Source: an uncultured Klebsiella sp. (GTDB taxonomy: Bacteria > Pseudomonadota > Gammaproteobacteria > Ga0077536). From it: a DNA stretch of 64,000 nt. The stretch covers positions 343,177 to 407,176 of the forward strand of contig CAZKRY010000001.1 in assembly GCA_964555355.1 (NCBI GenBank), written 5' to 3'. A model generated the notes under the pieces. It did no database searches, was not told the DNA's origin, and saw only the letters and a program-made list of their open reading frames with translations. This document shows, piece by piece, positions 1 through 64,000 of the stretch. Position numbers and translations under genes: made by a program. Numbering within the stretch: position 1 is the stretch's first letter; the number at the start of each line of letters is the position of its first letter.

Positions 1-2
1 TT

Positions 3-407
3 CAAGCGGCGTTACAACGCCAGAGCACCAATGCACAAACCGAGGCTCAACTGCGAGCCGATATCGAAGCCTTGAGGGCGCGTGCCACGGTCGCGTCGCG
101 CGATCTGACGGATGCGATTGCGCTCGCCGCGGCCACGAACGAACGTCAGCGTGCGAACGCCGATCGCCTAGAGCGAACGTTAAGCTCCGAGACCGAGCTT
201 AATCATCTTTTGCGGCGCGAACTCGACGACTGGGTGGGCGAACAGGAACGCATTCAGAATTCGACGGCGCAGCGCGCCGATCTCGCGCGGCGGATGGCGC
301 ATACGTCTAGGATCCGGGAGCGCGCCGCGGCGGCGAAGCAGGCGGCCGAGTCAACGACGTTTTCGCTATTGGATGAGATTGCTTCGAAGCTTGGCGAGGA
401 TCTTTAA
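3..407 (+). CDS. 5'-truncated ORF encoding the C-terminal part of a coiled-coil protein (Q/A/R/E-rich); the frame is open to the window edge
   Basis: Frame 3 is open from position 3 with no upstream stop; the sequence is Ala/Arg/Glu/Gln-rich with no recognisable catalytic motif. The first in-frame ATG is at position 72. Confidence 0.35.
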   Translation, partial: QAALQRQSTNAQTEAQLRADIEALRARATVASRDLTDAIALAAATNERQRANADRLERTLSSETELNHLLRRELDDWVGEQERIQNSTAQRADLARRMAHTSRIRERAAAAKQAAESTTFSLLDEIASKLGEDL

Positions 408-414
408 TTTGATT

Positions 415-894
415 TCACGCCGCGCGCTCGTCGCCGTCCAGGTAATAGTGACGAAGCTGTTCGGCGAAATACGAATCCACGATGCGGCGCGCCTTGGGTC
501 GCAAATTCAGAAACTGAAAGCCAAGCACACAGTTCGGCGAGGTGGGATTGGTCGCGATGTAGAGCAAGCGCACGCCAACTGACAGCGTTTCCGGGCCGCC
601 AGCCAGCGGAATCACGGCGGTGGCTTGGAGCAAGGGCAAGTTATCCGCCTCCAATAAACCGGTGTGCGGGTGAATGATTTGGGCGGTCACCAAATTACAT
701 CGCACTTGCAAGCCGTCCGGCGAAATATTGCATAACTTGGCCGCGCAATGTTGGCCGCTCGCGTTGCGAAAGGCGACCGGTACATCGAGCGCGATGCGCG
801 GATAAGCGCGCTGCTCATCCTCCATGCCAAGCGATGGCCAGGATGAAAGTTCCGGTGCACTAGGCGTGTTTTCAAAGTCGCTCGCGTTACTCAT
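415..894 (-). CDS. PilZ-domain (c-di-GMP-binding) protein
   Basis: Both PilZ signature motifs are present: RAYPR (RxxxR), then NISPDG ((D/N)xSxxG) about 25 residues downstream. Size is 159 aa. Confidence 0.6.
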   Translation of the reverse strand: MSNASDFENTPSAPELSSWPSLGMEDEQRAYPRIALDVPVAFRNASGQHCAAKLCNISPDGLQVRCNLVTAQIIHPHTGLLEADNLPLLQATAVIPLAGGPETLSVGVRLLYIATNPTSPNCVLGFQFLNLRPKARRIVDSYFAEQLRHYYLDGDERAA

Positions 895-1119
895 CTGACT
901 GCCCCGTGAATGATGTTTTTATTGGCGTCCTGCCCATTGAGCGCAAAGCTCAGGCATGTACAGATTACAAATCCGAATCGCGCAAGAAGGCGACGAAGTT
1001 CACGTTACGTTATCGAGCCCACGCACGCGACATTCTTTTGCAAAGACCGGTACGCATCTTGTCGTAGGGCATGATCTCGGCGCGGCATGACCATTTGATG
1101 ACCTCGCGCAACACATTGC

Positions 1120-1947
1120 TTATCGACTGGGGGCGACGGATTTCACGGTTTGCGAGAGCGCCGCAAGCCGGGCGCGTGCCTCCTCTAAATCCGCATCGCC
1201 AAACTGCTGCGCAAGGAGTGCCGCGTTTTGGTCTGCCACCGCGAGTCCGCCTTGGGCGGCCATACGATACCAAGCCCATGCTTGGTGCGGATCGGGGGTG
1301 AGTCCCTCGCCACGTTGCAACGCTTCGCCAAGCGCGTTCTGCGCGAGCAGCGAACCCGCGCGAGCGGCTTCTTCCCACAGTTTAGCGGCTCGTCCCAAAT
1401 CGCGCGGCACGCCTAATCCGCGCCGATACAAGATCCCCAAGTTGTAGCCGGCGTCGGGTTCGCCGCCGGCGAATGCCTGTGCCCACCAATGCTCGGCTCG
1501 GGTGAAATCCCGGGGAACACCTTCACCGCGGAAAAACGCCAACCCCAATTGCTGCGCGGATTTTGCGCTGCCGTGGGCGGCGGCCCGTTTGAACCAATGG
1601 CGCGCGCGCTCGAGATCGGGCGTGACGCCCGCGCCGGTTTGATACATCACGCCAAGATTGTGCTCGGCCTTTGCGAATTTCTGCGCCGCCGCTTGTTCAA
1701 ACCACCGGCGCGCGGCCTGGTTGTCGGCAATGACTCCCCAGCCCTGCGCATGCATAACCCCTAAGTAATACTGGGCGATGGCGTCGCCGGCCGCCGCCGG
1801 CGCTTTGAGTTCGGCCAAGGCCTGCCCGTAATCGCCGCTTTTAAACGCCGCGACGCCCGTATCGAGGTCCGCGAAGCTGAACGGCGCCGCGCCTAAGCAA
1901 AGCGCCAGCACCAGTCCTTGAAAGGTGGTATGTCCCTTGTATTGCAT
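1120..1947 (-). CDS. Sel1-repeat (TPR-like) protein with an N-terminal signal peptide
   Basis: Hydrophobic N-terminus (LVLALCLGAAPFSFA). Seven tandem ~36-aa repeats with the Sel1 pattern (AQYxLGxMYxxGxGVxxDxxxAxxWFxKAAxQG). Confidence 0.8.
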   Translation of the reverse strand: MQYKGHTTFQGLVLALCLGAAPFSFADLDTGVAAFKSGDYGQALAELKAPAAAGDAIAQYYLGVMHAQGWGVIADNQAARRWFEQAAAQKFAKAEHNLGVMYQTGAGVTPDLERARHWFKRAAAHGSAKSAQQLGLAFFRGEGVPRDFTRAEHWWAQAFAGGEPDAGYNLGILYRRGLGVPRDLGRAAKLWEEAARAGSLLAQNALGEALQRGEGLTPDPHQAWAWYRMAAQGGLAVADQNAALLAQQFGDADLEEARARLAALSQTVKSVAPSR

Positions 1948-2063
1948 CGGCTAATTCCTACGTTCGCCTACGTTGGTTTACCTTTGAGCCTGCTGAGTGG
2001 CGAGCGGTTCCGGAAACTATTGCATTACAATGCCGCGCTCCATCCCCTAATACGGAACCCAAC

Positions 2064-2921
2064 ATGTCCACTGCGCGTTTTACCGGTACCGATACGTACG
2101 TTGCGACCGACGATCTCATGATGGCGGTGAACGCCGCTATTGTGCTGACCCGTCCGCTGCTAGTGAAAGGGGAGCCGGGAACCGGCAAAACGATGCTCGC
2201 GGAAGAAATCGCCCGCTCACTCGACAGGCCGCTGATCCAATGGCATATCAAGTCGACCACCAAAGCGGCCCGTGGACTATACGAATATGACGCCGTTGCC
2301 CGGTTACGCGACTCGCAGTTGGGCGATGACCGCGTCAAAGACATTCGCAACTACATTCAGAAGGGCAAGCTGTGGGAGGCTTTCGAATCCAACGCGCAGC
2401 CGGTCTTGCTAATTGATGAGATAGACAAAGCCGATATCGAGTTTCCGAACGACTTATTGCAAGAACTCGACCGCATGGAGTTCTACGTTTACGAAACCAA
2501 GGAAACGATCAGGGCCACACACCGGCCGATCATCATCATCACCAGTAACAATGAAAAAGAATTGCCGGATGCGTTTCTGCGTCGGTGTTTCTTTCACTAC
2601 ATTCGATTTCCGGACCAGGAAACGATGGAGCACATCGTGCATGTGCATTATCCGGATATCAAAAAGCGCTTGCTCGCCGAAGCTTTGCAATGCTTTTTTG
2701 AGTTGCGCGATCTGCCCGGTCTGAAGAAAAAACCGTCCACGTCTGAATTGCTGGACTGGATCAAACTCTTGGTCGCCGAAGACATTCCGCCGGAAGCCCT
2801 GCGCGAGAAGGATTCACGCAAAGCGATCCCCAAGTTGTACGGCGCGCTACTCAAGAACGAACAAGATATGCATCTCTTCGAGCGGCTGGTGTTCATGTCG
2901 CGAGGTCGCGGTGCTAACTGA
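2064..2921 (+). CDS. MoxR-family AAA+ ATPase (CoxD/NorQ-like)
   Basis: Walker A GEPGTGKT, Walker B LLIDEIDK, sensor arginines; ~285 aa, the size typical of single-domain MoxR ATPases. It overlaps the downstream VWA gene by 11 nt. Confidence 0.85.
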   Translation: MSTARFTGTDTYVATDDLMMAVNAAIVLTRPLLVKGEPGTGKTMLAEEIARSLDRPLIQWHIKSTTKAARGLYEYDAVARLRDSQLGDDRVKDIRNYIQKGKLWEAFESNAQPVLLIDEIDKADIEFPNDLLQELDRMEFYVYETKETIRATHRPIIIITSNNEKELPDAFLRRCFFHYIRFPDQETMEHIVHVHYPDIKKRLLAEALQCFFELRDLPGLKKKPSTSELLDWIKLLVAEDIPPEALREKDSRKAIPKLYGALLKNEQDMHLFERLVFMSRGRGAN

Positions 2922-4095
2922 GTTTTTTTATCGCCTGCGCAAGGTACAAATACCGGTCTCGCTGACCGAGTATTTGACGTTGATGCAGGCGCTGGAAGCG
3001 CGTATCGCGGGTTTCAGCATCGACGATTTTTACTATTTGGCGCGCGCCACGCTGGTGAAAGACGAGCGCTATTTTGATCGCTTCGATCAAGTCTTTGGCG
3101 ATTACATCCGAGGCCAAACCACGGCGTTTGAACAAATTCTGGGCGAGATCCCGCTCGAATGGCTGCGTAAGCAAAAAGAACTGACGCTGACCGACGAAGA
3201 GAAAAAACTGATCGAAAGTTTGGGCGGCTGGGACAAGTTGATGGAGACGCTGAAGCAGCGTCTGGAAGAACAGAAGAAGGCGCATCACGGCGGTAACAAG
3301 TGGATAGGGACCGGCGGGACCTCGCCATTCGGCGCGCATGGCTATAACCCGGAGGGCGTGCGCATCGGGCAGCCCACCGGGCGCCAAGGGAAAGCGGTCA
3401 AGGTGTGGGATAAACGCGAATACCAGAACCTGGATGACCAGGTCGAACTCGGTACACGCAACATCAAAGTGGCGCTGCGTAAATTGCGCCGCTTCGCGCG
3501 CGAAGGGGCGGAAGAAGAACTCGATTTGGACGATACGATCCGCTCAACCGCGCGCCGCGCCGGCCTCTTGGATATCAAGCTCGTGCCCGAGCGGCGCAAC
3601 ACCACCAAGGTTCTGCTGTTCTTGGATGTGGGCGGCTCGATGGACCCGCACGTCAAAGTTTGCGAGGAGTTGTTCTCCGCAACACGCGCCGAGTTCAAGC
3701 ACCTGGAGCATTTCTACTTCCACAATTTTGTCTACGAGACGGTGTGGCGGGACAATCGCATGCGTAACAACCAGCGGTATCCGACGCAATCCGTGCTGAA
3801 TAAATACAGTGCCGATCACAAGGTAGTCTTTGTCGGCGACGCGACGATGAGCCCGTATGAAATCATGGCGGTGGGCGGCAGTATCGAACACTGGAACGAA
3901 GAAGCCGGCGCGACTTGGATGGGGCGCTTGCTCGCGCTTTACCCTTACGCGGTGTGGTTAAACCCGCAGCCGGAAGATTATTGGAGCTACATCCCGTCCA
4001 TTGGTATCGTTAAACAATTATTGGCCGATCGAATGTTTCCGCTGACGATCGATGGGTTGGAACGCGCGATGAAGGCGCTTAAAAAGGCGCACTGA
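2911..4095 (+). CDS. VWA-domain protein (CoxE-like), partner of the MoxR ATPase
   Basis: C-terminal von Willebrand A domain with a MIDAS motif (LLFLDVGGSMD). The N-terminal region resembles the CoxE family. Translationally coupled to the upstream MoxR gene. Confidence 0.75.
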   Translation: MLTEFFYRLRKVQIPVSLTEYLTLMQALEARIAGFSIDDFYYLARATLVKDERYFDRFDQVFGDYIRGQTTAFEQILGEIPLEWLRKQKELTLTDEEKKLIESLGGWDKLMETLKQRLEEQKKAHHGGNKWIGTGGTSPFGAHGYNPEGVRIGQPTGRQGKAVKVWDKREYQNLDDQVELGTRNIKVALRKLRRFAREGAEEELDLDDTIRSTARRAGLLDIKLVPERRNTTKVLLFLDVGGSMDPHVKVCEELFSATRAEFKHLEHFYFHNFVYETVWRDNRMRNNQRYPTQSVLNKYSADHKVVFVGDATMSPYEIMAVGGSIEHWNEEAGATWMGRLLALYPYAVWLNPQPEDYWSYIPSIGIVKQLLADRMFPLTIDGLERAMKALKKAH

Positions 4096-4100
4096 GTGTT

Positions 4101-5147
4101 TTGAACGCCAGCGGCGATCTCCGATTGAACGTTGGGACCGCTTGTTCTTGTTTGAGAGTGTTACTGCTCATTGTTAGCGCCATGACGCTAACGCGCGTTA
4201 CGTTCGCGATAAGCGCCGACGATCTTGCCGTCATTATCAACGATGACGACGCTTACAGTGTCGACATCGGGACGCATTACGCGGCGGCACGGCAGATCCC
4301 TCAAGCGCATGTCGTGCACGTTCATCTCGGCACCCCCCGCGCTGTTCTCGCCCCGGACGACTTCAAGCGCGCATACACAACAGTGACTGAAACGCTGCCC
4401 AAGACGGTGCAAGGATTCGCGCTCGCGTGGACGCGTCCTTATCGCGTTGGGTGCATGTCGATGACCACCGCTTTCGCGATGGGTTACGCACCGCGGCATT
4501 GTGCGGACGGTTGTAAACCCATTGCGCCAAATCCGTTGTATGACAAAGAGACGCGTGCGCCGTACACGGACTTCCGCGTGCGTCCGGCAATGTTGCTTGC
4601 GGCAGAAACCGCCGCGAACGCGCGCCAACTGATCGCCCGCGGCGTGCGCAGCGACGGGATCAAACCCGCCGGCACTGCGTATTTAGTCGAAACCAACGAT
4701 CGTGCGCGCAGCACACGTACGCCTAAGTATCCGGCAATCGTGCAGCGGTTCGGGAGCGCATTAGACGTGCGGATGGTGCGCGGCGAAGGTATTCGCGAGC
4801 GCTTCGATGTCATGTTTTATTTCACCGGTGCGACTCATGTGCCGTACCTTGAAACGCTTGGGTTTTTGCCGGGCGCGATTGCCGATCATTTAACCTCCGC
4901 CGGGGGCCAGCTTGACGGCGAGGGTCAGATGAGCGCGCTGCGATGGCTGGAAGCAGGTGCGACCGGTAGCTACGGTACCGTTGTCGAGCCGTGCAATTTC
5001 CCGCAAAAGTTCCCCGCCCCCATGCAGGTACTAAAGTTTTATCTGGCCGGCGAAACGCTGCTGGAAGCTTACTGGAAGAGTGTGGTGTGGCCTGGCCAAG
5101 GGGTCTTTATTGGCGAGCCGCTCGCGAGCCCCTATCGTGTCCAGTGA
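4101..5147 (+). CDS. Hypothetical secreted protein (signal peptide), possibly the third member of the MoxR/VWA module
   Basis: N-terminal hydrophobic h-region followed by AISADD. No recognisable catalytic motif. Starts 6 nt after the VWA gene. Confidence 0.45.
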   Translation: MNASGDLRLNVGTACSCLRVLLLIVSAMTLTRVTFAISADDLAVIINDDDAYSVDIGTHYAAARQIPQAHVVHVHLGTPRAVLAPDDFKRAYTTVTETLPKTVQGFALAWTRPYRVGCMSMTTAFAMGYAPRHCADGCKPIAPNPLYDKETRAPYTDFRVRPAMLLAAETAANARQLIARGVRSDGIKPAGTAYLVETNDRARSTRTPKYPAIVQRFGSALDVRMVRGEGIRERFDVMFYFTGATHVPYLETLGFLPGAIADHLTSAGGQLDGEGQMSALRWLEAGATGSYGTVVEPCNFPQKFPAPMQVLKFYLAGETLLEAYWKSVVWPGQGVFIGEPLASPYRVQ

Positions 5148-5263
5148 CGCCGCCCGGCGTCAGGTGCCAGAATTTGTCGCTAGGTAGCGTCAGTTCGCGC
5201 GCACGAGTTTCGAATATTTCCTACCCCGGTCAAGATCCACCGCCTCCACGCCGCTAATTTCTC

Positions 5264-5605
5264 GTGAAACGGGTCACGTTTCCTCACTCAAACGACGAAC
5301 CCGGTCGCACTGACAGCACAGTGAACGTCTATGTTTGCGAAGATGGAACGACGATTGCTGTATCTGTCATGAAACGCAATCCACGGAGACCAATAATGAA
5401 GGCCATTTCGACGATAGACCGGCGCATTGCGCGATTCTCCGGCTATCGGGACATGAACGGTGAGTTTGTGCCATTCACGATGTCCGACGAAGTTTTCAGC
5501 CGCGCGCGGAAACTCGGCGCGCGGGTTCTGTTGCGCCTGGAACTGTCCGAGAGTCGCGAGTTACAAGGTTTGTTTTATACCAACGATCGCAGCCTATCGC
5601 GCTAA
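5264..5605 (+). CDS. Small hypothetical protein (113 aa); start uncertain
   Basis: The ORF is present, but a REP-like hairpin lies immediately downstream. No motif recognised. Confidence 0.25.
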   Translation: MKRVTFPHSNDEPGRTDSTVNVYVCEDGTTIAVSVMKRNPRRPIMKAISTIDRRIARFSGYRDMNGEFVPFTMSDEVFSRARKLGARVLLRLELSESRELQGLFYTNDRSLSR

Positions 5606-5610
5606 CGAAC

Positions 5611-5665
5611 GAAACCTCTCCCACCGGGAGAGGTCGGCGCGTCAGCGCCGGGTGCGGGGCAGCCT
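5611..5665. repeat. REP-like palindromic element (single copy of the family seen at 36.2, 49.8, 52.1 and 55.4 kb)
   Basis: The cctctcccaccgggagagg hairpin followed by a ggcgcgtcagcgcc hairpin. The core is shared with the other copies. Confidence 0.6.
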
Positions 5666-5750
5666 TTCTACAGCCACCCGCACGCTCCGCAAAAACACTG
5701 TCTCTACCGCACCTGGTTAGCTACCATGCTCCGAATTTCGGAGGCTCGGT

Positions 5751-6518
5751 GTGGACAAGGGAAAGCTCGAATCGGCGTTTAAGCGTTTTGCGGATAATCC
5801 CGCCGATCTTCTCGAAGGCGCGCTGCTGGTGTCTGCGCTAGTGCAACCGTTGACCGATCCCGCCTGGTGCCGCCGCACCATTCAAGAGTTAACCGACAAA
5901 TTGAGTTTGCCGACGGTAGAGGCTTTGCTTGAGCTGTTTCACCGTGAAGGATTCGCTGGCGCCGACACGTATTACGAAGCGCGCAACAGCGCGGTCGACT
6001 ATGTACTTAAGGAGCGACGCGGCATTCCCATCACCCTTGCGGTTATTTTGATAGAGGTGGCCCGTAGAGCGGGACTCGCCGCTGCGGGAATTAATTTCCC
6101 GGGGCACTTTTTAGTTTCGATAGCCGAACGTGTGGTCGATCCCTTCACGTTGCAGGCGCTGTCCGAACAAGCATGTAAACAACGTCTCGCGGCCTCGGGC
6201 GTGCGTCCAGAAGTCGCGTGGCGGCGCGCGTCCAATACCGCCATCGTATTGAGAATGCTGAATAATCTGCGGGGTATCGCACTGCAATCCGGTGATTCCG
6301 CGCGGGCGCTCGAGTACACCGATTACCAGCTTCAACTAAACGGTGACCGGCTTGAACTTGCGCTCGTCCGGGCGGAATTGTGGGTCGCGATTGGCGCGCC
6401 ACAAATAGCGGTGCATGAACTTGAAACGGCTAAGACCTTGAATCCTGGTGCGGAACTCACTGAACAAATTGACCAGCGGTTATCTCTGCTAGCGAAGGCA
6501 AGGCCCTCTCTGCACTGA
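5751..6518 (+). CDS. SirB1/YchA-family protein (transglutaminase-like N-domain plus TPR-like C-domain)
   Basis: GTG start. The GIPITLAVILIEVARRAGL...GINFPGHFLV segment is characteristic of the UPF0162/SirB1 family; TPR-like C-terminus. Confidence 0.65.
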   Translation: MDKGKLESAFKRFADNPADLLEGALLVSALVQPLTDPAWCRRTIQELTDKLSLPTVEALLELFHREGFAGADTYYEARNSAVDYVLKERRGIPITLAVILIEVARRAGLAAAGINFPGHFLVSIAERVVDPFTLQALSEQACKQRLAASGVRPEVAWRRASNTAIVLRMLNNLRGIALQSGDSARALEYTDYQLQLNGDRLELALVRAELWVAIGAPQIAVHELETAKTLNPGAELTEQIDQRLSLLAKARPSLH

Positions 6519-6529
6519 GAATTTCCTGT

Positions 6530-6577
6530 TGTTCACGCTATGAACAGCATGATAGGCTGTGTTCATACCTTGAACAC
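6530..6577 (+). promoter_or_regulatory. Two copies of an inverted-repeat operator-like site (TGTTCA-N5-TGAACA) immediately upstream of the winged-helix regulator gene
   Basis: 6530-6546 tgttcaCGCTAtgaaca and 6559-6577 gtgttcaTACCTtgaacac. Both are perfect 6-7 bp palindromic half-sites with a 5-bp spacer, 13 bp apart. Confidence 0.5.
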
Positions 6578-6582
6578 CCTGT

Positions 6583-7233
6583 ATGACCCAGCAACGCGAA
6601 GAATCCCTCACTCTGGAATTGCTCTCAGCGATCGAAGCCAAGAGCGACGTCACTCAGCGCCATATCGCGGACCGCATGGGGGTGGCGCTCGGACTCGCGA
6701 ATTCCTACTTAAAACGCTGTGTGCGAAAGGGGTTGGTGAAAATCACCCAAGCACCGGCTAACCGTTATTTGTATTACTTAACGCCAACCGGGTTCGCCGA
6801 GAAAAGCCGCCTGACAGCGCAGTATTTCAGCTATTCGTTTGATTTTTATCGGCGGGCGAGTGCTTCCACGCGCGAAGCGCTCGCGCTCTGCGCTGAACGG
6901 AACTGGCGGCGATTGCTCTTTATCGGCACCTCTGAACTCGCGGAAATCGCGTTTGTGAGCAGTCATGACTTTAAGTTCGAAATTATTGGGACCTACGCCG
7001 CGGGAAGCGGACTTAAAGCTTTTCTGGGTAGACCGGTGTGGGAAGAAATTCCGCCGCTAGACAAGTTTGACGGTGCGATATTTTGCGCGCTGGATGGCCA
7101 CCAAGCGTGGTTTGAACGTGTTACCCAAGAGATTCCCGTTGAACGATTGGTTTTTCCGGAACTCGTTAAACCGCTCATGCCCGTAACCTCCAATTTTCAC
7201 GCGCCAACGCCGACGTCAGGCGCAAGGAGTTAA
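6583..7233 (+). CDS. Winged-helix-turn-helix transcriptional regulator at the head of the glycan locus
   Basis: N-terminal wHTH (SDVTQRHIADRMGVALGLANSYLKRCVRKGLVKI). The C-terminal ~120 aa are of unknown function. First gene of the + strand block. Confidence 0.5.
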   Translation: MTQQREESLTLELLSAIEAKSDVTQRHIADRMGVALGLANSYLKRCVRKGLVKITQAPANRYLYYLTPTGFAEKSRLTAQYFSYSFDFYRRASASTREALALCAERNWRRLLFIGTSELAEIAFVSSHDFKFEIIGTYAAGSGLKAFLGRPVWEEIPPLDKFDGAIFCALDGHQAWFERVTQEIPVERLVFPELVKPLMPVTSNFHAPTPTSGARS

Positions 7234-7237
7234 CTCG

Positions 7238-8302
7238 ATGGAATATCGCGTGCCTTATCGGATTGAGGACCGACGCATACGGTTTGCCGTCGTCGGCGCC
7301 GGCCGCATTTCCGACCGGCATTTCGATGCACTGAAGGCGCATGCGGAACGCGCCGAACTGGTCGCCATCGCGGACAGCGATCCCCAAGTACTCAAAAAGA
7401 CTTGCGAAACACACGGGGTGGAGGGTTATGACGGATTAGATGCGTTGCTCACAAAAAGCGACGCCGACTGCGTCGCGCTATGCACGCCCTCGGGTCTTCA
7501 CCCGGCACAAGCGATGCAAGTTGCCCGCGCCGGCCGCCACGTCGTTACGGAAAAGCCAATGGCCACGCGCCTGGTCGATGGCAAACGCATGGTACAAACC
7601 TGCGACGAAAACAATGTTCATCTGTTCGTCGTCAAACAGAATCGCCTGAACCCGACGTTGCAGTTGGTCAAAAATGCGGTGCGCAAACGGCGCTTTGGAC
7701 GCATCTACATGGTCAACGTCAATGTGTTCTGGACGCGACCGCAGTCTTATTACGACTCATCCCGTTGGCGCGGAACCTGGGAATTTGACGGCGGCGCATT
7801 CATGAACCAAGCCAGCCACTACATTGATCTGCTCGACTGGCTAATTGGCCCAATCGAGAGCGTGCATGCCTATACCTCAACACTCGAACGCAATATCGAA
7901 GTCGAAGATAGCGGGGTCGCCAATATCAAATGGCGCTCCGGCGCGCTGGGGTCGCTCAATGTCACGATGTTGACCTACCCGCGTAACCTTGAAGGCTCGA
8001 TCACTATCTTGGGTGAAAAGGGCTCGGTGCAAGTAGGCGGTGTTGCCGTCAACGAAATCAAACACTGGGAGTTTGCCGAGCCTGACGCCGACGATGAGAA
8101 AGTTAAAGACGCAAGTTACGGCACGGCGTCCGTATATGGCGTCGGCCATCCGATGTACTACGACAACGTTATTCGCGTGCTACGGGGCGAAGCGAGAGCG
8201 GAAACCGATGGACGGGAAGGGCTACGTTCGCTCGAAACCTTGATCGCCATGTACATCTCCTCACGCGATGGCCGTCGCGTGTCATTGCCGCTCGAATATT
8301 GA
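7238..8302 (+). CDS. wbpB: Gfo/Idh/MocA-family oxidoreductase, WbpB-like UDP-GlcNAcA 3-dehydrogenase
   Basis: N-terminal Rossmann fold ([14 protein letters not shown]) and EKP motif (VVTEKPMA). Gene order with the WbpD-like and WbpE-like genes downstream. AGGAG ribosome-binding site 8 nt upstream. Confidence 0.75.
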
Positions 8303-8312
8303 GGCTCTGACT

Positions 8313-8888
8313 ATGGCCTATACCGTTCACCCAAGCGCAATCGTCGATGACGGCGCGCAGATCGGCGATGGCACCCGGATCTGGCACTGGGTGCATGTGA
8401 GCGCGGGCGCGCGGATCGGCCAAGGTTGCTCGCTTGGCCAGAATGTCTATGTGGGCAATCGCGTCGTCATCGGCAATAACGTCAAGATTCAAAATAACGT
8501 TTCGGTATATGACAACGTAACACTAGAAGACGGCGTCTTTTGCGGTCCGAGCATGGTGTTCACGAATGTTTATAACCCACGCTCGGAAGTCTCACGCAAA
8601 GACGAGTACCGCGATACGTTGGTGAAGCGCGGCGCGACCTTAGGTGCTAATTGCACCATCGTGTGCGGGGCGACAATCGGCGAGTACGCATTTATTGGCG
8701 CGGGCGCGGTTGTCAATCGCGATGTGCCGGCGTTTGCGCTAATCGTCGGCGTCCCAGGCAAACAGATGGGATGGATGAGTAAGTTTGGCGAGCGATTGAA
8801 TTTACCGCTCAGCGGAGACGCTGAGTGTATTTGTCCGCATACGAACGAACGTTATGTACTACGAGCCGGCGTGTGTACCACCGTTTGA
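8313..8888 (+). CDS. wbpD: Left-handed beta-helix (hexapeptide) N-acetyltransferase, WbpD-like
   Basis: Hexapeptide repeats ([27 protein letters not shown]...). The start is taken at the internal ATG 8313 (MAYTVHPS) rather than the ORF-track start 8268, to avoid overlapping wbpB. Confidence 0.75.
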
Positions 8889-8916
8889 AGCGAATAAACG
8901 CGACACCTAGGACACC

Positions 8917-10023
8917 ATGATGGAATTCATTGATCTCAAAACGCAGTACCAACGGCTTAAACCGGAAATCGACCGACATATCCAACAAGTGCTCGACCAC
9001 GGCGCCTACATCATGGGGCCCGAAGTCGCGGCGATAGAAGCCAAACTCGCGGAGTATGTCGGCACCAAACACTGCATTACCGTCGCCAGTGGTACCGATG
9101 CACTGCTAATCGCGATGATGGCGCTGGGGATCAAGGCCGGCGATGAAATCATCACGACCCCATTCACGTTTATCGCAACTGGCGAAATGATTGCGCTACT
9201 CGGCGCCAAACCCGTGTTTGTCGATATCGATCGTGAGACCTATAACCTCGATCCCACGCTCACTGAAGCCGCCATCACCTCGCGCACTCGCGCGATCATG
9301 CCGGTGAGTTTGTATGGCCAGTGCGCCGAATTGGACGAGATTAATGCGATCGGCGCCAAACACGGCATTCCGGTGATTGAAGATGCGGCGCAGAGTTTCG
9401 GCGCCACTTACAAAGGCCGAAAATCATGTGCACTTTCCACCATTGGATGCACGAGCTTTTTCCCGTCCAAGCCGCTGGGTTGCTATGGCGATGGCGGCGC
9501 CTGTTTTACGGACGACGATGCGCTCGCCAAAGCAATGCGCGAGATCCGCGTACACGGCCAGGACCGCCGTTATCATCATCCAATCATCGGTGTGAATGGC
9601 CGGATGGATACGTTGCAGTGCGCGATTCTGCTCGCCAAGTTCCCGACGTTTGCGGAAGAAGTACGGCTGCGTGAAGAAATCGGCGCGCGCTACACAGCGC
9701 TAATCAAGAATGCCGCAAGCGGCGCGCAACCGCCGACACTAAGGTCCTACAACACCTCGGTCTATGCGCAGTACACGGTGGAAGTGGACGCGCGAGACGT
9801 GGTCCAAGAAAAATTGAAAGCGGCCGGGATCCCAACCGCCGTGCATTATCCGGTACCGCTACATTTGCAGCCGGCGTTTGCGTCGCTTGGACTGAAAGAA
9901 GGAGCCTTCCCCAAGAGCGAAGCGGCGGCGAAACGGGTGATGAGTTTGCCGATGCATCCGTTTCTAAATGAATCAACTCAACAACAGGTTATTCAAGCGC
10001 TGATGTCGGCGACTTCACGCTAA
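8917..10023 (+). CDS. wbpE: DegT/DnrJ/EryC1/StrS-family PLP aminotransferase, WbpE-like
   Basis: DegT-family fold with the PLP-lysine region (SFFPSKPLGCYGDGGA). Position after the WbpB/WbpD-like genes. Confidence 0.8.
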   Translation: MMEFIDLKTQYQRLKPEIDRHIQQVLDHGAYIMGPEVAAIEAKLAEYVGTKHCITVASGTDALLIAMMALGIKAGDEIITTPFTFIATGEMIALLGAKPVFVDIDRETYNLDPTLTEAAITSRTRAIMPVSLYGQCAELDEINAIGAKHGIPVIEDAAQSFGATYKGRKSCALSTIGCTSFFPSKPLGCYGDGGACFTDDDALAKAMREIRVHGQDRRYHHPIIGVNGRMDTLQCAILLAKFPTFAEEVRLREEIGARYTALIKNAASGAQPPTLRSYNTSVYAQYTVEVDARDVVQEKLKAAGIPTAVHYPVPLHLQPAFASLGLKEGAFPKSEAAAKRVMSLPMHPFLNESTQQQVIQALMSATSR

Positions 10024-10043
10024 TTCAACTTCCGGAGCACAAC

Positions 10044-11039
10044 ATGGATATTCGCGGTAAGAAACTCGTGGTCATTGGTGGAGCCGGTTTAATCGGCTCA
10101 CACGCCGTTGATTTATTAACTAAGGAAGATGTCGGCGAAATCGTTATCTACGATAACTTCGTCCGCGGCACGACCGAAAATTTAGCGGGCGCGTTACGCG
10201 ATCCGCGGGTCAAGGTGTATGAAGCCGGTGGCGACGTTTGTCAGGCGGATATTCTCGATGCGGCGCTCAAAGGCGCGGATGGCGTATTTCATTTCGCCGC
10301 GTTGTGGCTCCTGCAGTGCCATGAGTTCCCGCGCGCGGCGTTTGACGTCAATGTGCGCGGCACTTTCAACGTGCTTGAGGCATGCGTCGCGAACAAAGTT
10401 CAACGCCTCGTCTACTCGTCATCCGCATCAGTCTACGGCGACGCGGTGGAAGAACCGATGACCGAAGACCACCCGTTTCTAAATAAGAATTTTTACGGCG
10501 CGACGAAAATTTGCGGCGAATCGATGGCGCGCGCCTATCACCATCGCTATGGACTGAACTTTGTCGGCTTACGCTACATGAACGTCTATGGCCCTCGCCA
10601 GGATTATCGGGGCGCGTATATCGCGGTGATCATGAAGATGTTGGACGCAATCGACAAAGGTGAGGGCCCAACGATCTTCGGAGACGGCTCCGAAGCTTTT
10701 GACTTTGTGGCCGTTGAAGACTGCGGCGCGGCGAATGTCTGCGCCATGAAGGCCGAGACGGTCGATCGCTTTTACAATGTCGGCACCGGCCATCGGACCT
10801 CTTTAAAAGAAATTGCCGAGCTACTGCTACGTCTATCTGGCTCGAAAGCTACCATCAATTACGCGCCCCGCAGTCAAGCGACGTTCGTTCGCAACCGGAT
10901 CGGCTGCCCGAAACGGGCAACGGCCGAAATCGGTTTTACCGCGAAAATCGCACTCGAAGAAGGCATGCGTCGAGTCATCGATTGGCGCAAGTCGCACATT
11001 GAGGAAGTGAACTCGCGTCGCGCGAAGGCTGCGAAGTAG
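10044..11039 (+). CDS. NAD-dependent epimerase/dehydratase (extended SDR; UDP-sugar 4-epimerase/decarboxylase-like)
   Basis: GGAGLIGSH glycine-rich NAD motif and catalytic YxxxK (YGATKICGE); ~330 aa. Confidence 0.8.
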   Translation: MDIRGKKLVVIGGAGLIGSHAVDLLTKEDVGEIVIYDNFVRGTTENLAGALRDPRVKVYEAGGDVCQADILDAALKGADGVFHFAALWLLQCHEFPRAAFDVNVRGTFNVLEACVANKVQRLVYSSSASVYGDAVEEPMTEDHPFLNKNFYGATKICGESMARAYHHRYGLNFVGLRYMNVYGPRQDYRGAYIAVIMKMLDAIDKGEGPTIFGDGSEAFDFVAVEDCGAANVCAMKAETVDRFYNVGTGHRTSLKEIAELLLRLSGSKATINYAPRSQATFVRNRIGCPKRATAEIGFTAKIALEEGMRRVIDWRKSHIEEVNSRRAKAAK

Positions 11040-11059
11040 GTCGGCGGCGCAGACACACG

Positions 11060-12934
11060 ATGTGCGGAATTGCTGGGATTCTACACCTGGACGGCGCGCC
11101 CGCTTCGGTGACGTTGCTGCGCAGGATGACGGATTCAATCTCGCATCGTGGACCCGATGGCGAAGGTCATCACGTGGATGGGTCGCTCGCGCTAGGACAT
11201 CGACGCCTGTCAATCATCGACTTATCCGCTGCCGGCCATCAACCGATGGCGACACCCGATGGCCGCTACCTGCTTACCTACAACGGGGAGATCTACAACT
11301 TCCAGGAACTACGCACAGCGCTTGAAGCGCTGGGTCGCCAGTTCCGTTCGCGCACGGATTCCGAGGTGTTGCTAATGGGCTTCGCGGAGTGGGGGCTGCG
11401 CGTCCTGGACCGCCTGAACGGCATGTTTGCCTTTGCGATCTGGGACAAAGAAACCCGCACACTGACGCTTGCTCGTGACCGTTACGGTATCAAGCCGCTG
11501 TATTGGGCAAAGGTTGGCGCAACGGTTCTGTTCGGCTCCGAGATAAAGGCGATCCTTGCCCACGGTGCTATCAGGGCAAAACTCGATGGACCGGGTCTCC
11601 TCGAATACTTCACTTTTCAGAACTTTTTCACCGACCATACGCTATTCGACGGAGTGCGATTGTTGCCAGCCGGCACCTATTTGCAAGTCCGCGCCGACGT
11701 GCGCTGGACGCCATCGCCGGTGCGTTATTGGGACTATGATTTCAATGAACCCCTCGAGCGCATATCCGACGCGGAATACCTCGAAGAACTCGACCGGCTC
11801 TTCAAGCAGGCAGTGAACAGGCAACTAGTCAGTGACGTTGAACTCGGCAGTTACCTGTCCGGCGGTATGGATTCGGGTTCCATCACGGCGATCGCGGCGA
11901 GACAGATCCCTGATCTCAAGTCCTTCACGTGCGGTTTCGACCTACGCTCCGCGTCCGGCCTCGAACTGAACTTCGATGAGCGCCAAGCCGCCGAAGCGAT
12001 GTCCTATGAATTTAAGACCGAACATTATGAGATGGTGCTCAAAGCCGGGGACATGGAGCGTGTAATCCCGCGGCTGGCTTGGCACTTGGAGGAACCGCGC
12101 GTTGGCCAGTGCTACCCAAACTTCTATGCCGCGCAACTGGCAAGCAAGTTCGTCAAGGTAGTGCTATCCGGCGCGGGCGGTGACGAGTTGTTCGGTGGTT
12201 ATCCATGGCGCTACTACCGCGCCGTCGTCAACGACGATTTCGAACATTATATCGACAAGTATTATTCGTACTGGCAGCGCTTAGTCCCGAACAAGACCAT
12301 AAAGCAGCTGTTCGCGCCAATCTGGAGCGACGTCAAGGACGTTTGGACACGTGATATTTTTCGCGATGTCTTCGGTCATCACGCCGCTTCGCTCACGCGG
12401 CCGGAAGATTACGTCAACCACTCGTTGTACTTCGAGGCGAAAACTTTCCTGCACGGATTATTGGTGGTGGAAGACAAGATGAGTATGGCGCATTCGCTCG
12501 AAACGCGCGTGCCTTTCCTCGACAACGACCTCGTGGACTTCGCGACGCGCGTGCCGGTATCGCTGAAACTTGGCAACCTAGGCGAAGTGGTGAGACTCAA
12601 CGAGAACGAGCCTTCGCACAAGACGACCAAGTACTATCAGAAAACCAATGATGGAAAACTTTTATTGCGAAAGATGATGTCGCGGCATATCCCGGCGGAG
12701 ATCGCGGATCGTGAAAAGCAGGGGTTTTCCGCGCCCGATGCGAGTTGGTTCAAGGGAGAAAGCATCGACTACGTGAAACGCATGCTCTACCAGGGGCCGA
12801 CAAGCCTCTACAAATTCCTCGATCGCGGTACCGTTCATGGCTTAGTCGATGAGCACCTCGAAGGTCACGAGAATCGGCGGCTGTTGATCTGGTCGTTGCT
12901 GAATGTCGAGCAGTGGTGCAGGCATTACCTGTGA
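11060..12934 (+). CDS. Asparagine synthase (glutamine-hydrolysing)-family amidotransferase, WbpS/AsnB-like
   Basis: N-terminal MCGIAG (Ntn Cys2), GATase-2 domain, PP-loop SGGMDSGS. Confidence 0.85.
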   Translation: MCGIAGILHLDGAPASVTLLRRMTDSISHRGPDGEGHHVDGSLALGHRRLSIIDLSAAGHQPMATPDGRYLLTYNGEIYNFQELRTALEALGRQFRSRTDSEVLLMGFAEWGLRVLDRLNGMFAFAIWDKETRTLTLARDRYGIKPLYWAKVGATVLFGSEIKAILAHGAIRAKLDGPGLLEYFTFQNFFTDHTLFDGVRLLPAGTYLQVRADVRWTPSPVRYWDYDFNEPLERISDAEYLEELDRLFKQAVNRQLVSDVELGSYLSGGMDSGSITAIAARQIPDLKSFTCGFDLRSASGLELNFDERQAAEAMSYEFKTEHYEMVLKAGDMERVIPRLAWHLEEPRVGQCYPNFYAAQLASKFVKVVLSGAGGDELFGGYPWRYYRAVVNDDFEHYIDKYYSYWQRLVPNKTIKQLFAPIWSDVKDVWTRDIFRDVFGHHAASLTRPEDYVNHSLYFEAKTFLHGLLVVEDKMSMAHSLETRVPFLDNDLVDFATRVPVSLKLGNLGEVVRLNENEPSHKTTKYYQKTNDGKLLLRKMMSRHIPAEIADREKQGFSAPDASWFKGESIDYVKRMLYQGPTSLYKFLDRGTVHGLVDEHLEGHENRRLLIWSLLNVEQWCRHYL

Positions 12935-12958
12935 CCATGCGAAAGAACGGAATTCGAT

Positions 12959-13807
12959 ATGGAGTTTAGCCTCATAAACACACTGGCTCCGTCCTCAATC
13001 GCGCGCGCGTGCCGCGCAGCGTATATGACTTTAAGCGCAAATAGAGGCCTGGTTTTCGAGATGACTCGGCGAGACCTGAAGTCCCAATACGCCGGCCAAA
13101 TTATCGGGAATTGGTGGGTTGTGGCTCACCCTTTGTTTATGATGTCGCTCTACGTATTCGTGTTTGCGTACGTATTCAAAGTTAAACTGGGCGGGACTGT
13201 TGATATGCCGCTCAGTTACACGGCATATATACTCAGCGGTCTAGTTCCATGGTTGAGTTTCAACCAATGCATGGCGCGGGCACCGGTTGTTTTGCCGGGC
13301 CACGCCAATCTCGTTAAGCAGGTCGTGTTTCCTCTTGAAGTGCTACCCGCCACCGCAGTTCTACTCAATCTAATACCACTAGCAGTCGGTTTGGTCGTCC
13401 TTTTGGTACACGTGATATGGACGAACGGCCTCCCTCCAGCAACTTATTTGTTGCTGCCGTTGCTTGTTACGCTACAGATGATCGCAATGCTAGGTGTTTC
13501 ATTTGCGCTTGCGGCACTTGGTCCATTTGCCCGAGATACGAAAGATATTGTTCAGATCTTCGCGTTAGCCGGCAATTACCTGATGCCGATTTTTTACCTT
13601 CCCGAATGGGTACCGAACGCCCTGCGGCCTCTGCTTTACCTGAATCCGTTTAGTTATCTCACCTGGTGTTATCAGGACGCGCTTTATTTTGGCCGTTTCG
13701 AACATCCGATTGCGTGGGTGGCGAACACCGTGGGCAGTTTTCTCGTTCTGGCATGGGGATACTCTATTTTCCGTAGACTTCGACCGTTCTTTGGAAGCGC
13801 ATTATGA
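12959..13807 (+). CDS. wzm: ABC-2-type polysaccharide exporter permease (Wzm-like)
   Basis: Six predicted transmembrane segments. The RRDLKSQYAGQIIGNWWVVAHPLFMMSLYVFVF motif is typical of Wzm/KpsM permeases. The start could instead be the internal ATG about 66 nt downstream. Confidence 0.75.
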   Translation: MEFSLINTLAPSSIARACRAAYMTLSANRGLVFEMTRRDLKSQYAGQIIGNWWVVAHPLFMMSLYVFVFAYVFKVKLGGTVDMPLSYTAYILSGLVPWLSFNQCMARAPVVLPGHANLVKQVVFPLEVLPATAVLLNLIPLAVGLVVLLVHVIWTNGLPPATYLLLPLLVTLQMIAMLGVSFALAALGPFARDTKDIVQIFALAGNYLMPIFYLPEWVPNALRPLLYLNPFSYLTWCYQDALYFGRFEHPIAWVANTVGSFLVLAWGYSIFRRLRPFFGSAL

Positions 13808-15081
13808 GTTCCAACGAACTTGCAATTTCAGTTTCGAATTTGTGTAAGGCATATAACGTCTATAATTCTCCGCGCGATTTTATTGTCGAGACGATTACAT
13901 CAAAACCGCGCCACATTAAGCAGCTTGCACTTCGAGACGTATCTTTTGAGATCCGACGCGGAGAAATTGTAGGGATAATCGGATCGAACGGTGCCGGTAA
14001 GAGTACGCTGCTCAAAATCCTCGCGGGCACGTTAGACCGCACGAGCGGACAAGTCGCCGTTTACGGCAAGATTTCCGCAATTCTTGAGCTGGGCACTGGA
14101 TTTCATCCTGATTTCACCGGGCGCGAGAACATCATTATCGGCGGAATGTGTTTGGGCATGACCCGAGAGGAAGCTATTCGAAAAGCGCCTTCGATCATTG
14201 AATTCAGTGAGCTAGAGTCGGTAATCGATCAACCGTTTAAAACTTACTCTAGCGGTATGCAGGCGAGGCTGACATTTTCTACGGCGATCAGCATCGACCC
14301 AGACATTCTGATAATCGATGAAGCCCTCGCAGCAGGTGACGCATATTTCGTTAGAAAATCTTTGGCGCGACTACGAGAGATATGCCGCTCGGGCGTGACC
14401 GTGTTGTTGGTGACACATTCAACCGACATAATCGCGACGTTGTGTCAACGCGCTATCTGGCTCGGAGATGGCACGATTCGCATGGAGGGCCCCGCAAAAT
14501 CCGTTGCCAATGCTTATGAGTTAGATGTGGAACGACGAATTACTGCGGGATACAAAGACGCACAAGCAAGAACCTTCGCAAGTAAGGTAAGCGCTGACGG
14601 CGAAGCTTATAGCTTTCTACGCGCTGGGATCGATATCGTCCAATGCCGGGTAGAAGATTCAAATGGCCAGGAGCGAGAGTCATTCGCGCAAGGGGAGCCT
14701 CTACGCATAGTCATTCGGTGGCGCGGACAATTTGACGGAACGTTACATCCAGTTATCGGTATACGATCAACTAGTGGAGTTGTAAGTGGTTTCGTTGGCT
14801 GCGAGCATGGTGTCTATCTGCGGACGCCCAGCGGAGAGGGTCTTATTGCACTGGATATAATCGATCCACTTTATGGTCTCGGCGAGTACTCGATCTCGCT
14901 TTCACTAGTCCGCTCGGACCCCGTTCAAGCCTTAGAAGAGGAAGTGTGTTTCATTCGGAATGCAGCCAAATTCTACGTAAGGCGGCGATTTCCCCGAAGC
15001 TATTGCTATGCGTACGAACCCCGTGTTCGCTGGCGAGATAGCGACGGATGCGAAATCTCTTCACTCGAAATTGAGGCATGA
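13804..15081 (+). CDS. wzt: ABC transporter ATP-binding protein (Wzt-like) with a C-terminal glycan-binding extension
   Basis: Walker [13 protein letters not shown] signature YSSGMQARL, Walker B ILIIDEA. An additional ~170-aa C-terminal domain, as in O-antigen Wzt. ATGA overlap with wzm. Confidence 0.85.
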
Positions 15082-15084
15082 CTC

Positions 15085-16707
15085 ATGAATAAATTTCCCG
15101 AAAATATCCATCTGCGCGCGAGGTCAAACGAGTCGAGCTTAGCGTCAGGATTTTTGCGTGGCATGAGATGGTTTTCGAGCGCGTTCGCGAAAAAACCGAG
15201 AGCCGCGCGACTAATCGGATATCTTGTGGTCAGTAAACAGATTGATCAGTCGTACGAAGAGAAGCGGATCAAAAGAATTATTCACGAGTTACGCGCCAGT
15301 GGAACTACTCAATTTGCGGCGAGTGAACTTACTGGAAATGCGCAAATAGATTCACTGTTCAATGAAGTAATCCCGCTGCAGAAACTACCGACCGAATACG
15401 CAAATGATTTTGTCGTAATGTGTCCTACGAGTCAGTACCACGTCACGAACCTACATCTCAAAACAATGATTAGTGCTGCGCGCCTTAGCGGTAAAACATC
15501 TTGCTACCAGATCGTCGGCAGTGAATTTATAGGAAATATGGGATTGCACTTCTGCATAGCCGTTTTGGCGCCGCAATCCGCTAGCATTAATCCCGCCCGC
15601 TTGGGATATCTAAATTTTTGGAACGAGCAGACGCCATTCGACGATGAAACAACTGTAAATTGGCTGGAGATTTCCGACGCTGAGCTACGCGAAGCCTATC
15701 GAAGCTATGCAGAAATTGGTCGCCCTAAGACGGTTACCGTCGAACTCAATAGCACTTGTAACTTCAAATGCAGTTACTGCCCTTTCCACGGCGACGACAC
15801 AGAGAATCCCCTCTATGTCGGCCCGAAGTTAGGACGCGAAATGTGCCTTGAAGACTTCGCCAAACAGGTTCGGTCTGTCGCTGAATGGAAAGATGAATTC
15901 GATCCGCAGGTCGCAACTATTGCCCCGTTCTGGCGTGGCGAGTTTTTTATGGCGGGAAAATGGCAGGAAGCCCTCGCGGTGATAAAAGAGAACGGCCTAC
16001 GCTCATATGTATGCACAAATGGCTCGGTGCTGCGAAGGGATATCGTCGACACATTAATGAAGACTGGCCTGCTAGATCATTTAACCATTAGCCTTGACGC
16101 GACAGATGATGAACAGAACTGGGCTACACGTCGGAACGCAAAATTTGATCGTATTCAATCCATTATTGAATATGCGTTAAGTGAACGGGCTCGCTTGGCA
16201 CGGCCGATGACGATCGCGCTTAACTTCACGATCGTCACCGAAAACAAGGAAGCTATCGAAGCCTACGTGGAGCAGTGGGGATCAAAAGTAGATTACATTT
16301 TGATGGGACCGCGCCACAAAATGAATCCACAATCACTACATGGTGAATATGAGCAGGACTTGGTTCCATGGGAACAAGCGCCGATACCGATGCGGCGAGT
16401 TCCATGCGTTTATCTGGTTAATACCATATCTGTGAATTGTGACCAGGAGATGCATCTGTGCGCCCCGTGCGGTTCGCAACGAATCGAAGTTGCTAACGTC
16501 TCAAAGCGTGGGATAGCCGTTGAACGAAGTGAGTCGGTAAAAGTGAAAGAAACCATTAAATCCTTTGAAGATGGGTCTTTCGAAAATAATGATTACTGTC
16601 GGAATTGCAGCATGTGGCGATTCCACTTCCAGAGTAGAGAAGAGCGCATGGGCTACGCCTTTACGATGAACCCGCAGGCATGGACTATCACTCGTAAGCA
16701 GCTGTGA
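15085..16707 (+). CDS. Radical SAM protein with a ~220-aa N-terminal domain of unknown function and a Cys-rich (SPASM-like) C-terminus
   Basis: CNFKCSYC matches the CxxxCxxC radical-SAM cluster motif. The C-terminal cysteines (CVYL..C..C..CG; CRNC) suggest auxiliary clusters. Local GC is lower than in the flanks. Confidence 0.7.
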   Translation: MNKFPENIHLRARSNESSLASGFLRGMRWFSSAFAKKPRAARLIGYLVVSKQIDQSYEEKRIKRIIHELRASGTTQFAASELTGNAQIDSLFNEVIPLQKLPTEYANDFVVMCPTSQYHVTNLHLKTMISAARLSGKTSCYQIVGSEFIGNMGLHFCIAVLAPQSASINPARLGYLNFWNEQTPFDDETTVNWLEISDAELREAYRSYAEIGRPKTVTVELNSTCNFKCSYCPFHGDDTENPLYVGPKLGREMCLEDFAKQVRSVAEWKDEFDPQVATIAPFWRGEFFMAGKWQEALAVIKENGLRSYVCTNGSVLRRDIVDTLMKTGLLDHLTISLDATDDEQNWATRRNAKFDRIQSIIEYALSERARLARPMTIALNFTIVTENKEAIEAYVEQWGSKVDYILMGPRHKMNPQSLHGEYEQDLVPWEQAPIPMRRVPCVYLVNTISVNCDQEMHLCAPCGSQRIEVANVSKRGIAVERSESVKVKETIKSFEDGSFENNDYCRNCSMWRFHFQSREERMGYAFTMNPQAWTITRKQL

Positions 16708-17546
16708 TGCTGTCTGCGCGAGGGAATTCTGATATGACAGCGAAAAATGAATGGAAAGCGTCCCTTCATTCTTTCTTCGATCAGAGAGGTGGGGAGTTAT
16801 TGTCACATCCTACCTTGCAGGAGTTATGTTACGTGAGCGGTCGCGATCCGCGATTGTGGTCCGATCCCGTAATGTATGGCGATCTGATAAGAAGCATCGT
16901 TGACAGTCTGAGTGTCAGCAAATCGGCTTCGATTCTGGAAGTCGGCTGCGCGGCCGGATTTATCGCCAACGGCGTCGCCCCACTAGTTAAAAACTATATT
17001 GGTATCGACCTCGCGCGGAATGCTCTCGTTGCCGCAGGGAGGCTCGGTCTCCCCAATGCGGTGTTTAAGCATTCAGACGGAAGCTCCGTTCCACTTCAGA
17101 GTAGTTCCGTGGATGCGGCATTTTGTTACGACGTGGTAACCAACTTTCCCTCGTTCGACGACGTCGAGCCTCTAATTGCCGAAATGCTTAGAGTAGTTCG
17201 ACCTGGTGGTAAGGTCATGATTGGTTCCGTGCCGGATGCAGCTTGCCGGGATGAATACGAGCAGCGGATACAAGAGGTGGCAAAAGAACTCGATGCTAAA
17301 TTTGGTCCATCAGTACCACAAGTCAATGGTGTCAAGACGAATTCTCTCCTAAAGGGCGTGATTCGCCATTTATTTCGAAGACCGAGTGCACCGCCGCCGG
17401 CCATCTTTTGCTACTACTTTAGTCGAGCAGACTTTAGGGCGGTTGCGCAGCGTTTCGGGGTACGGTTGGTGTTTGGTGAAATCCACGAGATGAATCCGTA
17501 TCGAGGGCACCGCTTTAACGCAATTTTCCAACGTGTGGGGTCATGA
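16704..17546 (+). CDS. Class I SAM-dependent methyltransferase
   Basis: Motif I ILEVGCAAG, motif post-II VRPGGKVMIG. The GTG/ATG start overlaps the radical-SAM stop (GTGATG). Confidence 0.75.
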   Translation: MMLSARGNSDMTAKNEWKASLHSFFDQRGGELLSHPTLQELCYVSGRDPRLWSDPVMYGDLIRSIVDSLSVSKSASILEVGCAAGFIANGVAPLVKNYIGIDLARNALVAAGRLGLPNAVFKHSDGSSVPLQSSSVDAAFCYDVVTNFPSFDDVEPLIAEMLRVVRPGGKVMIGSVPDAACRDEYEQRIQEVAKELDAKFGPSVPQVNGVKTNSLLKGVIRHLFRRPSAPPPAIFCYYFSRADFRAVAQRFGVRLVFGEIHEMNPYRGHRFNAIFQRVGS

Positions 17547-18667
17547 GGCCGATAGCCCATGCATTAATTGATGCGGTCGATTGGGAAAAGACTTGCGGAC
17601 TTGCATCCGAAGCATGGCTTTTCCATCGATATGATTGGGTTGGAATAGAGGCGGACAATTGGGCGGAGTCAAATGCGTCATTCGCTCTCTTTGACAACCG
17701 AGGGATGATAGGAATTGCCCCGCTTTATGGCGTTGTTAGCGGCGACGAGCGCCTAGTACATTCCGGTATTCATCGCCATGCGGGCTTGGCACTAATCGAT
17801 GGCTTGTCCCTCGGAGACCAGCGCGCCGCGCGCGATGCATACATCAAGAGAGTTTTACGGGTGGCGCGCGACTTCGGCGCACACCGGATCCAATTGAATG
17901 CGCATAACCTGAGTCCGGCCATGCGCGAATTTCCCCGTGAAGAGATCCCGTTCTTCGTGCAGAACTATGGCTTTCATTCTGGCCTTGCCTTCGGTCCAAC
18001 CGGGATCCAGGCCGCACCCGGCATGTCCACGTGCAATGCCGATCAAATCGTCGATCTAGCGCCCTCCGAAGATCAGTTGTTCGCAAATCTTGACGAGGCC
18101 TGCCGCCGGGCGGTCCGCAAGGCGCAAAAAAGCGGGTTGAGCGCGCGTGAGGCCACGCAGGAAAGCGACGTTCGGGCGTACTACGCGCTGGCAGAACTAT
18201 CGGCACGTCGCACTGGCGAGACTTTGCCGCCATACGACTATTACGCACGCATCTGGAGAACGTTCCACGCCCGCGGTCATTGCCGTATTCTTTTCGCACA
18301 AATAGGCGGAGAGCGTCTCGCGGCATTGATGCTGTTCGCGGATCGCGGCGCGATGAACTTCGCGGCGGGTGTCACGGCGCCGGAAGCGCTGCCGCTGCGC
18401 GCCAATGATTTCTTGCACTGGGAGGCCATCCGCCTCGCAAAACGCGAACGCCTTTCGCACTACCGCCTCGGTCCGATTTTCCCGGAGGTACCGTCGTCCT
18501 GGCCGATTGCCATGGTGTCGCGTTTCAAGGGCAAATTCGGTGGCCGCTCGGTGCCGATCGTTCAAGGCAGTTTTTTTCTCGACCCCGCGCGCTATCTGCA
18601 GCAGGGCATCGCGCAGTTGACCGCGCTGTGTTCGCAACCGCGCGACGAAGTCGTGCAGGATGACTGA
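17543..18667 (+). CDS. FemAB/BioF2-like GNAT-fold acyl(aminoacyl)transferase-family protein
   Basis: ~370 aa with two GNAT-like halves, of a size and pattern resembling Fem/PF13480-type proteins. ATGA overlap with the upstream methyltransferase gene. Confidence 0.45.
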   Translation: MRPIAHALIDAVDWEKTCGLASEAWLFHRYDWVGIEADNWAESNASFALFDNRGMIGIAPLYGVVSGDERLVHSGIHRHAGLALIDGLSLGDQRAARDAYIKRVLRVARDFGAHRIQLNAHNLSPAMREFPREEIPFFVQNYGFHSGLAFGPTGIQAAPGMSTCNADQIVDLAPSEDQLFANLDEACRRAVRKAQKSGLSAREATQESDVRAYYALAELSARRTGETLPPYDYYARIWRTFHARGHCRILFAQIGGERLAALMLFADRGAMNFAAGVTAPEALPLRANDFLHWEAIRLAKRERLSHYRLGPIFPEVPSSWPIAMVSRFKGKFGGRSVPIVQGSFFLDPARYLQQGIAQLTALCSQPRDEVVQDD

Positions 18668-18696
18668 CAGTTAGCACAACTGAGACGATTCGAAGT

Positions 18697-20094
18697 ATGA
18701 ATTCCACCGACCACGACGCGGCGTTGGAACTGCTGAAGCATCTCGCGCGCGTATTCGGTCTCGCCCCAAGCGTGTTCGATTTGCAGCGCGCATGCGTCAT
18801 CCGCGGAAATCTTGCCGCGACGGGCGAAATTTCCCCACGCTGCGAACTCATCGTTCTGCTGGCACCCGATGCCGCGGCCTGTGCACAGCTCGATCTGGTC
18901 GCTTCAGTGCACCCACCGATATCGGATTTGTTTGCGGTCAACGAACGACCCTCGTTGCGCATGTCGTCGCTGCACGGTTATCAAACTTTTGTTGACGATA
19001 AGGGACACTGTCGGCCAGTGGTGCGGGATGCCGCGGGTCGCAACGCATGGATCGAAGTTGAGCAGGGCGGCCGTCGCTGGCTCGTGGTTGGCACAGCGCT
19101 TGTGGCTGACCTCGAACGCTTTCGTCAGGGTGACCCTGCGCGAGCCAACGATCGTTCGCAGAGTGCGAAATGGGATTTTGCGTTCGAGCGCCCGAACTAT
19201 CTGTTCGAGGCCCAGTTGCAGGGGCTCGATGCGCGCGTGCGCCACGCGGACTACTGGTGCGAAACGCTCGTCGGCGCGATTGCCGGCGCCATCCCGACAG
19301 CGCGAAGGCCGATCCTGCCGGGCGATGCACCGGGCGCGCTCGTGATCACCGGCGACGACGATCAGGCTTACCTCGAAAAATATGCGGCACAGCAGGAGGC
19401 GCTTGCAGGACTGCCAATTACCTATCTGATGCATCCGCTGACGCGACATGACCGCCAGAGCGCCAGGCGCATGTTTGGATGTCGACGAGTGGAACTCGGC
19501 ATCCATCCGGACGCGCTCGAGACGCCTTCGGCGTATGGCTCTCGGCTCGATGAACAAGTCCGTTGGTTCGAGTCTCGTTTTGGCTTTAGAGCCACGAGCG
19601 TGCGCAATCACGGCTTTCTCAACGATGGGTATTGGGGACATCTACCCGCTTGGCAGACCGCAGGAATCCATATCAGCTCAAATATTCCGGGCTTGGACGG
19701 TAATTTGTTGAACGCATCAATGTTGCCAGGGCGCGTACTGTTCGATGGCGTCTTGTCATCGCACTGGTCCGTTCTGACGACATTTGGCGACGGCATGGTG
19801 TTCGCGCTTGGCTTATCGGACATGGCGGCGTCGGCGCGCGTCGGCGACAGCGCCGCCGCGATCGTCGCGTCCCGCGTGCCGGGCGTCATCGTCGTAAATC
19901 TCCATCCGCAGAACATTGACAGCACTCGACGGATTCACGATGTCCTGCGCGAGATTGCACAAATGGGCTTTGTAGCGTGGACGCTCGCCGATTGCTGGCG
20001 CTGGTTCAATGAACTTGATCGGCGCGAAACGCCGCGGCCGTTCCTACACCGAGCGGCAGTGACTGCGCGCAGTCTGTTGCGAGTAAGATCGTGA
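18697..20094 (+). CDS. Hypothetical protein; the C-terminal half resembles the polysaccharide deacetylase/CE4-like fold
   Basis: ITGDDD, HPD, RNHG and NLHP motifs are spaced as in NodB-type deacetylases. The N-terminal 200 aa are of unknown function. Confidence 0.35.
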   Translation: MNSTDHDAALELLKHLARVFGLAPSVFDLQRACVIRGNLAATGEISPRCELIVLLAPDAAACAQLDLVASVHPPISDLFAVNERPSLRMSSLHGYQTFVDDKGHCRPVVRDAAGRNAWIEVEQGGRRWLVVGTALVADLERFRQGDPARANDRSQSAKWDFAFERPNYLFEAQLQGLDARVRHADYWCETLVGAIAGAIPTARRPILPGDAPGALVITGDDDQAYLEKYAAQQEALAGLPITYLMHPLTRHDRQSARRMFGCRRVELGIHPDALETPSAYGSRLDEQVRWFESRFGFRATSVRNHGFLNDGYWGHLPAWQTAGIHISSNIPGLDGNLLNASMLPGRVLFDGVLSSHWSVLTTFGDGMVFALGLSDMAASARVGDSAAAIVASRVPGVIVVNLHPQNIDSTRRIHDVLREIAQMGFVAWTLADCWRWFNELDRRETPRPFLHRAAVTARSLLRVRS

Positions 20095-21683
20095 CTTTTG
20101 TTAAGACTGCCACTTTGTCCTGGTCCGCGAACCTGCAAACTGGCTGGCGTAACTATCAATGGCGCAGGCTGAACGGATTGCGCGAAGCGCAACGGTTGGA
20201 GGTGTTGTGGCGCGGTGCTCCACCGGTTGAGCGCTTCGACTCCTGGGACCCGGCTCCATGGCGTCACCCGTGGCTCACTCCGGATAATCTACGCGCAATG
20301 CGCGACTACAGCGAAACGTGCCTCACACGTTGGCAACACGAAGCCGACACGCCTCATGTCGGGCAATCGGAACGCTACGCGTTCATCGGCAACCTCGCGA
20401 ATAACATGTACATGCGTGCGCGTCCGCTGCGCCGGCTTGGCCTCGACATCGACGTCTATTTGCACCCTCAGGATCACTATGTGATGAGCCAACCGGGCTG
20501 GGAGGAATTGCACGGACTGATCGAAAGTTCCGAGACAGATATGCGGCGGTTGCGTGAGCAGGGGGTAACCCTGCCAACGGTGCCTGGAGTCTATCAGTCG
20601 CCAGAGTCCGCACCGATTTCCGCGCAAGAGGCATATCTACGCTACCCGCATTTGTCGGCGCGCGATGTCCTGCGTTGGCTGCCATACCTGAACGGACACG
20701 ACTGGCTGCATGAACTCGCGGGCTACGACGCATTGCTGTGCGCACAGTCAACCTTCGTCGGATTGTTGTCCGGCCAACCGTATGTGGCCGCGCACGTCGG
20801 CGGCGATATCTGGTATGAATGTTCGCGCGGCGACTTACTCGGCAGGCTGCAACTCGAAGCCTATCGTCGCGCTGCGGTAATGCTCGCGTCGAACCCGTGG
20901 AGCTTCGCTCACGCGCGACGCTACGGCTTGTGTAACGCCATCTATGTCCCGCTGGTACTCGACGAAGAGTTCTATGCGCCAGGTCCGAGCCCGTTTCGCC
21001 AGACCTGGATGAACTCGAGCGGTGGCGACTTTTTTGTGTTCAGCGCGGTTCGTCAGAACGATGCGATTAAGGGAACGCTCACCGGACTCGAGGGCTTCGC
21101 GCGTTTCGCAGCGAACCGGCCGGGCGCCAGGCTGGTCATCGTCGAATGGGGCCAGCAGTCCGACCTCAATCTAGAACGGTTCGCAGCACTCGGTATCAGC
21201 GACAAAGTTATCCGTGTGCCGATTGCCGGAAAGCGGCGCGTTGTCGACTACCTGCGTTCGGCCGACTGCTCAATCGACCAGTTTACGCTCGGCTATTACG
21301 GCGCTAGCGCCCTCGAGGCCATGGGTTGCGGCCTGCCTGTCATCATGCGTATCGAACACGCGCAGTACGCCGCATTATGTCGCGCCGGTGCACCGCCGGT
21401 GGTCGAGGCGGCGACAGCCGGAGAAGTTGCCTCGGCGCTTGAACGGTTAAGAGCGAACGTCGATCTTCGTCGCGCCACAGCGAGTGCGCAGCGAGATTGG
21501 TTTGTGGCCGCCCATGGGGCCAAGGCCTGGTATCCGGCGCTCGTGGCGATGTTGCGTGTGACAGCGACTGGGCGTCGGGAGCGCTTCGCGCATTCACCGC
21601 TGCGGATGCGTCTTTCGACGGTAGAACGCGACTATCACACGCAGGGTCTGGCCCGCGCCCCGAAATTTCCAAACTATCAATGA
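20091..21683 (+). CDS. GT-B fold glycosyltransferase (GT4-like), paralog 1 of 3
   Basis: N-terminal IGNLANNMY motif shared with the other two paralogs. C-terminal donor-binding domain (EAMGCGLPVIM). GTGA overlap with the upstream gene. Confidence 0.55.
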   Translation: MTFVKTATLSWSANLQTGWRNYQWRRLNGLREAQRLEVLWRGAPPVERFDSWDPAPWRHPWLTPDNLRAMRDYSETCLTRWQHEADTPHVGQSERYAFIGNLANNMYMRARPLRRLGLDIDVYLHPQDHYVMSQPGWEELHGLIESSETDMRRLREQGVTLPTVPGVYQSPESAPISAQEAYLRYPHLSARDVLRWLPYLNGHDWLHELAGYDALLCAQSTFVGLLSGQPYVAAHVGGDIWYECSRGDLLGRLQLEAYRRAAVMLASNPWSFAHARRYGLCNAIYVPLVLDEEFYAPGPSPFRQTWMNSSGGDFFVFSAVRQNDAIKGTLTGLEGFARFAANRPGARLVIVEWGQQSDLNLERFAALGISDKVIRVPIAGKRRVVDYLRSADCSIDQFTLGYYGASALEAMGCGLPVIMRIEHAQYAALCRAGAPPVVEAATAGEVASALERLRANVDLRRATASAQRDWFVAAHGAKAWYPALVAMLRVTATGRRERFAHSPLRMRLSTVERDYHTQGLARAPKFPNYQ

Positions 21684-22744
21684 GCAGCGAGCTGACTGTC
21701 CGTTACTACCTAGCAGGCGAGCTGCCGATGGCCGAATACGAAGGCTGGCTCGCGAACCGCCGCAACGCGCTGATCTACGCCGCGCCGATGTTCCATCGCT
21801 TCCTCGGTGCGGCGGTTGGTGGTGAGTGTCATTATTTGATCGCGCGGCGCGGAGATTCGCTATGCGGTGCGCTAGCATTTTTTAGACGCGATGTGCTGGG
21901 CATCGGCTGTGTCGTCAACAGTCTACCCTGGTACGGCACACACGGTGCTTGCATTGGTGTCGACGCAGACGATGTCGCTACCCGAGTTTCTCTTATCGGT
22001 ACTTTCCGCGATTACACGCGTGAGGCGCGACCACTGTCATCGACGCTAATCCTCACGCCCGAAGAATCGCTGCACGCTGACGAGTACACAGCGGGCCAAG
22101 CGCACGTCGTTACCGATGGTCGTATTGGACAGTGGACGCGTCTGCCGCAAAGCGGCAGTGCACCTGATCTTGCGGCGACATTGCTGCAGAAAACTCGTAA
22201 CCTCGTCAACAAGTCACTACGCCAAGGCTTTCGCGAAGAAATTGGGGATGAATCAGACGCAGCGTGGGAATTTCTCGGTAACGTGCATGCGGAGAATCTA
22301 CGGGCGATAGGCGGCAAGGCAAAACCATGGGCGCATTTCGAAGCCTTACGTGCTGAGATCCCGCTACCACATCGCCGCTTAACGATCGCCTGGCTCGGCG
22401 ATGAACCCGTTGCCGCACTCCTGCTTCTCGCGTTTAACGAGACAGTGGAATACGTAACTCCGGTGATCCGGGCCGAGTATCGTTCGCAGCAACCGCTGTC
22501 GTTTTTGATCTGGCAAGGCATGCTCTGGGCTATGCAGCAAGGTTTTCGCTGGTGGAACTGGGGCGGTACCTGGAGCACCCAGACGAACCTACTACATTTC
22601 AAGGCGGGTTGGGGCGCGCTCGAACGGCCGTACACTTATGTCATCAGCGCATCGCCGGACGCGCTCACGCAGTTTCGTACGGGGTTCGACGAACTCGCAC
22701 AGGCTTTTCCTTACTACTACCTTTATCCGCACGGTAGTCTTTGA
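21680..22744 (+). CDS. FemAB/BioF2-like GNAT-fold acyltransferase-family protein (second copy)
   Basis: The start is reset to ATG 21680, whose ATGA overlaps the upstream stop; the ORF-track start 21497 would overlap the upstream gene by 190 nt. Similar length and architecture to 17543..18667. Confidence 0.45.
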   Translation: MSSELTVRYYLAGELPMAEYEGWLANRRNALIYAAPMFHRFLGAAVGGECHYLIARRGDSLCGALAFFRRDVLGIGCVVNSLPWYGTHGACIGVDADDVATRVSLIGTFRDYTREARPLSSTLILTPEESLHADEYTAGQAHVVTDGRIGQWTRLPQSGSAPDLAATLLQKTRNLVNKSLRQGFREEIGDESDAAWEFLGNVHAENLRAIGGKAKPWAHFEALRAEIPLPHRRLTIAWLGDEPVAALLLLAFNETVEYVTPVIRAEYRSQQPLSFLIWQGMLWAMQQGFRWWNWGGTWSTQTNLLHFKAGWGALERPYTYVISASPDALTQFRTGFDELAQAFPYYYLYPHGSL

Positions 22745-23799
22745 TGAGCACGATCCCCCACAGTCGCCCAACGCTCGAGCATCACGACATTGAACGTATT
22801 ACTGCGCAATTCGCCTCAGGCATGGTTGCCGAAGGCGAACTGACGGCGGCAGTCGAAGCCCGGTTGGCTCAGCGCTGGCGCATGGTCGCCGCCACCGCGA
22901 CAGGGTCCGGCACGCAAGCGCTTGTTCTCGCGCTCGCCGCGCTCGGTGTCGACAGTAGCGCCGAGGTGATATGCCCGGACTATGTATGCCCGGAGGTGCT
23001 CGCGGCGATCGAGGCGCGTGGAGCCACGCCCGTGCTAGTCGACATTGGCGAAGACTATTTCCCTTCGCGGGACAGCCTCGTGGGTGCGATAACCTCCCGT
23101 ACTGGCGCCATCGTGCTGCCATTTTTGTTTGGGCTCTATAAGCCACTAGACGGTTTGCGGGATCTAGGGGTGCCGTTGATCGCCGATTGCGCGCAGTTTT
23201 TCCCCGCGCAAAATTCCGCGGTCGACGTGGCTGCGGACCTCATCGTGCTTTCCTTCGAGGGCACCAAGTTGTTGACGAGCGGAGAAGGTGGAGCCGTGCT
23301 CGCGGAGAGTGCATCACTTGGCGCGCGAGTCGCCAAGTACAAACGTCTAGACGATGGACCCTACAAGCGAAACCTTTATCCCTTCTCCGATCTGCAGGCA
23401 GCTCTCCTCGACGCGCAGCTCGATCGAATTGACGAATTTCTTGACCGGCGCCATCGGCTCGCGGAGCATTACAAAACTGGGCTACAACTGGCGCCGCATA
23501 TCTCCTGTCCCGGCTGGCTAGCGCCGTACTCCTGCTTCTTTCGGTATCCGTTGCGCATTGAGAACGCGCCCGACGAGTTGGTCGCGCGCCTGATCGAGTT
23601 CTGTGGCGCGCGCGATGTCGCTGTGCGCAGACCTGTAGACACACTGCTGCACAGACTGCGTCCGCAAGCCATGGACTTCCCTGGCGCCGAACGGGCATGG
23701 CGCGAGACGCTGTCGATACCGATTTACCCTGGGCTTGCCGCAACCGAGCAGACCCGGGTCATCGACGTCGTCAACGAAGCATTGGCCGCCTGCGGCTAG
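22744..23799 (+). CDS. DegT/DnrJ/EryC1/StrS-family aminotransferase (short form)
   Basis: PLP-lysine region SFEGTKLLTSGEGG. ATG 22744 overlaps the upstream stop (tgATGa). Confidence 0.7.
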   Translation: MSTIPHSRPTLEHHDIERITAQFASGMVAEGELTAAVEARLAQRWRMVAATATGSGTQALVLALAALGVDSSAEVICPDYVCPEVLAAIEARGATPVLVDIGEDYFPSRDSLVGAITSRTGAIVLPFLFGLYKPLDGLRDLGVPLIADCAQFFPAQNSAVDVAADLIVLSFEGTKLLTSGEGGAVLAESASLGARVAKYKRLDDGPYKRNLYPFSDLQAALLDAQLDRIDEFLDRRHRLAEHYKTGLQLAPHISCPGWLAPYSCFFRYPLRIENAPDELVARLIEFCGARDVAVRRPVDTLLHRLRPQAMDFPGAERAWRETLSIPIYPGLAATEQTRVIDVVNEALAACG

Positions 23800-23808
23800 G
23801 AGGACCTA

Positions 23809-24807
23809 TTGGACGAACCAATACGAGTCGAACAGCTGCGAAAGGATTCTCGTCTGGAGCACCGTCTCGCGGAGGTGAACGCGCTGCTGGCTCCCGTCGA
23901 GGAAAAGTTGCAACACGAGATTGCTGCGGTCGAGCCTCCGTTGGTATTCGTCGTCGGTATGGCGCGGTCAGGCACGACGCTCGCCGGTCAGCTCTTGGCG
24001 AGCGCTGGGTTTGGTTATGTTAGTAATTTCGTGGCCCGCTTCTGGCGTGCACCCGCACTCGGCGCGACTTTGCAACGCACGGTGTTGAAGGTTGGAGACG
24101 CACTGAGCAGTAGCTTCCAGTCACACCATGGGGTGACGGATGGTTGGTTCGAACCGCACGAGTTCGGGTATTTCTGGGACCGCTGGTTCGATCTGGGGCA
24201 GGCCACGCACAAGCTTGATGTCGAACTGCGTTCGCGTGTCGATCGGGAGGGCCTCCATCGCGCGGTGAGTGCGCTACAGCAGGTGGAAGGGCGTCCCTTT
24301 ACCTTTAAGAACAATACGTGGTGCAGCCTACAGGCAAGTTGGTTGGCAAACCTTTTCCCGCGTTCGATCTTCGTGGTGTGTCGTCGTCCGGCGTGCTGGA
24401 TCGCGCAGTCGCTGTGCCTCGCGCGCGAGGAACGTTATGGCAGCCGCGATAGCTGGTGGTCGATCCGCCCGAGTACCTACGCGTCGTTCGTCGGGTTGCC
24501 GTGGTGGGAGCAGATCGCCGCACAGGTCATCGATTTCGACATTGAGATGGATGCCGAACTGACGCAGATCCCGTCCAGTAGGCTCATCGAAATCGAGTAT
24601 GGCGATTTATGTGCCAACCCTCGCGGGCTTATTGCACGGACCGCCTCGCAACTCCTGGGCATGGGGATACAATTCACCCCGGTGTCCGAACGAATTCCCG
24701 AACGACTCGCGTCGCGTGATACCCAGCGGCTCGTCGATGCAGACTGGCGGCGACTTAACGACGCAATTGAACAGCGGGCACAGTCCCGTCAGCGCAAGGT
24801 GACTTGA
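23809..24807 (+). CDS. Sulfotransferase-family protein (PAPS-dependent)
   Basis: 5'-PSB P-loop-like motif VVGMARSGTT near residue 45, and a downstream RxxxxS-type region; ~330 aa. Confidence 0.6.
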   Translation: MDEPIRVEQLRKDSRLEHRLAEVNALLAPVEEKLQHEIAAVEPPLVFVVGMARSGTTLAGQLLASAGFGYVSNFVARFWRAPALGATLQRTVLKVGDALSSSFQSHHGVTDGWFEPHEFGYFWDRWFDLGQATHKLDVELRSRVDREGLHRAVSALQQVEGRPFTFKNNTWCSLQASWLANLFPRSIFVVCRRPACWIAQSLCLAREERYGSRDSWWSIRPSTYASFVGLPWWEQIAAQVIDFDIEMDAELTQIPSSRLIEIEYGDLCANPRGLIARTASQLLGMGIQFTPVSERIPERLASRDTQRLVDADWRRLNDAIEQRAQSRQRKVT

Positions 24808-25955
24808 TCATGCAGATAACTTTTCCCTCCTTCGACGAGGCCGAAATTTCGGCGCTGCGCGAATGCCTCGGCAGCGGCTGGGTGACCCAGGGTCCGATGG
24901 TGGCGCGCTTCGAAAAGCTCATCGCCGAATTTCATCAGGTTCAACATGCGCTCGCCACCACCTCCTGTACCGCCGCCTTGCATCTTGCGACCGCCGCGCT
25001 GCAACTGAGCCGCGGCGACGAGGTGCTGGTTCCGGCTTTCACGTGGGTGACCTCCGCGCATTGTGCAGAGTACATGGGCGCACGGGCTTGTTTCGTGGAC
25101 GTCGATCCGAACACGTTCAACTTAGACCCAGTCGCGCTCGAGGCCGCAATCACGCCCCGATCGCGCGCGATTGTCGCGGTGCATTTGTTCGGGCTGGCGG
25201 CGCCGATGGACGAGATCATGGCCATTGCGAAGCGCCACGGACTCGCCGTGATCGAGGACGCGGCCTGTGCGATCGGAACGCGCTACCAAGGCAAGCCCAT
25301 TGGCGGCATCGGGGACTTCGGATGTTTCTCGTTTCATCCGCGCAAGGTGGTGACGACAGGCGAAGGCGGCATGGTGACGACCAACAACGCGGAGTACGCC
25401 CGACGCGTCCAAAGTCTGCGTAACCATGGCGCAACCGGTCTGCCGCCGGTAACTGAAGCAGAGCCACATGGCCCATGGACCATGGCGCGATTTGAGATGC
25501 TCGGGTTCAACCTCCGACTGTCGGATATCCAAGCCGCCGTTGGTGTCGCCCAAATGGCGAAGCTCGAAACCCTATTAGCCGAACGTAAGGCCGCGGCGGT
25601 CCATTACTCATCCATGCTCGAAAATATCGATGAGTTGGCTGTCCCCGACACACTCGCGCTCGACGGGCATACCTACCAGTCTTACGTCGTTCGCGTGTTG
25701 AAGGGCGGTCGTGTGCGCCGCAATCGATTGATGGCCGCACTCGACGCAGCGGGGATCCAGACACGTCCCGGCACGCATGCCGTGCACCGTCTTGATTATT
25801 ATGCCCGCAAGTACGAGTTAGCTCCGGAGGCATATCCGAACGCCGCACTATGCGAGGACACCACTATCACGCTGCCAATCTTCCCCGGCATGCAGGAGAG
25901 GGATCGAGAATCTGTCGTGGCTTGCATAAGAGACGGCTTGGTTAAATCGAATTGA
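24804..25955 (+). CDS. DegT/DnrJ/EryC1/StrS-family PLP aminotransferase
   Basis: Typical DegT fold with PLP lysine (FSFHPRKVVTTGEGG). The TTG 24804 start overlaps the upstream stop; an alternative ATG is at 24810. Confidence 0.8.
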   Translation: MIMQITFPSFDEAEISALRECLGSGWVTQGPMVARFEKLIAEFHQVQHALATTSCTAALHLATAALQLSRGDEVLVPAFTWVTSAHCAEYMGARACFVDVDPNTFNLDPVALEAAITPRSRAIVAVHLFGLAAPMDEIMAIAKRHGLAVIEDAACAIGTRYQGKPIGGIGDFGCFSFHPRKVVTTGEGGMVTTNNAEYARRVQSLRNHGATGLPPVTEAEPHGPWTMARFEMLGFNLRLSDIQAAVGVAQMAKLETLLAERKAAAVHYSSMLENIDELAVPDTLALDGHTYQSYVVRVLKGGRVRRNRLMAALDAAGIQTRPGTHAVHRLDYYARKYELAPEAYPNAALCEDTTITLPIFPGMQERDRESVVACIRDGLVKSN

Positions 25956-25965
25956 GTCAGTTCGG

Positions 25966-27636
25966 ATGACTGAAGACGCCGCCGTCGAGACGCCGTACGC
26001 CTTCCATTGGGTCCAGGACTTCATTGGCCGACACGGTCGTAAGCCCCGCATTCTACACATCGGCAACATCGCGAATAACGCGTTCATCAACTGCAAGTTG
26101 TTGAACGCCGCCGGACTGGACTGCGATCTCATCTGTTACGACTACTACCATCTCATGGGCTGTCCGGAGTGGGAGGAAGCGGACATCGACGTAGTGCCGG
26201 AAGACCAGGCGTTTCCGGATTGGACCAAAATTGACCTACGGGGCTATCAACGCCCGCGCTGGTTCGTTCAAGGTCCGTTGAGTCTATGCATCGACTATTT
26301 GTTGGCGCGCCGACAGGGGCGTCGGGTTGCCGAGATTTGCCGCTGGCGAGAACTTGCGCGCTTCAATCACACACAGACTGCAGCCATGGAGCCAATCGAT
26401 CGTGCACTGGCACTATCGGAATGGTCACTCGGAGCTCCTGGCCAATTTTGGCGCGGGACGATATCGCTTTGTGTACGGGTGGCGCAGCGCGCCCGCCGGA
26501 TGGCATGCTTAGTTGCGAGGCATCTGCGCCGCCTATCGAGAGACGCCTTGTTGGCGTCACCATTGAGATCGCTGAAGCGATGGATCGTCGCGGTCGAAGC
26601 AAGCGTGTTTCGAGCCAGTCGTGCATTTCGCGTCAAGGCTCAACTCCACCGTTCGCTGGACGTAGAAAGCATCTGCACGCGTTTCGGGGGCTACTTTCCG
26701 AACCGCGCGGACCAATTACAGCCAGCGGAACTCGACCCCTATTTACAAACGATCCCGCGCTGGAGCGCGCTTTTTGATCACTACGATCTGATCCAAGCTT
26801 ATGCAACCGACCCCTTACTTCCCGCGCTCACCGGGCATCGCGCGGTTGCTTTCGAGCACGGCACGTTGCGCACCTTTTTGTGGGGCGACACGTCACTGCA
26901 TCGACTTACGTCGCTTGGATACCGGCACGCCGCGCATGTCTTTGTGACCAACGGCGATTGCCTCGAACACGCAGTGCGCCTCGGTGTGCCGAGCTATAGC
27001 GCGATGTTGCATCCGGTTGATGTTGATCAGCATCGTACAGCTGGGCTAGAACTGTCGGCGACGATTCGCGAAGAGTACGCGGCGGACTGTCTTTTGCTCT
27101 GTCCGCTCCGGCACGATTGGGCCATCAAGGGCACGGACATCCATCTCCGCGCTCTGCCGTTGATCAAGGCCCGATACAATGGGCGATTAGTTGTGCTCCT
27201 GACGGAATGGGGTGCGGACCTCGCCGCGAGCAAAGCGCTCGTGCGCGAACTCGGCTGCGAGCAGAACGTACGTTGGATCGCGCCGCTAGGGCGCATCCGG
27301 CTAATCGCGCATACGCGCGCCGCCGACGTCGTTCTCGACCAAATCGCGCTACCGCACTTCGGGGCGACGGCGCCGCAGTCACTGGCGGTCGGCACGCCGG
27401 TCGTCAGCAGCTACGATCCACGCAGTACGGAGTGGATAGTCGATGAGCCGGCGCCCATTTTGCCGGCCTTCAATCCAGAGGAAGTCGCGGAGGCCGTGCT
27501 GACCGCCATGGATCCTGCTTGGCGTATCGAACACGCTCGGCGCGCACGGCAGTGGATTGATCATCATCATCATCACCGGCGGGTGGTCGCAGACCATCTC
27601 AAAATCTATGAACGGCTCATTAAGGCCACGGAGTAA
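25966..27636 (+). CDS. GT-B fold glycosyltransferase (GT4-like), paralog 2 of 3
   Basis: N-terminal RILHIGNIANNAF...CDLICYDYYHLMGCPEWEE motif. C-terminal GT-B domain (TEWGADL...VGTPVVS). His-rich C-terminal tail HHHHHRR. Confidence 0.55.
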   Translation: MTEDAAVETPYAFHWVQDFIGRHGRKPRILHIGNIANNAFINCKLLNAAGLDCDLICYDYYHLMGCPEWEEADIDVVPEDQAFPDWTKIDLRGYQRPRWFVQGPLSLCIDYLLARRQGRRVAEICRWRELARFNHTQTAAMEPIDRALALSEWSLGAPGQFWRGTISLCVRVAQRARRMACLVARHLRRLSRDALLASPLRSLKRWIVAVEASVFRASRAFRVKAQLHRSLDVESICTRFGGYFPNRADQLQPAELDPYLQTIPRWSALFDHYDLIQAYATDPLLPALTGHRAVAFEHGTLRTFLWGDTSLHRLTSLGYRHAAHVFVTNGDCLEHAVRLGVPSYSAMLHPVDVDQHRTAGLELSATIREEYAADCLLLCPLRHDWAIKGTDIHLRALPLIKARYNGRLVVLLTEWGADLAASKALVRELGCEQNVRWIAPLGRIRLIAHTRAADVVLDQIALPHFGATAPQSLAVGTPVVSSYDPRSTEWIVDEPAPILPAFNPEEVAEAVLTAMDPAWRIEHARRARQWIDHHHHHRRVVADHLKIYERLIKATE

Positions 27637-27641
27637 TTGGC

Positions 27642-28433
27642 ATGTCCATTACCGACGACGCACAACTGCTTAAAGAGCGTTACGAGAGTATCGCGCTCAG
27701 CTTAGACGACAAGACCACCGCATCCGACTATCTGCTGCGGGAACTCGAAATCGATCTCGGCGCCCAATACATGCACCCCGATCAGCAGGTTCTCGATGTC
27801 GGCTGTGGCTTGGGTTACGCGCTCCGTCAGTACGCGCAGCGCTGCAAGGTATCCGGCGTCGGTCTCGATTACGCCGAGAACATGGTCAAGTCGGCGCACC
27901 AGCGGGTTGTGGACACGATGCCCGACGCGCCGATCGAATTTGTGCATGGTTCGGTCGCGGACATGCCGCTTGATAGCGGGCGCTTTGATGTCGTCACCAG
28001 TCATCGCTGCCTGATGGCATTGCTCGATTGGGACCTCCAACGCGCAGCGTTGCGAGATATACATCGCGTCCTAAAGCCGGGCGGCATCCTCGTACTCATG
28101 GAAGGGACGCTCGACGGCCTTGAACGCCTTAACTTCTATCGCCGGCTGTTTGGTCTAGCGGAAATCGAAGCGGACGGACGTGATCGCCTACTGACGCGCA
28201 AGTTCCGCGAGAAAGCGTTGCTGGATGAAGTCGGGACTGGGTTTGAACTGCTACGCACCCAACGCTTCGGGATGTACTACTTCCTGACGCGCATTGTGCA
28301 ACCGCTGTTCGTCGCGCCGGACGCCCCGCGTTACGACCACAAGCTCAATGAAATCGCGCATCGTATCGCCAAAGCCATCCCCGATCTTGACGGCATCGGT
28401 CACCTGGTCGGCTTTGTGCTGCGGAAGCGGTAG
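27642..28433 (+). CDS. Class I SAM-dependent methyltransferase
   Basis: Motif I VLDVGCGLGY, motif II LKPGGILVLME. Confidence 0.75.
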   Translation: MSITDDAQLLKERYESIALSLDDKTTASDYLLRELEIDLGAQYMHPDQQVLDVGCGLGYALRQYAQRCKVSGVGLDYAENMVKSAHQRVVDTMPDAPIEFVHGSVADMPLDSGRFDVVTSHRCLMALLDWDLQRAALRDIHRVLKPGGILVLMEGTLDGLERLNFYRRLFGLAEIEADGRDRLLTRKFREKALLDEVGTGFELLRTQRFGMYYFLTRIVQPLFVAPDAPRYDHKLNEIAHRIAKAIPDLDGIGHLVGFVLRKR

Positions 28434-28440
28434 TCCGCGC

Positions 28441-29151
28441 ATGATCTGCCTGAGCTTAGATACGGATCACATGAGCGAGGCGCGCATGCGTGACTTTCTC
28501 GCTGAATTCACGTTGCCGGGCCAAGCCACATTTTTCTGCACCGGAGCGTACGACTCCCTGGCCGCTACGGATCACGAGTTGTGTCCGCATCCGTATCTTG
28601 GGCCGAGCAACGATTGGAACGAGGAGCTTGCGTCGATGCGACGAATGTTTCCGGCCGCCCGCGGCTGGCGCTCGCATTCCTGTGTATTCAGCCACACGCT
28701 CGCGGAGCAGGTTGCCAGCCTTGGTTATGCCTACGCAAGCACCCAGGATGATCTCGGCTGCGCGAACCTGCGTCCGCATCGGCACGCGTGGGGTCTGTGG
28801 CAAATGCCCATCTATTACATGGACAACCTCGACTTCTCCCATTCACGATTCTGGCGAGACTCATCACACCGCCCGTTCGACCAGACGGTTATCGACACCG
28901 CCCTGCGTGGCGATGCCCTGTATATCTTCGATTTCCATCCGATCCATTTAATGCTGAATAGCCATTCCGCGGAGTCGTATTTCGTGCGGCGAGATGCGTT
29001 CAAAGGCGGTGCGGACATTGCGAGCCTGCGCTGTCCGGAGCCTGGGGTGCGGGATTTTTTCTTGAATCTGATCGATGCGATGGCGCGGGCGGGAATGCGG
29101 AGTTACGCGCTGCGCGAAGCGCTTGACGTCCATATTGCGCGCGGCTGCTGA
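28441..29151 (+). CDS. Putative polysaccharide deacetylase (CE4)-like protein
   Basis: The start is set at ATG 28441; the ORF-track start 28294 overlaps the upstream gene. SLDTDH, CPHPY and FHPIHL motifs are spaced like CE4 motifs 1, 2 and 5. Confidence 0.35.
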   Translation: MICLSLDTDHMSEARMRDFLAEFTLPGQATFFCTGAYDSLAATDHELCPHPYLGPSNDWNEELASMRRMFPAARGWRSHSCVFSHTLAEQVASLGYAYASTQDDLGCANLRPHRHAWGLWQMPIYYMDNLDFSHSRFWRDSSHRPFDQTVIDTALRGDALYIFDFHPIHLMLNSHSAESYFVRRDAFKGGADIASLRCPEPGVRDFFLNLIDAMARAGMRSYALREALDVHIARGC

Positions 29152-29175
29152 ACGAATGAGCAAGGACAGCATGGA

Positions 29176-30978
29176 ATGAACGCGACGGTTGGCGTTGAGA
29201 CGGGAATCGTGGTCAAGACAGACGATACGCCGTTCGATCCCGAGGCTTGGGTAAGCGCCTTTTCGGCACGCCATGGTCGTCGTCCGCGCGTGCTGCATAT
29301 CGGCAACATCGCCGCAAACGCCTACAACAACGCGAAAATGATGAACACGCTCGGCTTCGAGTGCGAAGTGTTGTGCGCAGACTACTATCACATGATGGGT
29401 TGTCCCGAGTGGGAGGACGCGGACTTTGAGGGCGATATCGGTGATCACTTCGCGCCCACTTGGTTTAAAGTCAATCTCCGCGGTTACGAGCGGCCTCGAT
29501 GGTTCGCTCAAGGGCCGCTTGAATTGTGCCTACGTTATTTGGGCGCCCGCGCAGCGGGGCGCCAACGTGAAGCGGATTATCTCTGGCGCGCGCTCGGAGT
29601 TTTTAATCGTACGCGCGCGCCGGGGCCGCTCGAATCCTTGCAGAGCACGCTTTATCAGAGTCGTCAATTAGCACGCCGTATAGCCGCTGTCCTAGATTCT
29701 CCGGTGCGCCGTGCACGGGTCATCGCGCGGCTAGAAGAAATCGGGACGCGTTGGCGCCATCAGTGGCGAAGACGCCACGCGCTGGCAGCATCGATGGGCG
29801 CCGTGCGCAATCTGAGTCGCGCCATCGCCGGAAACGCTTTGCTGCTCATCGCAGCAGTGCTTCGCGCCTGTTTTACCTACTTGCCTGGAGGGCGGAACGC
29901 GCGAGAAGTATCGACTGCCGGCGAGAATGCGAGTGCGCAGCTTGCGGCGATGCTTTGCGATGACTTCAAACGACGTTTTCCTTCTCGAACCGATACCCTT
30001 GTTGTCACTGATGTGGCCGCGTACGCCTCGAATATGCCTTCATGGCAGGAAGTCTTTGCCTCGTATGACTTAGTCCAAGGATATGCGACCGATCCGATTT
30101 TTCCGATGTTGACCGGTCATCCCTACTGCGCTTTCGAACATGGAACTTTGCGCGAATTACCGTTTCGCAACGACGCGCTTGGCAGAATGACCGCGTTAGC
30201 CTATGCGCGCGCACAGCAAGTATTTGTCACTAACTCCGATTGCATCGATAACGCCCACCTTCTCGCCGGTTCGCGCGCGATACCTTTACCACACCCGTTC
30301 GACGAAGATCGCGCTGTTCGCGTGATTGGAGCGGACGCGCTTCGCACAAGCCTAAAGGCCGAACTTAATGTCGACATCCTCGCTTTTTTCCCGACTCGTC
30401 ACGATTGGGTAGTGGGCACGGGTTTCGCCGACAAAGCGAACGATCGTTTTTTCCAAGCCCTGGCGCGACTTCATCGCGACGGCTTCCGTGTTGGGGTTGT
30501 TTGCTGCGAATGGGGACGCAACGTCGTCGAAAGCAAGGCGTTGATTCGCGACCTAGGGCTTGAGAATTGCGTGAAGTGGGTTGCGCCGATGGGCGTCGTG
30601 CGTTACGAGCGCCACGTGCTCGCGTGTGATTTTGTCGTTGATCAATTCTTGCTCGGCGCGTTCGGCGGCGTCACTTTTCGTGCGCTGGCCGCCGGTCGAC
30701 CGGTGCTGACCTGGCTACGTTCGGACGAAGTCGCACGAAGCTTTGGCACGTGTCCGCCAATAATCAACTGTCAGTCGACAGAGGATATCGTTCAAGCATT
30801 GGGCCGAGCATTAAGTGTCGCCGGAGAATTACAACGCATCGGCGCTGACGCGCGGCGCTGGGTTGAGCGATACCACAGCGGGCGCGCTACGGTTACCACG
30901 CAATTACGCGCATACGCACGAATAATTGAGGAGTCACGATCATCGGAAAACTTGTCGCCGAAGAGGATGTTGAGGTGA
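29176..30978 (+). CDS. GT-B fold glycosyltransferase (GT4-like), paralog 3 of 3
   Basis: The RVLHIGNIAANAYNNAK...CEVLCADYYHMMGCPEWED N-terminal motif is near-identical to that of paralog 2. C-terminal GT-B domain. Confidence 0.55.
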   Translation: MNATVGVETGIVVKTDDTPFDPEAWVSAFSARHGRRPRVLHIGNIAANAYNNAKMMNTLGFECEVLCADYYHMMGCPEWEDADFEGDIGDHFAPTWFKVNLRGYERPRWFAQGPLELCLRYLGARAAGRQREADYLWRALGVFNRTRAPGPLESLQSTLYQSRQLARRIAAVLDSPVRRARVIARLEEIGTRWRHQWRRRHALAASMGAVRNLSRAIAGNALLLIAAVLRACFTYLPGGRNAREVSTAGENASAQLAAMLCDDFKRRFPSRTDTLVVTDVAAYASNMPSWQEVFASYDLVQGYATDPIFPMLTGHPYCAFEHGTLRELPFRNDALGRMTALAYARAQQVFVTNSDCIDNAHLLAGSRAIPLPHPFDEDRAVRVIGADALRTSLKAELNVDILAFFPTRHDWVVGTGFADKANDRFFQALARLHRDGFRVGVVCCEWGRNVVESKALIRDLGLENCVKWVAPMGVVRYERHVLACDFVVDQFLLGAFGGVTFRALAAGRPVLTWLRSDEVARSFGTCPPIINCQSTEDIVQALGRALSVAGELQRIGADARRWVERYHSGRATVTTQLRAYARIIEESRSSENLSPKRMLR

Positions 30979-31859
30979 AGCGAGTAATGGTCGTTGGCGC
31001 CCAGGGATATCTTGGGCGGGCCTTTTGTCGAGTAGCGAGCGCCCGAGGACTACAAGTGTTCGCGGCCAGTTCTCGTGATGGAACAGGTCTCAATCCAACG
31101 ACCGGACTGGTGAGTGACGGCTTTGCGATACCGCCAAATACCGACACGGTTCTTTATCTCGCGCAATCGCCTTACTACCGCCATGTGCCGCAATATGCGG
31201 CGCATCTTATGACGGTCAATAGCGTTAGCGCCGTTGAGGTGGCGCGTCTCGCGACCGAAGCGGGCGTACGCCGCTTCATCTACGCCTCCACCGGCAGTGT
31301 TTACGAACCCAAATTTACGCCGCTCGCCGAAACAGCGCCGCTGTTGGAGACCGCATGGTATCCGTTGTCGAAAATTCTCGCCGAGAAGGCGCTCGCGTTG
31401 TTCAGACCCGCGCTCGATGTTTGTGCCGTACGCATTTTTGGAATTTACGGCCCCATGCAACAAGACAAGCTCGTGCCGAATCTTGTCAATCGATTGCGCG
31501 AAAATCAACCGGTGATTCTTCAGGCAAACCCCACAAATCCCGCTGATCGCGGCGGGCTGCGAATCTCGCTGTGCCATATCGACGACGCGTGCCAGGTGCT
31601 ACTGCAACTAATCGCGATCGCCGGACAATTACCGCACATTCTCAACCTTGGCGGCGATGAGGCAGTCGATCTGCGCACGCTGGCGACGCTGCTTTCGCGT
31701 CGACTTGGGGTCGCGGCAACCTTTACCGAAACCGATATCGAGCGGCATGGTGATCTCGTATGCGATGGAAGCTTGCTTGCATCGTTAGTAAAACCTGAAT
31801 TCAGGCCCATTGCAGAAGGCTTGCAGTATGTAGTCGATCCGCGCGAGGGTCGAGATTGA
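30975..31859 (+). CDS. NAD-dependent epimerase/dehydratase-family protein (SDR)
   Basis: VVGAQGYLG Rossmann motif and YxxxK (YPLSKILAE). GTGA overlap with the upstream gene; an alternative ATG is at 30987. Confidence 0.7.
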   Translation: MKRVMVVGAQGYLGRAFCRVASARGLQVFAASSRDGTGLNPTTGLVSDGFAIPPNTDTVLYLAQSPYYRHVPQYAAHLMTVNSVSAVEVARLATEAGVRRFIYASTGSVYEPKFTPLAETAPLLETAWYPLSKILAEKALALFRPALDVCAVRIFGIYGPMQQDKLVPNLVNRLRENQPVILQANPTNPADRGGLRISLCHIDDACQVLLQLIAIAGQLPHILNLGGDEAVDLRTLATLLSRRLGVAATFTETDIERHGDLVCDGSLLASLVKPEFRPIAEGLQYVVDPREGRD

Positions 31860-33037
31860 GTGCGCCGTGTAAGCGCCGCTTCGGCCTTGTGCTCGTCGGC
31901 GTTGGCGATTTAACGGGAGGAGGCGGCGCGGAACGTTACTTCGCGGACTTGTTTCTCACGCACCGTGCGCGAGCGGCTCATGCCAACGAAGAACTTTGGC
32001 TAATCACGGACGCCACAACCATTACCAGGCTCGAGGCGATTGGCCGTTGTGTGAAAGGTGAACGAGTAATCCAAGTCCCAGAGCGGCGCTTCGTCGCCGC
32101 GTTTGGCGAGACGCGCCGTTTGCGGCAAATCTCGACCAGCGGAGGCTTCGATCTTTTGCATCTAACGCAAGCGTTGCCACGCCATCTTCTCTGGCTATGG
32201 ACGCTGCCTCGTCTTAGATCTCGAATCACGATGAATCTCAATGATGACGAGATTGCGCTGCGCTTGGAATCCAGACCGTTACCGCGCGGGCGCGATTTGG
32301 AATGGCGAACCTATCGAGCGTATTTCCAATCGACAGCAATCGACGGATACATGGTTTGGTATCGTCGCTTAGCTGAAGTCTTGCCCCGCTTTCTCGCGAA
32401 GCGAACGTCTACCGTACGCGCCGCCCAGTACTGTTTCGTGGATGTGGAAAAATTCAAGCCTGCGGCCTTAAAACAAAAACAAATTGTGTTTGCCGGGCGA
32501 TTTGTGTCGGTTAAGCGGCCGGAGCTATTTGTCGCGGCCGTGGCAATCGCGCGCGCACGTATTCCCGAGTGCTTGGCAACTTGGAAATTTTCGATGTTTG
32601 GCAAAGGGCCGCTCGAGCGCGCGCTTCGCGAACAATGCCACGCGGCCGGATTGGACGATATTCTGACCATTGGCTATGCAGCCGACATGGGCTCGGTGCT
32701 TTCGACGAGCAATTGTTTCGTCTCTACGCAGGATCACGAGAACTTCACTTCTCTCGCGATGCTGGAGGCAATGGCTTGCGGTAACGCGATTATCGCAAGA
32801 GACGTCGGACAGACCGTGGATTTTGTGCGCCCGGGTAGAAATGGGTTGTTGGTAGATTCTGACAAGCCGGAAGCGCTTGCGGATGCGTTAGTTGAATACG
32901 TTTCGCATCCCGAATCTCACGCCGTGTATGCGAAGGAAAGCCGTCGAATTACCGAAGAAGAACATTGCGCCGAAAATGCGCTCTCGGAGTTTTTGGAATT
33001 TTGGACGACAGTCTCTTCTAGCCACGCGTATGGATGA
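31856..33037 (+). CDS. Glycosyltransferase family 4 (GT-B)
   Basis: The GGAERYFADL N-terminal motif and C-terminal EAMACGNAIIA are typical of GT4/GT1. Apparent TTG start overlapping the upstream stop. Confidence 0.75.
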   Translation: MSAPCKRRFGLVLVGVGDLTGGGGAERYFADLFLTHRARAAHANEELWLITDATTITRLEAIGRCVKGERVIQVPERRFVAAFGETRRLRQISTSGGFDLLHLTQALPRHLLWLWTLPRLRSRITMNLNDDEIALRLESRPLPRGRDLEWRTYRAYFQSTAIDGYMVWYRRLAEVLPRFLAKRTSTVRAAQYCFVDVEKFKPAALKQKQIVFAGRFVSVKRPELFVAAVAIARARIPECLATWKFSMFGKGPLERALREQCHAAGLDDILTIGYAADMGSVLSTSNCFVSTQDHENFTSLAMLEAMACGNAIIARDVGQTVDFVRPGRNGLLVDSDKPEALADALVEYVSHPESHAVYAKESRRITEEEHCAENALSEFLEFWTTVSSSHAYG

Positions 33038-34199
33038 AAAACCACTAGCGCGGCGGATCCGTATTACGCATCTGATTCCGAGTCTTGAAATTGGCGGCGC
33101 CGAACAGTCGCTAGTCAAGCTGGTTACGGGCCTCGACCCGCAAGTATTCGAACAGCGCGTTATCTCGATGATCGGGGGCGGCGCGCTGGCGAGTAAGCTG
33201 GAGGCAGTTGGGATCCCGCTCGAGTCACTCGGCATGCGACGCGGACAACCGTCACCGCGTGCGTACTGGCGGCTTCGTCGGTCTCTTCGTGGCGCTCCTC
33301 CGGACGTGCTCCAGACGTGGCTATACCACGCGGACTTGCTTGGGACGATTGCCGTCGGGCGCGCGACCCGGCCCAGTCTCGTGTGGAACGTACGGTGTTC
33401 AAACATGGATCTGACGCAATATCGATCACTAACGAGATTGGTGTTGTTTATTTTGTCTCGATGGGCTTTTCGGCCTTTAGCGGTTTTGGTTAATAGTGAA
33501 GCGGGTCGGCGTTACCATGCCGCGCTTGGTTATGCTCCACGACGTTGGGAGGTCATCCCTAACGGGTTTGATACCGAGCGATTCCGTCCCGACTCGGTGG
33601 CGCGAGACGCCATTCGTCGAGAGCTAGCTATTCCGCCGCAAGCACCCATCGTCGGCTTGGTTGCCCGTCATGATCCCGCGAAGGATCACCGCACATTTTT
33701 AGAGGCCGCCCGGCTGGTTCACACGGCTTGTCCCTTAACACGGTTTATTCTAATAGGCAGCGGCATCCCTGCGTTGCGAGAAGCGGTGTCCGCGCAGGGG
33801 CTTGCCTCGCATGTGCATTTGCTTGATGCACGCAGCGATATCGAACGAGTCATGGCAGCGTTTGACGTAGGTTGTCTTGCTTCCGCATGGGGCGAGGGGT
33901 TTCCGAACGTGCTCGGTGAAATGATGGCCTGTGGCGTACCTTGCGTAACAACTCGCGTGGGTGATGCGGCAACGATTATCGGCACGACAGGAGAAGTCGT
34001 TTCGCCCGGCGACGCCACCGCGCTCGCCACCGCGTTGATCGGGCTTTGTTCAGTAACTCCGGCGGCGCGCGCGCGGTTAGGCGCGGCGGCGCGCGCGCGA
34101 ATTCAGGCGGATTATTCGCTGGCAGTCGTCTTGGCGCGCTACGCGGATTTTTATCATTCGTTGGCGGATGTCGCGGCCCTCGCGCAAGTCAATTCTTAG
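33030..34199 (+). CDS. Glycosyltransferase family 4 (GT-B)
   Basis: The start is set at ATG 33030, overlapping the upstream gene by 8 nt (ATGGATGA). IRITHLIPSLEIGGAEQ N-terminal motif, C-terminal GEMMACGVPCV. Confidence 0.8.
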   Translation: MDEKPLARRIRITHLIPSLEIGGAEQSLVKLVTGLDPQVFEQRVISMIGGGALASKLEAVGIPLESLGMRRGQPSPRAYWRLRRSLRGAPPDVLQTWLYHADLLGTIAVGRATRPSLVWNVRCSNMDLTQYRSLTRLVLFILSRWAFRPLAVLVNSEAGRRYHAALGYAPRRWEVIPNGFDTERFRPDSVARDAIRRELAIPPQAPIVGLVARHDPAKDHRTFLEAARLVHTACPLTRFILIGSGIPALREAVSAQGLASHVHLLDARSDIERVMAAFDVGCLASAWGEGFPNVLGEMMACGVPCVTTRVGDAATIIGTTGEVVSPGDATALATALIGLCSVTPAARARLGAAARARIQADYSLAVVLARYADFYHSLADVAALAQVNS

Positions 34200-34238
34200 A
34201 AATCACGAAGCTATCGATAAGCATTGGAATAAAACATT

Positions 34239-36194
34239 ATGTGTGGAATTGTCGGCGCGCTTATCGGTAACGCGTTCGATCGATCGAACTTACGTTCGGC
34301 GGTGGACGCAATGAACACGCGTCTCCATCACCGCGGCCCCGACGCCGGCGACGTGTGGGTTGACGCCTCCGCTGGCCTTGCGCTCGGCCACCGACGCTTG
34401 TCGATTCTCGATCTCTCGCCCGCAGGCGCGCAGCCGATGCACTCCAAGTGTGGTCGCTATGTCATCGTCTTTAACGGCGAGATCTATAACTTCGCGTCTT
34501 TGCGCGACGAGCTTGCCGCGCGCGGAGAAATCTTTGTCGGGCATTCGGATACGGAAGTCTTGCTCGCGGGTTTTGTCGCTTGGGGTATCGAACAGACACT
34601 AAAACGCGCCAACGGCATGTTTGCGATTGCACTCTGGGACAAACGCGAACGTGAATTAACGCTGGCGCGCGACAGATTAGGCGAAAAGCCGCTGTATTAC
34701 GGAATGCATCAGGGATCGTTGTTGTTCGCCTCGGAACTCAAAGCACTGCATGCCTGGCCGGATTTCAGACCAGAGATCGATCGCGATGCGCTTACGCTCT
34801 TTCTCCGACATAACTACATTCCAGAGCCGTTTTGTGTTTATCGGGGCTTACGCAAACTGCCGCCTGCGCATTTCTTGACCGTTGGTGTCGATTCGCTCCG
34901 AGAGTTACCCGCGCCCCGACCGTATTGGTCGTTGCAAGATGCGATCACGCGTGGGCGGCAAACACCCTTCTCCGGCACACGCGAAGAAGGCGTGGAGTTA
35001 TTGGATACAACACTGCGCGAATCGGTGCGGCTGCGCATGGTGGCCGATGTCCCGCTCGGCGCGTTTCTCTCGGGCGGGATCGATTCCTCCACCGTGGTCG
35101 CCCTGATGCAGGCACAGAGCACACGCCCAATCCGCACGTTTTCGATTGGCTTTACCGTGCCTGAGTATGACGAAGCGCCCTATGCGCGCGCGGTCGCCAA
35201 ACACTTGGGCACGGACCACACGGAGCTTTACGTCAATCCGGATGAGACGCGCGCCGTCATCCCGCGCCTCCCGGCGATGTATGACGAACCCTTTGCGGAC
35301 TCATCGCAAATTCCAACCTTCTTGGTGTCCTCGCTCGCCCGCCAACACGTCACGGTCGCAATGTCAGGTGACGCCGGAGACGAACTTTTTGCTGGCTACA
35401 CACGTTATTCCGTGGCACTCGACCTTTGGCGCCGGCAACAACGTTTGCCATTGGTTGCCCGGCGTGCGCTGGCGCGCGTGTTGACCGGCATCGCTCCGCG
35501 GCAGTGGGATAGTTTGTTCAAGGTACTTGGCCCAGTACTGCCGGCGCGTCTACGTCAACCGATGCCCGGTGACAAATTGCATAAGCTCGCAGGCTTGCTC
35601 GCAATCAATGAATCGCTCGCGATGTATCGCGATTTGATTTCCCTATGGAAAGAGCCGGAGCGAGTGGTACTCGGAGGCCGCGAACCACCGAGTGTCATGT
35701 CGATTGCAGCTAACTTGCCTAACGAACTCGAGTTTGTCGAACGCATGATGGCGCTGGATACCTTGCACTATCTGCCGGGCGACATTTTGACCAAAGTCGA
35801 TCGCGCGAGCATGGCAGTAAGTCTGGAAGCGCGCGTGCCGTTACTCGATACGGAAGTCGTCGAACTCGCTTGGCGCTTACCGCAGTCATTTAAGGTGCAT
35901 CAAGGCGTGGGCAAATGGGTGCTGCGCGAGGTGCTCGCGCGCTACGTGCCGCGTAAGCTTTTTGAACGGCCCAAAATGGGTTTCGGGATCCCGATTGACG
36001 CCTGGCTGCGCGGCCCTTTACGCGAATGGGCGGAAGATCTGTTGAACGAATCGCGCTTAGCGCAAGCCGGTTTTTTCGACGCTAAGGCAGTACGGCAGGT
36101 ATGGCAGGCTCATCTATCCGGCGGCCAGAATCTGCAATATTTGTTGTGGACGATTTTGACTTTCGAGGCGTGGCGGGCCGCTTATCGGAGCTAA
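34239..36194 (+). CDS. Asparagine synthase (glutamine-hydrolysing)-family amidotransferase, second paralog
   Basis: MCGIVG N-terminus and PP-loop SGGIDSST. Paralogous to 11060..12934. Confidence 0.85.
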   Translation: MCGIVGALIGNAFDRSNLRSAVDAMNTRLHHRGPDAGDVWVDASAGLALGHRRLSILDLSPAGAQPMHSKCGRYVIVFNGEIYNFASLRDELAARGEIFVGHSDTEVLLAGFVAWGIEQTLKRANGMFAIALWDKRERELTLARDRLGEKPLYYGMHQGSLLFASELKALHAWPDFRPEIDRDALTLFLRHNYIPEPFCVYRGLRKLPPAHFLTVGVDSLRELPAPRPYWSLQDAITRGRQTPFSGTREEGVELLDTTLRESVRLRMVADVPLGAFLSGGIDSSTVVALMQAQSTRPIRTFSIGFTVPEYDEAPYARAVAKHLGTDHTELYVNPDETRAVIPRLPAMYDEPFADSSQIPTFLVSSLARQHVTVAMSGDAGDELFAGYTRYSVALDLWRRQQRLPLVARRALARVLTGIAPRQWDSLFKVLGPVLPARLRQPMPGDKLHKLAGLLAINESLAMYRDLISLWKEPERVVLGGREPPSVMSIAANLPNELEFVERMMALDTLHYLPGDILTKVDRASMAVSLEARVPLLDTEVVELAWRLPQSFKVHQGVGKWVLREVLARYVPRKLFERPKMGFGIPIDAWLRGPLREWAEDLLNESRLAQAGFFDAKAVRQVWQAHLSGGQNLQYLLWTILTFEAWRAAYRS

Positions 36195-36204
36195 GCAAGT
36201 AAAC

Positions 36205-36681
36205 CCTTCCGCGTGCGGGAGAGGGTAGGGTGAGGGTCTTCATACAACGCCACTCGACACGCTGCCCCTCACCCGGCGCTACGCGCCGGCCTCTCCCGGT
36301 GGGGAGAGGCGATTGGAATGACGCTCCTGCTGCGCGTGAGTAGCAAAAACCCTCTCCCGCATGCGGGAGGGCAGGGTGAGGGTCTTCATACAACGCCACT
36401 CGACACGCTGCCCCTCACCCGGCGCTACGCGCCGGCCTCTCCCGGTGGGGAGAGGCGATTGGAATGACGCTCCTGCTGCGCGTGAGTAGCAAAAACCCTC
36501 TCCCGCATGCGGGAGGGCAGGGTGAGGGTCTTCATACAACGCCACTCGACACGCTGCCCCTCACCCGGCGCTATGCGCCGGCCTCTCCCGGAGGGAGAGG
36601 CGATTCGATGACACTCCTGCTGCGCGGAAGTGGCAAAATAAAACCCTCTCCCGCATGCGGGAGAGGGCAGGGTGAGGGTCT
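36205..36681. repeat. Tandem array (about 3.3 copies) of a 146-bp composite REP/BIME-like palindromic element
   Basis: The catacaacgc landmark recurs at 36241, 36387 and 36533, a period of 146 bp. Each unit contains the hairpins ccctctcccgc..gcgggaggg, ccctcaccc..gggtgaggg and cctctcccggtggggagagg. The array fills the gap between two convergent genes. Confidence 0.85.
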
Positions 36682-36690
36682 TAAGGCCAC

Positions 36691-37506
36691 TCAACTCCGC
36701 AAATGCACTTCCCGCTGCGGCAGGATCTGAATACCACCGGCCACCAGCGCCGAATACACCGTAGCGTTTACCGCATGACGCGTTTCGAAATAGCGTGCAC
36801 TCGGTGCCCAATAACGAAACGCAAGTGCGATTGACGTTTCGCCAAATCCCTCTATCCCGATTTGCGGCGCGGGCTCCACGGCCACTTCCGTCACACTGCG
36901 CAGTGCCTCTGCAATCAACGCGACCGCGCGTCTCGGATCGGCTTGATACGCAACCCCAATCCGGCCTTCGACAATACGGTTCGCGAAAGAATTGCGATGG
37001 ATTTCACCCGCGATTTGTTTGTTCGGAATAACGATGATTTCGCCGTCTTCGGCCTTGAGTTTGGTGGTCGCGAGCGTGATGTCGGTCACCACGCCGGCGC
37101 AACCTTGCACTTCGATCGTGTCGCCGACTTTGAACGTGCGCGACAAAATCAATGATAACCCCGCGCCGTAGTTGGAAACCGGCCCTTGCAATGCCATGCC
37201 GGCGCCGAGCGCCACGCCACCCAGCGCCGCGAGCAACGGCGCGATACTGATCCCAAGCTTGGCGAGTGCGACGATCAAAAACATTACCATCACGATCAGG
37301 CGCACCGTGCTCGCGATGAATTGGCGGAGCGTGATATCGACATCGCGCCGTTCCTGCAAGCGCAATACCGCATTGCCGACACTGCGCGCCACAAACAAGC
37401 CCACGCCGAAAATGATCAAAGCGCCAATCACTTGGAACGAATAGCGGACAAAAAAATCGATCACGTTTTGCGTGACGCGTGCCAAGGTGTCGATTTCTAG
37501 CGGCAT
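36691..37506 (-). CDS. Small-conductance mechanosensitive channel (MscS family)
   Basis: Three N-terminal transmembrane helices, then the conserved pore/beta-domain region (LGGVALGAGMALQGPVSNYGAGLSL...VGD). Confidence 0.8.
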   Translation of the reverse strand: MPLEIDTLARVTQNVIDFFVRYSFQVIGALIIFGVGLFVARSVGNAVLRLQERRDVDITLRQFIASTVRLIVMVMFLIVALAKLGISIAPLLAALGGVALGAGMALQGPVSNYGAGLSLILSRTFKVGDTIEVQGCAGVVTDITLATTKLKAEDGEIIVIPNKQIAGEIHRNSFANRIVEGRIGVAYQADPRRAVALIAEALRSVTEVAVEPAPQIGIEGFGETSIALAFRYWAPSARYFETRHAVNATVYSALVAGGIQILPQREVHLRS

Positions 37507-37528
37507 ACGCGGCTCCTACGGTCGCGGG

Positions 37529-38389
37529 CTAAGGCCTAAAGTCTTGTTTGCTGGTGCCGCGGTACAAGGTTTGTGCTTGTGCGCCGGTGACCTCGCGATG
37601 ATGTGCCACTGCTTCCGGCGCAAAGTCGTAAGCCGGCGCGCGTTCCGGTGAAAAATGTTTGAAATCATCCACCCCGCGCACCAACACCGCCGAGTCCTGC
37701 GCGCCAGCGACTTGCCGCACATGGGTCGGAATGTAACGAATCGCGAAACCAATCCGCCGATCGTCACTCCGATTGGGTTCGGAGCCATGTACCAATAACA
37801 CGTGATGCAGCGACATTTCGCCAGGCGCCAGTATGAGATCGACCGCGGATGCTTCTTCTACGTCCACCATGACTTCCTGTCCACGCGTTAACAGGTTATT
37901 GGTGTCGAAAGTATCCCGATGAGCGACTTGCGTCTGATGGGAACCCGGAACGACCCGCATGGCGCCGGATTCTTTGGTACTCGGGGACAGCGCGATCCAA
38001 GCCGTCGCGACCAGTGGCTCGCTCAAACCCCAATAGGTTGCATCCTGATGCCAAGACACGAACGATGGATCGTGCGCTTCTTTCACGAAGAACGAACTGG
38101 ACCAACACAAAAGATTAGAGCCGAGCAGGTCTTCGATCGGATCGAGAATTCGTGGGTGGAAGATTAACTCCCATAGCCACGGAAAGAGCAGATGCGCCTT
38201 ATGCCGTTGATGGCCGGATAAAACCTGTCCGGCGGCACGCTCATGCGCCTCGAGCTTGGCGCGCAAGGTTGCTGCTTCCTGGGCAGAGAGCACCGGCACG
38301 GGATGAAAGTACCCGGCCGCTTGATATTGCGCGATGCCCGCGCTCGATAAGGCGCGCGGCGTGGTGGTGGCGAGTCGAGAAGCGGTCAT
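37529..38389 (-). CDS. Phytanoyl-CoA dioxygenase (PhyH)-family Fe(II)/2-oxoglutarate oxygenase
   Basis: The WHQDATYW motif and downstream His of the HxD..H facial triad, characteristic of the PhyH family. Confidence 0.75.
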   Translation of the reverse strand: MTASRLATTTPRALSSAGIAQYQAAGYFHPVPVLSAQEAATLRAKLEAHERAAGQVLSGHQRHKAHLLFPWLWELIFHPRILDPIEDLLGSNLLCWSSSFFVKEAHDPSFVSWHQDATYWGLSEPLVATAWIALSPSTKESGAMRVVPGSHQTQVAHRDTFDTNNLLTRGQEVMVDVEEASAVDLILAPGEMSLHHVLLVHGSEPNRSDDRRIGFAIRYIPTHVRQVAGAQDSAVLVRGVDDFKHFSPERAPAYDFAPEAVAHHREVTGAQAQTLYRGTSKQDFRP

Positions 38390-38494
38390 TAGTCAGTTTC
38401 CTCCGACAAACGCGGCCGCCTTATTGTTGGGCAACCGTTGCCGATTGGAAAGCGACACGTTTTTGCGGATGATGGCGTTATTCAGTAGGAGCCC

Positions 38495-39073
38495 ATGCCC
38501 ATGAGCCGACCCCATAATTTTGCCCACGTCGTTTACCGCACACGTAATTTCGAGCGCATGTTGGATTGGTATCTGCGGGTATTCGAGGCCAAAGTTCAGT
38601 TCCAATCGCCGGTTTTGGCGTTTCTCACTTATGACGAAGAGCACCATCGCTTCGCGTTGGTCAACCTGGCGTTACTCGCACCCGACGCACCGCCGCTCAA
38701 TCCCCCGGCAAGTGCGACCGTCGAACACGTTGCTTATGGATTTAAGACGCTGCACGACCTGATGACGCATTACACCCGCTTGAAGGAACAAGGCATCAAG
38801 CCGTACTGGGCGATTCATCACGGGATCACCATTTCACTGTATTACGGCGATCCGGATGGCAATCAGATGGAGTTTCAAACGGATTGTTTCGGCTCCAATG
38901 ACGAAGCCAATGCCTTCATGTACGGTCCGGATTTCGCGAAAAACCCAATCGGTGTCGAATATGATCCCGATGCCATGGCGGCGGCGGTGCTGGGCGGCGC
39001 GCCCGCGAGCCAATTCGCGCGGCGACCGGATGGCCCAATGTCGCCGATCCGCAGCGCCGCCAAGCAACTGTGA
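38495..39073 (+). CDS. VOC-family (glyoxalase/bleomycin-resistance/extradiol dioxygenase-fold) protein
   Basis: Two βαβββ modules (HVVYRTRNFERMLDWY...; HVAYGFKTLHDLM...). Confidence 0.6.
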   Translation: MPMSRPHNFAHVVYRTRNFERMLDWYLRVFEAKVQFQSPVLAFLTYDEEHHRFALVNLALLAPDAPPLNPPASATVEHVAYGFKTLHDLMTHYTRLKEQGIKPYWAIHHGITISLYYGDPDGNQMEFQTDCFGSNDEANAFMYGPDFAKNPIGVEYDPDAMAAAVLGGAPASQFARRPDGPMSPIRSAAKQL

Positions 39074-39285
39074 GGCAGCCGTGAGGCGTGCGAAAAACTG
39101 CTGCGGGAGAACGCGCGAGCAGGTATAAAGACTGGATGGTTGCGCGGTGCTTTTGCATATCGGTTCGGAATAGCCTATTTAGGCCCGCGGGCTTGATCTG
39201 ACGTCCCCTTGGTGATTGCGCTGCGCGCCGCTGCGTGCAGGCAGCCGTGCGAGCGGGACACAAAACATAAAACGGGAGGTAACCC

Positions 39286-40149
39286 TTGTTGACTTACAAT
39301 TGCCCCACCAGCGTTGACGAAGCCGTCGCTTTGTTGAGTGCGGGACCCACACGCCGCGTACTCGCCGGTGGCACCGATTTGCTGGTGCAATTACGCGCAC
39401 ATCGTGTGCAGGCCGACGGTATCGTCGATATCAAACGGATTCCAGAACTCAAACGCATTACGGCCGAACCAGGCGGATTTCGTGTCGGTGCGGCGGTATC
39501 GGGTGCCGAACTCGGCGAGCACCCGGCATTAAGCAAGATGTGGCCTGGGGTGGTTGAAGCCGCGAACCTCATCGGTTCGACCCAGATCCAAGGCCGCGCC
39601 AGCCTCGGCGGCAATTTATGCAATGCCTCGCCTGCCGCGGATAGCGTGCCGGCGCTGATTGCGGCGGGCGTGCGTTGCACGATAGCCGGTCCCAAAGGTC
39701 GCCGCGAGGCGCCGGTCGAAACGATTTGCACGAGTCCAGGCAAAACCAGTCTCGCCACCGGTGAATTCATCGTTGACTTCATCCTCCCGGCGCAAGCGGC
39801 ACACGGTGGGGATGCCTATCTACGGTTCATCCCGCGCACCGAGATGGATATCGCGGTCGTCGGTGCTGGTGTCTGCCTCGCGCTCGATGCAAAAGGTGTG
39901 GTGCAACAGGCCCGCGTTGCACTAGGCGCCGTCGCGCCACGCGCGTTGCTGGTGGAAGCCGCCGGTCGTGCGCTTATCGGCACGAAATTGGAACCTGCCG
40001 CAATGAGTGCGCTGGCGGCCGCCGCCAGCGCCGCGTGTGCGCCGATTAACGACAAACGCGGCACCATCGAATTTAGAACCCAAGTGGCAGGAGTCCTCGC
40101 CCGGCGCGCGGCTCAAATTGCCTATGACCGCGCAAGGAGAACCGCATGA
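39286..40149 (+). CDS. Molybdo-flavoprotein FAD-binding (medium) subunit, CoxM/XdhB-like
   Basis: FAD-binding domain of the molybdopterin dehydrogenases (LAGGTDLLVQ, ASLGGNLCNASP). TTG start with a GGGAGG ribosome-binding site. Confidence 0.8.
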   Translation: MLTYNCPTSVDEAVALLSAGPTRRVLAGGTDLLVQLRAHRVQADGIVDIKRIPELKRITAEPGGFRVGAAVSGAELGEHPALSKMWPGVVEAANLIGSTQIQGRASLGGNLCNASPAADSVPALIAAGVRCTIAGPKGRREAPVETICTSPGKTSLATGEFIVDFILPAQAAHGGDAYLRFIPRTEMDIAVVGAGVCLALDAKGVVQQARVALGAVAPRALLVEAAGRALIGTKLEPAAMSALAAAASAACAPINDKRGTIEFRTQVAGVLARRAAQIAYDRARRTA

Positions 40150-40622
40150 GCAAACATCACGTTGCCGCGAAAGTGAATGGCGACCCTGTCGAATTTTTGT
40201 GTGAAACCGAACAAACGCTGCTGGATGTTCTGCGCGATGAACTGGGGCTTACGGGTTCAAAAGAAGGCTGTGGCTCGGGCGATTGTGGCGCCTGCAGCGT
40301 GCGCGTCGACGGTCGTTTGGTGTGCGCTTGTTTGGTGCTTGGCGCCGAAGTCAACGGCTGCAAGATAGACACCATCGAAGGTGTCGCGCAGGGCGCGGAA
40401 CTTCACCCCTTACAGCAGGTCTTTCTTGAAGAGGCAGCGTTGCAATGTGGGATCTGCACGCCGGGGATTATCGTCGCGGCCAAGGCGCTGCTCGAGAAGA
40501 ACCCTGACCCATCCGAAACCGAGATCCGCTTTTGGCTTGCCGGTAACCTGTGCCGTTGCACGGGGTACGACAAAATCGTGCGGGCAGTACAGAAAGCAGC
40601 AACCGTCATGAGGAGCGCATAA
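40146..40622 (+). CDS. [2Fe-2S]-binding (small) subunit, CoxS-like
   Basis: Two Cys clusters ([11 protein letters not shown]; CGICTPG...CRCTGY). Overlaps the medium-subunit gene stop. Confidence 0.85.
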
Positions 40623-40624
40623 AC

Positions 40625-42889
40625 ATGGGCAACGAAAAGCAATTCAAGTGGGTAGGCACCCGCCCGGTACGCCCGGATGGCGTCGACAAAGTCACCGGTC
40701 AAGCGACCTATGGCGCGGACTACAATCTGCCAGGCATGTTGACCGGCCGCGTGTTACGCAGTCCGCACCCGCATGCGCGCATCAAAGCGATCGATACGTC
40801 CAAGGCCGAAGCGCTGGCCGGCGTACGCGCGGTGGTGACCGCCGCCGATTTCCCGGAACTGCCGTCGGAACTTTCCACCGGTGGTGAAGTGCCGATCAAC
40901 TTTCGTTATGTCTCGGAAAACGCGATCGCGCGCCGTAAGGTGCTCTACGAAGGTCACGCCGTCGCCGCCGTCGCCGCCTCGACCCCTGCGATTGCCGAGC
41001 AGGCGTTGGGGCTCATCAAGGTGGACTACGAAATCCTGCCGCATGTCATCAACGTGCAAGACGCGATGAAAGCGAATGCACCGGTACTGCACGACGACCT
41101 CATGACAGCCAATGTCGATCCCAAACCGACCAAGGCGTCCAACGTCGCGGCGCGCGTTGAATTTGCGCTCGGCGATATCGACAAGGGTTTCGCGGAAGCC
41201 GAGGTCATCGTTGAACGCGAATACACCACCGAAGCCGTGCACCAAGGTTATATCGAACCGCATGCCTGCGTGGCGAGCGTCGCGGCCGATGGCATGGCAA
41301 CGGTGTGGTGCTCCAGCCAAGGGCAGTTCATGGTGCGTGAATTCTGCGCTAAATTGCTGAAGCTCGAGGGCGCCGCGTTGCGCGTCATTCCGGCCGAAAT
41401 CGGCGGCGGTTTCGGCGGCAAGACCACTGTGTATCTCGAACCGCTGGCGCTCGCGCTGTCGCGTAAATCCGGCCGGCCGGTCAAGATGGTCATGAACCGC
41501 GAAGAAGTTTTCCGCGCCTCGGGCCCCACCTCGGGTTCGCATCTGCGCTGCAAAATTGGCGCGAAGCGCGATGGCACGCTCGTCGCCGGGCATCTTGAAC
41601 TCGCTTATCAAGCCGGCGCGTTTCCGGGCTCGCCGTTCGGTCCTGGCTGCATGACGGGGTTCGCGCCGTACGATATGCCGAATGCCAAGGCCACTGGCTT
41701 TGATGTGGTGTCCAATCGCCCGAAATGCGCGGCCTATCGTGCACCGGGCGCGCCGATGGCCTCTTTCGCGGTGGAATCCACGCTCGATCAACTCGCCTTA
41801 CAGCTCGGTATCGATCCGCTTGAACTGCGTCTAAAGAACGCCGCCAAAGAAGGCACGCGTGCGATCTATGGCCCCAAGTTCCCGGTCATCGGCTATGTCG
41901 AAACGCTGCAAGCCGCGAAAGCGCATCCGCACTACAGCGCGCCGTTGAAACCCAACCAAGGCCGCGGCGTTGCCTCTGGCTTCTGGTTCAACATCGGCGG
42001 CCCGTCGAGTGCGGCCGTGCATGTGAACGAAGACGGCACGGTGGAAGTCGTGACCGGCAATCCGGATATCGGGGGCTCACGCGCCTCGATGGCCATCATG
42101 GCGGCGGAGGTGCTGGGCATTGATTACGCCAAGGTCAAACCCATCATCGGGGATACCGCCCAAGTCGGCTATAGCTTCTTGACCGGCGGCAGCCGGGTGA
42201 CCTTCGCCACCGGTAAAGCAGTGTGCGATGCGGCGTCGGACGTGGTCGAACAACTACGCGCCCGCGCGGCCAAGCTCTGGAAGTGCGAGCCGGACGAAGT
42301 GGTGTGGAAAGAGGGTGCTGCCCATCCGCGCGATGGCCAAACGGATACCCGCACGGTCCTGACGTTGAAAGACTTAGCGGCAAGCTCGAATAAAACCGGT
42401 GGTCCGATTTCCGGCAAGTCGACGCAGAACGTCGGCGGCGCGGGGGCGGGCTTCGGCACACACATCTGTGATGTGGAAGTCGATCCGGAGACTGGTCGGG
42501 TATCGGTCATTCGGTATACGGCGGTACAAGACGTCGGGCGGGCAATTCATCCGAGTTATGTCGAAGGCCAGATCCAAGGCGGCGCGGTACAAGGGATTGG
42601 CTGGGCATTGAATGAGGAATACGTCTACGACGACAAGGGTCACTTGCAGAATGCCGGGTTCCTGGATTACCGAATGCCGGTGGCCTCCGATCTCCCGATG
42701 ATCGACACGGTGATGGTGGAAGTGCCGAACCCGAATCATCCGTATGGGGTGCGGGGCGTGGGTGAAGTGCCGATCGTGCCGCCGTTGGCGGCGGTGGCGA
42801 ATGCGGTGTCGCGTGCCACCGGCGTGCGCATGGCGGACCTTCCCATCTCGCCGCCGCGTTTGTTGGCGGCGCTCAACAAGAAGGGCTAG
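40625..42889 (+). CDS. Molybdopterin-binding (large) subunit of a xanthine-dehydrogenase/CO-dehydrogenase-family hydroxylase, CoxL-like
   Basis: The start is set at ATG 40625 (MGNEKQF), 2 nt after the small-subunit stop. Aldehyde-oxidase/xanthine-dehydrogenase a/b hammerhead and MoCo-binding domains. Confidence 0.85.
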
Positions 42890-42902
42890 TCGCTCAGCCA
42901 GG

Positions 42903-43151
42903 ATGGCGACCGTCGTTCTACAGCCAGGCTTTGCGCGCCGCTATACCGGCGGCGCGCAAACCATCGACGTTAACGCCCGTAGTTATCAAACGCTCATCGA
43001 GGAACTCGATGAGCGTTTTCCAGGTTTCGCCGATGCAGTCGCCGTGCGCACCGCGGTCGCGATTGATGGCGAAATTTTCCAAGATCCCTTGCTTGAACCG
43101 ATCGCACCCCATAGCGAAGTGTTTTTCCTGCCGGCACTCGAAGGCGGCTAA
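42903..43151 (+). CDS. MoaD/ThiS-like ubiquitin-fold sulfur-carrier-type protein ending in Gly-Gly
   Basis: 82 aa from the internal ATG 42903. The C-terminus is ...FFLPALEGG followed by stop, the diagnostic C-terminal GG. Sits directly downstream of the Mo-large-subunit gene. Confidence 0.5.
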   Translation: MATVVLQPGFARRYTGGAQTIDVNARSYQTLIEELDERFPGFADAVAVRTAVAIDGEIFQDPLLEPIAPHSEVFFLPALEGG

Positions 43152-43295
43152 CCGCCGTTTCCCCGTCTGCCGACCTGTGTCGCGGTTCACAGCGCGGCGC
43201 TGAGCGACACCGCGATTTGCGAATTCGCGCAACAGTTCAAACCTCGTTCGCCGCTACAGTCTTGACCCATCAAGAAGTCACTGCTGCTAAGGCTA

Positions 43296-45722
43296 ATGCT
43301 GCATCACGTTTTTGAGAACACCGACTATCTAGCTTTCGCGCTATGCGCGCTCGGCACTTTTGCCGCCCTGCATGTTTGGTTAGTCCGGCGCGGCGCGGCC
43401 GGCTTACCGCTCAAGCTCGTTGTATTGGTGCTGGGGTTGCTCATCATCGGGGGCGCGGCGGTCGATCATACCGGCCACCGCGCGGCGGACAAATTACAGC
43501 GCGCAATTACCGGCATGGCGCCCACCTACGCGCTCGAAATCGAACGGCTTGGGCATGCGCACGTAACGCTCGCCACTCCGGCAGACGATCCCGCCTACCG
43601 CGCGATCATCGACGCGCAACTTCGTTGGTTAGCGGTGAACCCCAACGTCAACGATATCTACACATTTCGGGTGGTGGACGACCAAACGGTCGCACTGATT
43701 GTCGACTCGGAAACTGACTACAACCGGGATGGCCGTTTCAATGGCGAGCGTGAGGTGCGCACCGCCATCGGCGAAACATTGGAGGTAAGCAGCCCCCTAA
43801 TCCGCGCGGCTCTGAGCGGACGCGGTGGGCTCGATCCCGAGACGTACACCGATCGTTGGGGCACCTGGGTTAGCGCTTATTGGCCGCTCCGAAATTCTGT
43901 CGGTGCGGTGGAAGCGGTGCTGGGCGTCGATTTCCAAGCGACCAATTGGCTTATGGAAATCCGAAATGCACGGCTTGCGGGCATGGCGTCGGTCGCGATC
44001 GTGCTCCTCATTTTGTTTGCCGCGGCAGCATTGGCTTCGATGCAACGTATGGAAATTAAGTCCCGCGAACGAATTGCGGATGCGTTACGTGCGGCACGCG
44101 ATGCGGCGGAGAGCGCGAGCGCGCTTAAGAGTCAATTCTTAGCGTGCATGAGCCATGAAATTCGCACACCGATGAACGGTGTCATGGGTGTTACCGAGTT
44201 ACTGCTGGAAACCAAATTGGATACAAAACAACGCGAGTTTAGTAATTTGATTTATCGCTCCGCCGCGACACTGTTGAGCGTTATCAACGACGTTCTTGAT
44301 TACTCTAAAATCGAGGCAGACAAACTATCGCTGGAAAACTCCGAATTCGACCCACGCGAGACGATTGAAGACATCGGCGAACTCTTGTCGACTCAAGCAC
44401 ATCACAAAGGTCTGCGGCTCAATTTGGATATTTCACCCGATTTACCAACGAGCCTAATCGGCGACGCCGGCCGCCTGCGGCAAGTTTTAATCAACCTGGT
44501 CGGCAACGCCGTCAAATTTACCGAGCGAGGAGAGGTCGATGTGATCTGCGCATGGCGCGCAGTCGCGCACACTGTCACGCTACGCTGCGAAGTACGCGAC
44601 ACCGGCGCCGGCATCGAAACGGCGGCGCTAGAGACCTTGTTCGAACCGTTTGTGCAGGCGGATAGCTCAATTACGCGCCGTTACGGCGGGACGGGACTCG
44701 GGCTTACCATTTCCAAACGGTTAGTCGAATTGATGGGCGGTCAGATCGTTTGCGAGTCGGCGCCCGGGCAGGGCACCAAGTTCATCATCGAAGTACCGTT
44801 CGAGCGCGGCATTACCACGCCTACCGGCCTTGAACCCCGTGCGGGGGCTAGAGACTTACGTGGCGTACGGGTGTTGGTGGTCGACGATAACGATACCAAT
44901 CGCGAGATTCTCGAACATCTAATGGCCGCCTGGGGCATGCGCGCGACCAGTGCGAGTTCGGCGCAAGATGCGCTCACGCTAATCGCAGCCGCCAATGCGC
45001 TTGGTGAACCGTATCAACTCGCCGTACTCGATCGTGATATGCCGGGCCGCGACGGCCTCCAACTCACGACCAGCATCCGCGCTGATCCGGCGAACATCGG
45101 CATGAAGCTTTTAATGTTAAGTTCAGCGAGCGATCTCGGAGATACAGCGCAGTGGCGTGCGGTGGGTATCAATGTCTATCTAACGAAACCCGTGCGGCAT
45201 GCCGCGCTCTTTCGCGCGCTGTGCAATTTGCTCCGTGTGGCGACTGAAGATCAGTCGTTGCTCAAGACCTGGTCAACGGCGCAACCGATTGCAAAAACCG
45301 AACTTTTCGCCGGCGAACTTCTGCTCGCCGAAGACAACGCCGTGAATCAAATTATCGCGGTCGAAATGCTAACCGCGCTTGGCTTCACGGTGACCGCGGT
45401 GGAAGACGGTCAGGCGGCGCTCGAGGCAATCGTCGCCGCGCCGTTACGCTTCCAAGCAGTACTGATGGATTGCGAAATGCCGCGACTGGACGGCCGCTCG
45501 GCGACTGCAAAAATTCGCGCCTTTGAATTCTCCACCGGCCACCCCCGGCTGCCGATTATCGCGCTCACCGCGCATGCCGCGGATAGCGATCGCGGTGCTT
45601 GCCTCGGGGCCGGGATGGATGACTATCTCTCCAAACCCTTCACCCAAGCGCAGCTGGCCGAGACCTTGGCGCGTTGGTGCGCGGAGACCCCGAGTACTAC
45701 GACCAAAGCGGTCGCTGCTTAA
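43296..45722 (+). CDS. Hybrid sensor histidine kinase with a periplasmic sensor domain and two C-terminal receiver domains
   Basis: Two transmembrane segments flank a ~200-aa periplasmic region. HisKA H-box [12 protein letters not shown], HATPase_c N/G-boxes, then two REC domains ([10 protein letters not shown]...; [10 protein letters not shown]... with conserved Asp). Confidence 0.85.
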
Positions 45723-45734
45723 GCGCGAATTGTG

Positions 45735-45762
45735 CGACCTGGCGCGCGGAGGCGCTTTTTTT
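45735..45762 (+). terminator. Putative intrinsic terminator for the histidine-kinase gene
   Basis: A GC-rich dyad (gcgcGGAGgcgc and the flanking gcgcg/cgcgc) is followed by a T7 run at 45756-45762, 13 nt after the kinase stop. The stem is short, so this is tentative. Confidence 0.4.
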
Positions 45763-45770
45763 AGAGCTCG

Positions 45771-47660
45771 TTAACGCAACGCCGGCCGCGCGATCCCGAG
45801 CTTTCTGATCCGGTAGCGCAGCGTGCTGGGATGCATATTGAGCAGTGCCGCCGCGCCGGTCGGGCCTTCGATGATCCAGTGTGCTTTTTCAAGCATCGCG
45901 CGAATATGCGCGCGTTCTACGTCTTCTAGACTGTCCGAGCTTACCAGCGTCTCGACTGGCGACGGAAGCGTAGGGTTATCGTGGAGACCGGGCAACATGT
46001 CGGCATCGACCGTCAACGTTATCCCGTCACTTAAGATAAGCGCGCGTTCGATAACATTCTCAAGCTCCCGAACATTGCCCGGCCATTGATACGCGCGTAG
46101 TCGTTGTAAGGACGCGGGATCAACCGACTGCACGCGCAAGCCAAGCTTTGGTCCAAGTTTTTCTAGCAGGTGCTGAACAAGCGCCGGGATGTCTTCGCGC
46201 CGCTCGCGCAACGGCGGCAATTGCACCGGAAACACGTTCAACCGGTAATAGAGATCCTCGCGGAAAGTTCGGTCTTGCACCGCCTGCTGCAAATCACGAT
46301 TGGTCGCGGCGATGACTCGGATATCGACCTTAAGCGGCCGTTCGCCACCCACGCGTTCAAACTCGCGCTCTTGCAACACGCGTAACAGTTTCGCCTGCAT
46401 ATCGAGCGGCAGTTCGCCAATTTCATCCAAGAAGAGCGTACCGCCGTCCGCCAATTCAAAGCGACCTTGGCGGCGCGCAATCGCACCGGTAAATGCGCCT
46501 TTCTCGTGACCAAAGAGCTCGCTTTCGAGCAAATGCGTGGGCAGCGCCGCACAGTTCACTTTGATCAGCGGCTTGTCGCGTCGCGGGCTCGCCGAATGTA
46601 TGGCGCGCGCGATGAGTTCTTTACCGGTGCCGGTTTCGCCCCATACCAGCACCGTCGCGTCGGTGGCAGCGACTCTCTCGATCCCTTTCAACAACCTAGT
46701 TAGCGCGGAACTACTGCCCACGATCTCGTCAAAGTTGTGGACGGCTTTAATTTCATCTTGCAGATATCGATTTTGGGCCTGCAAGCGGGCTTGCTCTTGC
46801 TCCATCAACACACGCGAAGTGATATCTAGAAACATCGTGCGTGTGAATTGGCCGCTCGGATCAGGTCGTGACCACCACTCGATCCACAATGGCTTGCCGG
46901 TATCTTTACGACTCAGCTCAAGCACGACGCCGCTGGTATCGACTCCGCGGCCAATCGATTCGAACGCCATCTGCAGGCGCTGCTGCGCTTCGGGAGTGTT
47001 CGGCGCCAATGATTTGCCGCGCATGCCGGCGACTTCGTCGGGGCGTATGCCAAGCACCTTTAGCGCCGTGCGGTTGGCGCGGATGAAACGCGAATCGAGA
47101 TCTTCGTGCACGTACGCGATCGGCGCTTCTTCAAAGAGATCGTCCAAGCGGGCCTCGCTTAAGCGCAGCGCCTCCTCCATGCGCAAACGTTCGAATTCGC
47201 TGGATGCGCGCGCGGCGAATATCTGGAACAAATAAAGCAACGAGTCACTATCCGGCATCGGCCGGTCGTCGAACACCGCCATATGGCCGATGACTTCGCC
47301 GGTCGCGGCGCGCAGCGGCACCCCAAGGTAACTCTCAACTCCAGGCTCGTTGGGAAAGCGCTGCGACACGCCGGAGGGGTAATGACAGAACTGGCCGCCG
47401 ACTACTTCCTCGCATGGCGTGCCGACCAATGGCCATTCAACATCGTCGAGAAAGTGATCACGCTCCCAAAAGACCACCGCGCGCACGCGCGTTCGGTCTT
47501 CGGCAAAGCGGGCGACGAAGGCATTGCGCACGCCGGTCGCAATGGCCAGGTTTCTTACTAGTTCGTGGAAAAAGGCGTCACCGGTAACGCCCGCGGTGCC
47601 TTCGAAAATCGCGCGCAGCGTTTCGAGTTCGAGCGCGGAATGGGCGGGAATGTCAGCCAT
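45771..47660 (-). CDS. Sigma-54-dependent transcriptional activator (bacterial enhancer-binding protein) with N-terminal GAF and PAS sensor domains and a C-terminal Fis-type HTH
   Basis: AAA+ sigma-54 interaction domain ([14 protein letters not shown] loop, [15 protein letters not shown]) and a C-terminal HTH ([18 protein letters not shown]). Confidence 0.85.
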
Positions 47661-47672
47661 CTGCGTGCCGGC

Positions 47673-48899
47673 TCAATGCCGGATCAACCGCACCGGAAGA
47701 TGTTTTAGCCCACCGACGAAGCTGGATTGCACGCGCTCCACCGAGCCGGTGATTTCAACGCCTGCATAACGTTCCATCAACTCTTCCATCGCGATGCGGA
47801 TTTCGACTTTGGCGAGCGGTCCGCCCAAACAAAAATGCGGTCCTGCCCCAAAACCCAAATGGAGGTTGGGGTGGCGCGTGATGTCGAACTTGTACGGCTC
47901 TTCGAACACTTCCTCATCGCGATTGGCAGACGGGAACCACAGCAGGAGACGATCACCGGTTTTGATACGGTGGCCGCGGAGTTCGGTATCGCGCGTCGCG
48001 ACGCGCATCAACGAAATCACCGGATCCGACCAGCGCACGAACTCTTCAACCCCAAGTCGTAAGCGCTTCGGATCTTCCCGCAACAACGCCATTTGCGCGG
48101 GATTCTGCAGTAACGCAAGCACCCCACCGGAAAACGCGTTGCGGGTGGTCTCGAACCCCGCAAGCATCAACTGCACGCCGTTGTGCGCGACTTGCGAGTG
48201 CGGTAGCGGCTGATCGAACACCATCGCATTGGCAAGCATCGTTAGTGGATCCGAAAACGGACAGCCTCGGCGCGCATTCGCCTGCTGCAAACTGTAGTCG
48301 AATAATTGTTGGAAACCGCAGCTCACGGTTTCGGCCGCCGAGCGACCCTGCCGGTATTCGGGATCGGTGCCGCCGATCGCCATCTTGCCCCAGCCTAGTA
48401 GTTGGTCCCAGTGTGCAGGCGGAAGTTGCAAAATTTCGCAGATCACCGCCATCGGAATTTTAACCGCCAGATCGCTCACCAAATCGATCTCGCCGTGCGC
48501 GGGTAAGCCGTCAAAGATCTTGCCGATTAATTCCTTGGTCCGAGCTTCGCCATCCGCCAATGCCTTTGGCATGAATGGCGCCGACATGACCTTACGGACT
48601 TCAGTGTGGCGTGGTGGATCAATGGTCAGCACATTCTCACCGACACCCATCGCATCACCCGCGATGGCGGCCATCTCATCATCGATAACGGGCATGACGC
48701 CTTCGCGTTCGGAGGAAAATAGTTCGGGTTCGTTCAAGATGTGTTTTAGGTCGGCGTGCTTGAACACCGACCAGTAACCGCGACCATCGGGACTCGTCGT
48801 CCAATGCACCGGATTGTCGCGCCGCATGCGGTCGAAGAGCCGATAGTACTCATCGGTGGCGAAGAACGTGGGATCGTTTAACTGATCATCAACGCGCAT
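47673..48899 (-). CDS. Cytochrome P450
   Basis: Heme-binding loop FGAGPHFCLG, ExxR (ETTR), I-helix AGFETT. The start is set at the internal ATG (MRVDDQL), 14 nt downstream of the SDR stop. Confidence 0.85.
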   Translation of the reverse strand: MRVDDQLNDPTFFATDEYYRLFDRMRRDNPVHWTTSPDGRGYWSVFKHADLKHILNEPELFSSEREGVMPVIDDEMAAIAGDAMGVGENVLTIDPPRHTEVRKVMSAPFMPKALADGEARTKELIGKIFDGLPAHGEIDLVSDLAVKIPMAVICEILQLPPAHWDQLLGWGKMAIGGTDPEYRQGRSAAETVSCGFQQLFDYSLQQANARRGCPFSDPLTMLANAMVFDQPLPHSQVAHNGVQLMLAGFETTRNAFSGGVLALLQNPAQMALLREDPKRLRLGVEEFVRWSDPVISLMRVATRDTELRGHRIKTGDRLLLWFPSANRDEEVFEEPYKFDITRHPNLHLGFGAGPHFCLGGPLAKVEIRIAMEELMERYAGVEITGSVERVQSSFVGGLKHLPVRLIRH

Positions 48900-48915
48900 G
48901 CATGTTTCTCCTGCG

Positions 48916-49665
48916 TTAACGCCCGCCGGCGACTTCGATGAAGGTGCCGATCGTGTACGACGCCGCTTCAGACAGCAACCACATAATTGCTTCCGCGACT
49001 TCATCCGCCGTTCCACCGCGTTGCATTGGTACGTTCACCTTGAGTCGATCGACGCGTTCCGGATCGCCATAACTTGCGTGAATGTCCGTGTAAATGAGTC
49101 CGGGCCGGACGGCGTTGACGCGGATGCCTTCGGTGGCAACTTCTTTGGCGAGCCCCACGGTGAAAGTATCCAGCGCACCCTTGGAGGCCGCATAGTCCAC
49201 ATACTCACCCGGCGAGCCCAGCCGCGCGGCGGCGGACGACACATTGACGATCGCGCCACCGCGCCCGCCGTAGCGCGTCGACATTCGCTTAACGGCTTCG
49301 CGCGCGCAGAGAAAGCTGCCGATGACATTGGTGGCAAACACTTCGCTCAAGCGAGCGTAATCCATGGCGTCGACCCTAGCTTGCGTGGCGGCGATGCCCG
49401 CATTGTTGACGAGCGCGTCGAGGCGACCGAAGTCACGATCGATCGAATCGAATAATTGCAATACCTCGGCTTCCTGGCTCACATCAACCCGATACGCGCG
49501 GATGGCTGCAATCGTTGTGTCGATGGATTCGCAGAGTGTGTCGGCAGACTGCTTTGCGGTGCGATACGTAAACGCCACGGCATAACCGCGCGCGACCGCC
49601 ATGCGAACGGTGGCGGCGCCGATCCCCCGGCTACCGCCCGTCACCAACAAAACCGGTCGTGTCAT
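48916..49665 (-). CDS. SDR-family oxidoreductase (classical short-chain dehydrogenase)
   Basis: TGGSRGIG cofactor motif, NNAG, catalytic YxxxK (YAASKGAL). Confidence 0.85.
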   Translation of the reverse strand: MTRPVLLVTGGSRGIGAATVRMAVARGYAVAFTYRTAKQSADTLCESIDTTIAAIRAYRVDVSQEAEVLQLFDSIDRDFGRLDALVNNAGIAATQARVDAMDYARLSEVFATNVIGSFLCAREAVKRMSTRYGGRGGAIVNVSSAAARLGSPGEYVDYAASKGALDTFTVGLAKEVATEGIRVNAVRPGLIYTDIHASYGDPERVDRLKVNVPMQRGGTADEVAEAIMWLLSEAASYTIGTFIEVAGGR

Positions 49666-49775
49666 GTGACTCGACCGCTTCTAGAAATTGCAGTCAGCGC
49701 GGAGTAATGAGGATCAACAACGCGTAATGCGCGGAGGTTTCGTCGATGACGGCGGGTATAGGCAGTTGAAACGCC

Positions 49776-49868
49776 GCCCCTCACCCGGCGCTGCGCACCG
49801 GCCTCTCCCGGTGGGAGAGGCGAATAAGTGAACCCTCTCCCGCTGGCGGGAGAGGGTAGGGTGAGGGT
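49776..49868. repeat. REP-like composite palindromic element
   Basis: ccctcacccggcgctgcgcaccggcctctcccggtgggagagg followed by ccctctcccgctggcgggagagggtagggtgaggg. Same family as the 36.2-kb array. Confidence 0.8.
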
Positions 49869-49893
49869 GGAAGACCATCCCTTCACGCCAACC

Positions 49894-50565
49894 TCAGCCC
49901 ACATGCTTCCCAAAGAACGCCAGCGTGCGCTCTTTGGCGAGCTTCGCGCTATTCGCGTCATAGCTACCGCGCTCGTCGCAGTTAAAACCGTGATCGGCCG
50001 GGTAGATAAAAATTTCAACGTTCGGCTGCGCTTTGTGAATCGTCTCGACGTCGGTCATCGGAATATGCATGTCGCGCTCGCCGAAATGCATGATGACCGG
50101 GCATTTGGCGGAGCGAGTCGCTTCCTTCGCGATGCCGCCGCCGTAGTACGCCGAAGCCGCCGTGACGCCTTTCAACTCGCAAGCCGAAAGCCAGGTCATC
50201 AATCCACCGAAACAATAACCGACGACTCCAACCTTGCCGTATTTGGCGGCGGCTTCGATCGCCGCTTGCAGATCGAGCAGACAGTGTTCGCGCTTCAAAT
50301 CTTGAAAAGCAAGCTTAATGCCTTTTTGAAATTCGGTCTGATCGGTGTAGCCAAGTTCCACATTGCGTTCGACACGATCGAAGATCTGCGGCGCGATAGC
50401 GGCATACCCATCTTTCGCATACCCATCCGCGACATTGCGGATATGGCGGTTCACACCGAATATCTCCTGGATGACCACCACCGCGCCTTTAGCGGTGCCG
50501 GTGGGCAGTGCTTCATAGGCACCGAACGAAAAACCATCTGAGGCGGTGAGTTGGCGTGAGGGCAT
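49894..50565 (-). CDS. Dienelactone hydrolase-family protein (carboxymethylenebutenolidase-like)
   Basis: α/β-hydrolase with nucleophile motif GYCFGG (DLH family uses Cys) and a C-terminal His. Confidence 0.7.
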   Translation of the reverse strand: MPSRQLTASDGFSFGAYEALPTGTAKGAVVVIQEIFGVNRHIRNVADGYAKDGYAAIAPQIFDRVERNVELGYTDQTEFQKGIKLAFQDLKREHCLLDLQAAIEAAAKYGKVGVVGYCFGGLMTWLSACELKGVTAASAYYGGGIAKEATRSAKCPVIMHFGERDMHIPMTDVETIHKAQPNVEIFIYPADHGFNCDERGSYDANSAKLAKERTLAFFGKHVG

Positions 50566-50856
50566 TGGGATCTCCTTATAAAGCGTGGGGTGTTCGATTT
50601 TGGTCTTGGTGCGCTGGGAATTGTGCGGCGTTAGTAATGCCGATGGCCCGACACTTTAGCCGGTTTCGCCTCCTACTCAACTATGCGCAGTGGTCTTGCC
50701 GGTGCGTGGAGCGATGCCACTTGGGTTGCAACCTCCGTGTTTGGGGCTTGCGGTTACGCAGCAGCCTGGGCGACGATGCGGGACAAAATAAGCGCCTTCA
50801 TTTAAGAATGCGCCTACGCAATTTCAGCACCCTTTCGCCACTTCCTGGAGGCCGCC

Positions 50857-52038
50857 ATGGAACCATTACGTGGGATCCGCGTCATTGATGTCACGACTAA
50901 CGCATCCGGTCCGATGGCCGCCGGGATGTTGGCCGATCAAGGGGCTGACGTCATCCGCATTGAAACCCTGGGTAGCGGCGATCCTTCACGGCATGTCGGT
51001 GGCACCCGTGGCGGCGTCTCGTCGTATACGGCCTATCTTAATCGCAATAAGCGCTCCATCGCGGCTGACTTAAAAAACGCGGCCTTAAAACCGTTGCTCT
51101 ACAAGCTTATCCAAACTGCCGATGTGTTTATCCAAAACTCGCGACCGGGTGCGTTGGAGCGTGCGGGCTACGGCTTCGCCGATTTGCACAAAATCAACCC
51201 GAAGCTTATCTATGTGTCGATTTCCGGATTCGGTGCCACCGGTCCCGCCGCGGGGCAGCGGGTGTACGACCCGGTGATTCAATGTGTAGCGGGTTTTGCA
51301 ACCGCGCAAGGCGCGGGCGGCGAACCGGCACTGGTCAAGACCATCGCAAGCGACAAGGTGGCGGCGCTTACTGCCGCGCAGGCCGTCTCGAGCGCGTTGC
51401 TTGCGCGCGAACGCGGGCTTATTGGTGGTCATCACGTTGAACTCTCGATGCTTGATGCGAGCCTCGCCTTCCTGTGGCCGGATATTTATTGGAACCATGG
51501 GTTTGTCGGCGAGGAAGGCGTTACCCGTAAACCGCTGATTGCGGATTTCTATCGGTTGCTGAAAACCGCGAACGGTTTCATCACGACGATTATTGTTGGC
51601 GATGGCGAGTTCGCCGGCGCGTGTCGCGCGTTCGGCACCGAACACATGCTGAGCGATCCGCGCTTTAAAACGCTTACCGATCGTTTCGGCAATTACGCCG
51701 ATATGCATGCCGCCTTCCAAGCGAAAGCGGCAACCATGCAAGCGGATGATTTGATCGCGCGCTTGATGCGCGAAGATGTACCTTGCGCCAAGGTCAACGC
51801 GCTTGATGATGTATTCACCGATCCGCGCGTCACGCATCGCCAAAGCATTGTTGAATACGACGACCCGCGCGCTGGCCGCATGCGCGCGGCACGTGCACCC
51901 GCTATTTTCGACGGCGAACCCTGCCCGATCCGCCGGCCTTCGCCAGCGCTCGGCGAACACACGGCGGAAGTGCTGCAGTCGGTAGGTTGTAGCACGGAAG
52001 AGTTGGCCTCACTGCGTAAATCGGGTGCGATTAATTGA
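50857..52038 (+). CDS. Family III CoA-transferase (CaiB/BaiF family)
   Basis: N-terminal LRGIRVIDVTTNASGPMAAGMLADQGADVIRIE signature. The catalytic Asp region is conserved. Confidence 0.85.
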   Translation: MEPLRGIRVIDVTTNASGPMAAGMLADQGADVIRIETLGSGDPSRHVGGTRGGVSSYTAYLNRNKRSIAADLKNAALKPLLYKLIQTADVFIQNSRPGALERAGYGFADLHKINPKLIYVSISGFGATGPAAGQRVYDPVIQCVAGFATAQGAGGEPALVKTIASDKVAALTAAQAVSSALLARERGLIGGHHVELSMLDASLAFLWPDIYWNHGFVGEEGVTRKPLIADFYRLLKTANGFITTIIVGDGEFAGACRAFGTEHMLSDPRFKTLTDRFGNYADMHAAFQAKAATMQADDLIARLMREDVPCAKVNALDDVFTDPRVTHRQSIVEYDDPRAGRMRAARAPAIFDGEPCPIRRPSPALGEHTAEVLQSVGCSTEELASLRKSGAIN

Positions 52039-52052
52039 CAAGATCGTTTACT

Positions 52053-52209
52053 CCCTCTCCCGCGACGCGAGAGGGCAGGGGTGAGGGTCTTCGTGCGGAG
52101 CCGGTCGAAGCGCTGCCCCTCACCCGGCGCTGCGCGCCGGCCTCTCCCGGTGGGAGAGGTTTTTTCCCTTCTCCCTCTCCCACTTCGCAGGAGAGGGGAG
52201 GGGGTGAGG
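52053..52209. repeat. REP-like composite palindromic element (two adjacent modules)
   Basis: ccctctcccgcgacgcgagagggcaggggtgaggg ... ccctcacccggcgctgcgcgccggcctctcccggtgggagagg ... ccctctcccacttcgcaggagaggggagggggtgagg. Confidence 0.8.
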
Positions 52210-52252
52210 ACCAAGCTTTTTGGAAAGTAGAAATAGATTTAAAGGAGACCCC

Positions 52253-53341
52253 ATGCATCTCGGATATTTCATGATGCCGTTGCATCATGCGGACAGCGAT
52301 TACCATCAAACGTTGAGCGACGACGTCGAAGCCATCGTGCTGGCCGACGAACTAGGTTTCACGGAAGCGTGGGTTGGCGAACACTATTCAGCAACGGTCG
52401 AGCAGATCACCTCGCCCCTACTCTTTCACGCCAATCTCATCGCGCGCACCAAGCGTATTAAATTTGCAACCGGCGTAATCTGTCTACCGCAGTATCATCC
52501 GGCCGTCATTGCCGGGCAGGCCGCGATGTTCGATCACTTGAGCAATGGGCGCTTCATCATGGGCATTGGCCCCGGCGGCTTGCCGTCGGATTTCGCGTTG
52601 TTTGGCGTCATGAACAAAGATCGCCAAAAAATGGCCGAAGAATCCATCGATCAAATTCTGACCATGTGGTCGACTTCGCCGCCGTACAACCTCCGAGGCG
52701 AGCATTGGACCATCGACATGACCGCGTGGACGCATCATGACATCAAGATGGGTTACATCCCGAAGCCGTTGCAACAACCGCATCCGCCGATCGCGGTCTC
52801 GGCCGTCAGCCCGAACTCCGGCTCGTTGAAATACGCAGGCAGCAAAGGCTTTATTCCGGTATCCGCAAACTTCATCGCCGAATGGAACTTAAAGACCCAT
52901 TGGCCGACATACGCCGCCGGCGCGCAAGCTGCCGGTCACACACCGAAGAGCGCCGACTGGCATGTGGCGCGCAGCATTTTTGTCGCGGACACGGATGCAG
53001 AAGCCGCCGAGTTCGTTGCCCAACCCGGCGCGGCTTACGGCTATTACTACGAATATCTGTTCAAGATTTTCGATCGCACTAACTTTCGCGGACCTTTCGT
53101 GCCGAATCAGGGTGACGATCCGATGAGCTTGACGCCGACGGCGCTCCGCGAAGCTTGTGTTATTCACGGCAGTCCGGAGACAGTCGCGCGTCAGATTTTA
53201 GGATTGCGTGAGCGTATCGGTGATTTCGGCACCTTGCTTTACGCCGCGCACGATTGGGTCGATAAGCCGGCGATGAAACGTTCGATGCAATTGATGGCGC
53301 AGGAAGTCATGCCGCGCGTCAATCGCGCGTTAGCCGCTTAA
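52253..53341 (+). CDS. LLM-class (luciferase-like) flavin-dependent monooxygenase/oxidoreductase
   Basis: The start is set at ATG 52253 with an AAAGGAGA ribosome-binding site 5 nt upstream. TIM-barrel LLM signature regions (FTEAWVGEHY; ICLPQYHP). Confidence 0.7.
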   Translation: MHLGYFMMPLHHADSDYHQTLSDDVEAIVLADELGFTEAWVGEHYSATVEQITSPLLFHANLIARTKRIKFATGVICLPQYHPAVIAGQAAMFDHLSNGRFIMGIGPGGLPSDFALFGVMNKDRQKMAEESIDQILTMWSTSPPYNLRGEHWTIDMTAWTHHDIKMGYIPKPLQQPHPPIAVSAVSPNSGSLKYAGSKGFIPVSANFIAEWNLKTHWPTYAAGAQAAGHTPKSADWHVARSIFVADTDAEAAEFVAQPGAAYGYYYEYLFKIFDRTNFRGPFVPNQGDDPMSLTPTALREACVIHGSPETVARQILGLRERIGDFGTLLYAAHDWVDKPAMKRSMQLMAQEVMPRVNRALAA

Positions 53342-53356
53342 GACCAGTCTTAAACG

Positions 53357-54388
53357 ATGCGCGCCAAACGACTCGGTCTCATGCTGTGGCCCGTGCCGGG
53401 CCTCGAGGCCGGGTTCGACCGCGGCGTGTGGGCCGAACAGGCCGGATACGACGACCTATGGTTGGCCGATGCGGAAGGACTGCAAGATCCGATTGCTTTG
53501 GCTGCGGCGCTAGGCGTAGCGACCAATAAGGTGCGCCTCTGTACGGGGGTGGTGCCGGTGTTCAACCGGCCGCCGCCGGTACTCGCGACCGGCGTGGTTG
53601 CTGCTGCCGAGCGCGCTCCGGGGCGTTTCGTCCTTGGCTTGGGCGCTTCCACGGGCAACATGGTCGATCGCTGGTACGGGCTCAAGTACGACAAACCACT
53701 GACCCGCGTGCGTGAAACGGTAGCGCTTCTGCGTCAGATCTTGGGCGGTGAGAAAACCAATTTTGAAGGCATTACGCTGCGCAGCCAGGGCTTCAAGTTA
53801 CCCGCGCTGCCGAGCGAGCCGGTACCCATCATGCTCGGCGCCATCGGGCAGAAAATGCTGCAGTTGGCAGGTGAGATCGCCGATGGCGTGGTGTTGAACG
53901 ATTTCACGCCCCCAGACCGGATGGGTTACGCGCTCGAGCAGTTAGATATCGGCGCAAAGCGTGTGGGCCGACGCGTGGAAGACTTGGAAATCGTCAAACG
54001 GCGCGCGCTCAAAATTGCCGAGACGCCCGTTGAACAAGCGCAGGCGCATACGTACTTTCGCCAACACTTGGCGTTCTATGGATCGGCTGCGGCGTATCAA
54101 GAAATCATGCTGCAATTGGGTTACCGCGAAGCAGTGCGATCGTTACGCGAAGGTTACGCGACGCGCGATCGCGCGCGCATCGCGTCCGCCATTCCGGATG
54201 AGATGGTGCCGAGAATTTTTACTTCCGGCACCGCCGCGCATTGCCAACAGTCCGTGCGCGCCGATTTCGCGGCGGGTGTCGACACTATCGTGATTAGCCC
54301 TCAGGCGAGTGAGGCGGCAGCATTCGCACACACAGCGGAGATTTTTAGTGCTGCGTGCGAACTCAAGAGTGCCTCCGCACATTCATAA
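53357..54388 (+). CDS. LLM-class flavin/F420-dependent oxidoreductase
   Basis: Luciferase-like fold (GYDDLWLADAEGLQDP...; VLGLGAS). 15 nt after the upstream LLM gene. Confidence 0.65.
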   Translation: MRAKRLGLMLWPVPGLEAGFDRGVWAEQAGYDDLWLADAEGLQDPIALAAALGVATNKVRLCTGVVPVFNRPPPVLATGVVAAAERAPGRFVLGLGASTGNMVDRWYGLKYDKPLTRVRETVALLRQILGGEKTNFEGITLRSQGFKLPALPSEPVPIMLGAIGQKMLQLAGEIADGVVLNDFTPPDRMGYALEQLDIGAKRVGRRVEDLEIVKRRALKIAETPVEQAQAHTYFRQHLAFYGSAAAYQEIMLQLGYREAVRSLREGYATRDRARIASAIPDEMVPRIFTSGTAAHCQQSVRADFAAGVDTIVISPQASEAAAFAHTAEIFSAACELKSASAHS

Positions 54389-55350
54389 CGAGGATCATTG
54401 GTTTGGGCGCAAGACTTTCGATTGATCTAAACGACTGCCGCAAATTCGCCGTCGGCGTCAAACGCCCGGAAGATGTGGTAGTCAGCCGCGACGGCACGGT
54501 GTGGATTTCGGATCAGGCAAGTGCCTGCGCGCGGGTGAGCCCGGATGGTACCTTCACCCGCATTGGCCGCGCGGGCGGGGCGCCAAACGGAATAAATCTC
54601 GATCTCGAGGATCGTGTGTTGATTGCGAATTTCGGCGGACCGGAAGATGGGCACGGTCCGTTGCAACGGCTCGATCCGAGAACCGGCACGGTGACTACGT
54701 TGTGTGATTCGATCAACGGTCGCCCGCTATTCGGCGCGAACTACCCGCTGGTGGATGGCCGAGGCCGCGTGTGGTGCTCGCATTCCACGTTCGGCCCGTT
54801 GGATGCCGCATGGGCCGGCCAGCACGACGGATCGATTTTCCGCGTTGACGGAGGTGCGGTTACCGTCCTTGCGGACGGCATTGAATTTGCAAACGGCATC
54901 GCTTTCGATGCCGAAGATAAATATCTCTACGTCTGCCAAACCACGGCATGCAATGTCGTTCGCTTTCCAATCAACGCCGATGGCACGCTAGGCCGCGCGG
55001 AGCGCTATGGGCCAAAGCTCGGCTTCACGAATGACGAAGTGCAACACCTACGTCCGCTCACACTCGAACAGCGCAGCCAGCTTGGACCTACCGACGGCTG
55101 CGGTTTTGACGCCGAGGGGAATTTGTGGGTGACCTTGGTGCTTGCCAACAAGGTTGTCGCCATCACGCCCAGTGGAGAGGTAGTTACGGTGCTCTCCGAT
55201 CCGACGGGTAAACTGATGCGCAATCCCACCAATGTCACGTGGGGTGGGCGCGACATGCGGGATTTGTATATCGGCAGCGTAACTACCGATTACGTCGTGC
55301 ATGCGCGCAGCCCAATTCCGGGCATGCGGATGTGGCATCAACGGCATTGA
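54355..55350 (+). CDS. SMP-30/gluconolactonase/LRE-family six-bladed beta-propeller protein (lactonase-like)
   Basis: DAEGNLWVT (DxEGxLW) and NG/DG propeller motifs. The ORF-track start overlaps the upstream gene by 34 nt, so the true start is probably slightly downstream. Confidence 0.6.
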   Translation: MRTQECLRTFITRIIGLGARLSIDLNDCRKFAVGVKRPEDVVVSRDGTVWISDQASACARVSPDGTFTRIGRAGGAPNGINLDLEDRVLIANFGGPEDGHGPLQRLDPRTGTVTTLCDSINGRPLFGANYPLVDGRGRVWCSHSTFGPLDAAWAGQHDGSIFRVDGGAVTVLADGIEFANGIAFDAEDKYLYVCQTTACNVVRFPINADGTLGRAERYGPKLGFTNDEVQHLRPLTLEQRSQLGPTDGCGFDAEGNLWVTLVLANKVVAITPSGEVVTVLSDPTGKLMRNPTNVTWGGRDMRDLYIGSVTTDYVVHARSPIPGMRMWHQRH

Positions 55351-55373
55351 GTGCCATGAACGTAGCGAGGTTG

Positions 55374-55502
55374 CCCCTCACCCGGCGCGCTGCGCCGGCC
55401 TCTCCCGGTGGGAGAGGCGAATTCACTCAGTTTTCCCGTGAAGTGGAAGATATAAAAGCGCTCTCCCTCTCCCGCGAAGTGGGAGAGGGTAGGGGTGAGG
55501 GT
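55374..55502. repeat. REP-like composite palindromic element
   Basis: ccctcacccggcgcgctgcgccggcctctcccggtgggagagg ... ctctccctctcccgcgaagtgggagagggtaggggtgaggg. Confidence 0.8.
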
Positions 55503-55540
55503 CTTCTCTCAATGCATCGTTCCTTCAAAAGAGTTTCATC

Positions 55541-56482
55541 ATGAGCCATGACCGCCAATTCACCCCGCGCGACGATCACTTTCATTTCGACGAAATGGGC
55601 GACGATTGGTGGGCGACGGAAACGTCATGGTTTTCTTTTCATCATCCGGAACGCAAACTCGGCGGCTGGTTCTACACCATGGCGCGGCCGAACATCGGCA
55701 CCATCGCCGGGGGCGCATGGGTATGGGACGACCGCGCTTATCTGCCGTGGGAAGTACTGTATTCAGCCAATTACTCCGCGCAGGAATTACTGCCCAACAC
55801 CGATCTTGCGGACTGCAAACTACCGAACGGCGTTTCGATCAAGGTGCTCGAACCGTGCACACGCTATGCGCTCGGTTACGACGATGGTGATCGGTTTAAA
55901 GCCGATCTCATTTTCCACGCAGTCATGCCGCCCGAACCATTGACGGCGGTGGGCTCGACATTTGGCAGCGCGCATCACTTCGATCAATTCGGACGTGTGA
56001 CCGGCAACCTCGTCTTACATGGTGAGGTCATCGCGCTAGACTGCATTGGCATGCGCGATCGAACCTGGGGACGGCGACCGGAAGACCGGCCGCGCCAAGC
56101 GGCGTATGTCACCGGCGCGGCCAACGCCGACACCGGGTTTCTCGCGGTTACGCAGGGCAAAGTGCCGCGAGACGAAGTGGCCTATGGATTTCTGCGGCGC
56201 GACGGCCGCAACGTACCGCTCGCGAGCGGCGAGCGGCAGGTTGAACGCGATCCCAAAGAAGGTTGGATCACACGCATCACTTTGCTTGCGCGCGACACGC
56301 AAGGCCGCGAATTGCGCGCGGAAGGCGTGCCGGTCAGCCGCATTATTTTGAACCGGCACACCTTCATCGATATCAATAGTTTGATTCGCTGGGAGCACGA
56401 TGGCCTAGTTGCATGGGGCGAAGATCAGGACATGTGGCCGGTGCATCGTTGGGCGCGCCGCCAGCGCGAGGCACGCGGCTAG
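55541..56482 (+). CDS. Hypothetical protein (313 aa) encoded immediately upstream of an acyl-CoA ligase
   Basis: No recognisable motif. The N-terminus is His/Trp/Asp-rich. The stop lies 2 nt before the ligase start. Confidence 0.4.
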   Translation: MSHDRQFTPRDDHFHFDEMGDDWWATETSWFSFHHPERKLGGWFYTMARPNIGTIAGGAWVWDDRAYLPWEVLYSANYSAQELLPNTDLADCKLPNGVSIKVLEPCTRYALGYDDGDRFKADLIFHAVMPPEPLTAVGSTFGSAHHFDQFGRVTGNLVLHGEVIALDCIGMRDRTWGRRPEDRPRQAAYVTGAANADTGFLAVTQGKVPRDEVAYGFLRRDGRNVPLASGERQVERDPKEGWITRITLLARDTQGRELRAEGVPVSRIILNRHTFIDINSLIRWEHDGLVAWGEDQDMWPVHRWARRQREARG

Positions 56483-56484
56483 CA

Positions 56485-58146
56485 ATGGACTTCCAACCGA
56501 TTTTGCCGGCGAGTCGGGTCGCCGATCTCTCCGCGCGCGGGCTATGGCCGAATCGGCTGGTCATCGATTATCTCGATGAGGCCGCGGTCCGCGCGCCGGA
56601 CGCAGTCGCAATTACCGATCGGAATTCGATGACGGGGCAGGTAACCCGCCTCACTTATCGTGAGTTGCGCGCGTACTCGATCCGGATCGCCTGCGCGTTG
56701 AGCGAACTTGGTGTGCGGCGTGGCGATGTGGTCGCCGTGCAATTACCCAATTGGTGGCATTACTCGGCGCTTTATGCGGCCTGCGTGCGGCTTGGCGCGG
56801 TCATCAATCCGTTGATGCCGATTTTTCGCGAGCGCGAGTTGGAATTCATGTTGGGCTTGAGCGAAGCACGGGTGCTCATCGTGCCGCGCGCGTTTCGTGG
56901 ATTCGCTTACGCACCGATGGCGCGCGCACTACAGGAGAAATTGCCGAACCTGCAGCAGATCTTAGTGATCGGCGGTGACGATTCGGCGACTAGTTTCGAA
57001 GCGCGCGTCTTGGCCGATGCGTGGGAGTCCCGCATCGACGCGACTGCACTTTTCAGCGCGCGCCGGCCGTCGCCCAATGATGTCACCGAGATCATGTATA
57101 CCTCCGGCACCACTGGTGAACCCAAAGGTGTGATGCACACGGCGAATACCTTGCTGTGCAAGACGCTATTGGCGACGGAGTTATTCAATTTCACCAGCGA
57201 GGATTCCATTTACATGGGATCGCCCTGCGCGCATCAAACCGGATTTCTGTACGGCTGTGTGATGGCGATGGTTCGCGGCACCAAGTGCGTATTGCAAGAT
57301 ATTTGGGAGCCGGTGCAAGCAGCGCGTTTGATCGAAGCCGAGCGCTGCACGGTGACCTTGGGCTCGACGCCGTTCCTGCGCGACTTAGTGCACACCCCCG
57401 ACGTGCGCGAACACAATGTCACGAGCCTGCGGTTATTTCTCTGTTCCGGCGCGCCGATCCCACGTGTACTGGTGCAGGACGCGCGCGAGGTTCACCCCAA
57501 TCTCTACGTCATGAGTGCCTGGGGCATGACCGAGATGGGCATCACCACCGCCACTTACCCGGGTGATCCGCTCGACAAGATTATTGAGACCGATGGCCGC
57601 GCACTGCCGCATCAAGCCGTGCGCGTAATCGACGATGCCGGCACCCCGGCGCCAATTGGCACCGAAGGTCGTCTACAAGCGCGCTGCGCGACGACGTTCG
57701 TCGGTTATCTTAAACGCCCGGAGTGGTACGGCGTGGATGAGGACGGCTGGATTGAAACCGGCGATAACGCACGCATGGATGCGGATGGTTATATCCGGAT
57801 CACCGGGCGCTCCAAGGACATCATCATCCGCGGCGGTGAGAATATTCCAATCGTGGAAGTGGAAGAATTGTTGTATCGCCATCCGGCGATTCAAGACGCT
57901 GCCATTGTCGCGATGCCAGATCCTCGACTCGGCGAGCGCGGTTGCGCGTTCGTCACGTTGCGCGAAGGGCATACGCTGGATTTCGTTGGCATGCGGGACT
58001 ATCTCGGCGAAGCCAAACTCATCAAACAGTATTGGCCAGAACGTCTGGAAATCATCGCCGAGTTTCCGCGCACTCCGAGCGGCAAGATCCAGAAATTTAA
58101 GTTGCGCGAGTTGGCGCGTGCACTCAAGCCCATAGTGGTGCAATGA
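56485..58146 (+). CDS. AMP-dependent synthetase/ligase (acyl-CoA synthetase family)
   Basis: The start is set at ATG 56485 (MDFQPIL). AMP-binding motif YTSGTTGEPKGV, Motif II and C-terminal lysine (PRTPSGKIQK). Confidence 0.85.
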   Translation: MDFQPILPASRVADLSARGLWPNRLVIDYLDEAAVRAPDAVAITDRNSMTGQVTRLTYRELRAYSIRIACALSELGVRRGDVVAVQLPNWWHYSALYAACVRLGAVINPLMPIFRERELEFMLGLSEARVLIVPRAFRGFAYAPMARALQEKLPNLQQILVIGGDDSATSFEARVLADAWESRIDATALFSARRPSPNDVTEIMYTSGTTGEPKGVMHTANTLLCKTLLATELFNFTSEDSIYMGSPCAHQTGFLYGCVMAMVRGTKCVLQDIWEPVQAARLIEAERCTVTLGSTPFLRDLVHTPDVREHNVTSLRLFLCSGAPIPRVLVQDAREVHPNLYVMSAWGMTEMGITTATYPGDPLDKIIETDGRALPHQAVRVIDDAGTPAPIGTEGRLQARCATTFVGYLKRPEWYGVDEDGWIETGDNARMDADGYIRITGRSKDIIIRGGENIPIVEVEELLYRHPAIQDAAIVAMPDPRLGERGCAFVTLREGHTLDFVGMRDYLGEAKLIKQYWPERLEIIAEFPRTPSGKIQKFKLRELARALKPIVVQ

Positions 58147-58297
58147 CGAATTTTCGGATGGTTGGGGTTCACGTTGTTCACCCCAACCGACAAAACGAAT
58201 GTGCCGTGCAATTAAACATAGAGAGTAGGTTGGGGTGAGCGCAGCGAACCCCAACACCATCGACCAATCGAAACAAAAAAAGTCTTGAGTATTACGC

Positions 58298-58711
58298 ATG
58301 AATGAAAGCGAATTACTGGCCCGCGTCGCGGCCACGCTGAAAAGCGAAGTCGGTCCCGCGGTAACCGAAGTGCAACCTAAATCGCAAGCCTTCATGGCTG
58401 CGGTGGTGTTACAGAAACTAAGCCAGCAACTTGCCGTGCAGCGGCAGCATCACGCGGCGGCCGCGGCGGATCTCGCAAGCTTACTGAGTGATCTTTCCCA
58501 CCTACTTGCCGCCGCCGAAACGCCGGCTGCGGTGGCGGACGCAATGGCCACCCTGGCACGCGAAAAAGATACGGCATCGTTGTGTGCATTCATTACGACG
58601 TTGTATGCCGAACGACAGCCGCTCGGCGAGCAGAGATTTACCGAATTGCTCGGCCGCGTGCGCGTCACCTTGCGCCGGGATATCGATCGGCGCATGGAGT
58701 ATGCGGCATGA
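58298..58711 (+). CDS. Small hypothetical protein (Ala-rich, 137 aa)
   Basis: The ORF ends in an ATGA overlap with the downstream kinase-like gene. No motif recognised. Confidence 0.3.
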   Translation: MNESELLARVAATLKSEVGPAVTEVQPKSQAFMAAVVLQKLSQQLAVQRQHHAAAAADLASLLSDLSHLLAAAETPAAVADAMATLAREKDTASLCAFITTLYAERQPLGEQRFTELLGRVRVTLRRDIDRRMEYAA

Positions 58712-59754
58712 GCGTCAAAGCCGACGATACCGCTGCGCTGCAAATACGCATCGTCGATTACCTTTCAACCAAACTTCCGGCGGCGCGCAATTTCACGCTG
58801 CATAACGTGCAGCGGATCGGCGTTGGTTGGTCACATGAAACCTGGTTATTTGATCTGCGTTACGAACAAGACGGTAAGGCCGCTGAAATGGGCCTGTGTC
58901 TACGGCGCGATCCTGGCAATGCGCTATTGCGGCAGATGTCCGATCTCGCCGAACAGTTTCGGGTGTTGAAATGCCTGGAGCAGACACCGTTGCCAACCCC
59001 CAAAGCCTATTGGTTTGAGCCGGACTCAACCTTGCTCGACGGGCCCTTTCTCGTCATGGAGAAGGTGCCTGGCACCTGCCCTAATCCGTGGGGCAAAGAA
59101 GGCTTGGCGTATTACCGTGCAGCGGCGGAGCGCGGGGTGTTACCGAAGAGTTTCACCACTACGCTCGCGACATTACACACACTCGATTGGCGCGTCGCCG
59201 GTTTGGATTTCTTAGGGGTACCGGCGACGGGAGAAGATTTCGCGCGCCGCGAGATCGCCAAATGGCGCGAACTCATTGCGCAGTCGGAACAACCGCCGGA
59301 ACCGATTCTGACCGATCTCATTTGTTGGCTGGAAGCGAATATCCCAGCCACGTCTCGCTTAACTTTGGTGCACGGCGCCTACCGCACCGGCAATTTGTTA
59401 ATTCATGAAGACCGTGTGTCCGCCGTACTCGATTGGGAACTCCAAGTCATCGGCGATCCAATGTACGACGTCGCCTACGTGTTATCCGATCTAAACCGCG
59501 AAGGCACGCCGCTGTTGTCCAACCTTGTCGATCGCGACGCCTTCTTCCGCGACTACGAAGCCGCCACCGGCTTTGTCATCGACGAGCAAGCCTGCCGTTA
59601 TTACAACGCGCTGTACGCCATGCGTTCAGTGGCGTTTTGGATGAGCGCCTCGGGCCTCTATGCCAGCGGCAAAAGCAATGACATTCGGCTTGCGCGCACG
59701 GCATGGTCGGTGCCGGTGGTGCTGGAGCGCGCGGCGCGGGATTTGAGGTATTGA
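58708..59754 (+). CDS. Phosphotransferase-family protein (APH/ChoK-like kinase fold)
   Basis: The start is set at ATG 58708. Brenner motif HGAYRTGN (HGDxxxxN variant) and DWE (DFG-like DWEL); ~350 aa. Confidence 0.65.
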   Translation: MSVKADDTAALQIRIVDYLSTKLPAARNFTLHNVQRIGVGWSHETWLFDLRYEQDGKAAEMGLCLRRDPGNALLRQMSDLAEQFRVLKCLEQTPLPTPKAYWFEPDSTLLDGPFLVMEKVPGTCPNPWGKEGLAYYRAAAERGVLPKSFTTTLATLHTLDWRVAGLDFLGVPATGEDFARREIAKWRELIAQSEQPPEPILTDLICWLEANIPATSRLTLVHGAYRTGNLLIHEDRVSAVLDWELQVIGDPMYDVAYVLSDLNREGTPLLSNLVDRDAFFRDYEAATGFVIDEQACRYYNALYAMRSVAFWMSASGLYASGKSNDIRLARTAWSVPVVLERAARDLRY

Positions 59755-59863
59755 CGGCGGTCGGAGCGCAGCCCGGCCTTTGGTTTAGCCCATTCGTTTT
59801 AGCGCGTCCCCTGACGATGGAGTTATAGTCTATTCTCCGGACTCCGATTTTTTCCTAACTGCC

Positions 59864-62800
59864 ATGCGCTGTCCTGACTGCCACTCCGAAACCGATGGAA
59901 GCGCGGCATTCTGCGGGCAGTGCGGCGCCTTACTGGCACAACCCAAACAAGAATCCAGGCGCCGCAGTTATACCCCTCAGTACTTGCTGGATAAGGTGTT
60001 TGCCGCAAAACCTGCGGTCGAAGGCGAGCGCAAGCAAGTGACCGTGCTGTTCTGCGACATCGTTGAATCCACATCCATGGCGGCGCGGCTTGGCCCGGAA
60101 GCCATGCATGCGCTGCTCAATCGCTTTTTTGACGCCGCGCTGGAAGAAGTGCACGCGTGCGAAGGCATCGTCAACCAATTCCTAGGGGACGGTTTCATGG
60201 CCATCTTCGGTGCGCCGGTTGCGCATGAGGATCACGCGCGACGGGCAGCGACGGCTGCATTAAATATCCGGCGTAGATGTTTTGCGCCCAGCCTAAGCCT
60301 GGCGGAGGCGCTCGTTCCGATGCGGTTCGGCATGAATACGGGTCCGGTGGTCATTGGCCGAATCGGCGACGATTTGCGTATGGACTACACGGCCATCGGC
60401 GATACCGTAAATCTTGCCGCGCGGATGCAGCAGAGTGCCGCCTCTGGAGAAGTTGCGCTCACCGCGGAGACGCACCAAATCATCGAACCCTACTTCGAGT
60501 GCGATAGCCTCGGCACGCGGCAGGTGAAAGGTCGTTCGCATGGCGTGCCGGTGTATCGACTGAAGCAACCTCGTCAGGGATCGCCCGGGGCAATCACGGC
60601 GCACGCGCAACTAAAAGCCATGCCGATGATCGGGCGCCTCGCGGAGTTAACGCTAATTGAAGCGCAAATCACGGCACTAGGTCGCGGCAAAGGTTCCATC
60701 GTGGTGGTAAGCGGTGAAGCCGGTATCGGCAAATCGCGTTTACTCACGGAGGCACGCACACGCTTTGGCGCCAATCTCCATTGGCTAGAAGGCGCGGCGT
60801 TGTCATTTGGCAGTGCGGTTGCTTACGCGCCGTTTGCGACCGCACTGCGCCCCCTTTTTGGGCTAGACGACTTGCTCGACAGCGAGACCGCATGGCGGCG
60901 CTTGGAGGACCGGTTGCGTGGCCTATTAGGGCCAATGGCGAACGAGTTGTTGCCGTTCGCCGGCATGTTAATGCGCCTTGAGATGCCGAAAGCGGCTTTT
61001 GCACTAGTCGCCAAGCTAGACCCGCTCGACGTACGCGGACAGGTGTTCACCGTTGCGCGGCGTTTGTTAATCGCAACCTCCCGACAGCTGCCGGTTTTTC
61101 TTCACTTAGAAGATTGGCACTGGGCCGACCAAGCGTCCAGCGCGTTGCTTTTCCATTTATTGTCGCTGGCGGAAGCATATCCGGTGACAATCTGTGTCAA
61201 CGGTCGATTCGAGCGCGAGCAATTCGCGCAATTGCAGGTTGCGATGGCACAGCATCCCAACCTCGTCCCAATATCGATACAGCTCGAGCCGCTTACGGCG
61301 TCCGATAGCAATTCATTGCTGTCCGCACTCGGCGAGCGCATCAAAATTGGCAATGCGTCCCGGCAAGAAATCCTAGCGAAGGCGGAAGGGAATCCACTTT
61401 TTCTGGAAGAGGTCATCTATTCGCTGCAAGGATTGCGGACCGCGAGCACGGTGGCGGCGGGGAGTACGCTGGCTTTCTACGACAACGCAGTGATCGCGTT
61501 ACCAAGCACGATTGACGCCATCATTAGTGCACGAATCGATCGTCTACAAAACGATGCCAAGCACATTTTGCGGTTGGCGGCGGTCGTTGGGCGTAGCTTC
61601 TATCGGCGGGTCTTGCAACTAATCAAGGATGCCGACATCGATCTTGATGCAAAGCTGGCGCAGCTTGAGGATTTCGATTTTATTCGGCACCGCGTTCCCG
61701 GCGCGGTCGATGAATATTTGTTCAAACACGCGTTGGTACGGGAAGCGAGTTACCAAAGTATTCTGGAGGACCGCCGTAAGCAGTTGCATCTGCGCGTGGC
61801 AGAGGCGCTCGAGGAATTGTTCGCCGATCGACTACAGGAATATGCCGGACTCCTTGCCTACCATTACGCGCGTGCGAACGTGCAAACCAAGGCGCGGCAG
61901 TACGTGCTGGAGGCGGGCGATCAGGCCGCGCGTATGTCATGCGATGTAGAAGCGTTGGAGCTGTACACACAAGCAGCGCAAAGCTACGCCTCAATCTTCG
62001 GCGAGCGGCATATTTCCAGAGAGCGCGCCGCGTTAGAGCAAAAAATCGGGGATGCATTGTTTCGGCTAGGCGAACATGAACGCGCGACAGAACATTTACA
62101 ACGCGCGCTTATGTTGCTCGGCATTGACTATCCGCGATCCCCTGCCTTGGTAGTGGCAAGAACCGTTGGCTATTTGTTGTTGCATCTACTGAGAAGAAGC
62201 ATGCCTTTTGCACCGACGCCAGGTGACACGTTAACAGGTGACGACGAGGTTCGGCTGAGTGCGTTTGTGTCGTTGGGCTGGATTCATTTTCAAAGCGATC
62301 AGACGCAGTTTTTTTACAATTTGGTAGCGGCATTGCATTGGGCCGAGAAAGGACACTTTTGGCCAGCGATGATTCAGAGCTGGATGGGCTTAGGTCTTGT
62401 GCTTGATGTCATCGGTTTTTCCCGATTGGCCGGGGGGTATCATCGGCGCGCGAATGAACTCGCCGCGCAAATAGACGACGCATCAGCGCGTGGCACGGCA
62501 GTGCACGGCGAGGGGTATCATCAATACCTGCGTGGCGAACTTGCTGCGGCGCGGGTGCAATTCTCGCGCGCCTGTTCACTATTCAAGTCTTCCGGCAAGT
62601 TGCGTGAGCAGTCGATCTCGCTCGCGAGCCAAAGCTTAATCGAGCAGCTCGAAGGCAAGTTTAGTGCCGCCACGGCGACCGCCGTGCGATTGGGTGAGCT
62701 AGCGCAAGACAGCGGTGACAATGTCGTGCGTTTATACCATTGCGAGCGTCAAGCTTCGTGCTGGATGTTCGACGGTAAGCTTGCGGAAGCGGAAACGTAT

Positions 62801-63502
62801 CTTCGTAATGCCGTGGAAGGATTGCGCCTAATTCCGGATTTTCAGATCGAGTGCTGGGCGCTCGGGTGGCAGGCGCGGTGTTATCTGTGGCAAGGCGAGC
62901 TGACCTTAGCGCGCGCCGCGCTAGCGAGAGGTAGTCAACTGGCAGCGTCGTCTCTCATTAGCCCGGAGAATCGTTCCGAGATACTTATCAGCGCTGGTTG
63001 GATCGCATTGGAAGAAGCGGAAGTCGCCTCAGGGGAAGGCAACGCGCTTAAGCGACGGCAGTTGAGTGGCGCCATCTCTGCGCTCGAACGCCTCGGCCGT
63101 CTTTTCAAATGTGTAATTCCCGTTGCTCGCTGCCTAAAGGCCAATGCTCATTGGCTCGCCGGCAAACATCGGGACGCACACAAGTTTTGGGATGAAGCTG
63201 CAAGCTGTGCAACTGAGCAAGGCGCGCAATTCTACGCGGCTGTTGTGGATGAGGAACGTGGCCGATTTACCGGCAACCCGACTTTGTTGCATCGTGCGTT
63301 AGAGCAATATTGTGCTTTTGGGAGCAGTTTCTGCGCCGCACGCACCCATCGGCGATTGGGAGACCATTATCGGAACACCCAACCACAAGACGCGGCGACC
63401 CACTACCGGCGTGCGCTTAAGCTACATCGCGAGATGAGTGCCGAGTATGAATTGCGGCGGGTGCGAGAGAGTCTTTCCAGCCTAGACGATGCTGAACAAT
63501 AA
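59864..63502 (+). CDS. Multidomain signalling protein: Zn-ribbon, class III adenylyl/guanylyl cyclase (CHD), AAA/STAND NTPase and TPR-like helical repeats
   Basis: CPDCHSETDGSAAFCGQCG zinc ribbon. CHD domain (VTVLFCDIVESTS...FLGDGFMAIFGAP...IGDTVNLAARM). P-loop GEAGIGKSRL. A long helical repeat-rich C-terminus. Confidence 0.8.
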   Translation: MRCPDCHSETDGSAAFCGQCGALLAQPKQESRRRSYTPQYLLDKVFAAKPAVEGERKQVTVLFCDIVESTSMAARLGPEAMHALLNRFFDAALEEVHACEGIVNQFLGDGFMAIFGAPVAHEDHARRAATAALNIRRRCFAPSLSLAEALVPMRFGMNTGPVVIGRIGDDLRMDYTAIGDTVNLAARMQQSAASGEVALTAETHQIIEPYFECDSLGTRQVKGRSHGVPVYRLKQPRQGSPGAITAHAQLKAMPMIGRLAELTLIEAQITALGRGKGSIVVVSGEAGIGKSRLLTEARTRFGANLHWLEGAALSFGSAVAYAPFATALRPLFGLDDLLDSETAWRRLEDRLRGLLGPMANELLPFAGMLMRLEMPKAAFALVAKLDPLDVRGQVFTVARRLLIATSRQLPVFLHLEDWHWADQASSALLFHLLSLAEAYPVTICVNGRFEREQFAQLQVAMAQHPNLVPISIQLEPLTASDSNSLLSALGERIKIGNASRQEILAKAEGNPLFLEEVIYSLQGLRTASTVAAGSTLAFYDNAVIALPSTIDAIISARIDRLQNDAKHILRLAAVVGRSFYRRVLQLIKDADIDLDAKLAQLEDFDFIRHRVPGAVDEYLFKHALVREASYQSILEDRRKQLHLRVAEALEELFADRLQEYAGLLAYHYARANVQTKARQYVLEAGDQAARMSCDVEALELYTQAAQSYASIFGERHISRERAALEQKIGDALFRLGEHERATEHLQRALMLLGIDYPRSPALVVARTVGYLLLHLLRRSMPFAPTPGDTLTGDDEVRLSAFVSLGWIHFQSDQTQFFYNLVAALHWAEKGHFWPAMIQSWMGLGLVLDVIGFSRLAGGYHRRANELAAQIDDASARGTAVHGEGYHQYLRGELAAARVQFSRACSLFKSSGKLREQSISLASQSLIEQLEGKFSAATATAVRLGELAQDSGDNVVRLYHCERQASCWMFDGKLAEAETYLRNAVEGLRLIPDFQIECWALGWQARCYLWQGELTLARAALARGSQLAASSLISPENRSEILISAGWIALEEAEVASGEGNALKRRQLSGAISALERLGRLFKCVIPVARCLKANAHWLAGKHRDAHKFWDEAASCATEQGAQFYAAVVDEERGRFTGNPTLLHRALEQYCAFGSSFCAARTHRRLGDHYRNTQPQDAATHYRRALKLHREMSAEYELRRVRESLSSLDDAEQ

Positions 63503-63529
63503 CCCACGAATAATGAAGGAACGGTCGCA

Positions 63530-64000
63530 TGGCTTATGAAATCAAACGTTTCCCCTATGCCGGCACGATCGACGCCGACGGCCATGTATTGGAACCACCG
63601 GATCTATGGGAGCGCTATCTAGAATCCCGTTATCGCGAACGTGCGTTACGTATTCGGGTTGATGATGAGGGCTTTGAATATCTCGAAATAGATGGCCGCC
63701 CTTCCGCGCGCTCGAACAAGGGCTCGCTTGGTTTGCTCGGCACGATGGGCGCGGACGACATGCGCCCGCGTCCGGAGCGTCGTTATGCGGACAACATTCC
63801 GTTCGGCGCCGGCGATCCGCGTGAGCGTCTTTCGCTTCTCGACCAAGAGAACCTTGAAGCCGCGTTGCTCTATCCCACCTTAGGCCTCTTGTGGGAGTAC
63901 GAGCTCACCGATCCCGAGCTGAGCCTCGCCTATGTGCGAGCGTACAACCGTTGGATTGCGGATTTTTGTCGCGACAGCGGCGGGCGCTTGGTGCCGATTG
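63530..64000 (+). CDS. 3'-truncated amidohydrolase-2 (ACMSD-like metal-dependent hydrolase)-family protein
   Basis: ATG 63530 with a GAAGGAA ribosome-binding site. N-terminal DADGHVLEP matches the amidohydrolase_2 family metal-binding start. The frame is open to the window end. Confidence 0.5.

Follow-up and report, generated by a model that had tools for sequence, protein, structure and literature searches.

The 64-kb window analysed here, that is, the whole stretch of DNA studied, carries a tightly packed, operon-like locus of 25 genes. It is very probably devoted to a glycan whose export depends on Wzm/Wzt and whose synthesis draws on diacetamido-uronic acid precursors. The new result is that its large glycosyltransferase (GT) recurs with fixed partner sets across 79 loci, and the GTs and tailoring cassettes of the locus form a set that is widespread and uncharacterised. 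What is established in this reading is the genes present, the families to which they belong, their synteny and the co-occurrence of modules. Taken whole, the best explanation, which we consider fairly probable, is a lipid-linked polysaccharide exported by Wzm/Wzt, in which each large GT would work with a tailoring module of its own and a terminal cap would be added; the details of the modules and of the cap are proposed tentatively.

Organization of the locus

Gene families were assigned with Pfam/NCBIfam profiles. Twenty-five consecutive open reading frames, all on the + strand, occupied positions 6583-36194, as an earlier note on this DNA had described; the intergenic gaps ranged from -8 to +39 nt, and the many 4-nt overlaps claimed there amounted to nine, besides one 8-nt overlap. 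The likely starts, which are not those of the longest ORFs, were 8313 for g3, 21680 for g14, 28441 for g20 and 33030 for g24. The GC content was 0.48-0.515 from Wzm through MT1 (0.506 for Wzm) against 0.54-0.62 elsewhere in the locus. HMM searches recovered every enzyme family that the earlier note had named, g12 and the large GTs requiring more than Pfam, and its view of one coherent glycan locus was supported by a gene order collinear in independent genomes. The + strand run starts further upstream, at 2064, with unrelated MoxR, VWA, TIGR03790-family and transglutaminase-like genes.

Precursor genes

The first gene, g1 (6583..7233), encodes a MarR/wHTH regulator with a C-terminal extension (HTH_24, 3.3e-8; MarR_2), which scored 62 bits against TIGR04176 MarR_EPS, under the cut-off of 88. 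It is separated from g2 by 4 nt, and a homologue also lies upstream of WlbA in a JGI relative. By sequence, g2-g4 unambiguously match the WlbA/WlbB/WbpE (WbpB/WbpD/WbpE) trio, as previously claimed. The predicted UDP-GlcNAcA 3-dehydrogenase of WlbA/WbpB type (g2, 7238..8302; Pfam GFO_IDH_MocA) gave full-length matches to WlbA (PDB 3q2i, 1.7e-170; 3q2k, 4.3e-157), while the WlbB/WbpD-type 3-N-acetyltransferase (g3, 8313..8888; Hexapep repeats) and the WbpE/WlbC-type 3-aminotransferase (g4, 8917..10023; DegT 4.5e-122) matched WlbB (3mqg, 1.2e-99) and WbpE (3nyu, 1.5e-145) respectively.

The following gene, g5 (10044..11039), encodes SDR1, an extended SDR of the epimerase/4-oxidoreductase type (Epimerase 7.8e-48), whose best PDB matches were 6dnt, WbgU/WbpP (~1e-33) and WbmF (1e-25) and which keeps 70-79% identity among distant loci. 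AsnB1 (g6, 11060..12934; Asn_synthase 8e-94, GATase domains) is a glutamine-dependent amidotransferase predicted to form a uronamide; both AsnB proteins of the locus (g6 and g25) begin with MCGI and retain the Cys2 nucleophile.

Export genes and the cassette adjacent to Wzt

The exporter consists of the Wzm ABC-2 permease (g7, 12959..13807; ABC2_membrane 2e-15) and the Wzt ATPase (g8, 13804..15081; ABC_tran; Wzt/RfbE 1.5e-58). The C-terminal domain of the latter, of about 180 aa, gave a sub-threshold Wzt_C match in Pfam (21.2 vs 30.4 bits); the Wzt homologues in relatives do carry Wzt_C. A profile scan of the plausible genes of the window, a set that leaves aside five small ORFs, found no Wzx, Wzy, WaaL, WecA/WbaP, WbpA or WbpI, no OPX/PCP, KpsC/S/D/E, exosortase or oligosaccharyltransferase genes and no LPS core genes. 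Since Wzm and Wzt are present and Wzx/Wzy are missing from the window, ABC-transporter-dependent assembly is the best reading, in agreement with the earlier note. The remark made there that no initiating transferase is visible also proved correct for the scanned genes of the window; a locus devoid of this enzyme is normal for the ABC-transporter-dependent pathway.

Downstream of Wzt, g9 (15085..16707) encodes a radical SAM protein (Radical_SAM 1.2e-14; CNFKCSYC motif) with a Cys-rich C-terminal region and an N-terminal domain of about 200 aa of no assigned function. The family is rare, a search of 1.84 billion sequences yielding 9 representatives at E<=1e-30; its homologues occupy the slot after Wzt in loci L095 and L040 and adjoin Wzt in contig P0367. 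MT1 (g10, 16704..17546) is one of two class I SAM methyltransferases (Methyltransf_11 1.4e-15) and Fem1 (g11, 17543..18667) an Acetyltransf_6/FemAB-like acyl(aminoacyl)transferase (Acetyltransf_6 6.3e-13, FemAB 1.6e-9). The gene order Wzt-(rSAM)-MT1-Fem1 is repeated in L001, L002, L040, L082 and L095.

The 465-aa product of g12 (18697..20094) belongs to an uncharacterised family and gave no Pfam or PDB match by sequence. Its AF2 model (pLDDT 87.7) was matched by Foldseek to 3s6o (2e-7), the NDST1 deacetylase (2.4e-7), PdaC, WbmS (1.8e-5) and ArnD, which suggests a CE4-type deacetylase fold for the C-terminal domain; the invariant residues of the family include GDDDQ, HPD and RNHG. Homologues of Fem1 and g12 are fused in L095, as an 866-aa protein, and in P0186/P0193. 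Both putative deacetylases of the earlier note were thus recovered, g12 by AlphaFold/Foldseek only and g20 as a WbmS-like protein by PF22537.

Large glycosyltransferases and tailoring genes

All three large GTs are Glycos_transf_1-type proteins by Pfam; they are GT4-like enzymes of the GT-B fold that carry an inserted helical region: bigGT1 (g13, 20091..21683; Glycos_transf_1 7e-7), bigGT2 (g18, 25966..27636) and bigGT3 (g21, 29176..30978). Their paralogy, already proposed, was evident from identities of 36.6% between g18 and g21, over their full length, and of 27% between g13 and either of them. The AF2 model of g18 (pLDDT 86) returned MshA (6.5e-11), HepE and BshA as Foldseek matches and, on this modelled structure, g18 is of the GT4 retaining-type GT-B fold; at least 829 homologues of this protein were found. 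The bigGT1 homologues of other loci usually adjoin Fem2, sulfotransferase or DegT3 genes.

Between bigGT1 and bigGT2 lie four genes. Fem2 (g14, 21680..22744) is a second Acetyltransf_6/FemAB-like transferase (Acetyltransf_6 5e-11), and DegT2 (g15, 22741..23799; DegT 1.8e-47) is a divergent DegT aminotransferase that retains the PLP lysine context SFEGTK and has homologues in only 3 of the 79 loci. The Sulfotransfer_3-family sulfotransferase (g16, 23809..24807; Pfam 3.4e-13, 50.8 bits vs a cut-off of 27) gave no solved homologue by sequence; the PAPS-binding signatures G..RSGTT and R-x7-S are kept in the 13 family members, the invariant residues being G, R, T and those of R-x7-S. DegT3 (g17, 24804..25955; DegT 1.5e-115) is a PseC/ArnB-like, predicted 4-aminotransferase scoring 323 bits against PseC and 276 against ArnB, both under cut-off, with homologues of 60-74% identity in 34 of the 79 loci.

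MT2 (g19, 27642..28433; Methyltransf_25 2.8e-22) is the second SAM methyltransferase, followed by the WbmS-family polysaccharide deacetylase (g20, 28441..29151; PF22537 1.1e-16), whose family profile aligned with WbmS 3hft across 211 of its 234 positions (3.6e-20). SDR2 (g22, 30975..31859; Epimerase 4.3e-23) is an extended SDR with GxxGxxG and YxxxK present and without close similarity to WbmG or WbmH. The locus ends with the two GT4 glycosyltransferases, GT4a (g23, 31856..33037; Glyco_trans_1_4 2e-25) and GT4b (g24, 33030..34199; Glyco_transf_4 and Glycos_transf_1), and the glutamine-dependent amidotransferase AsnB2 (g25, 34239..36194; Asn_synthase 6e-122), which scored 592 bits against TIGR03108, under the cut-off of 817. 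Sulfation, methylation, amidation and aminoacylation of the glycan are predictions based on family membership only.

Modularity and closest relatives

The 79 loci, from many phyla, were collected through the large GT and adjacency was assessed within ±10 kb, so that the counts describe a biased, one-GT-family sample. SDR2 homologues occurred in 57 loci, any AsnB in 55 and Wzm/Wzt in 36. Five partner sets were recurrent, namely SDR1 with AsnB1, bigGT-MT-WbmS, bigGT-SDR2-AsnB, Fem-sulfotransferase and Wzt-(rSAM)-MT-Fem-deacetylase, and the locus of the window combines them all. The pairing of SDR1 with AsnB1 was seen in 21 of 22 loci and that of MT2 with a WbmS-like partner in 11 of 15, and Fem2 and sulfotransferase occurred together in 10 of 11, a sulfotransferase homologue being present in all 10 Fem2 loci. 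In 39 loci the gene directly after a large GT was an SDR2 homologue, and in 11 it was MT2 (MT2-WbmS).

A collinear locus was found in MAG GCA_943370145.1, with identities of 79-94% for g2-g6 and 66-95% for g11-g22 (95% for MT2), and of 56% for GT4a and 75% for AsnB2. Wzm, Wzt and MT1 were 51-57% identical (Wzm 56%, Wzt 51%), the C-terminal part of Wzt fell to about 30%, and the radical SAM gene is missing from this and the other closest collinear loci. GT4b shares only 32% identity with its positional counterpart in the MAG and has therefore been replaced. On these identities the locus is a mosaic, with the export and putative cap cassette and GT4b exchanged relative to the closest relative. 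The JGI relative is devoid of the bigGT2-MT2-WbmS module.

Comparison with the Bordetella wbm locus

The Bordetella wbm O-antigen locus comprises 24 genes over about 32 kb, among them wzm/wzt and those of three glutamine-dependent amidotransferases (PMC2615507, PMC5784241), namely wbmC, wbmI and wbmZ (PMC2615507), and aminotransferase, methyltransferase and formyltransferase genes are annotated in wbm loci (PMC12243275). Its glycan is a homopolymer of L-GalNAc3NAcA(N) capped by a 2,3,4-triamino-galacturonamide derivative (PMC2615507). A Bordetella-type locus was reached from a protein with 100% identity to the aligned fragment of WbmS, the deacetylase of solved structure (PDB 3hft), and about 20 kb of it were compared. 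At its wbmBB position lies a gene 57% identical to SDR1, at the wbmAA position one 48% identical to DegT3 and at the wbmZ position one 69% identical, full-length, to AsnB1 (71% for an Achromobacter gene), the three names being tentatively assigned by gene order. WbmS, Wzt and Wzm homologues are present in both loci, whereas the glycosyltransferases of the compared ~20 kb had no detectable homologues in the window. Our locus resembles wbm in logic and differs in its GTs and tailoring cassettes. In Achromobacter xylosoxidans the order is SDR1-AsnB1-Wzm-Wzt-MT1-Fem1-g12-bigGT1...DegT3-bigGT-SDR2.

With this precedent, which shares homologues with our locus, the number of tailoring enzymes that the earlier note had called unusually large loses its singularity. 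Its heavily modified polymer is likewise not implied by gene content, because the mid-locus wbm genes are predicted to modify a single terminal residue and not the polymer (PMC3849452).

Proposed pathway and alternative readings

We infer the substrates and the order of the steps from the enzyme families. UDP-GlcNAcA, supplied by a WbpA-type enzyme encoded elsewhere, would be converted into UDP-GlcNAc3NAcA by WlbA, WbpE and WlbB; SDR1 and AsnB1 would reshape and amidate this type of sugar to a 2,3-diacetamido-hexuronamide and, with DegT3, may yield a 2,3,4-triamino uronamide. At the cytoplasmic face the two ordinary GT4s would build an adaptor on an Und-PP-sugar primer, the initiating enzyme being presumably encoded elsewhere, and each large GT would add one kind of residue with its own set alongside: Fem2, sulfotransferase, DegT2 and DegT3 for bigGT1, MT2 and the WbmS-type deacetylase for bigGT2, with de-N-acetylation preceding methylation, and SDR2 and AsnB2 for bigGT3. 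The Wzt-adjacent cassette (radical SAM protein, MT1, Fem1 and the g12 CE4 deacetylase) would make a non-reducing terminal cap by N-acyl swapping, methylation and a radical-SAM step of unspecified kind, and the divergent Wzt C-terminal domain would recognise it before export of the lipid-linked chain by Wzm/Wzt. Recognition by Wzt rests on analogy, since the Wzt_C match in the window is sub-threshold.

The product, its acceptor and the extent of tailoring, along the chain or confined to a terminal cap, we likewise infer from sequence. On a reading in line with the earlier note, the tailoring enzymes would act on the repeat units of the whole chain, which would carry amide, methyl, sulfate and aminoacyl groups along its length and lack a distinct cap. 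An own tailoring set for each large GT fits such residue-level modification of nucleotide sugars, and in Bordetella the uronamide is present along the chain (PMC2615507); however, the prediction for the mid-wbm genes points to the terminal residue, and the MT1-Fem1-g12 cassette, with or without the radical SAM gene, stays with Wzt and covaries with its C-terminal domain, the pattern expected of a cap and its reader, so that we regard chain-wide decoration as rather doubtful. In the presumably Gram-negative host an LPS O-polysaccharide is the most likely product, and we lean towards its being specifically an O-antigen. The same machinery might instead make an exopolysaccharide, be it capsule-like, wall-linked or free, or a glycan that is transferred to a protein or S-layer after Wzm/Wzt export, since WaaL and core genes are missing from the scanned window and the regulator and several enzymes match EPS (XrtA/PEP-CTERM) families below threshold. 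Moreover, related loci are labelled Bifidobacteriaceae, Oscillospiraceae, Berkelbacteria and Chloroflexota (monoderm/CPR lineages, without LPS), although the labels of some MAGs are probably unreliable, and the glycan type would therefore not be tied to lipid A-core. We judge such a product unlikely: the scan found none of the capsule, exosortase or oligosaccharyltransferase genes listed above, Bordetella wbm, the one relative that has been characterised, directs the synthesis of an O-antigen (PMC2615507), and the Achromobacter locus shares COXG/MFS flanking genes with the Bordetella-type wbm locus.

A division into two adjacent co-oriented loci, g1-g10 for precursors and export and g11-g25 for the GTs and tailoring of a second glycan, is suggested by the break in GC and identity at Wzm-MT1 and by a MurJ-like flippase gene within the 3' part of the locus of the MAG relative. 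It appears very improbable when set against the collinearity of the entire order, the gaps of at most 39 nt with stop/start overlaps throughout and a 3' block devoid of its own exporter in the window; in many loci, moreover, a large GT directly follows SDR1-AsnB1-Wzm-Wzt.

Organization of the Locus and Predicted Precursor Biosynthesis

The single-strand organization proposed from the sequence alone was confirmed, as 25 consecutive open reading frames (g1 to g25) were found on the + strand between 6583 and 36194, with sensible start codons, junctions ranging from -8 to +39 nt and a 4-nt overlap at nine of them. Scanning with Pfam and NCBIfam profiles recovered all the enzyme families listed in the earlier note. 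The locus proteins tested were singletons when protein clusters were defined at 90% identity.

Among solved structures, the top match was WlbA (3q2i, 1.7e-170) for g2 and WlbB (3mqg, 1.2e-99) for g3, and g4 matched WbpE (3nyu) with an E-value of 1.5e-145. On these alignments the three proteins are near-certain orthologues of the solved enzymes of the UDP-2,3-diacetamido-2,3-dideoxy-glucuronate pathway, and the 3-dehydrogenase (g2), 3-aminotransferase (g4) and 3-N-acetyltransferase (g3) of the WbpA/B/D/E/I pathway are thus all encoded in the locus. They are close homologues of the enzymes leading to UDP-ManNAc3NAcA in P. aeruginosa (WbpA/B/D/E/I) and Bordetella (WlbA-D); the window differs from both routes in that the scanned genes gave no family match to the UDP-GlcNAc 6-dehydrogenase WbpA or to the 2-epimerase WbpI/WlbD. 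Assembly differs as well, being Wzy-dependent for the O5 antigen of P. aeruginosa and Wzm/Wzt-dependent for the locus under study. Sequence reading showed that the AsnB-like amidotransferases AsnB1 (g6) and AsnB2 (g25) both start with MCGI, the glutamine-amidotransferase nucleophile, and that the context of the PLP lysine is kept in all three DegT proteins.

The Exporter Genes and the Proposed Cap Cassette

An exporter pair is encoded by g7 and g8, since Wzm matched ABC2_membrane (2e-15) and Wzt matched both ABC_tran and Wzt/RfbE (1.5e-58), with a Walker A motif reading GSNGAGKST. The Wzt_C profile scored 21.2 bits on the window Wzt, under its cut-off of 30.4, and matched the Wzt homologues of four related loci (L001, L002, L082 and L095) and the one adjoining P0367. 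As had been claimed, neither Wzx nor Wzy occurred among the scanned ORFs of the 64-kb window, and inspection of the flanks for WecA or WbaP found no initiating transferase among the plausible window genes scanned. No WaaL or WbpL-type transferase was detected among the scanned genes either. Initiating transferase and WaaL genes commonly lie outside Wzm/Wzt loci, so that their absence does not exclude the pathway. E. coli O9a/O8-type systems, which rely on a Wzt carbohydrate-binding domain and a chain terminator, likewise combine Wzm with a C-terminally extended Wzt in the absence of Wzx/Wzy, and in both cases methyltransferase genes adjoin the transporter; however, the window lacks a WbdD-like kinase/methyltransferase with coiled coil, and its Wzt_C match is sub-threshold.

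Two other classes of polysaccharide locus were considered. XrtA/PEP-CTERM exopolysaccharide loci contain the same kinds of enzymes as the window, namely an AsnB-like amidotransferase, a FemAB-like protein, a GT4 and a MarR_EPS regulator. Membership in this class was ruled out because every score fell below the curated cut-off (TIGR03108, 592 versus 817 bits; TIGR03019, 62 versus 260; TIGR03088, 148 versus 409; TIGR04176, 62 versus 88), and no exosortase occurred among the scanned window genes. A group 2/3 (KpsMT) capsule was rejected because the partner genes KpsC/KpsS and KpsD/KpsE are missing from the scanned window; no Kps or OPX/PCP genes were found among the plausible genes scanned across the 64 kb. 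The finding of a Wzm/Wzt glycan locus is real and the pathway assignment sound.

The radical-SAM protein g9 (rSAM), encoded next to Wzt, carries the motif CNFKCSYC and is a member of a rare family, for which the representative library of 1.84 billion yielded 9 representatives at E<=1e-30; a metagenome scan with this protein returned distant radical-SAM cores only. Homologues occupy the same slot, between Wzt and the MT1-Fem1 pair (methyltransferase and FemAB-like transferase), in the related loci L095 and L040, and a further one adjoins Wzt in a JGI contig. In L095 Fem1 and g12 form one fused protein of 866 aa, and they are fused in other clusters too, which speaks for a coupling of deacetylation and re-acylation. 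The gene order of L095 is SDR1-AsnB1-Wzm-Wzt-rSAM-MT1-Fem1::g12 fusion; its AsnB gene is broken into many small ORFs, probably by long-read frameshift errors. Beside the locus, at L095 13412-16218, lie PAPS synthesis genes resembling cysNC (GTP_EFTU and APS kinase) and cysD, followed by a transposase.

Putative Deacetylases and Sulfotransferase

The 465-aa protein g12 gave no sequence match in Pfam, NCBIfam or the PDB, and each of the 297 homologues detected is annotated as 'hypothetical'. An AlphaFold model was then built from 34 homologues (pLDDT 87.7) and was found to match CE4 polysaccharide deacetylases, including 3s6o (2e-7), WbmS (1.8e-5), the deacetylase part of human NDST1, PdaC and ArnD. 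The invariant residues of the family include GDDDQ, HPD, RNHG and NLHP. For g20, the family profile matched WbmS (3hft) at 3.6e-20, while the RecA matches of this protein in the PDB sequence search were discarded as repeat artefacts. Profile-profile comparison of the g12 and g20 families by local hhalign was weak (E = 0.02, probability 2%), so that the relationship between them rests on the fold search. The proposal of two putative deacetylases stands, through the predicted CE4 fold for g12 and the WbmS profile match for g20.

PDB sequence searches with g12, the FemAB-like protein Fem2 (g14) and g16 returned nothing useful. The putative sulfotransferase g16 scored 50.8 bits against Sulfotransfer_3, over the cut-off of 27, and residues G50, R53, T57, R193 and S201 do not vary across 13 members of its family. 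All 13 keep the predicted PAPS signatures, namely the 5'-phosphosulfate-binding loop and the 3'-phosphate-binding R-x7-S.

Mosaic Structure and Collinear Relatives

A MAG labelled Hydrogenophaga intermedia (GCA_943370145.1) was found to have this locus too, with its gene order kept from WlbA through AsnB2. Identity to this MAG is 79-94% for g2-g6 and 66-95% for g11-g22, falling to 51-57% for Wzm, Wzt and MT1 and to 32% for the glycosyltransferase GT4b; of Wzt, the MAG stretch L001 covers the C-terminal domain, and this is only about 30% identical. The MAG locus lacks the rSAM gene and has, between GT4b and AsnB2 (L001 18348-20371), an extra MurJ-family flippase-like gene and a methyltransferase, both absent from the window. 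A low-GC island at 12959-17546 comprises exactly Wzm, Wzt, rSAM and MT1, whose GC content is 0.48-0.515 compared with 0.54-0.62 in the other locus genes. Wzm, Wzt and MT1 are thus among the genes of lowest identity to the otherwise collinear MAG locus, and rSAM is missing there. By the low identity and low GC of this block and the divergent GT4b, the locus is a mosaic, with its export/cap cassette and one of its GT4 genes exchanged. A Logan assembly (L002) and a JGI contig provide further locus variants, the latter lacking DegT2 and the block formed by the second large glycosyltransferase, MT2 and WbmS.

Large Glycosyltransferases and the Modular Family

The three large GT4-like glycosyltransferases are paralogous, as g18 and g21 share 36.6% identity over their full length and g13 shares 27% with each. 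The model of g18 (pLDDT 86) showed a GT-B fold, for which retaining GT4 enzymes, among them MshA, HepE and BshA, were the nearest matches, with a helical insertion of about 130 residues within the N-terminal domain. At least 829 homologues were detected, and to our knowledge this GT4-like group with a helical insertion has no characterised member.

A scan with the large glycosyltransferase, taking one genome per species, returned 79 loci spanning Alpha-, Beta- and Gammaproteobacteria, Cyanobacteria, Planctomycetota, Nitrospirota, Myxococcota, Bradyrhizobium, Bosea, Mariprofundus and others. Six loci (L013, L042, L047, L053, L054 and L060) lie in MAGs labelled Bifidobacteriaceae, Berkelbacteria (CPR), Acidimicrobiia, Oscillospiraceae and Chloroflexota; either the glycan type spans the monoderm/diderm divide or some of these bins or labels are wrong.

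To count modules, the 25 proteins of the locus were compared by BLASTP with six-frame ORFs from the 79 loci. Homologues of the epimerase SDR2 occurred in 57/79, of an AsnB in 55/79, of Wzm/Wzt in 36/79 and of DegT3 in 34/79. Several genes travel together: SDR1 and AsnB1 in 21 of 22 loci, with 60-79% identity even between classes, Fem2 and the sulfotransferase in 10/11, and MT2 and WbmS in 11/15. Directly 3' of a large glycosyltransferase gene, SDR2 was found in 39 loci and MT2 in 11. Three large glycosyltransferase genes are present in only 8 of the 79 loci, and the full set of modules in only two, the MAG GCA_943370145.1 and L013; the window thus represents a maximal combination of cassettes found apart elsewhere.

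Comparison with the Bordetella and Achromobacter Loci

The closest characterised relative of the locus is the Bordetella O-antigen system. The wbm locus present in B. bronchiseptica and B. parapertussis similarly directs a Wzm/Wzt-dependent polymer of 2,3-diacetamido uronic acid/uronamide, the window polymer being predicted from its genes, and is comparable in size and gene number, with 24 genes, wzm/wzt and three glutamine-dependent amidotransferases (PMC2615507) in about 32 kb (PMC5784241). The Bordetella O-antigen is a homopolymer of L-GalNAc3NAcA, partly as the uronamide, capped by a 2,3,4-triamino-galacturonamide derivative (PMC2615507), and mid-locus wbm genes are predicted to modify the terminal residue (PMC3849452).

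A wbm-type locus (L084) was located from one of its proteins, which matches the solved WbmS fragment (3hft) with 100% identity, and about 20 kb of it was compared with the window. Identities were 69% for AsnB1, 57% for SDR1, 48% for DegT3, 39-42% for Wzt over the NBD, 28% for Wzm and 25% for the WbmS-like g20. SDR1, DegT3 and AsnB1 would correspond to the wbmBB, wbmAA and wbmZ positions, names derived from gene order relative to BB0128 (wbmS). In these 20 kb no homologue was found for the three large glycosyltransferases, Fem1, Fem2, g12, the sulfotransferase, rSAM, SDR2 or the GT4s. Conversely, formyltransferase, ATP-grasp and metallophosphoesterase genes and a pair of Wzt-like ATPases occur in the Bordetella-type locus and are missing from the window. 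In the part compared, the Bordetella glycosyltransferases had no window homologue, and no window protein matches the 792-aa and 878-aa proteins or the formyltransferase of L084. Orthology of g5 (SDR1) and g22 (SDR2) with WbmF/G/H was rejected, as g5 matched WbmF (2pzj) at 1e-25 only, behind many other epimerases, and g22 gave no WbmG or WbmH match at E<=1e-5; the L-galacto configuration should therefore not be assumed.

A locus of Achromobacter xylosoxidans (L082) has its COXG/MFS flanking genes in common with the wbm-type locus and shares far more with the window, following the order SDR1-AsnB1-Wzm-Wzt(Wzt_C)-MT1-Fem1-g12 and first large glycosyltransferase and, further along, DegT3, a large glycosyltransferase and SDR2, at 31-71% identity. 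Within its 21-kb stretch there is no WlbA/B/E trio; a sulfotransferase/Fem2 pair, an MT2-WbmS module and an rSAM gene are missing as well, and an ACP/KAS III/hexapeptide cassette is present instead. A full-text literature search found no product described for this locus.

Proposed Mechanism and Significance

The analysis showed which genes are present, their homology and collinearity, the mosaic structure of the locus and the co-occurrence of its modules; beyond this a biosynthetic route can be proposed. UDP-GlcNAcA from an unlinked WbpA would be converted into UDP-GlcNAc3NAcA by WlbA, WbpE and WlbB, and SDR1 and AsnB1, with DegT3, would provide diacetamido- or triamino-uronamide donors. Each large glycosyltransferase may add one residue type, prepared by its partner cassette, while GT4a and GT4b might assemble the adaptor on a primer whose synthesis is encoded elsewhere. 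The cassette adjoining Wzt would generate a terminal cap read by the Wzt C-domain; the finished chain would then be exported, and a Gram-negative host would ligate it to lipid A-core.

The claim of an unusually large number of tailoring enzymes loses weight in view of the Bordetella precedent and of the alternative that these enzymes modify a cap. The added value lies in the modular family and its uncharacterised glycosyltransferase and tailoring genes. As these data indicate, the Bordetella-type diacetamido-uronamide O-antigen represents a single corner of a far larger modular Wzm/Wzt family, with glycan loci in Proteobacteria, Cyanobacteria, Planctomycetota, Nitrospirota and others, whose polymerising enzymes are proposed to be the GT4-like group with helical insertion and whose partner genes g12, the Fem/sulfotransferase pair and rSAM have no assigned function. 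The module map leads to testable one-GT-one-sugar hypotheses and to candidate genes for amino-uronic glycans that are sulfated or N-acyl-swapped; versions of the locus that have or lack the rSAM gene and differ by a swapped Wzt C-domain amount to a natural experiment. Should the product be just another O-antigen serotype, the significance would be limited to annotation.

We consider it rather unlikely that the window is a maximal example of a widespread, chemically undescribed glycan class, a poly(2,3-diacetamido / 2,3,4-triamino hexuronamide) made by a dedicated GT4-like family with plug-in tailoring cassettes. If it were, the cassettes would first de-N-acetylate and then re-acylate or aminoacylate the residues, and would also carry out methylation, PAPS-dependent sulfation and a rare radical-SAM step, the last representing a new kind of cap modification read by Wzt. 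The CE4 deacetylase and the Fem2-sulfotransferase pair could then give amino-uronic glycans bearing N- or O-sulfate, in what would be a bacterial equivalent of the N-deacetylation/N-sulfation of glycosaminoglycans. 'Sulfated GAG-like' polymers have been reported in environmental biofilms, their biosynthetic genes being unknown (PMC10483923), and the locus would offer candidates for them.

Flanking Regions

No convincing sigma-70 promoter or terminator excess was found 5' of g1. The upstream genes at 2064-6518 are co-oriented with the locus and appear unrelated to it; they encode a MoxR-type AAA ATPase, a CoxE-like VWA protein, a member of the functionally unassigned TIGR03790 family (218.8 bits versus a cut-off of 67), a 113-aa ORF with no matches in the family profile scan and a transglutaminase-like/TPR protein similar to SirB1.

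On the 3' side, the space between the locus end and the convergent mscS gene is occupied by a tandem repeat at 36201-36682 (146-bp unit, 3.3 copies, 93% matches), and the terminator-like matches 3' of the locus are part of this repeat and of the minus-strand mscS. Each 146-bp unit contains the GC-rich palindromes CCCTCTCCCGCATGCGGGAGAGGG and CCTCTCCCGGTGGGGAGAGG, by which the repeat looks REP/BIME-like, and a related palindrome occurs at 49833-49856. Beyond mscS lie unrelated catabolic and regulatory genes. The remaining window genes, at 39286-63502, are unrelated to the glycan locus and include a three-subunit molybdoenzyme of the CO-dehydrogenase/xanthine-dehydrogenase type, a hybrid histidine kinase, a sigma-54 activator adjoining a P450 and an SDR, a cluster of a CoA-transferase, two luciferase-like monooxygenases, a lactonase, an acyl-CoA ligase and an APH-family kinase, and an adenylate cyclase-AAA-TPR protein of 1212 aa.

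Follow-up and report, generated by a model that had tools for sequence, protein, structure and literature searches.

A wlbA-wlbB-wlbC trio with predicted UDP-2,3-diacetamido-glucuronic acid product and its SDR and AsnB-like companions in a gammaproteobacterial polysaccharide cluster

Three adjacent genes in the window, the whole 64-kb stretch of DNA analysed here from an uncultured gammaproteobacterium, are strongly supported by their sequences as wlbA, wlbB and wlbC, with UDP-GlcNAc3NAcA as the expected product of the encoded enzymes. The trio is an ordinary case of the already known genes for UDP-2,3-diacetamido-2,3-dideoxy-glucuronic acid. It is highly probable that the trio makes UDP-GlcNAc3NAcA and that an extended SDR and an AsnB-like amidotransferase, AsnB1, then process the sugar for a polysaccharide exported by Wzm/Wzt. 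The features considered are the following.

6583..7233, + strand: winged-helix (MarR_EPS-like) regulator, ending 4 nt before wlbA
7238..8302, + strand: wlbA, ORF of 354 aa
8313..8888, + strand: wlbB, 191 aa with corrected start (ORF as listed 8268-8888, 206 aa)
8917..10023, + strand: wlbC, ORF of 368 aa
10044..11039, + strand: extended SDR with GxxGxxG and YGATK motifs and epimerase-like PDB matches
11060..12934, + strand: AsnB1, predicted glutamine- and ATP-dependent amidotransferase (Asn_synthase and GATase_7)
12959..15081, + strand: Wzm/Wzt ABC exporter (ABC2_membrane 57.4 bits, ABC_tran 79.3 bits, weak Wzt_C 21.2 bits); context, outside the trio
24804..25955, + strand: second DegT aminotransferase, C4-aminotransferase-like by its PDB matches
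34239..36194, + strand: AsnB2, predicted second amidotransferase and last gene of the cluster (TIGR03108/TIGR01536; MCGI, SGGIDS)

The trio and its enzymes

The genes lie in the order wlbA-wlbB-wlbC, all intact and co-directional, with intergenic gaps of 10 and 28 nt. The Pfam matches of their products (GFO_IDH_MocA, PF01408, 103.8 bits and GFO_IDH_MocA_C, PF02894, 136.5 bits for 7238-8302; Hexapep, 79.4 bits for 8268-8888; DegT_DnrJ_EryC1, 408.2 bits for 8917-10023) far exceed the curated cut-offs, and chance matches are thereby ruled out. Comparison with the PDB gave full-length alignments, gap-free or nearly so, with crystallised enzymes of the pathway at 61-75% identity. Hence the original prediction of an oxidoreductase, a hexapeptide acetyltransferase and a DegT aminotransferase in one co-directional cluster at 7238-10023 was confirmed by the ORFs and Pfam, and its assignment of the three to the UDP-GlcNAc3NAcA route is supported by scores of 570, 335 and 488 bits to WlbA, WlbB and WbpE, respectively. 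Among 82 loci with a WlbA orthologue, WlbB and WlbC were directly downstream in 42 of the 67 that had enough downstream sequence.

The product of 7238-8302 is assigned, by sequence, as a UDP-GlcNAcA 3-dehydrogenase (EC 1.1.1.335) of the Bordetella/Chromobacterium WlbA class. It aligned without gaps both with Chromobacterium violaceum WlbA (PDB 3q2i; 70.5% identity over 346 aa, the 570-bit match) and with Bordetella pertussis WlbA (PDB 3q2k; 526 bits, 65.5% identity), while the next best match in the PDB, glucose-fructose oxidoreductase (GFOR), scored 78 bits and the inositol dehydrogenases did not exceed this value. The protein is therefore nearer to WbpB/WlbA than to the inositol and glucose-fructose oxidoreductases. 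The role of pathway dehydrogenase that had been proposed for it stands, but its description as WbpB-like does not, since it belongs with the WlbA class and scored only 40.5 bits against the WbpB of Thermus thermophilus (PDB 3o9z). The two-domain Gfo/Idh/MocA fold is present, with the N-terminal Rossmann NAD site (GAGRI at residue 20) and the EKP motif (residue 105). Orthologues at 72-85% identity carry the JGI label 'UDP-N-acetyl-2-amino-2-deoxyglucuronate dehydrogenase'. The NCBIfam models were non-discriminating for this oxidoreductase, with iolG at 112.8 bits and the archaeal UDP-GlcNAc 3-dehydrogenase model NF040723 at 91.8 bits, both far below their cut-offs, and it was the PDB comparison that was decisive.

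The acetyltransferase most likely extends from 8313 to 8888, with 191 aa against the 192 aa of WlbB, and does not start at 8268. The alignment with Bordetella petrii WlbB (PDB 3mqg/3mqh; 74.7% identity over 186 aa) opens with residue 19 of the 8268 ORF against WlbB residue 5, and the ATG at 8313 (MAYTVHP...) is preceded by GAGG at 8301-8304; this late beginning and the ribosome-binding site place the start at 8313. The gene then begins 10 nt past the wlbA stop, whereas a start at 8268 would overlap wlbA by 35 nt. The next best PDB match was 4mzu, at 131 bits. By sequence, the product is classed as a UDP-GlcNAc3NA 3-N-acetyltransferase with a left-handed beta-helix.

The product of 8917-10023 would be a PLP-dependent UDP-3-keto-GlcNAcA 3-aminotransferase, orthologous to WbpE of Pseudomonas aeruginosa (PDB 3nyu/3nu7), with which it shares 61.3% identity over 362 columns. 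Other named sugar aminotransferases (QdtB, 2oga, 7b0d) scored 254-323 bits and an unnamed DegT entry, 8e75, 454 bits. The SFFPSK stretch is identical to that of WbpE in the alignment, and we take its lysine to be the PLP lysine. The generic family labels of the three proteins can thus be replaced by precise names: UDP-GlcNAcA 3-dehydrogenase, UDP-GlcNAc3NA N-acetyltransferase and UDP-3-keto-GlcNAcA aminotransferase.

Companion genes and surroundings

The best PDB matches of the SDR are mostly UDP-sugar epimerases (6dnt at 152 bits, 4zrm, WbgU, WbpP); 6wjb, 6zl6 and MoeE5, also among its matches, are presumably C4-epimerases too. At 152 bits the SDR is only distantly akin to the characterised epimerases, and it probably epimerises or oxidises the UDP-diacetamido-uronic acid at C4. 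A likeness of the two SDRs of the window to Bordetella WbmF/G/H was considered and rejected, no Wbm protein being among the PDB matches listed for the first SDR (E <= 1e-25) or for the second (E <= 1e-8).

The AsnB-like ORFs of the original prediction, at 11060-12934 and 34239-36194, are both genuine, with GATase_7 and Asn_synthase or TIGR01536/TIGR03108 matches, an MCGI start and an SGGxDS PP-loop. AsnB1 matched Asn_synthase at 315.6 bits and GATase_7 at 158.4 bits, and its PP-loop reads SGGMDS. It is 32.6% identical to AsnB2, which reached 592.4 bits with TIGR03108 (eps_aminotran_1) and 495.7 bits with TIGR01536. By these scores AsnB2 appears nearer than AsnB1 (437 bits with TIGR03108) to the WbpS/eps_aminotran_1 family. 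Neither reached the TIGR03108 cut-off of 816.9, which lowers the case for membership of the WbpS/WbqG family and leaves that for a similar reaction unaffected.

The SDR and AsnB1 accompany the Wlb pathway specifically. In metagenomes, 21 of the 23 AsnB1 orthologues had an SDR orthologue (52-79% identity) at most 3.5 kb upstream, and none of the 24 paralogues, at less than 40% identity, did. Likewise, WlbB was linked to AsnB1 orthologues (51-71% identity) in 14 of 15 loci, as opposed to 0 of 14 for the paralogues, and SDR orthologues come after wlbC in L012, L013, L024, L033, L054 and L062, of which L013, L033 and L054 represent Polaromonas, Accumulibacter and Legionella lineages. Homologues of the second DegT protein (24804-25955), at 40-50% identity, stood between the SDR and AsnB1 in 14/23 orthologous loci and 0/24 paralogous ones. 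The module WbpD-WbpE-SDR-DegT-AsnB1 is preceded by a dehydrogenase of either the WbpB or the WlbA class (for example in L086). In several phyla the pathway is accompanied by the SDR, often by a C4-type aminotransferase, and by the distinct AsnB orthogroup. This co-occurrence supports uronamide formation, and AsnB1 is proposed to turn the C6 carboxylate into the uronamide. Published genetics implicate WbpS/WbqG and P. gingivalis PGN_1234 as AsnB-like uronamide formers on Wbp products (PMC7468200), and Bordetella wbmC/I/Z provide a further precedent for AsnB-like amidation.

Nearest to the second DegT protein in the PDB were perosamine synthetase, at 262 bits, and ArnB, at 223 bits. A 2,3,4-triamino-2,3,4-trideoxy-galacturonamide type sugar caps the O-chain of Bordetella bronchiseptica (PMC2615507), and the SDR, a C4-type DegT and AsnB1 might form a conserved three-enzyme extension leading from UDP-GlcNAc3NAcA to a 2,3-diacetamido-4-amino-2,3,4-trideoxy-hexuronamide, that is, the missing route to a sugar of this type. 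We give this speculation rather low credence. If it were true, FemAB-like proteins, methyltransferases and a radical SAM enzyme of the cluster could decorate a chain-terminating cap for Wzm/Wzt.

Upstream of the trio, the regulator matched Pfam HTH_24 (33.4 bits) and MarR_2 (28.1 bits), and NCBIfam TIGR04176 MarR_EPS at 62.4 bits, short of the cut-off of 88. In L001-L004 and L084 a homologue (51-56% identity) immediately precedes wlbA, and the regulator and the trio form a conserved head module. Downstream, the Wzt protein matched the NCBIfam galactan Wzt model at 197.9 bits, and the exporter points to a glycan whose export depends on an ABC transporter. The cluster also encodes two FemAB-like acyl/aminoacyl transferases, methyltransferases and a radical SAM enzyme. 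The ORF at 28294-29151 was tried as WbmS and rejected because the likeness is weak (Pfam 61.8 bits, PDB 3hft 24 bits). No RfaH ops element was matched on the + strand upstream, the count of matches being no more than chance; Rfam gave no match for an RNA leader in 5-13 kb of the window, and promoter and terminator scans did not rise above shuffled expectation.

Proposed route, substrate supply and other readings

Searches by tblastn with the Chromobacterium vaccinii WbpA-like protein and E. coli WecC (E <= 1e-5) found no UDP-GlcNAc 6-dehydrogenase in any frame of the 64-kb window, and none of its ORFs of 180 aa or more matched UDPG_MGDP_dh; with E. coli WecB, no 2-epimerase (WbpI/WlbD) was found in any frame of the window. 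The complete five-enzyme set for UDP-ManNAc3NAcA (WbpA, B, E, D, I) thus lacks WbpA and WbpI/WlbD here. Consequently, a gene outside the window must provide the first step, and no manno product is expected. L001 and L003, the closest relatives, likewise have no 6-dehydrogenase within 10 kb, so that the uronic acid substrate is assumed. A scan of GTDB representative genomes gave no match above 80% identity. Of 34 loci in which the trio is complete and flanked by 9 kb at both ends, 23 carried a WbpA-like 6-dehydrogenase, which usually began some 1.3 kb before wlbA, and one relative with 78% identity has a TviB-like UDP-GlcNAc 6-dehydrogenase (506 bits) upstream. A WecB-like 2-epimerase within 9 kb was seen in only 7 of these 34 loci.

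For the identity of the substrate, for what the SDR and AsnB1 do and in which order, and for the configuration of the final sugar, we infer the following. UDP-GlcNAcA, rather than UDP-GlcNAc, would be the substrate of WlbA and would be supplied by a UDP-GlcNAc 6-dehydrogenase encoded outside the window. WlbA would oxidise its C3 with NAD+, WlbC would transaminate the 3-keto group with PLP and L-glutamate as the expected donor (we assume this donor by analogy with WbpE), and WlbB would acetylate the new 3-amine with acetyl-CoA. Conversion to the manno form would not take place here, as the window has no 2-epimerase. The C4-epimerase-like SDR would then change or oxidise C4, AsnB1 would convert the carboxylate at C6 to a primary amide, and the resulting 2,3-diacetamido-hexuronamide would be built into the polysaccharide exported by the adjacent Wzm/Wzt.

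The missing 6-dehydrogenase, both in the window and near the closest relatives, would also be compatible with a trio that makes UDP-2,3-diacetamido-2,3-dideoxy-glucose and no uronic acid, in the manner of the archaeal UDP-GlcNAc 3-dehydrogenase route, for which the GnnA/GnnB route of lipid A is a further precedent. We regard this as very improbable. The match to NF040723 that would favour it is far under the cut-off of 450 and no better than that to iolG, WlbA is 65-70% identical to enzymes named in the uronic acid pathway, in most loci a WbpA-like or TviB-like 6-dehydrogenase immediately precedes its orthologues, and the conserved companion AsnB1 requires a carboxylate to amidate. Somewhat less improbable, although still unlikely, is that the trio feeds the full UDP-ManNAc3NAcA pathway, with WbpA and WbpI/WlbD encoded elsewhere, and that the SDR and AsnB1 serve another sugar such as GalNAcAN (WbpP/WbpS). 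The characterised homologues all come from ManNAc3NAcA pathways (PMC10622841), an SDR with an AsnB resembles the WbpP/WbpS pair for GalNAcAN (PMC7468200), and one Legionella locus (L054) has a WecB-like 2-epimerase together with the SDR and AsnB1. However, such an epimerase is missing from the window and scarce near the complete trios, and SDR and AsnB1 orthologues hardly ever occur without linked WlbB/WlbC genes, which argues for a shared line of substrates and not for an independent sugar.

It had been proposed earlier that the AsnB-like proteins might either amidate uronic carboxylates or form acetamidino groups as WbpG does. The first part gains support from the linkage of AsnB1 and from the WbpS/WbqG/PGN_1234 genetics, and the second does not, as WbpG is of an unrelated family. 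A product of the acetamidino kind, ManNAc3NAmA, is known in P. aeruginosa O5, but WbpG is a NASAT enzyme, in which a PP-loop is combined with a tetracysteine zinc site and the Ntn glutaminase domain is missing (PMC10607449), whereas both proteins of the window are canonical AsnB-type enzymes (MCGI, GATase_7, Asn_synthase) and the NASAT/WbuX models matched none of the window ORFs of 180 aa or more. Since the families differ, the idea has no support from homology, and apart from ManNAc3NAmA only the earlier suggestion speaks for N-acetimidoyl instead of uronamide formation, which we find hardly credible.

Preferring the uronamide route, we predict a polysaccharide on the surface of this uncultured gammaproteobacterium that contains a 2,3-diacetamido-uronic acid, probably in amide form. 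Wider value attaches only to the set of accompanying SDR, aminotransferase and AsnB genes, which are candidates for the formation of uronamides and possibly of 4-amino-uronamides. These steps are genetically implicated, and we know of no reconstitution in vitro.

Comparison with known systems

The dehydrogenases of C. violaceum and B. pertussis resemble that of the window in their length (354 aa), their Rossmann and EKP motifs and the wlbB and wlbC genes that follow. The gene immediately before wlbA encodes a WbpA-like 6-dehydrogenase in C. vaccinii, whereas in the window it encodes the winged-helix regulator. At the other end, wlbC is followed here by the SDR and AsnB1, but in Bordetella by wlbD, the 2-epimerase. 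The gene order of dehydrogenase, acetyltransferase and aminotransferase differs from the order of enzyme action, in which the aminotransferase precedes the acetyltransferase. B. petrii WlbB and WbpD share with the window protein the left-handed beta-helix and the position in the operon, with no notable difference beyond the annotated start, and P. aeruginosa WbpE differs from WlbC by two small indels near the C-terminus.

WbpB of P. aeruginosa (PDB 3oa2) and of T. thermophilus catalyses the same reaction in the same pathway as WlbA, but it has about 316 aa and is only distant family kin of the window protein. Enzymes of the WlbA class are reported to follow a sequential mechanism, while P. aeruginosa WbpB uses 2-oxoglutarate in a ping-pong mechanism by which NADH is recycled (PMC10622841, 2023); the same work summarises the diacetamido-uronic acid pathway together with both dehydrogenase mechanisms. 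Finally, the AsnB proteins of the window share with WbpS/WbqG/PGN_1234 and Bordetella wbmC/I/Z the AsnB architecture, the glutaminase Cys2, the PP-loop and the Wbp-type gene neighbours in surface glycan loci. AsnB1 nevertheless forms an orthogroup of its own, tied to the SDR and often to a C4-type DegT, and its likeness to WbpS comes from architecture and family models.

Identity and layout of the trio

The cluster of an oxidoreductase, an acetyltransferase and a DegT aminotransferase claimed at 7238-10023 was confirmed by the Pfam assignments of three plus-strand ORFs, ordered wlbA-wlbB-wlbC within a tightly packed plus-strand run (6583-36194).

Genes of the trio
7238-8302, + strand: Gfo/Idh/MocA oxidoreductase (wlbA), 354 aa; Pfam N- and C-terminal domains, 103.8 and 136.5 bits
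8268-8888 as listed, + strand: hexapeptide transferase (wlbB), 206 aa as listed; Pfam, 79.4 bits
8917-10023, + strand: DegT/DnrJ/EryC1 aminotransferase (wlbC), 368 aa; Pfam, 408.2 bits

The listed start of wlbB makes it overlap the end of wlbA. Crystallised WlbB aligns only from residue 19 of this ORF (WlbB residue 5), and an ATG at 8313 (MAYTVHP...) is preceded by GAGG at 8301-8304, which suggests that the true wlbB is most likely 8313-8888, with 191 aa (192 in WlbB). With this start the intergenic gaps are 10 nt (wlbA-wlbB) and 28 nt (wlbB-wlbC).

NCBIfam was unable to resolve the oxidoreductase, its top matches (inositol 2-dehydrogenase, 112.8 bits; archaeal UDP-GlcNAc 3-dehydrogenase, 91.8 bits) being far under the cut-offs, and comparison with solved structures (PDB) was decisive for the identity of the trio.

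Closest solved structures of the trio proteins
7238-8302: C. violaceum WlbA (3q2i), 570 bits, 70.5% identity over 346 aa, gap-free; runner-up glucose-fructose oxidoreductase, 78 bits
7238-8302: B. pertussis WlbA (3q2k), 526 bits, 65.5% identity; runner-up glucose-fructose oxidoreductase, 78 bits
8313-8888: B. petrii WlbB (3mqg/3mqh), 335 bits, 74.7% identity; runner-up 4mzu, 131 bits
8917-10023: P. aeruginosa WbpE (3nyu/3nu7), 488 bits, 61.3% identity; runner-up 8e75 (unnamed DegT entry), 454 bits

The oxidoreductase clearly does not group with the inositol or glucose-fructose oxidoreductases, scoring 570 and 526 bits with WlbA against at most 78 bits (inositol dehydrogenases, at most 64 bits); its 72-85% identical orthologues are labelled 'UDP-N-acetyl-2-amino-2-deoxyglucuronate dehydrogenase' by JGI. 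Other named sugar aminotransferases in the PDB reach at most 323 bits with the 8917-10023 protein, which has in common with WbpE the motif SFFPSK, whose lysine is presumably the PLP lysine. The proposed 3-oxidation/3-transamination/3-N-acetylation module is therefore correct, the trio being closely orthologous to WlbA, WlbB and WbpE. It is an ordinary, textbook sugar-nucleotide module, and the copies in relatives are already so annotated by public pipelines.

The description of the trio as WbpB/WbpD/WbpE-like stands as far as orthology to WlbA, WlbB and WbpE is concerned, but not for the class of the dehydrogenase. With Thermus WbpB (3o9z) the window protein reaches only 40.5 bits, which by sequence places it in the WlbA class of Bordetella/Chromobacterium rather than in the WbpB class of P. 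aeruginosa/Thermus. Members of either class carry out the same reaction, C3 oxidation of UDP-GlcNAcA; WbpB has a ping-pong mechanism in which 2-oxoglutarate oxidises NADH, whereas the enzymes of B. pertussis and C. violaceum, of the class to which the window enzyme belongs, are sequential (PMC10622841).

Pathway ends and related loci

The five-step pathway runs through WbpA, WbpB, WbpE, WbpD and WbpI (PMC10622841). Six-frame tblastn of the whole window at E <= 1e-5 gave no match to a 6-dehydrogenase, either with the WbpA-like protein of Chromobacterium vaccinii, whose gene lies directly upstream of wlbA, or with E. coli WecC, and none to a 2-epimerase with E. coli WecB; family scans of all window ORFs of at least 180 aa were likewise without either enzyme. 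Therefore, the first and last steps, UDP-GlcNAc to UDP-GlcNAcA and 2-epimerisation to the manno form, are not encoded within the window.

Neighbours were mapped by tblastn in 80 loci from representative genomes with WlbA orthologues of 66-80% identity, and in four loci of closer relatives (80-86%). These loci span Gammaproteobacteria, Betaproteobacteria (Chromobacterium, Massilia and others), Gemmatimonadales and further groups, and in 42 of the 67 that extend far enough downstream, WlbB and WlbC lie immediately behind WlbA. Of the 34 that have the complete trio and 9 kb on either side, 23 carry a WbpA-like dehydrogenase, its start usually about 1.3 kb upstream of wlbA, 7 a WecB-like 2-epimerase, and 10 neither. 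Just upstream in L008, a relative at 78% identity, are genes for a TviB-like UDP-GlcNAc 6-dehydrogenase (506 bits) and a Ugd-like protein. That a 6-dehydrogenase is so often linked supports UDP-GlcNAcA as the substrate; an unlinked one, as is assumed for the window, is a minority arrangement but a common one.

The nearest relatives, L001/L002 (86% identity) and L003/L004 (80%), have in common a head module of a winged-helix regulator and wlbA-wlbB-wlbC, and differ otherwise in the polysaccharide genes behind it. The regulator (204-216 aa, MarR_EPS-like, under cut-off) is always immediately upstream of wlbA in these closest relatives.

Winged-helix regulator, first gene of the conserved four-gene head module
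Window: 6583-7233
L001: 9331-9975
L003: 9264-9878

Synteny of L001 with the window extends upstream of the trio; thus, with the shared head module, the source organism is an uncultured gammaproteobacterium with MAG GCA_050247235.1 as a relative. The syntenic set (2064-6518, upstream of the glycan locus; 50-93% identity) encodes an AAA ATPase (MadB-like, under cut-off), VWA, TIGR03790-family and transglutaminase-like/TPR proteins.

Other genes of the cluster and window

The G+C content falls to 50-51% at 12000-18000 (55-61% elsewhere), a dip spanning Wzm, Wzt, a radical SAM gene and a methyltransferase, which may mark a serotype-specific core that the locus gained by lateral transfer. The radical SAM protein (15085-16707, 540 aa), directly behind Wzt, has its domain beginning near residue 205-220, and its approximately 200 N-terminal residues gave no family match in Pfam/NCBIfam scans. 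Two large ORFs of the glycan cluster, 18697-20094 (465 aa) and 29176-30978 (600 aa), were also without Pfam or NCBIfam match. Two FemAB/Acetyltransf_6 proteins with weak TIGR03019 matches, a WbmS-like protein (PF22537, 61.8 bits; PDB 3hft, 24 bits) and a sulfotransferase are encoded at 17543-18667, 21497-22744, 28294-29151 and 23809-24807, a set reminiscent of the P. gingivalis Wbp/Vim aminoacyl-sugar pathway (PMC7468200) and the wbm chemistry of Bordetella. When read from the earliest possible start codon, 21497-22744, 28294-29151 and 32892-34199 each extend about 140-190 nt into the gene before; all three probably begin further downstream.

Between AsnB2, which ends the cluster, and a convergently oriented MscS gene, the gap is taken up by a 146-bp tandem repeat (36201-36682; 3.3 copies, 93% matches). 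Its units each contain the palindrome CTCCCGCATGCGGGAG and, directly behind it, a run of T; there is a related palindrome at 49833-49856. Beyond, 39286-58146 is a block of anaerobic/aromatic-type metabolism unrelated to the trio, with xanthine dehydrogenase/4-hydroxybenzoyl-CoA reductase-like subunits, a cytochrome P450, a CoA-transferase, F420-type luciferase-like oxidoreductases and a cyclohexanecarboxylate-CoA ligase-like protein (679 bits, under the cut-off of 792).

SDR, AsnB1 and the proposed amide step

Genes following the trio
10044-11039: extended SDR, directly after wlbC; GxxGxxG and YxxxK motifs
11060-12934: AsnB1, directly after the SDR; canonical glutamine-dependent asparagine-synthetase-type amidotransferase, MCGI N-terminus, SGGMDS PP-loop

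The top structural matches of the SDR are mostly UDP-sugar epimerases (6dnt, 152 bits, then 4zrm, a UDP-glucose 4-epimerase, WbgU, WbpP and others). In Polaromonas, Comamonadaceae, Accumulibacter, Legionella and one gammaproteobacterial MAG, the trio is likewise followed by orthologues of both genes. The specificity of this linkage was assessed by a metagenome scan with AsnB1, whose 80 loci fall into two well-separated halves: 40 orthologues at 51-71% identity and 40 paralogues at 33-38%.

Genes linked to AsnB orthologues and paralogues
SDR orthologue within 3.5 kb upstream: orthologues 21/23, paralogues 0/24
WlbB orthologue within 10 kb upstream: orthologues 14/15, paralogues 0/14
C4-type DegT within 3 kb upstream, between SDR and AsnB1: orthologues 14/23, paralogues 0/24

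In SDR and AsnB1 the diacetamido-uronic acid pathway has two dedicated companions. The linked DegT is 40-50% identical to the window protein 24804-25955, which is closest to perosamine synthetase and ArnB. A metagenome contig (L086, 890-9956) carries WbpA, WbpB, WbpD, WbpE, SDR, DegT, AsnB1 and a methyltransferase, its WbpB being of the P. aeruginosa class (600 bits to 3oa2). Therefore, the two non-orthologous 3-dehydrogenase classes are interchangeable before the same downstream module, and either can feed SDR/DegT/AsnB1.

In the proposed route, a 6-dehydrogenase assumed to be encoded elsewhere would supply UDP-GlcNAcA, WlbA would oxidise C3 with NAD+, the PLP-dependent WlbC would transaminate the 3-keto group, with glutamate as the expected amino donor, as for WbpE, and WlbB would acetylate the new amine to give UDP-GlcNAc3NAcA, these trio reactions being predicted from close orthology. 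The SDR would then epimerise or oxidise C4, and AsnB1 would adenylate the C6 carboxylate and deliver glutamine-derived ammonia to form the uronamide, a step that we infer from co-occurrence, domain chemistry and precedent. Polymer assembly and export would fall to glycosyltransferases and the Wzm/Wzt exporter (12959-15081).

Published precedents make the original suggestion of uronamide formation by AsnB-like proteins well founded. In P. gingivalis, the uronamide form of a Wbp-derived sugar depends on an AsnB-like gene beside wbpE (PGN_1234, named WbpS), and GalNAcAN needs WbpS and WbqG (PMC7468200). The ABC-transporter-dependent O-chain of Bordetella bronchiseptica is a poly-L-GalNAc3NAcA, partly uronamide, capped by a 2,3,4-triamino-2,3,4-trideoxy-galacturonamide derivative, with three glutamine amidotransferase genes as candidates for the amide (PMC2615507); Bordetella SDR enzymes have been proposed to act on UDP-diacetamido-uronic acids via 4-keto intermediates (PMC2279256). 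The best match of AsnB2 (34239-36194) is the WbpS-type family TIGR03108 (592 bits; AsnB1, 437 bits), with both scores under the cut-off of 816.9. The suggestion that these proteins form acetamidino groups as WbpG does lacks such a basis: WbpG is a PP-loop/tetracysteine enzyme of the NASAT family, unrelated to AsnB (PMC10607449), and no window ORF of at least 180 aa matched a NASAT model.

The conserved SDR/(DegT)/AsnB1 extension is the sole lead of some value from the locus. It could constitute the unreconstituted route to diacetamido-uronamides and, though we hold this rather improbable, to 4-amino derivatives like the cap sugar of Bordetella.

Follow-up and report, generated by a model that had tools for sequence, protein, structure and literature searches.

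Cap-dependent WzmWzt exporters with a C-terminal carbohydrate-binding domain (CBD) are known from A. aeolicus (PDB 8dku/7k2t) and from E. coli O9a, in which Wzt is accompanied by the WbdD terminator; the caps already known are methyl, phosphate, and Kdo. Cap-dependent export through a CBD has a published precedent (PMC9445017). The P. syringae CPA “TET operon” (wzm-wzt-GT-methyltransferase) is a horizontally exchanged transport, elongation, and termination module (PMC7820976), and in the Bordetella wbm O-antigen locus, modification of the terminal sugar is predicted for variable regions of low GC (PMC3849452; PMC2279256). Horizontal exchange of low-GC transport/termination cassettes thus has direct precedent, and published cases are phylogenetically incongruent (PMC7820976, PMC3849452).

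The window analyzed here (a 64,000-nucleotide stretch of DNA from an uncultured Klebsiella sp.) contains a surface-glycan cluster at 6.6-36.2 kb, within which positions 12959-17546 hold wzm, wzt, a radical-SAM gene (rSAM), and a methyltransferase gene (MT1), gene calls of an earlier note that Pfam and NCBIfam confirmed. Like the A. aeolicus and O9a systems, this block has a two-gene exporter, a Wzt composed of nucleotide-binding domain (NBD), hinge, and jelly-roll CBD, and a methyltransferase encoded nearby. Unlike them, it has a radical-SAM gene between wzt and the methyltransferase gene, and its polymer is likely a diamino-uronic acid glycan rather than a mannan or rhamnan. We consider it reasonably probable that, within a large surface-glycan cluster of the ABC-transporter-dependent kind, the block serves as the cassette for export and chain-end modification.

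Transport machinery

wzm (12959..13807, + strand) encodes a 282-aa ABC-2 permease of a glycan exporter (Pfam ABC2_membrane, E 2e-15), 37-58% identical to Wzm of syntenic loci. Its stop codon overlaps the wzt start (ATGA). Residues 1-245 of Wzt (13804..14538, +) form the NBD, which is matched by Pfam ABC_tran, by NCBIfam Wzt/TagH-type ATPase models (E 1e-54 to 1e-58), and by the A. aeolicus Wzt NBD (E 3e-59). The adjacency of an ABC-2 permease gene and a Wzt/TagH-type ATPase gene identifies Wzm and Wzt as the exporter.

The C-terminal extension of Wzt described in the earlier note is real and comprises about 175-185 aa beyond the NBD. The AF2 model, Foldseek, and the family profile place a CBD at approximately residues 256-412, followed by a tail (14569..15081, +). 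The Pfam Wzt_C score is 21.2 bits, below the cut-off of 30.4, while relatives 46-56% identical over the full Wzt length score 40-58 bits. The AF2 model (pLDDT 91.5) shows only beta structure at residues 259-412; structure prediction, the check proposed in the note, thus returned a β-sandwich of the CBD type, and the extension is not one lacking this fold. Foldseek aligned the model along the whole chain (410 columns; E 6e-39; TM 0.71/0.76) with 8dku_A, the O-antigen-bound structure of the full-length A. aeolicus protein, and the Wzt family profile aligned to A. aeolicus Wzt through the CBD (E 1.6e-101). S365, S367, and F383 map to A. aeolicus T346, A348, and W362, and the methyl-pocket positions, compared against PMC9445017, retain their character (small residues plus an aromatic). 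The CBD is, however, only about 20-30% identical to those of A. aeolicus and O9a Wzt, and the polar residues with which the A. aeolicus pocket contacts the sugar (N313, H350, H355, and Y233) are not conserved, so that ligand identity is unreadable from the sequence. The extension is a genuine CBD of the type that binds a modified non-reducing end.

Enzymes encoded downstream of wzt

The rSAM gene (15085..16707, +) follows wzt after a 3-nt gap and encodes a two-domain radical-SAM enzyme of 540 aa. The radical-SAM core motif CX3CX2C (C225/C229/C232), in a partial TIM barrel, places the protein among radical-SAM enzymes, and a C-terminal SPASM/twitch-like Cys-rich domain has five invariant cysteines (C441, C459, C462, C505, and C508); C310 comes in addition. 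Pfam SPASM had no match in this protein but matched the divergent homologue of locus L001, and NCBIfam SPASM/twitch models matched well below their cut-offs. Structural neighbours include the sugar-modifying enzymes BlsE, BtrN, DesII, and SpeY, with which rSAM shares the canonical motif and conserved C-terminal cysteines. It differs from them in its low identity (13-17%), in an extra N-terminal domain of ∼200 aa (approximately residues 43-200) with a nucleotidyltransferase-like fold, and in context, being encoded in a polysaccharide exporter locus rather than in antibiotic biosynthesis. Most likely, rSAM is a SPASM/twitch enzyme that modifies a sugar.

The enzyme is rare, with only 19 cluster representatives (E ≤1e-30) among 1.84 billion; one homologue is named “sulfatase maturation enzyme AslB” in a metagenome annotation. 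All homologues whose context was resolved belong to glycan loci of this one kind, and in all seven orthologues with a resolved upstream neighbour that neighbour is wzt. In Bradyrhizobium (L081), the Wzt-rSAM pair stands alone, with the rest of the cluster missing and an IS481-like gene nearby. The six most similar CBDs are 35-42% identical to that of the window, against a median of 28%, whereas NBD identity is flat (58-68% across 84 relatives); at these six loci, an orthologous rSAM is adjacent in five and MT1 in three. The closest CBD (L086, about 42-46%) is accompanied by MT1, with no rSAM between the genes. No other gene is bound as closely to wzt and to CBD similarity as rSAM, a tie that the earlier note missed. 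Physical linkage alone could produce this covariation, since the part of wzt that encodes the CBD lies right beside the rSAM gene, and the sample is small and phylogenetically nonindependent.

MT1 (16704..17546, +) is a class-I SAM-dependent methyltransferase (Pfam Methyltransf_11/25, with a NodS match just over the cut-off) of 262-280 aa, depending on the start. Translation probably begins at ATG 16707 or 16734 rather than at GTG 16704, and the overlap with the rSAM gene claimed previously is therefore a few bases at most, although a methyltransferase is indeed encoded two genes downstream of wzt. MT1 was rejected as a WbdD-type terminator: unlike O9a WbdD, it is a small, stand-alone, single-domain enzyme with no kinase or coiled-coil parts, and its PDB matches (E ≤0.01) did not include WbdD, the best being generic class-I methyltransferases and NodS.

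Orthologues of MT1 (36-44% identity) occur in L001, L002, L003, L013, L082, L083, and L086, always next to a FemAB-like gene. MT1 recurs beside this Wzt subfamily (L083, L086, and the P0016 contig) and is missing from some loci with a related Wzt (L004, L005, and L085). In a natural Wzt-CBD-MT fusion (P0096), the C-terminal part is 44% identical to MT1 (E 4e-78). Both rSAM and MT1 thus recur directly beside this Wzt subfamily, and the recurrent adjacency, the repeated four-gene order, and the fusion support a functional link of Wzt with MT1. The earlier proposal that the Wzt extension and nearby methyltransferase fit a cap-recognition model gains from this link, but not in the form of a WbdD-type enzyme.

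Genomic context of the block

The block is flanked upstream (10044..12934, +) by genes for the SDR epimerase Epi1 (10044-11039, +; 58-83% identity in syntenic loci) and the AsnB-like amidotransferase Asn1 (11060-12934, +; 68-73%), and downstream (17543..20094, +) by two genes of normal GC, encoding the FemAB/GNAT-like Fem1 (17543-18667, +; Pfam Acetyltransf_6/FemAB) and unk465 (18697-20094, +), a 465-aa protein of no known family and without a Pfam match. Fem1 and unk465 are one fused protein in L001, L013, and L083 and in syntenic loci always follow Wzt, rSAM, or MT1. The remaining genes of the cluster indicate that the polymer is made of 2,3-diamino-uronic acids or their amides, similar to the Bordetella wbm O-antigen. 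The two loci have in common SDR epimerases, AsnB-like amidotransferases, a WbmS-like protein, and Wzm/Wzt, as well as a low-GC mid-locus, for which horizontal transfer has been inferred in wbm. The B. hinzii locus (L021) encodes Epi1, Asn1, Wzm, and Wzt at 55, 68, 50, and 45% identity, respectively, but has no homologue of rSAM or MT1.

The order Epi1-Asn1-Wzm-Wzt-(rSAM)-(MT1)-Fem1 is kept across distant phyla, with rSAM and MT1 variably present; Epi1-Asn1-Wzm-Wzt occurs in Alphaproteobacteria, Planctomycetota, Nostoc, Bordetella hinzii, and Legionellales. L083 and the P0016 contig also have the complete wzm-wzt-rSAM-MT1 order, and so does L001, where rSAM is divergent. Otherwise syntenic loci differ in this slot by the presence of rSAM, of MT1, or of an extra FemAB-like gene. 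Exporter and modification genes are thus co-located and variable within a more conserved sugar-biosynthesis locus, as in the P. syringae TET operon, where the exporter also carries Wzt_C. Component fusions occur in both (GT-MT in the TET operon, Wzt-MT in the family studied here), but the block has a radical-SAM enzyme instead of a polymerising glycosyltransferase, and is at most a candidate for the strain-to-strain exchange known for the TET operon.

The block proteins are the least conserved in the cluster. Their closest relatives are 41-58% identical, and the best-matching loci differ between Wzm (L082) and the CBD (L086, L084, and L081), with correlations that are not significant (n=6-11). 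Only 24 nt separate Asn1 from wzm, the MT1 stop overlaps the Fem1 start by 4 nt (ATGA), and no repeats, tRNA, or IS were found at either border. Border-crossing synteny, gradual GC edges, ATGA overlaps, the lack of scars, and the lack of a candidate donor above 56% identity count against horizontal transfer.

Base composition

The markedly lower GC of the block reported in the earlier note was borne out: at 0.498, compared with a mean of 0.578 for the whole window, it is the lowest of all 4.6-kb segments (minimum at ∼13101). Nonoverlapping segments of this size elsewhere have a mean of 0.587 (sd 0.012), placing the block ∼7 sd lower, and a profile without a significant dip is therefore not what was computed. 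The flanks are not both at the ∼60-65% claimed, with 0.55-0.56 upstream and 0.59-0.61 downstream. GC is 0.506 for wzm, 0.503 for wzt, 0.481 for rSAM, and 0.515 for MT1, and their GC3 values (0.49-0.54; wzm, 0.544) are the bottom four among 46 window genes, the remainder having 0.654 ± 0.037. The dinucleotide-signature distance between the block and the rest (75.8) is high but not unique (other segments, 46 ± 14.5; maximum, 78.8). Two-boundary likelihood segmentation of the cluster delimited a low-GC segment at 12243-17773 (0.502 inside, 0.584 outside), with transitions spread over a few hundred bases and beginning inside Asn1.

Low GC is also a property of this slot in many homologous loci. 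wzm/wzt have lower GC than Epi1/Asn1 in 25 of 32 syntenic loci, the low-GC slot of L013 has the same borders as that of the window, and the rSAM gene is below the GC of its own locus in L081, L083, L084, and L085, scaling with the host (0.37 in a 0.43 locus; 0.53 in a 0.63 locus). Across many hosts, the slot bounded by the conserved genes for Asn1 and Fem1 is thus repeatedly GC-poor and varies in content.

Proposed function and alternative explanations

The block matches the known pattern of low-GC transport/termination cassettes that are exchanged horizontally, but nothing indicates that precisely these four genes entered this genome as a discrete unit. The mosaic acquisition proposed in the earlier note is only partly supported, being favored by low GC and precedented cassette exchange and opposed by synteny over both borders, tight scar-free packing, the low GC of the slot in many homologous loci, and the distance of all relatives. 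Alternatively, the dip could have arisen without horizontal transfer, in fast-evolving and weakly expressed genes inherited vertically in place, through weaker codon/GC selection combined with AT-biased mutation. Gene order kept across both borders in distant phyla, tightly packed borders without scars, gradual transitions, low conservation, and GC poverty of the same genes in hosts of very different composition, in proportion to host GC, would all be expected in that case, which we regard as doubtful but deserving serious consideration. Because the decrease falls mainly on synonymous sites and lies 3-4 sd under all other window genes, including other poorly conserved cluster genes, it argues against this alternative, as do the varying slot content, the isolated Wzt-rSAM pair near an IS element in Bradyrhizobium, and the incongruence of the published cases (PMC7820976, PMC3849452). 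We suggest that the low GC may record a history in which the part of the locus that determines specificity was exchanged horizontally, with the cassette swapped by recombination in conserved flanks rather than recently inserted by a mobile element.

The enzymes encoded immediately after wzt (rSAM, MT1, and probably Fem1::unk465) would build or decorate the terminal residue, rSAM by C-H oxidation, decarboxylation, or epimerisation, with its nucleotidyltransferase-like domain perhaps holding a nucleotide-sugar or the glycan end, and MT1 by adding an N- or O-methyl group. The CBD would recognise this residue and thereby license export of finished chains, with the partly conserved methyl pocket and the covariation with adjacent modifying enzymes as indirect evidence. 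It is unlikely, though credible, that rSAM and MT1 instead act on the precursor sugar or on repeat units within the chain (e.g., with every residue methylated, oxidised, or epimerised), that the CBD reads, say, a Fem1/unk465-derived residue or the polymer backbone, and that adjacency to wzt is operon packaging. The rSAM N-domain folds like a nucleotidyltransferase or a nucleotide-sugar-binding domain, which points to activity on nucleotide-sugars, a FemAB-like gene always adjoins MT1, L004 and L005 keep Fem1-unk465 and a related Wzt with CBD without MT1 and rSAM, and the cluster holds a second methyltransferase (27642-28433). Conversely, the Wzt-CBD-MT1 fusion speaks for action at the transporter, the presence of orthologous rSAM/MT1 tracks CBD rather than NBD similarity, and rSAM remains with wzt in L081 though the rest of the cluster is gone. 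A highly improbable reading makes rSAM a peptide or protein maturase of the SPASM type (RiPP- or anSME-like) that has nothing to do with the glycan and just happens to lie in the cluster: the AslB annotation would agree with it, but the N-domain has a nucleotidyltransferase fold and is not of the RRE type, the 3-nt gap to wzt and the overlap with MT1 leave no room for a precursor-peptide gene, and all resolved homologues directly follow wzt in the same glycan-locus type.

The new, uncharacterised rSAM is the only unusual element of the block, the remainder of which looks like known O-antigen export/chain-end-modification cassettes. We tentatively propose, as a rather unlikely possibility, that this undescribed two-domain enzyme creates a non-reducing-end modification that is read by a coevolving Wzt CBD to license export, with Wzt-rSAM as a mobile specificity unit. 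If true, radical chemistry would join polysaccharide chain termination and quality control, beside methyl, phosphate, and Kdo caps.

Base composition and gene organization

The genes for Wzm, Wzt, a two-domain radical-SAM enzyme (rSAM) and a class I SAM-dependent methyltransferase (MT1) occupy positions 12959 to 17546 of the forward strand. Their joint GC content of 0.498 (window mean, 0.578) is the minimum among all same-size windows and lies ∼7 standard deviations under the nonoverlapping same-size windows outside the block (0.587 ± 0.012). The trough runs from 13 to 17 kb in the composition profile, at 0.483 to 0.516 GC per kb compared with 0.53 to 0.62 in the rest of the window, and all four genes contribute (wzm, 0.506; wzt, 0.503; rSAM gene, 0.481; MT1 gene, 0.515). 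The fall is steepest at third codon positions, where values of 0.49 to 0.54 are the four lowest GC3 values of the 46 genes in the window (other genes, 0.654 ± 0.037). The lower-GC sub-block proposed in the earlier note is thus borne out; its figure of 60 to 65% for the flanking genes was about right downstream (0.59 to 0.61) but too high upstream (0.55 to 0.56). The dinucleotide signature of the block is unusual but not unique (75.8 versus 46 ± 14.5; maximum, 78.8). Two-boundary segmentation placed the low-GC stretch at 12243 to 17773, with gradual transitions, the upstream one starting within the 3′ end of the preceding gene.

The block sits within a single long codirectional cluster (about 6583 to 36194). 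A MarR-like regulator is followed by WbpB-, WbpD- and WbpE-like enzymes, an SDR epimerase (Epi1) and an AsnB-like amidotransferase (Asn1), and then by Wzm, Wzt, rSAM, MT1, a FemAB/GNAT-like protein (Fem1) and a 465-amino-acid protein with no known domain (unk465). The remainder encodes GT4 glycosyltransferases, a second FemAB-like protein, two more DegT aminotransferases, a sulfotransferase, a second methyltransferase, a WbmS-like protein, a second epimerase and a second AsnB-like enzyme. Taken together, these gene families point to a Bordetella wbm-like polymer of 2,3-diamino-uronic acids or their amides. Junctions are tight: wzm begins 24 nt after the Asn1 gene and the rSAM gene 3 nt after wzt, and ATGA overlaps link wzm to wzt and MT1 to Fem1. 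The start codon of MT1 is probably ATG 16707 or ATG 16734, the latter with an SD-like GAGGGA upstream. Promoter-like sites in the window are fewer than in shuffled sequence (2 versus a mean of 10.6), and terminator-like sites are at shuffle level (22 versus 21.2). No tRNA gene, sought as a sign of an island, was found in the window, and no 11-mer repeats were found on both sides of the block.

Several other features of the cluster were recorded. The winged-helix (MarR/HTH_24-like) regulator at its head (6583 to 7233) is kept at the start of related loci L013, L082, L083 and L085 with 33 to 37% identity, and in L083 an adjoining NusG-like gene suggests operon-specific antitermination. The second FemAB-like open reading frame (21497 to 22744) has a mechanical TTG start that overlaps the preceding glycosyltransferase gene by ∼190 nt; homology to relatives begins at about residue 80, and the true start is probably near 21680. 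The Sulfotransfer_3 gene (23809 to 24807) is conserved in the cluster, and L083 and L085 have sulfate activation genes (CysN/C, CysD and APS kinase) nearby as well (regions concerned: L083, 15412 to 21029; L085, 917 to 1429 and 14709 to 15698); the glycan is probably sulfated. Unrelated neighbors in the window are a MoxR-like AAA and VWA pair (2064 to 4095), a PhyH/chlorinating-enzyme-like protein (37529 to 38389, reverse strand), molybdenum hydroxylase subunits (39286 to 42889) and a 1,212-amino-acid protein resembling a TOMM system kinase/cyclase fusion, below the cutoff (59864 to 63502).

A variable slot downstream of conserved genes

Related loci were collected by a scan of species-representative genomes with Wzt as the query (best match, 48 to 50% identity), and the retrieved loci were then searched by tblastn with every protein of the cluster. 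The order Epi1-Asn1-Wzm-Wzt is kept in Alphaproteobacteria, Planctomycetota, Nostoc, Bordetella hinzii, Legionellales and others; identity to the window across syntenic loci is 55 to 83% for Epi1 and 44 to 73% for Asn1 but only 37 to 58% for Wzm. Gene content 3′ of wzt differs between these loci. Wzt is followed by Fem1 and unk465 in L004 and L005, by MT1, a FemAB-like protein and a Fem1::unk465 fusion in L013 (Bradyrhizobium macuxiense), and by MT1 in L086; in L082, Wzt and MT1 are fused and precede a FemAB-like gene. The order rSAM-MT1-Fem1::unk465 occurs in L083, in L001 with a divergent rSAM and, to the extent that it is covered, on the contig of the homologous protein P0016. In L085, Wzt is followed by rSAM, a Kelch protein, a glycosyltransferase, Fem2 and a sulfotransferase, and in L081 by rSAM alone, with an IS481-like gene nearby. 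As the flanking order is kept while the content 3′ of wzt varies, the block was not inserted into an otherwise unrelated locus; judged by gene order, it is the occupant of a variable slot between conserved flanks.

Fem1 and the 465-amino-acid protein, which belongs to no Pfam family, are encoded separately in the window (17543 to 20094) and are fused into proteins of 837 to 879 amino acids in L001 (4816 to 7455), L013 (13328 to 15841) and L083 (12360 to 14960); they are probably one functional unit, always located after Wzt, rSAM or MT1. A Kelch-repeat beta-propeller protein follows rSAM or Fem1 in L001 (6819 to 8558) and L085 (11235 to 12035) and is absent from the window. In L081 (Bradyrhizobium sp. 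Pha-3, CP170152.1; 8692 to 14279), the low-GC Wzt-rSAM pair, whose Wzt carries the carbohydrate-binding domain (CBD), is isolated, with no wzm or glycan cluster, and is flanked by a BrnT/BrnA toxin-antitoxin pair and the IS481-like transposase gene; it looks like a remnant of the cassette that has been mobilized.

Low GC content of the slot is not specific to the genome of the window. GC content is lower in wzm/wzt than in Epi1/Asn1 in 25 of the 32 loci with the conserved order (mean difference, −0.026; standard deviation, 0.034), and seven loci equal or exceed the difference of −0.052 in the window. In B. macuxiense, the same slot has the same borders (0.53 to 0.545, between 0.595 and 0.608), and rSAM genes have lower GC content than their loci in L081 (0.529/0.629), L083 (0.437/0.594), L084 (0.557/0.586) and L085 (0.371/0.426). 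Close published parallels are the Bordetella wbm locus, whose low-GC, highly divergent middle regions are predicted to modify the terminal sugar and for which horizontal transfer was inferred (PMC3849452), and the transport/elongation/termination operon of Pseudomonas syringae, which is exchanged horizontally within a conserved CPA locus (PMC7820976). The simplest interpretation is that the slot serves this locus family as its exchangeable specificity cassette. An alternative is that the GC dip arises from weak codon selection on fast-evolving genes. The mosaic acquisition suggested in the earlier note is partly supported, by a variable, recurrently low-GC slot with published parallels. Synteny around the block speaks against it, no scars of insertion were found at the block, and the nearest relatives of the block proteins are only 41 to 58% identical, so that an exchange event in this genome is not demonstrable from the distant relatives compared. 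Segment-wise rank correlations for a recombination breakpoint between wzm/nucleotide-binding domain (NBD) and CBD were underpowered and not significant (n = 6 to 11).

The Wzt carbohydrate-binding domain and adjacent enzymes

The beta-sandwich expected in the C-terminal extension of Wzt is present: residues 259 to 412 are all-beta in the AF2 model (pLDDT, 91.5; pTM, 0.84), and the top structural match is the O-antigen-bound Wzt chain of Aquifex aeolicus (410 columns; TM, 0.71/0.76). Pfam Wzt_C scores 21.2 bits on this Wzt, below the cutoff of 30.4, and 40 to 58 bits over the same region in relatives with 46 to 56% full-length identity. The match of an 85-member family profile to full-length A. 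aeolicus Wzt is continuous across both domains, NBD and CBD (E = 1.6e−101). The cap pocket described for A. aeolicus (PMC9445017) was mapped onto the family, tentatively, because the alignment is at low identity. Methyl pocket positions keep their character (T346, A348 and W362 of A. aeolicus correspond to S365, S367 and F383, with Y or F at the last position in 79 of the 85 relatives), and the hydroxyl-contacting N313, H350 and H355 and hinge Y233 are replaced in the window Wzt family. Tentatively, this suggests a binding mode similar to that in A. aeolicus and a different ligand.

When Wzt identity was split by domain, the NBD was flat at 58 to 68%, and the six most similar CBDs reached 35 to 42% versus a median of 28%. 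An orthologous rSAM is adjacent to five of these six and/or MT1 to three, while CBD similarity is only median in MT1 loci with a different or absent rSAM (Gemmataceae and L001). Such a distribution would be expected if the CBD coevolved with the adjacent enzymes, but it would also result if the CBD-coding end of wzt were simply physically linked to the gene that follows, and the sample is small.

MT1 is 44% identical (E = 4e−78) to the C-terminal part of P0096, a 689-amino-acid protein from a syntenic locus in which Wzt NBD, CBD and a methyltransferase are naturally fused, and this identity equals the level reached by stand-alone MT1 orthologues. Among solved structures, MT1 matched only generic class I methyltransferases, NodS being among the best. 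It was rejected as a WbdD homologue: no WbdD match occurred among solved structures, and MT1 is therefore not a WbdD family terminator, although it may work like one.

The radical-SAM enzyme contains a canonical CX3CX2C motif, invariant C310, C441, C459, C462, C505 and C508, and a conserved N-terminal domain of ∼200 amino acids. It resembles SPASM/twitch enzymes (SuiB, 18.7; BlsE, 18.4; BtrN, 17.2; anSME, 17.1; DesII, 16.7) and its N-terminal domain nucleotidyltransferase-fold proteins (CofC-like 2i5e, 12.4; GlmU, 11.7; IspD, 11.2; KdsB, 11.0). Very few proteins belong to this family: 8 in an index of 5.8 billion sequences and 19 cluster representatives at E ≤ 1e−30 among 1.84 billion, roughly 17 of them full-length and two-domain. 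Scanning metagenomes with the rSAM alignment yielded just 4 remote matches (25 to 27% identity) and did not enlarge the family. In 7/7 orthologues with a resolved upstream neighbor, window included, the gene lies directly 3′ of a CBD-bearing wzt; the homologue P0003, at a contig end, is in the same type of locus. A role as RiPP maturase was rejected, as there is no RRE domain or precursor open reading frame and the gene is always within glycan loci. A literature search for radical-SAM enzymes tied to Wzt-dependent export or O-antigen capping found only unrelated Xanthomonas comentions. The JGI 3300047160 contigs with P0004 and P0018 carry, besides the downstream gene, a second radical-SAM gene (479 to 480 amino acids) just 5′ of wzt, adjoined in one of them by an NTP_transferase gene.

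Proposed mechanism and significance

The locus family combines an exporter whose Wzt carries a CBD, rSAM and MT1 genes recurrently adjacent to wzt, a Wzt-MT1 fusion and a variable low-GC slot. We propose that the enzymes encoded 3′ of wzt (rSAM, MT1 and the Fem1/unk465 pair) would build or decorate the chain-terminating residue. By analogy with the handover of a CBD-bound chain end to the Wzm channel established for A. aeolicus and Escherichia coli O9a (PMC9445017), the CBD dimer would bind this residue and pass the finished lipid-linked polymer to the channel. rSAM most likely modifies a sugar, and its N-terminal domain may hold a nucleotide-sugar or glycan end; candidate chemistries are oxidation (as in BtrN, SpeY and DesII), decarboxylation (BlsE) and epimerization. 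Taken as a whole, the block is recognizable as the variable, typically low-GC export/termination cassette of an ABC-dependent glycan locus; the nonroutine part is the rare two-domain rSAM tightly coupled to a CBD-bearing Wzt.

Cap-dependent export by Wzm-Wzt is a model for the measurement and release of finished polysaccharide chains, and only a few caps are known so far (methyl, methyl-phosphate and Kdo). If rSAM helps to make the cap, new chemistry would join them, and CBD, rSAM and MT1 would form a compact, testable three-part system; if it merely tailors a precursor sugar, the finding would be an ordinary variable O-antigen cassette. The recurrence of the low-GC slot from Planctomycetota to Alphaproteobacteria suggests that surface antigen specificity modules may travel between very distant bacteria.
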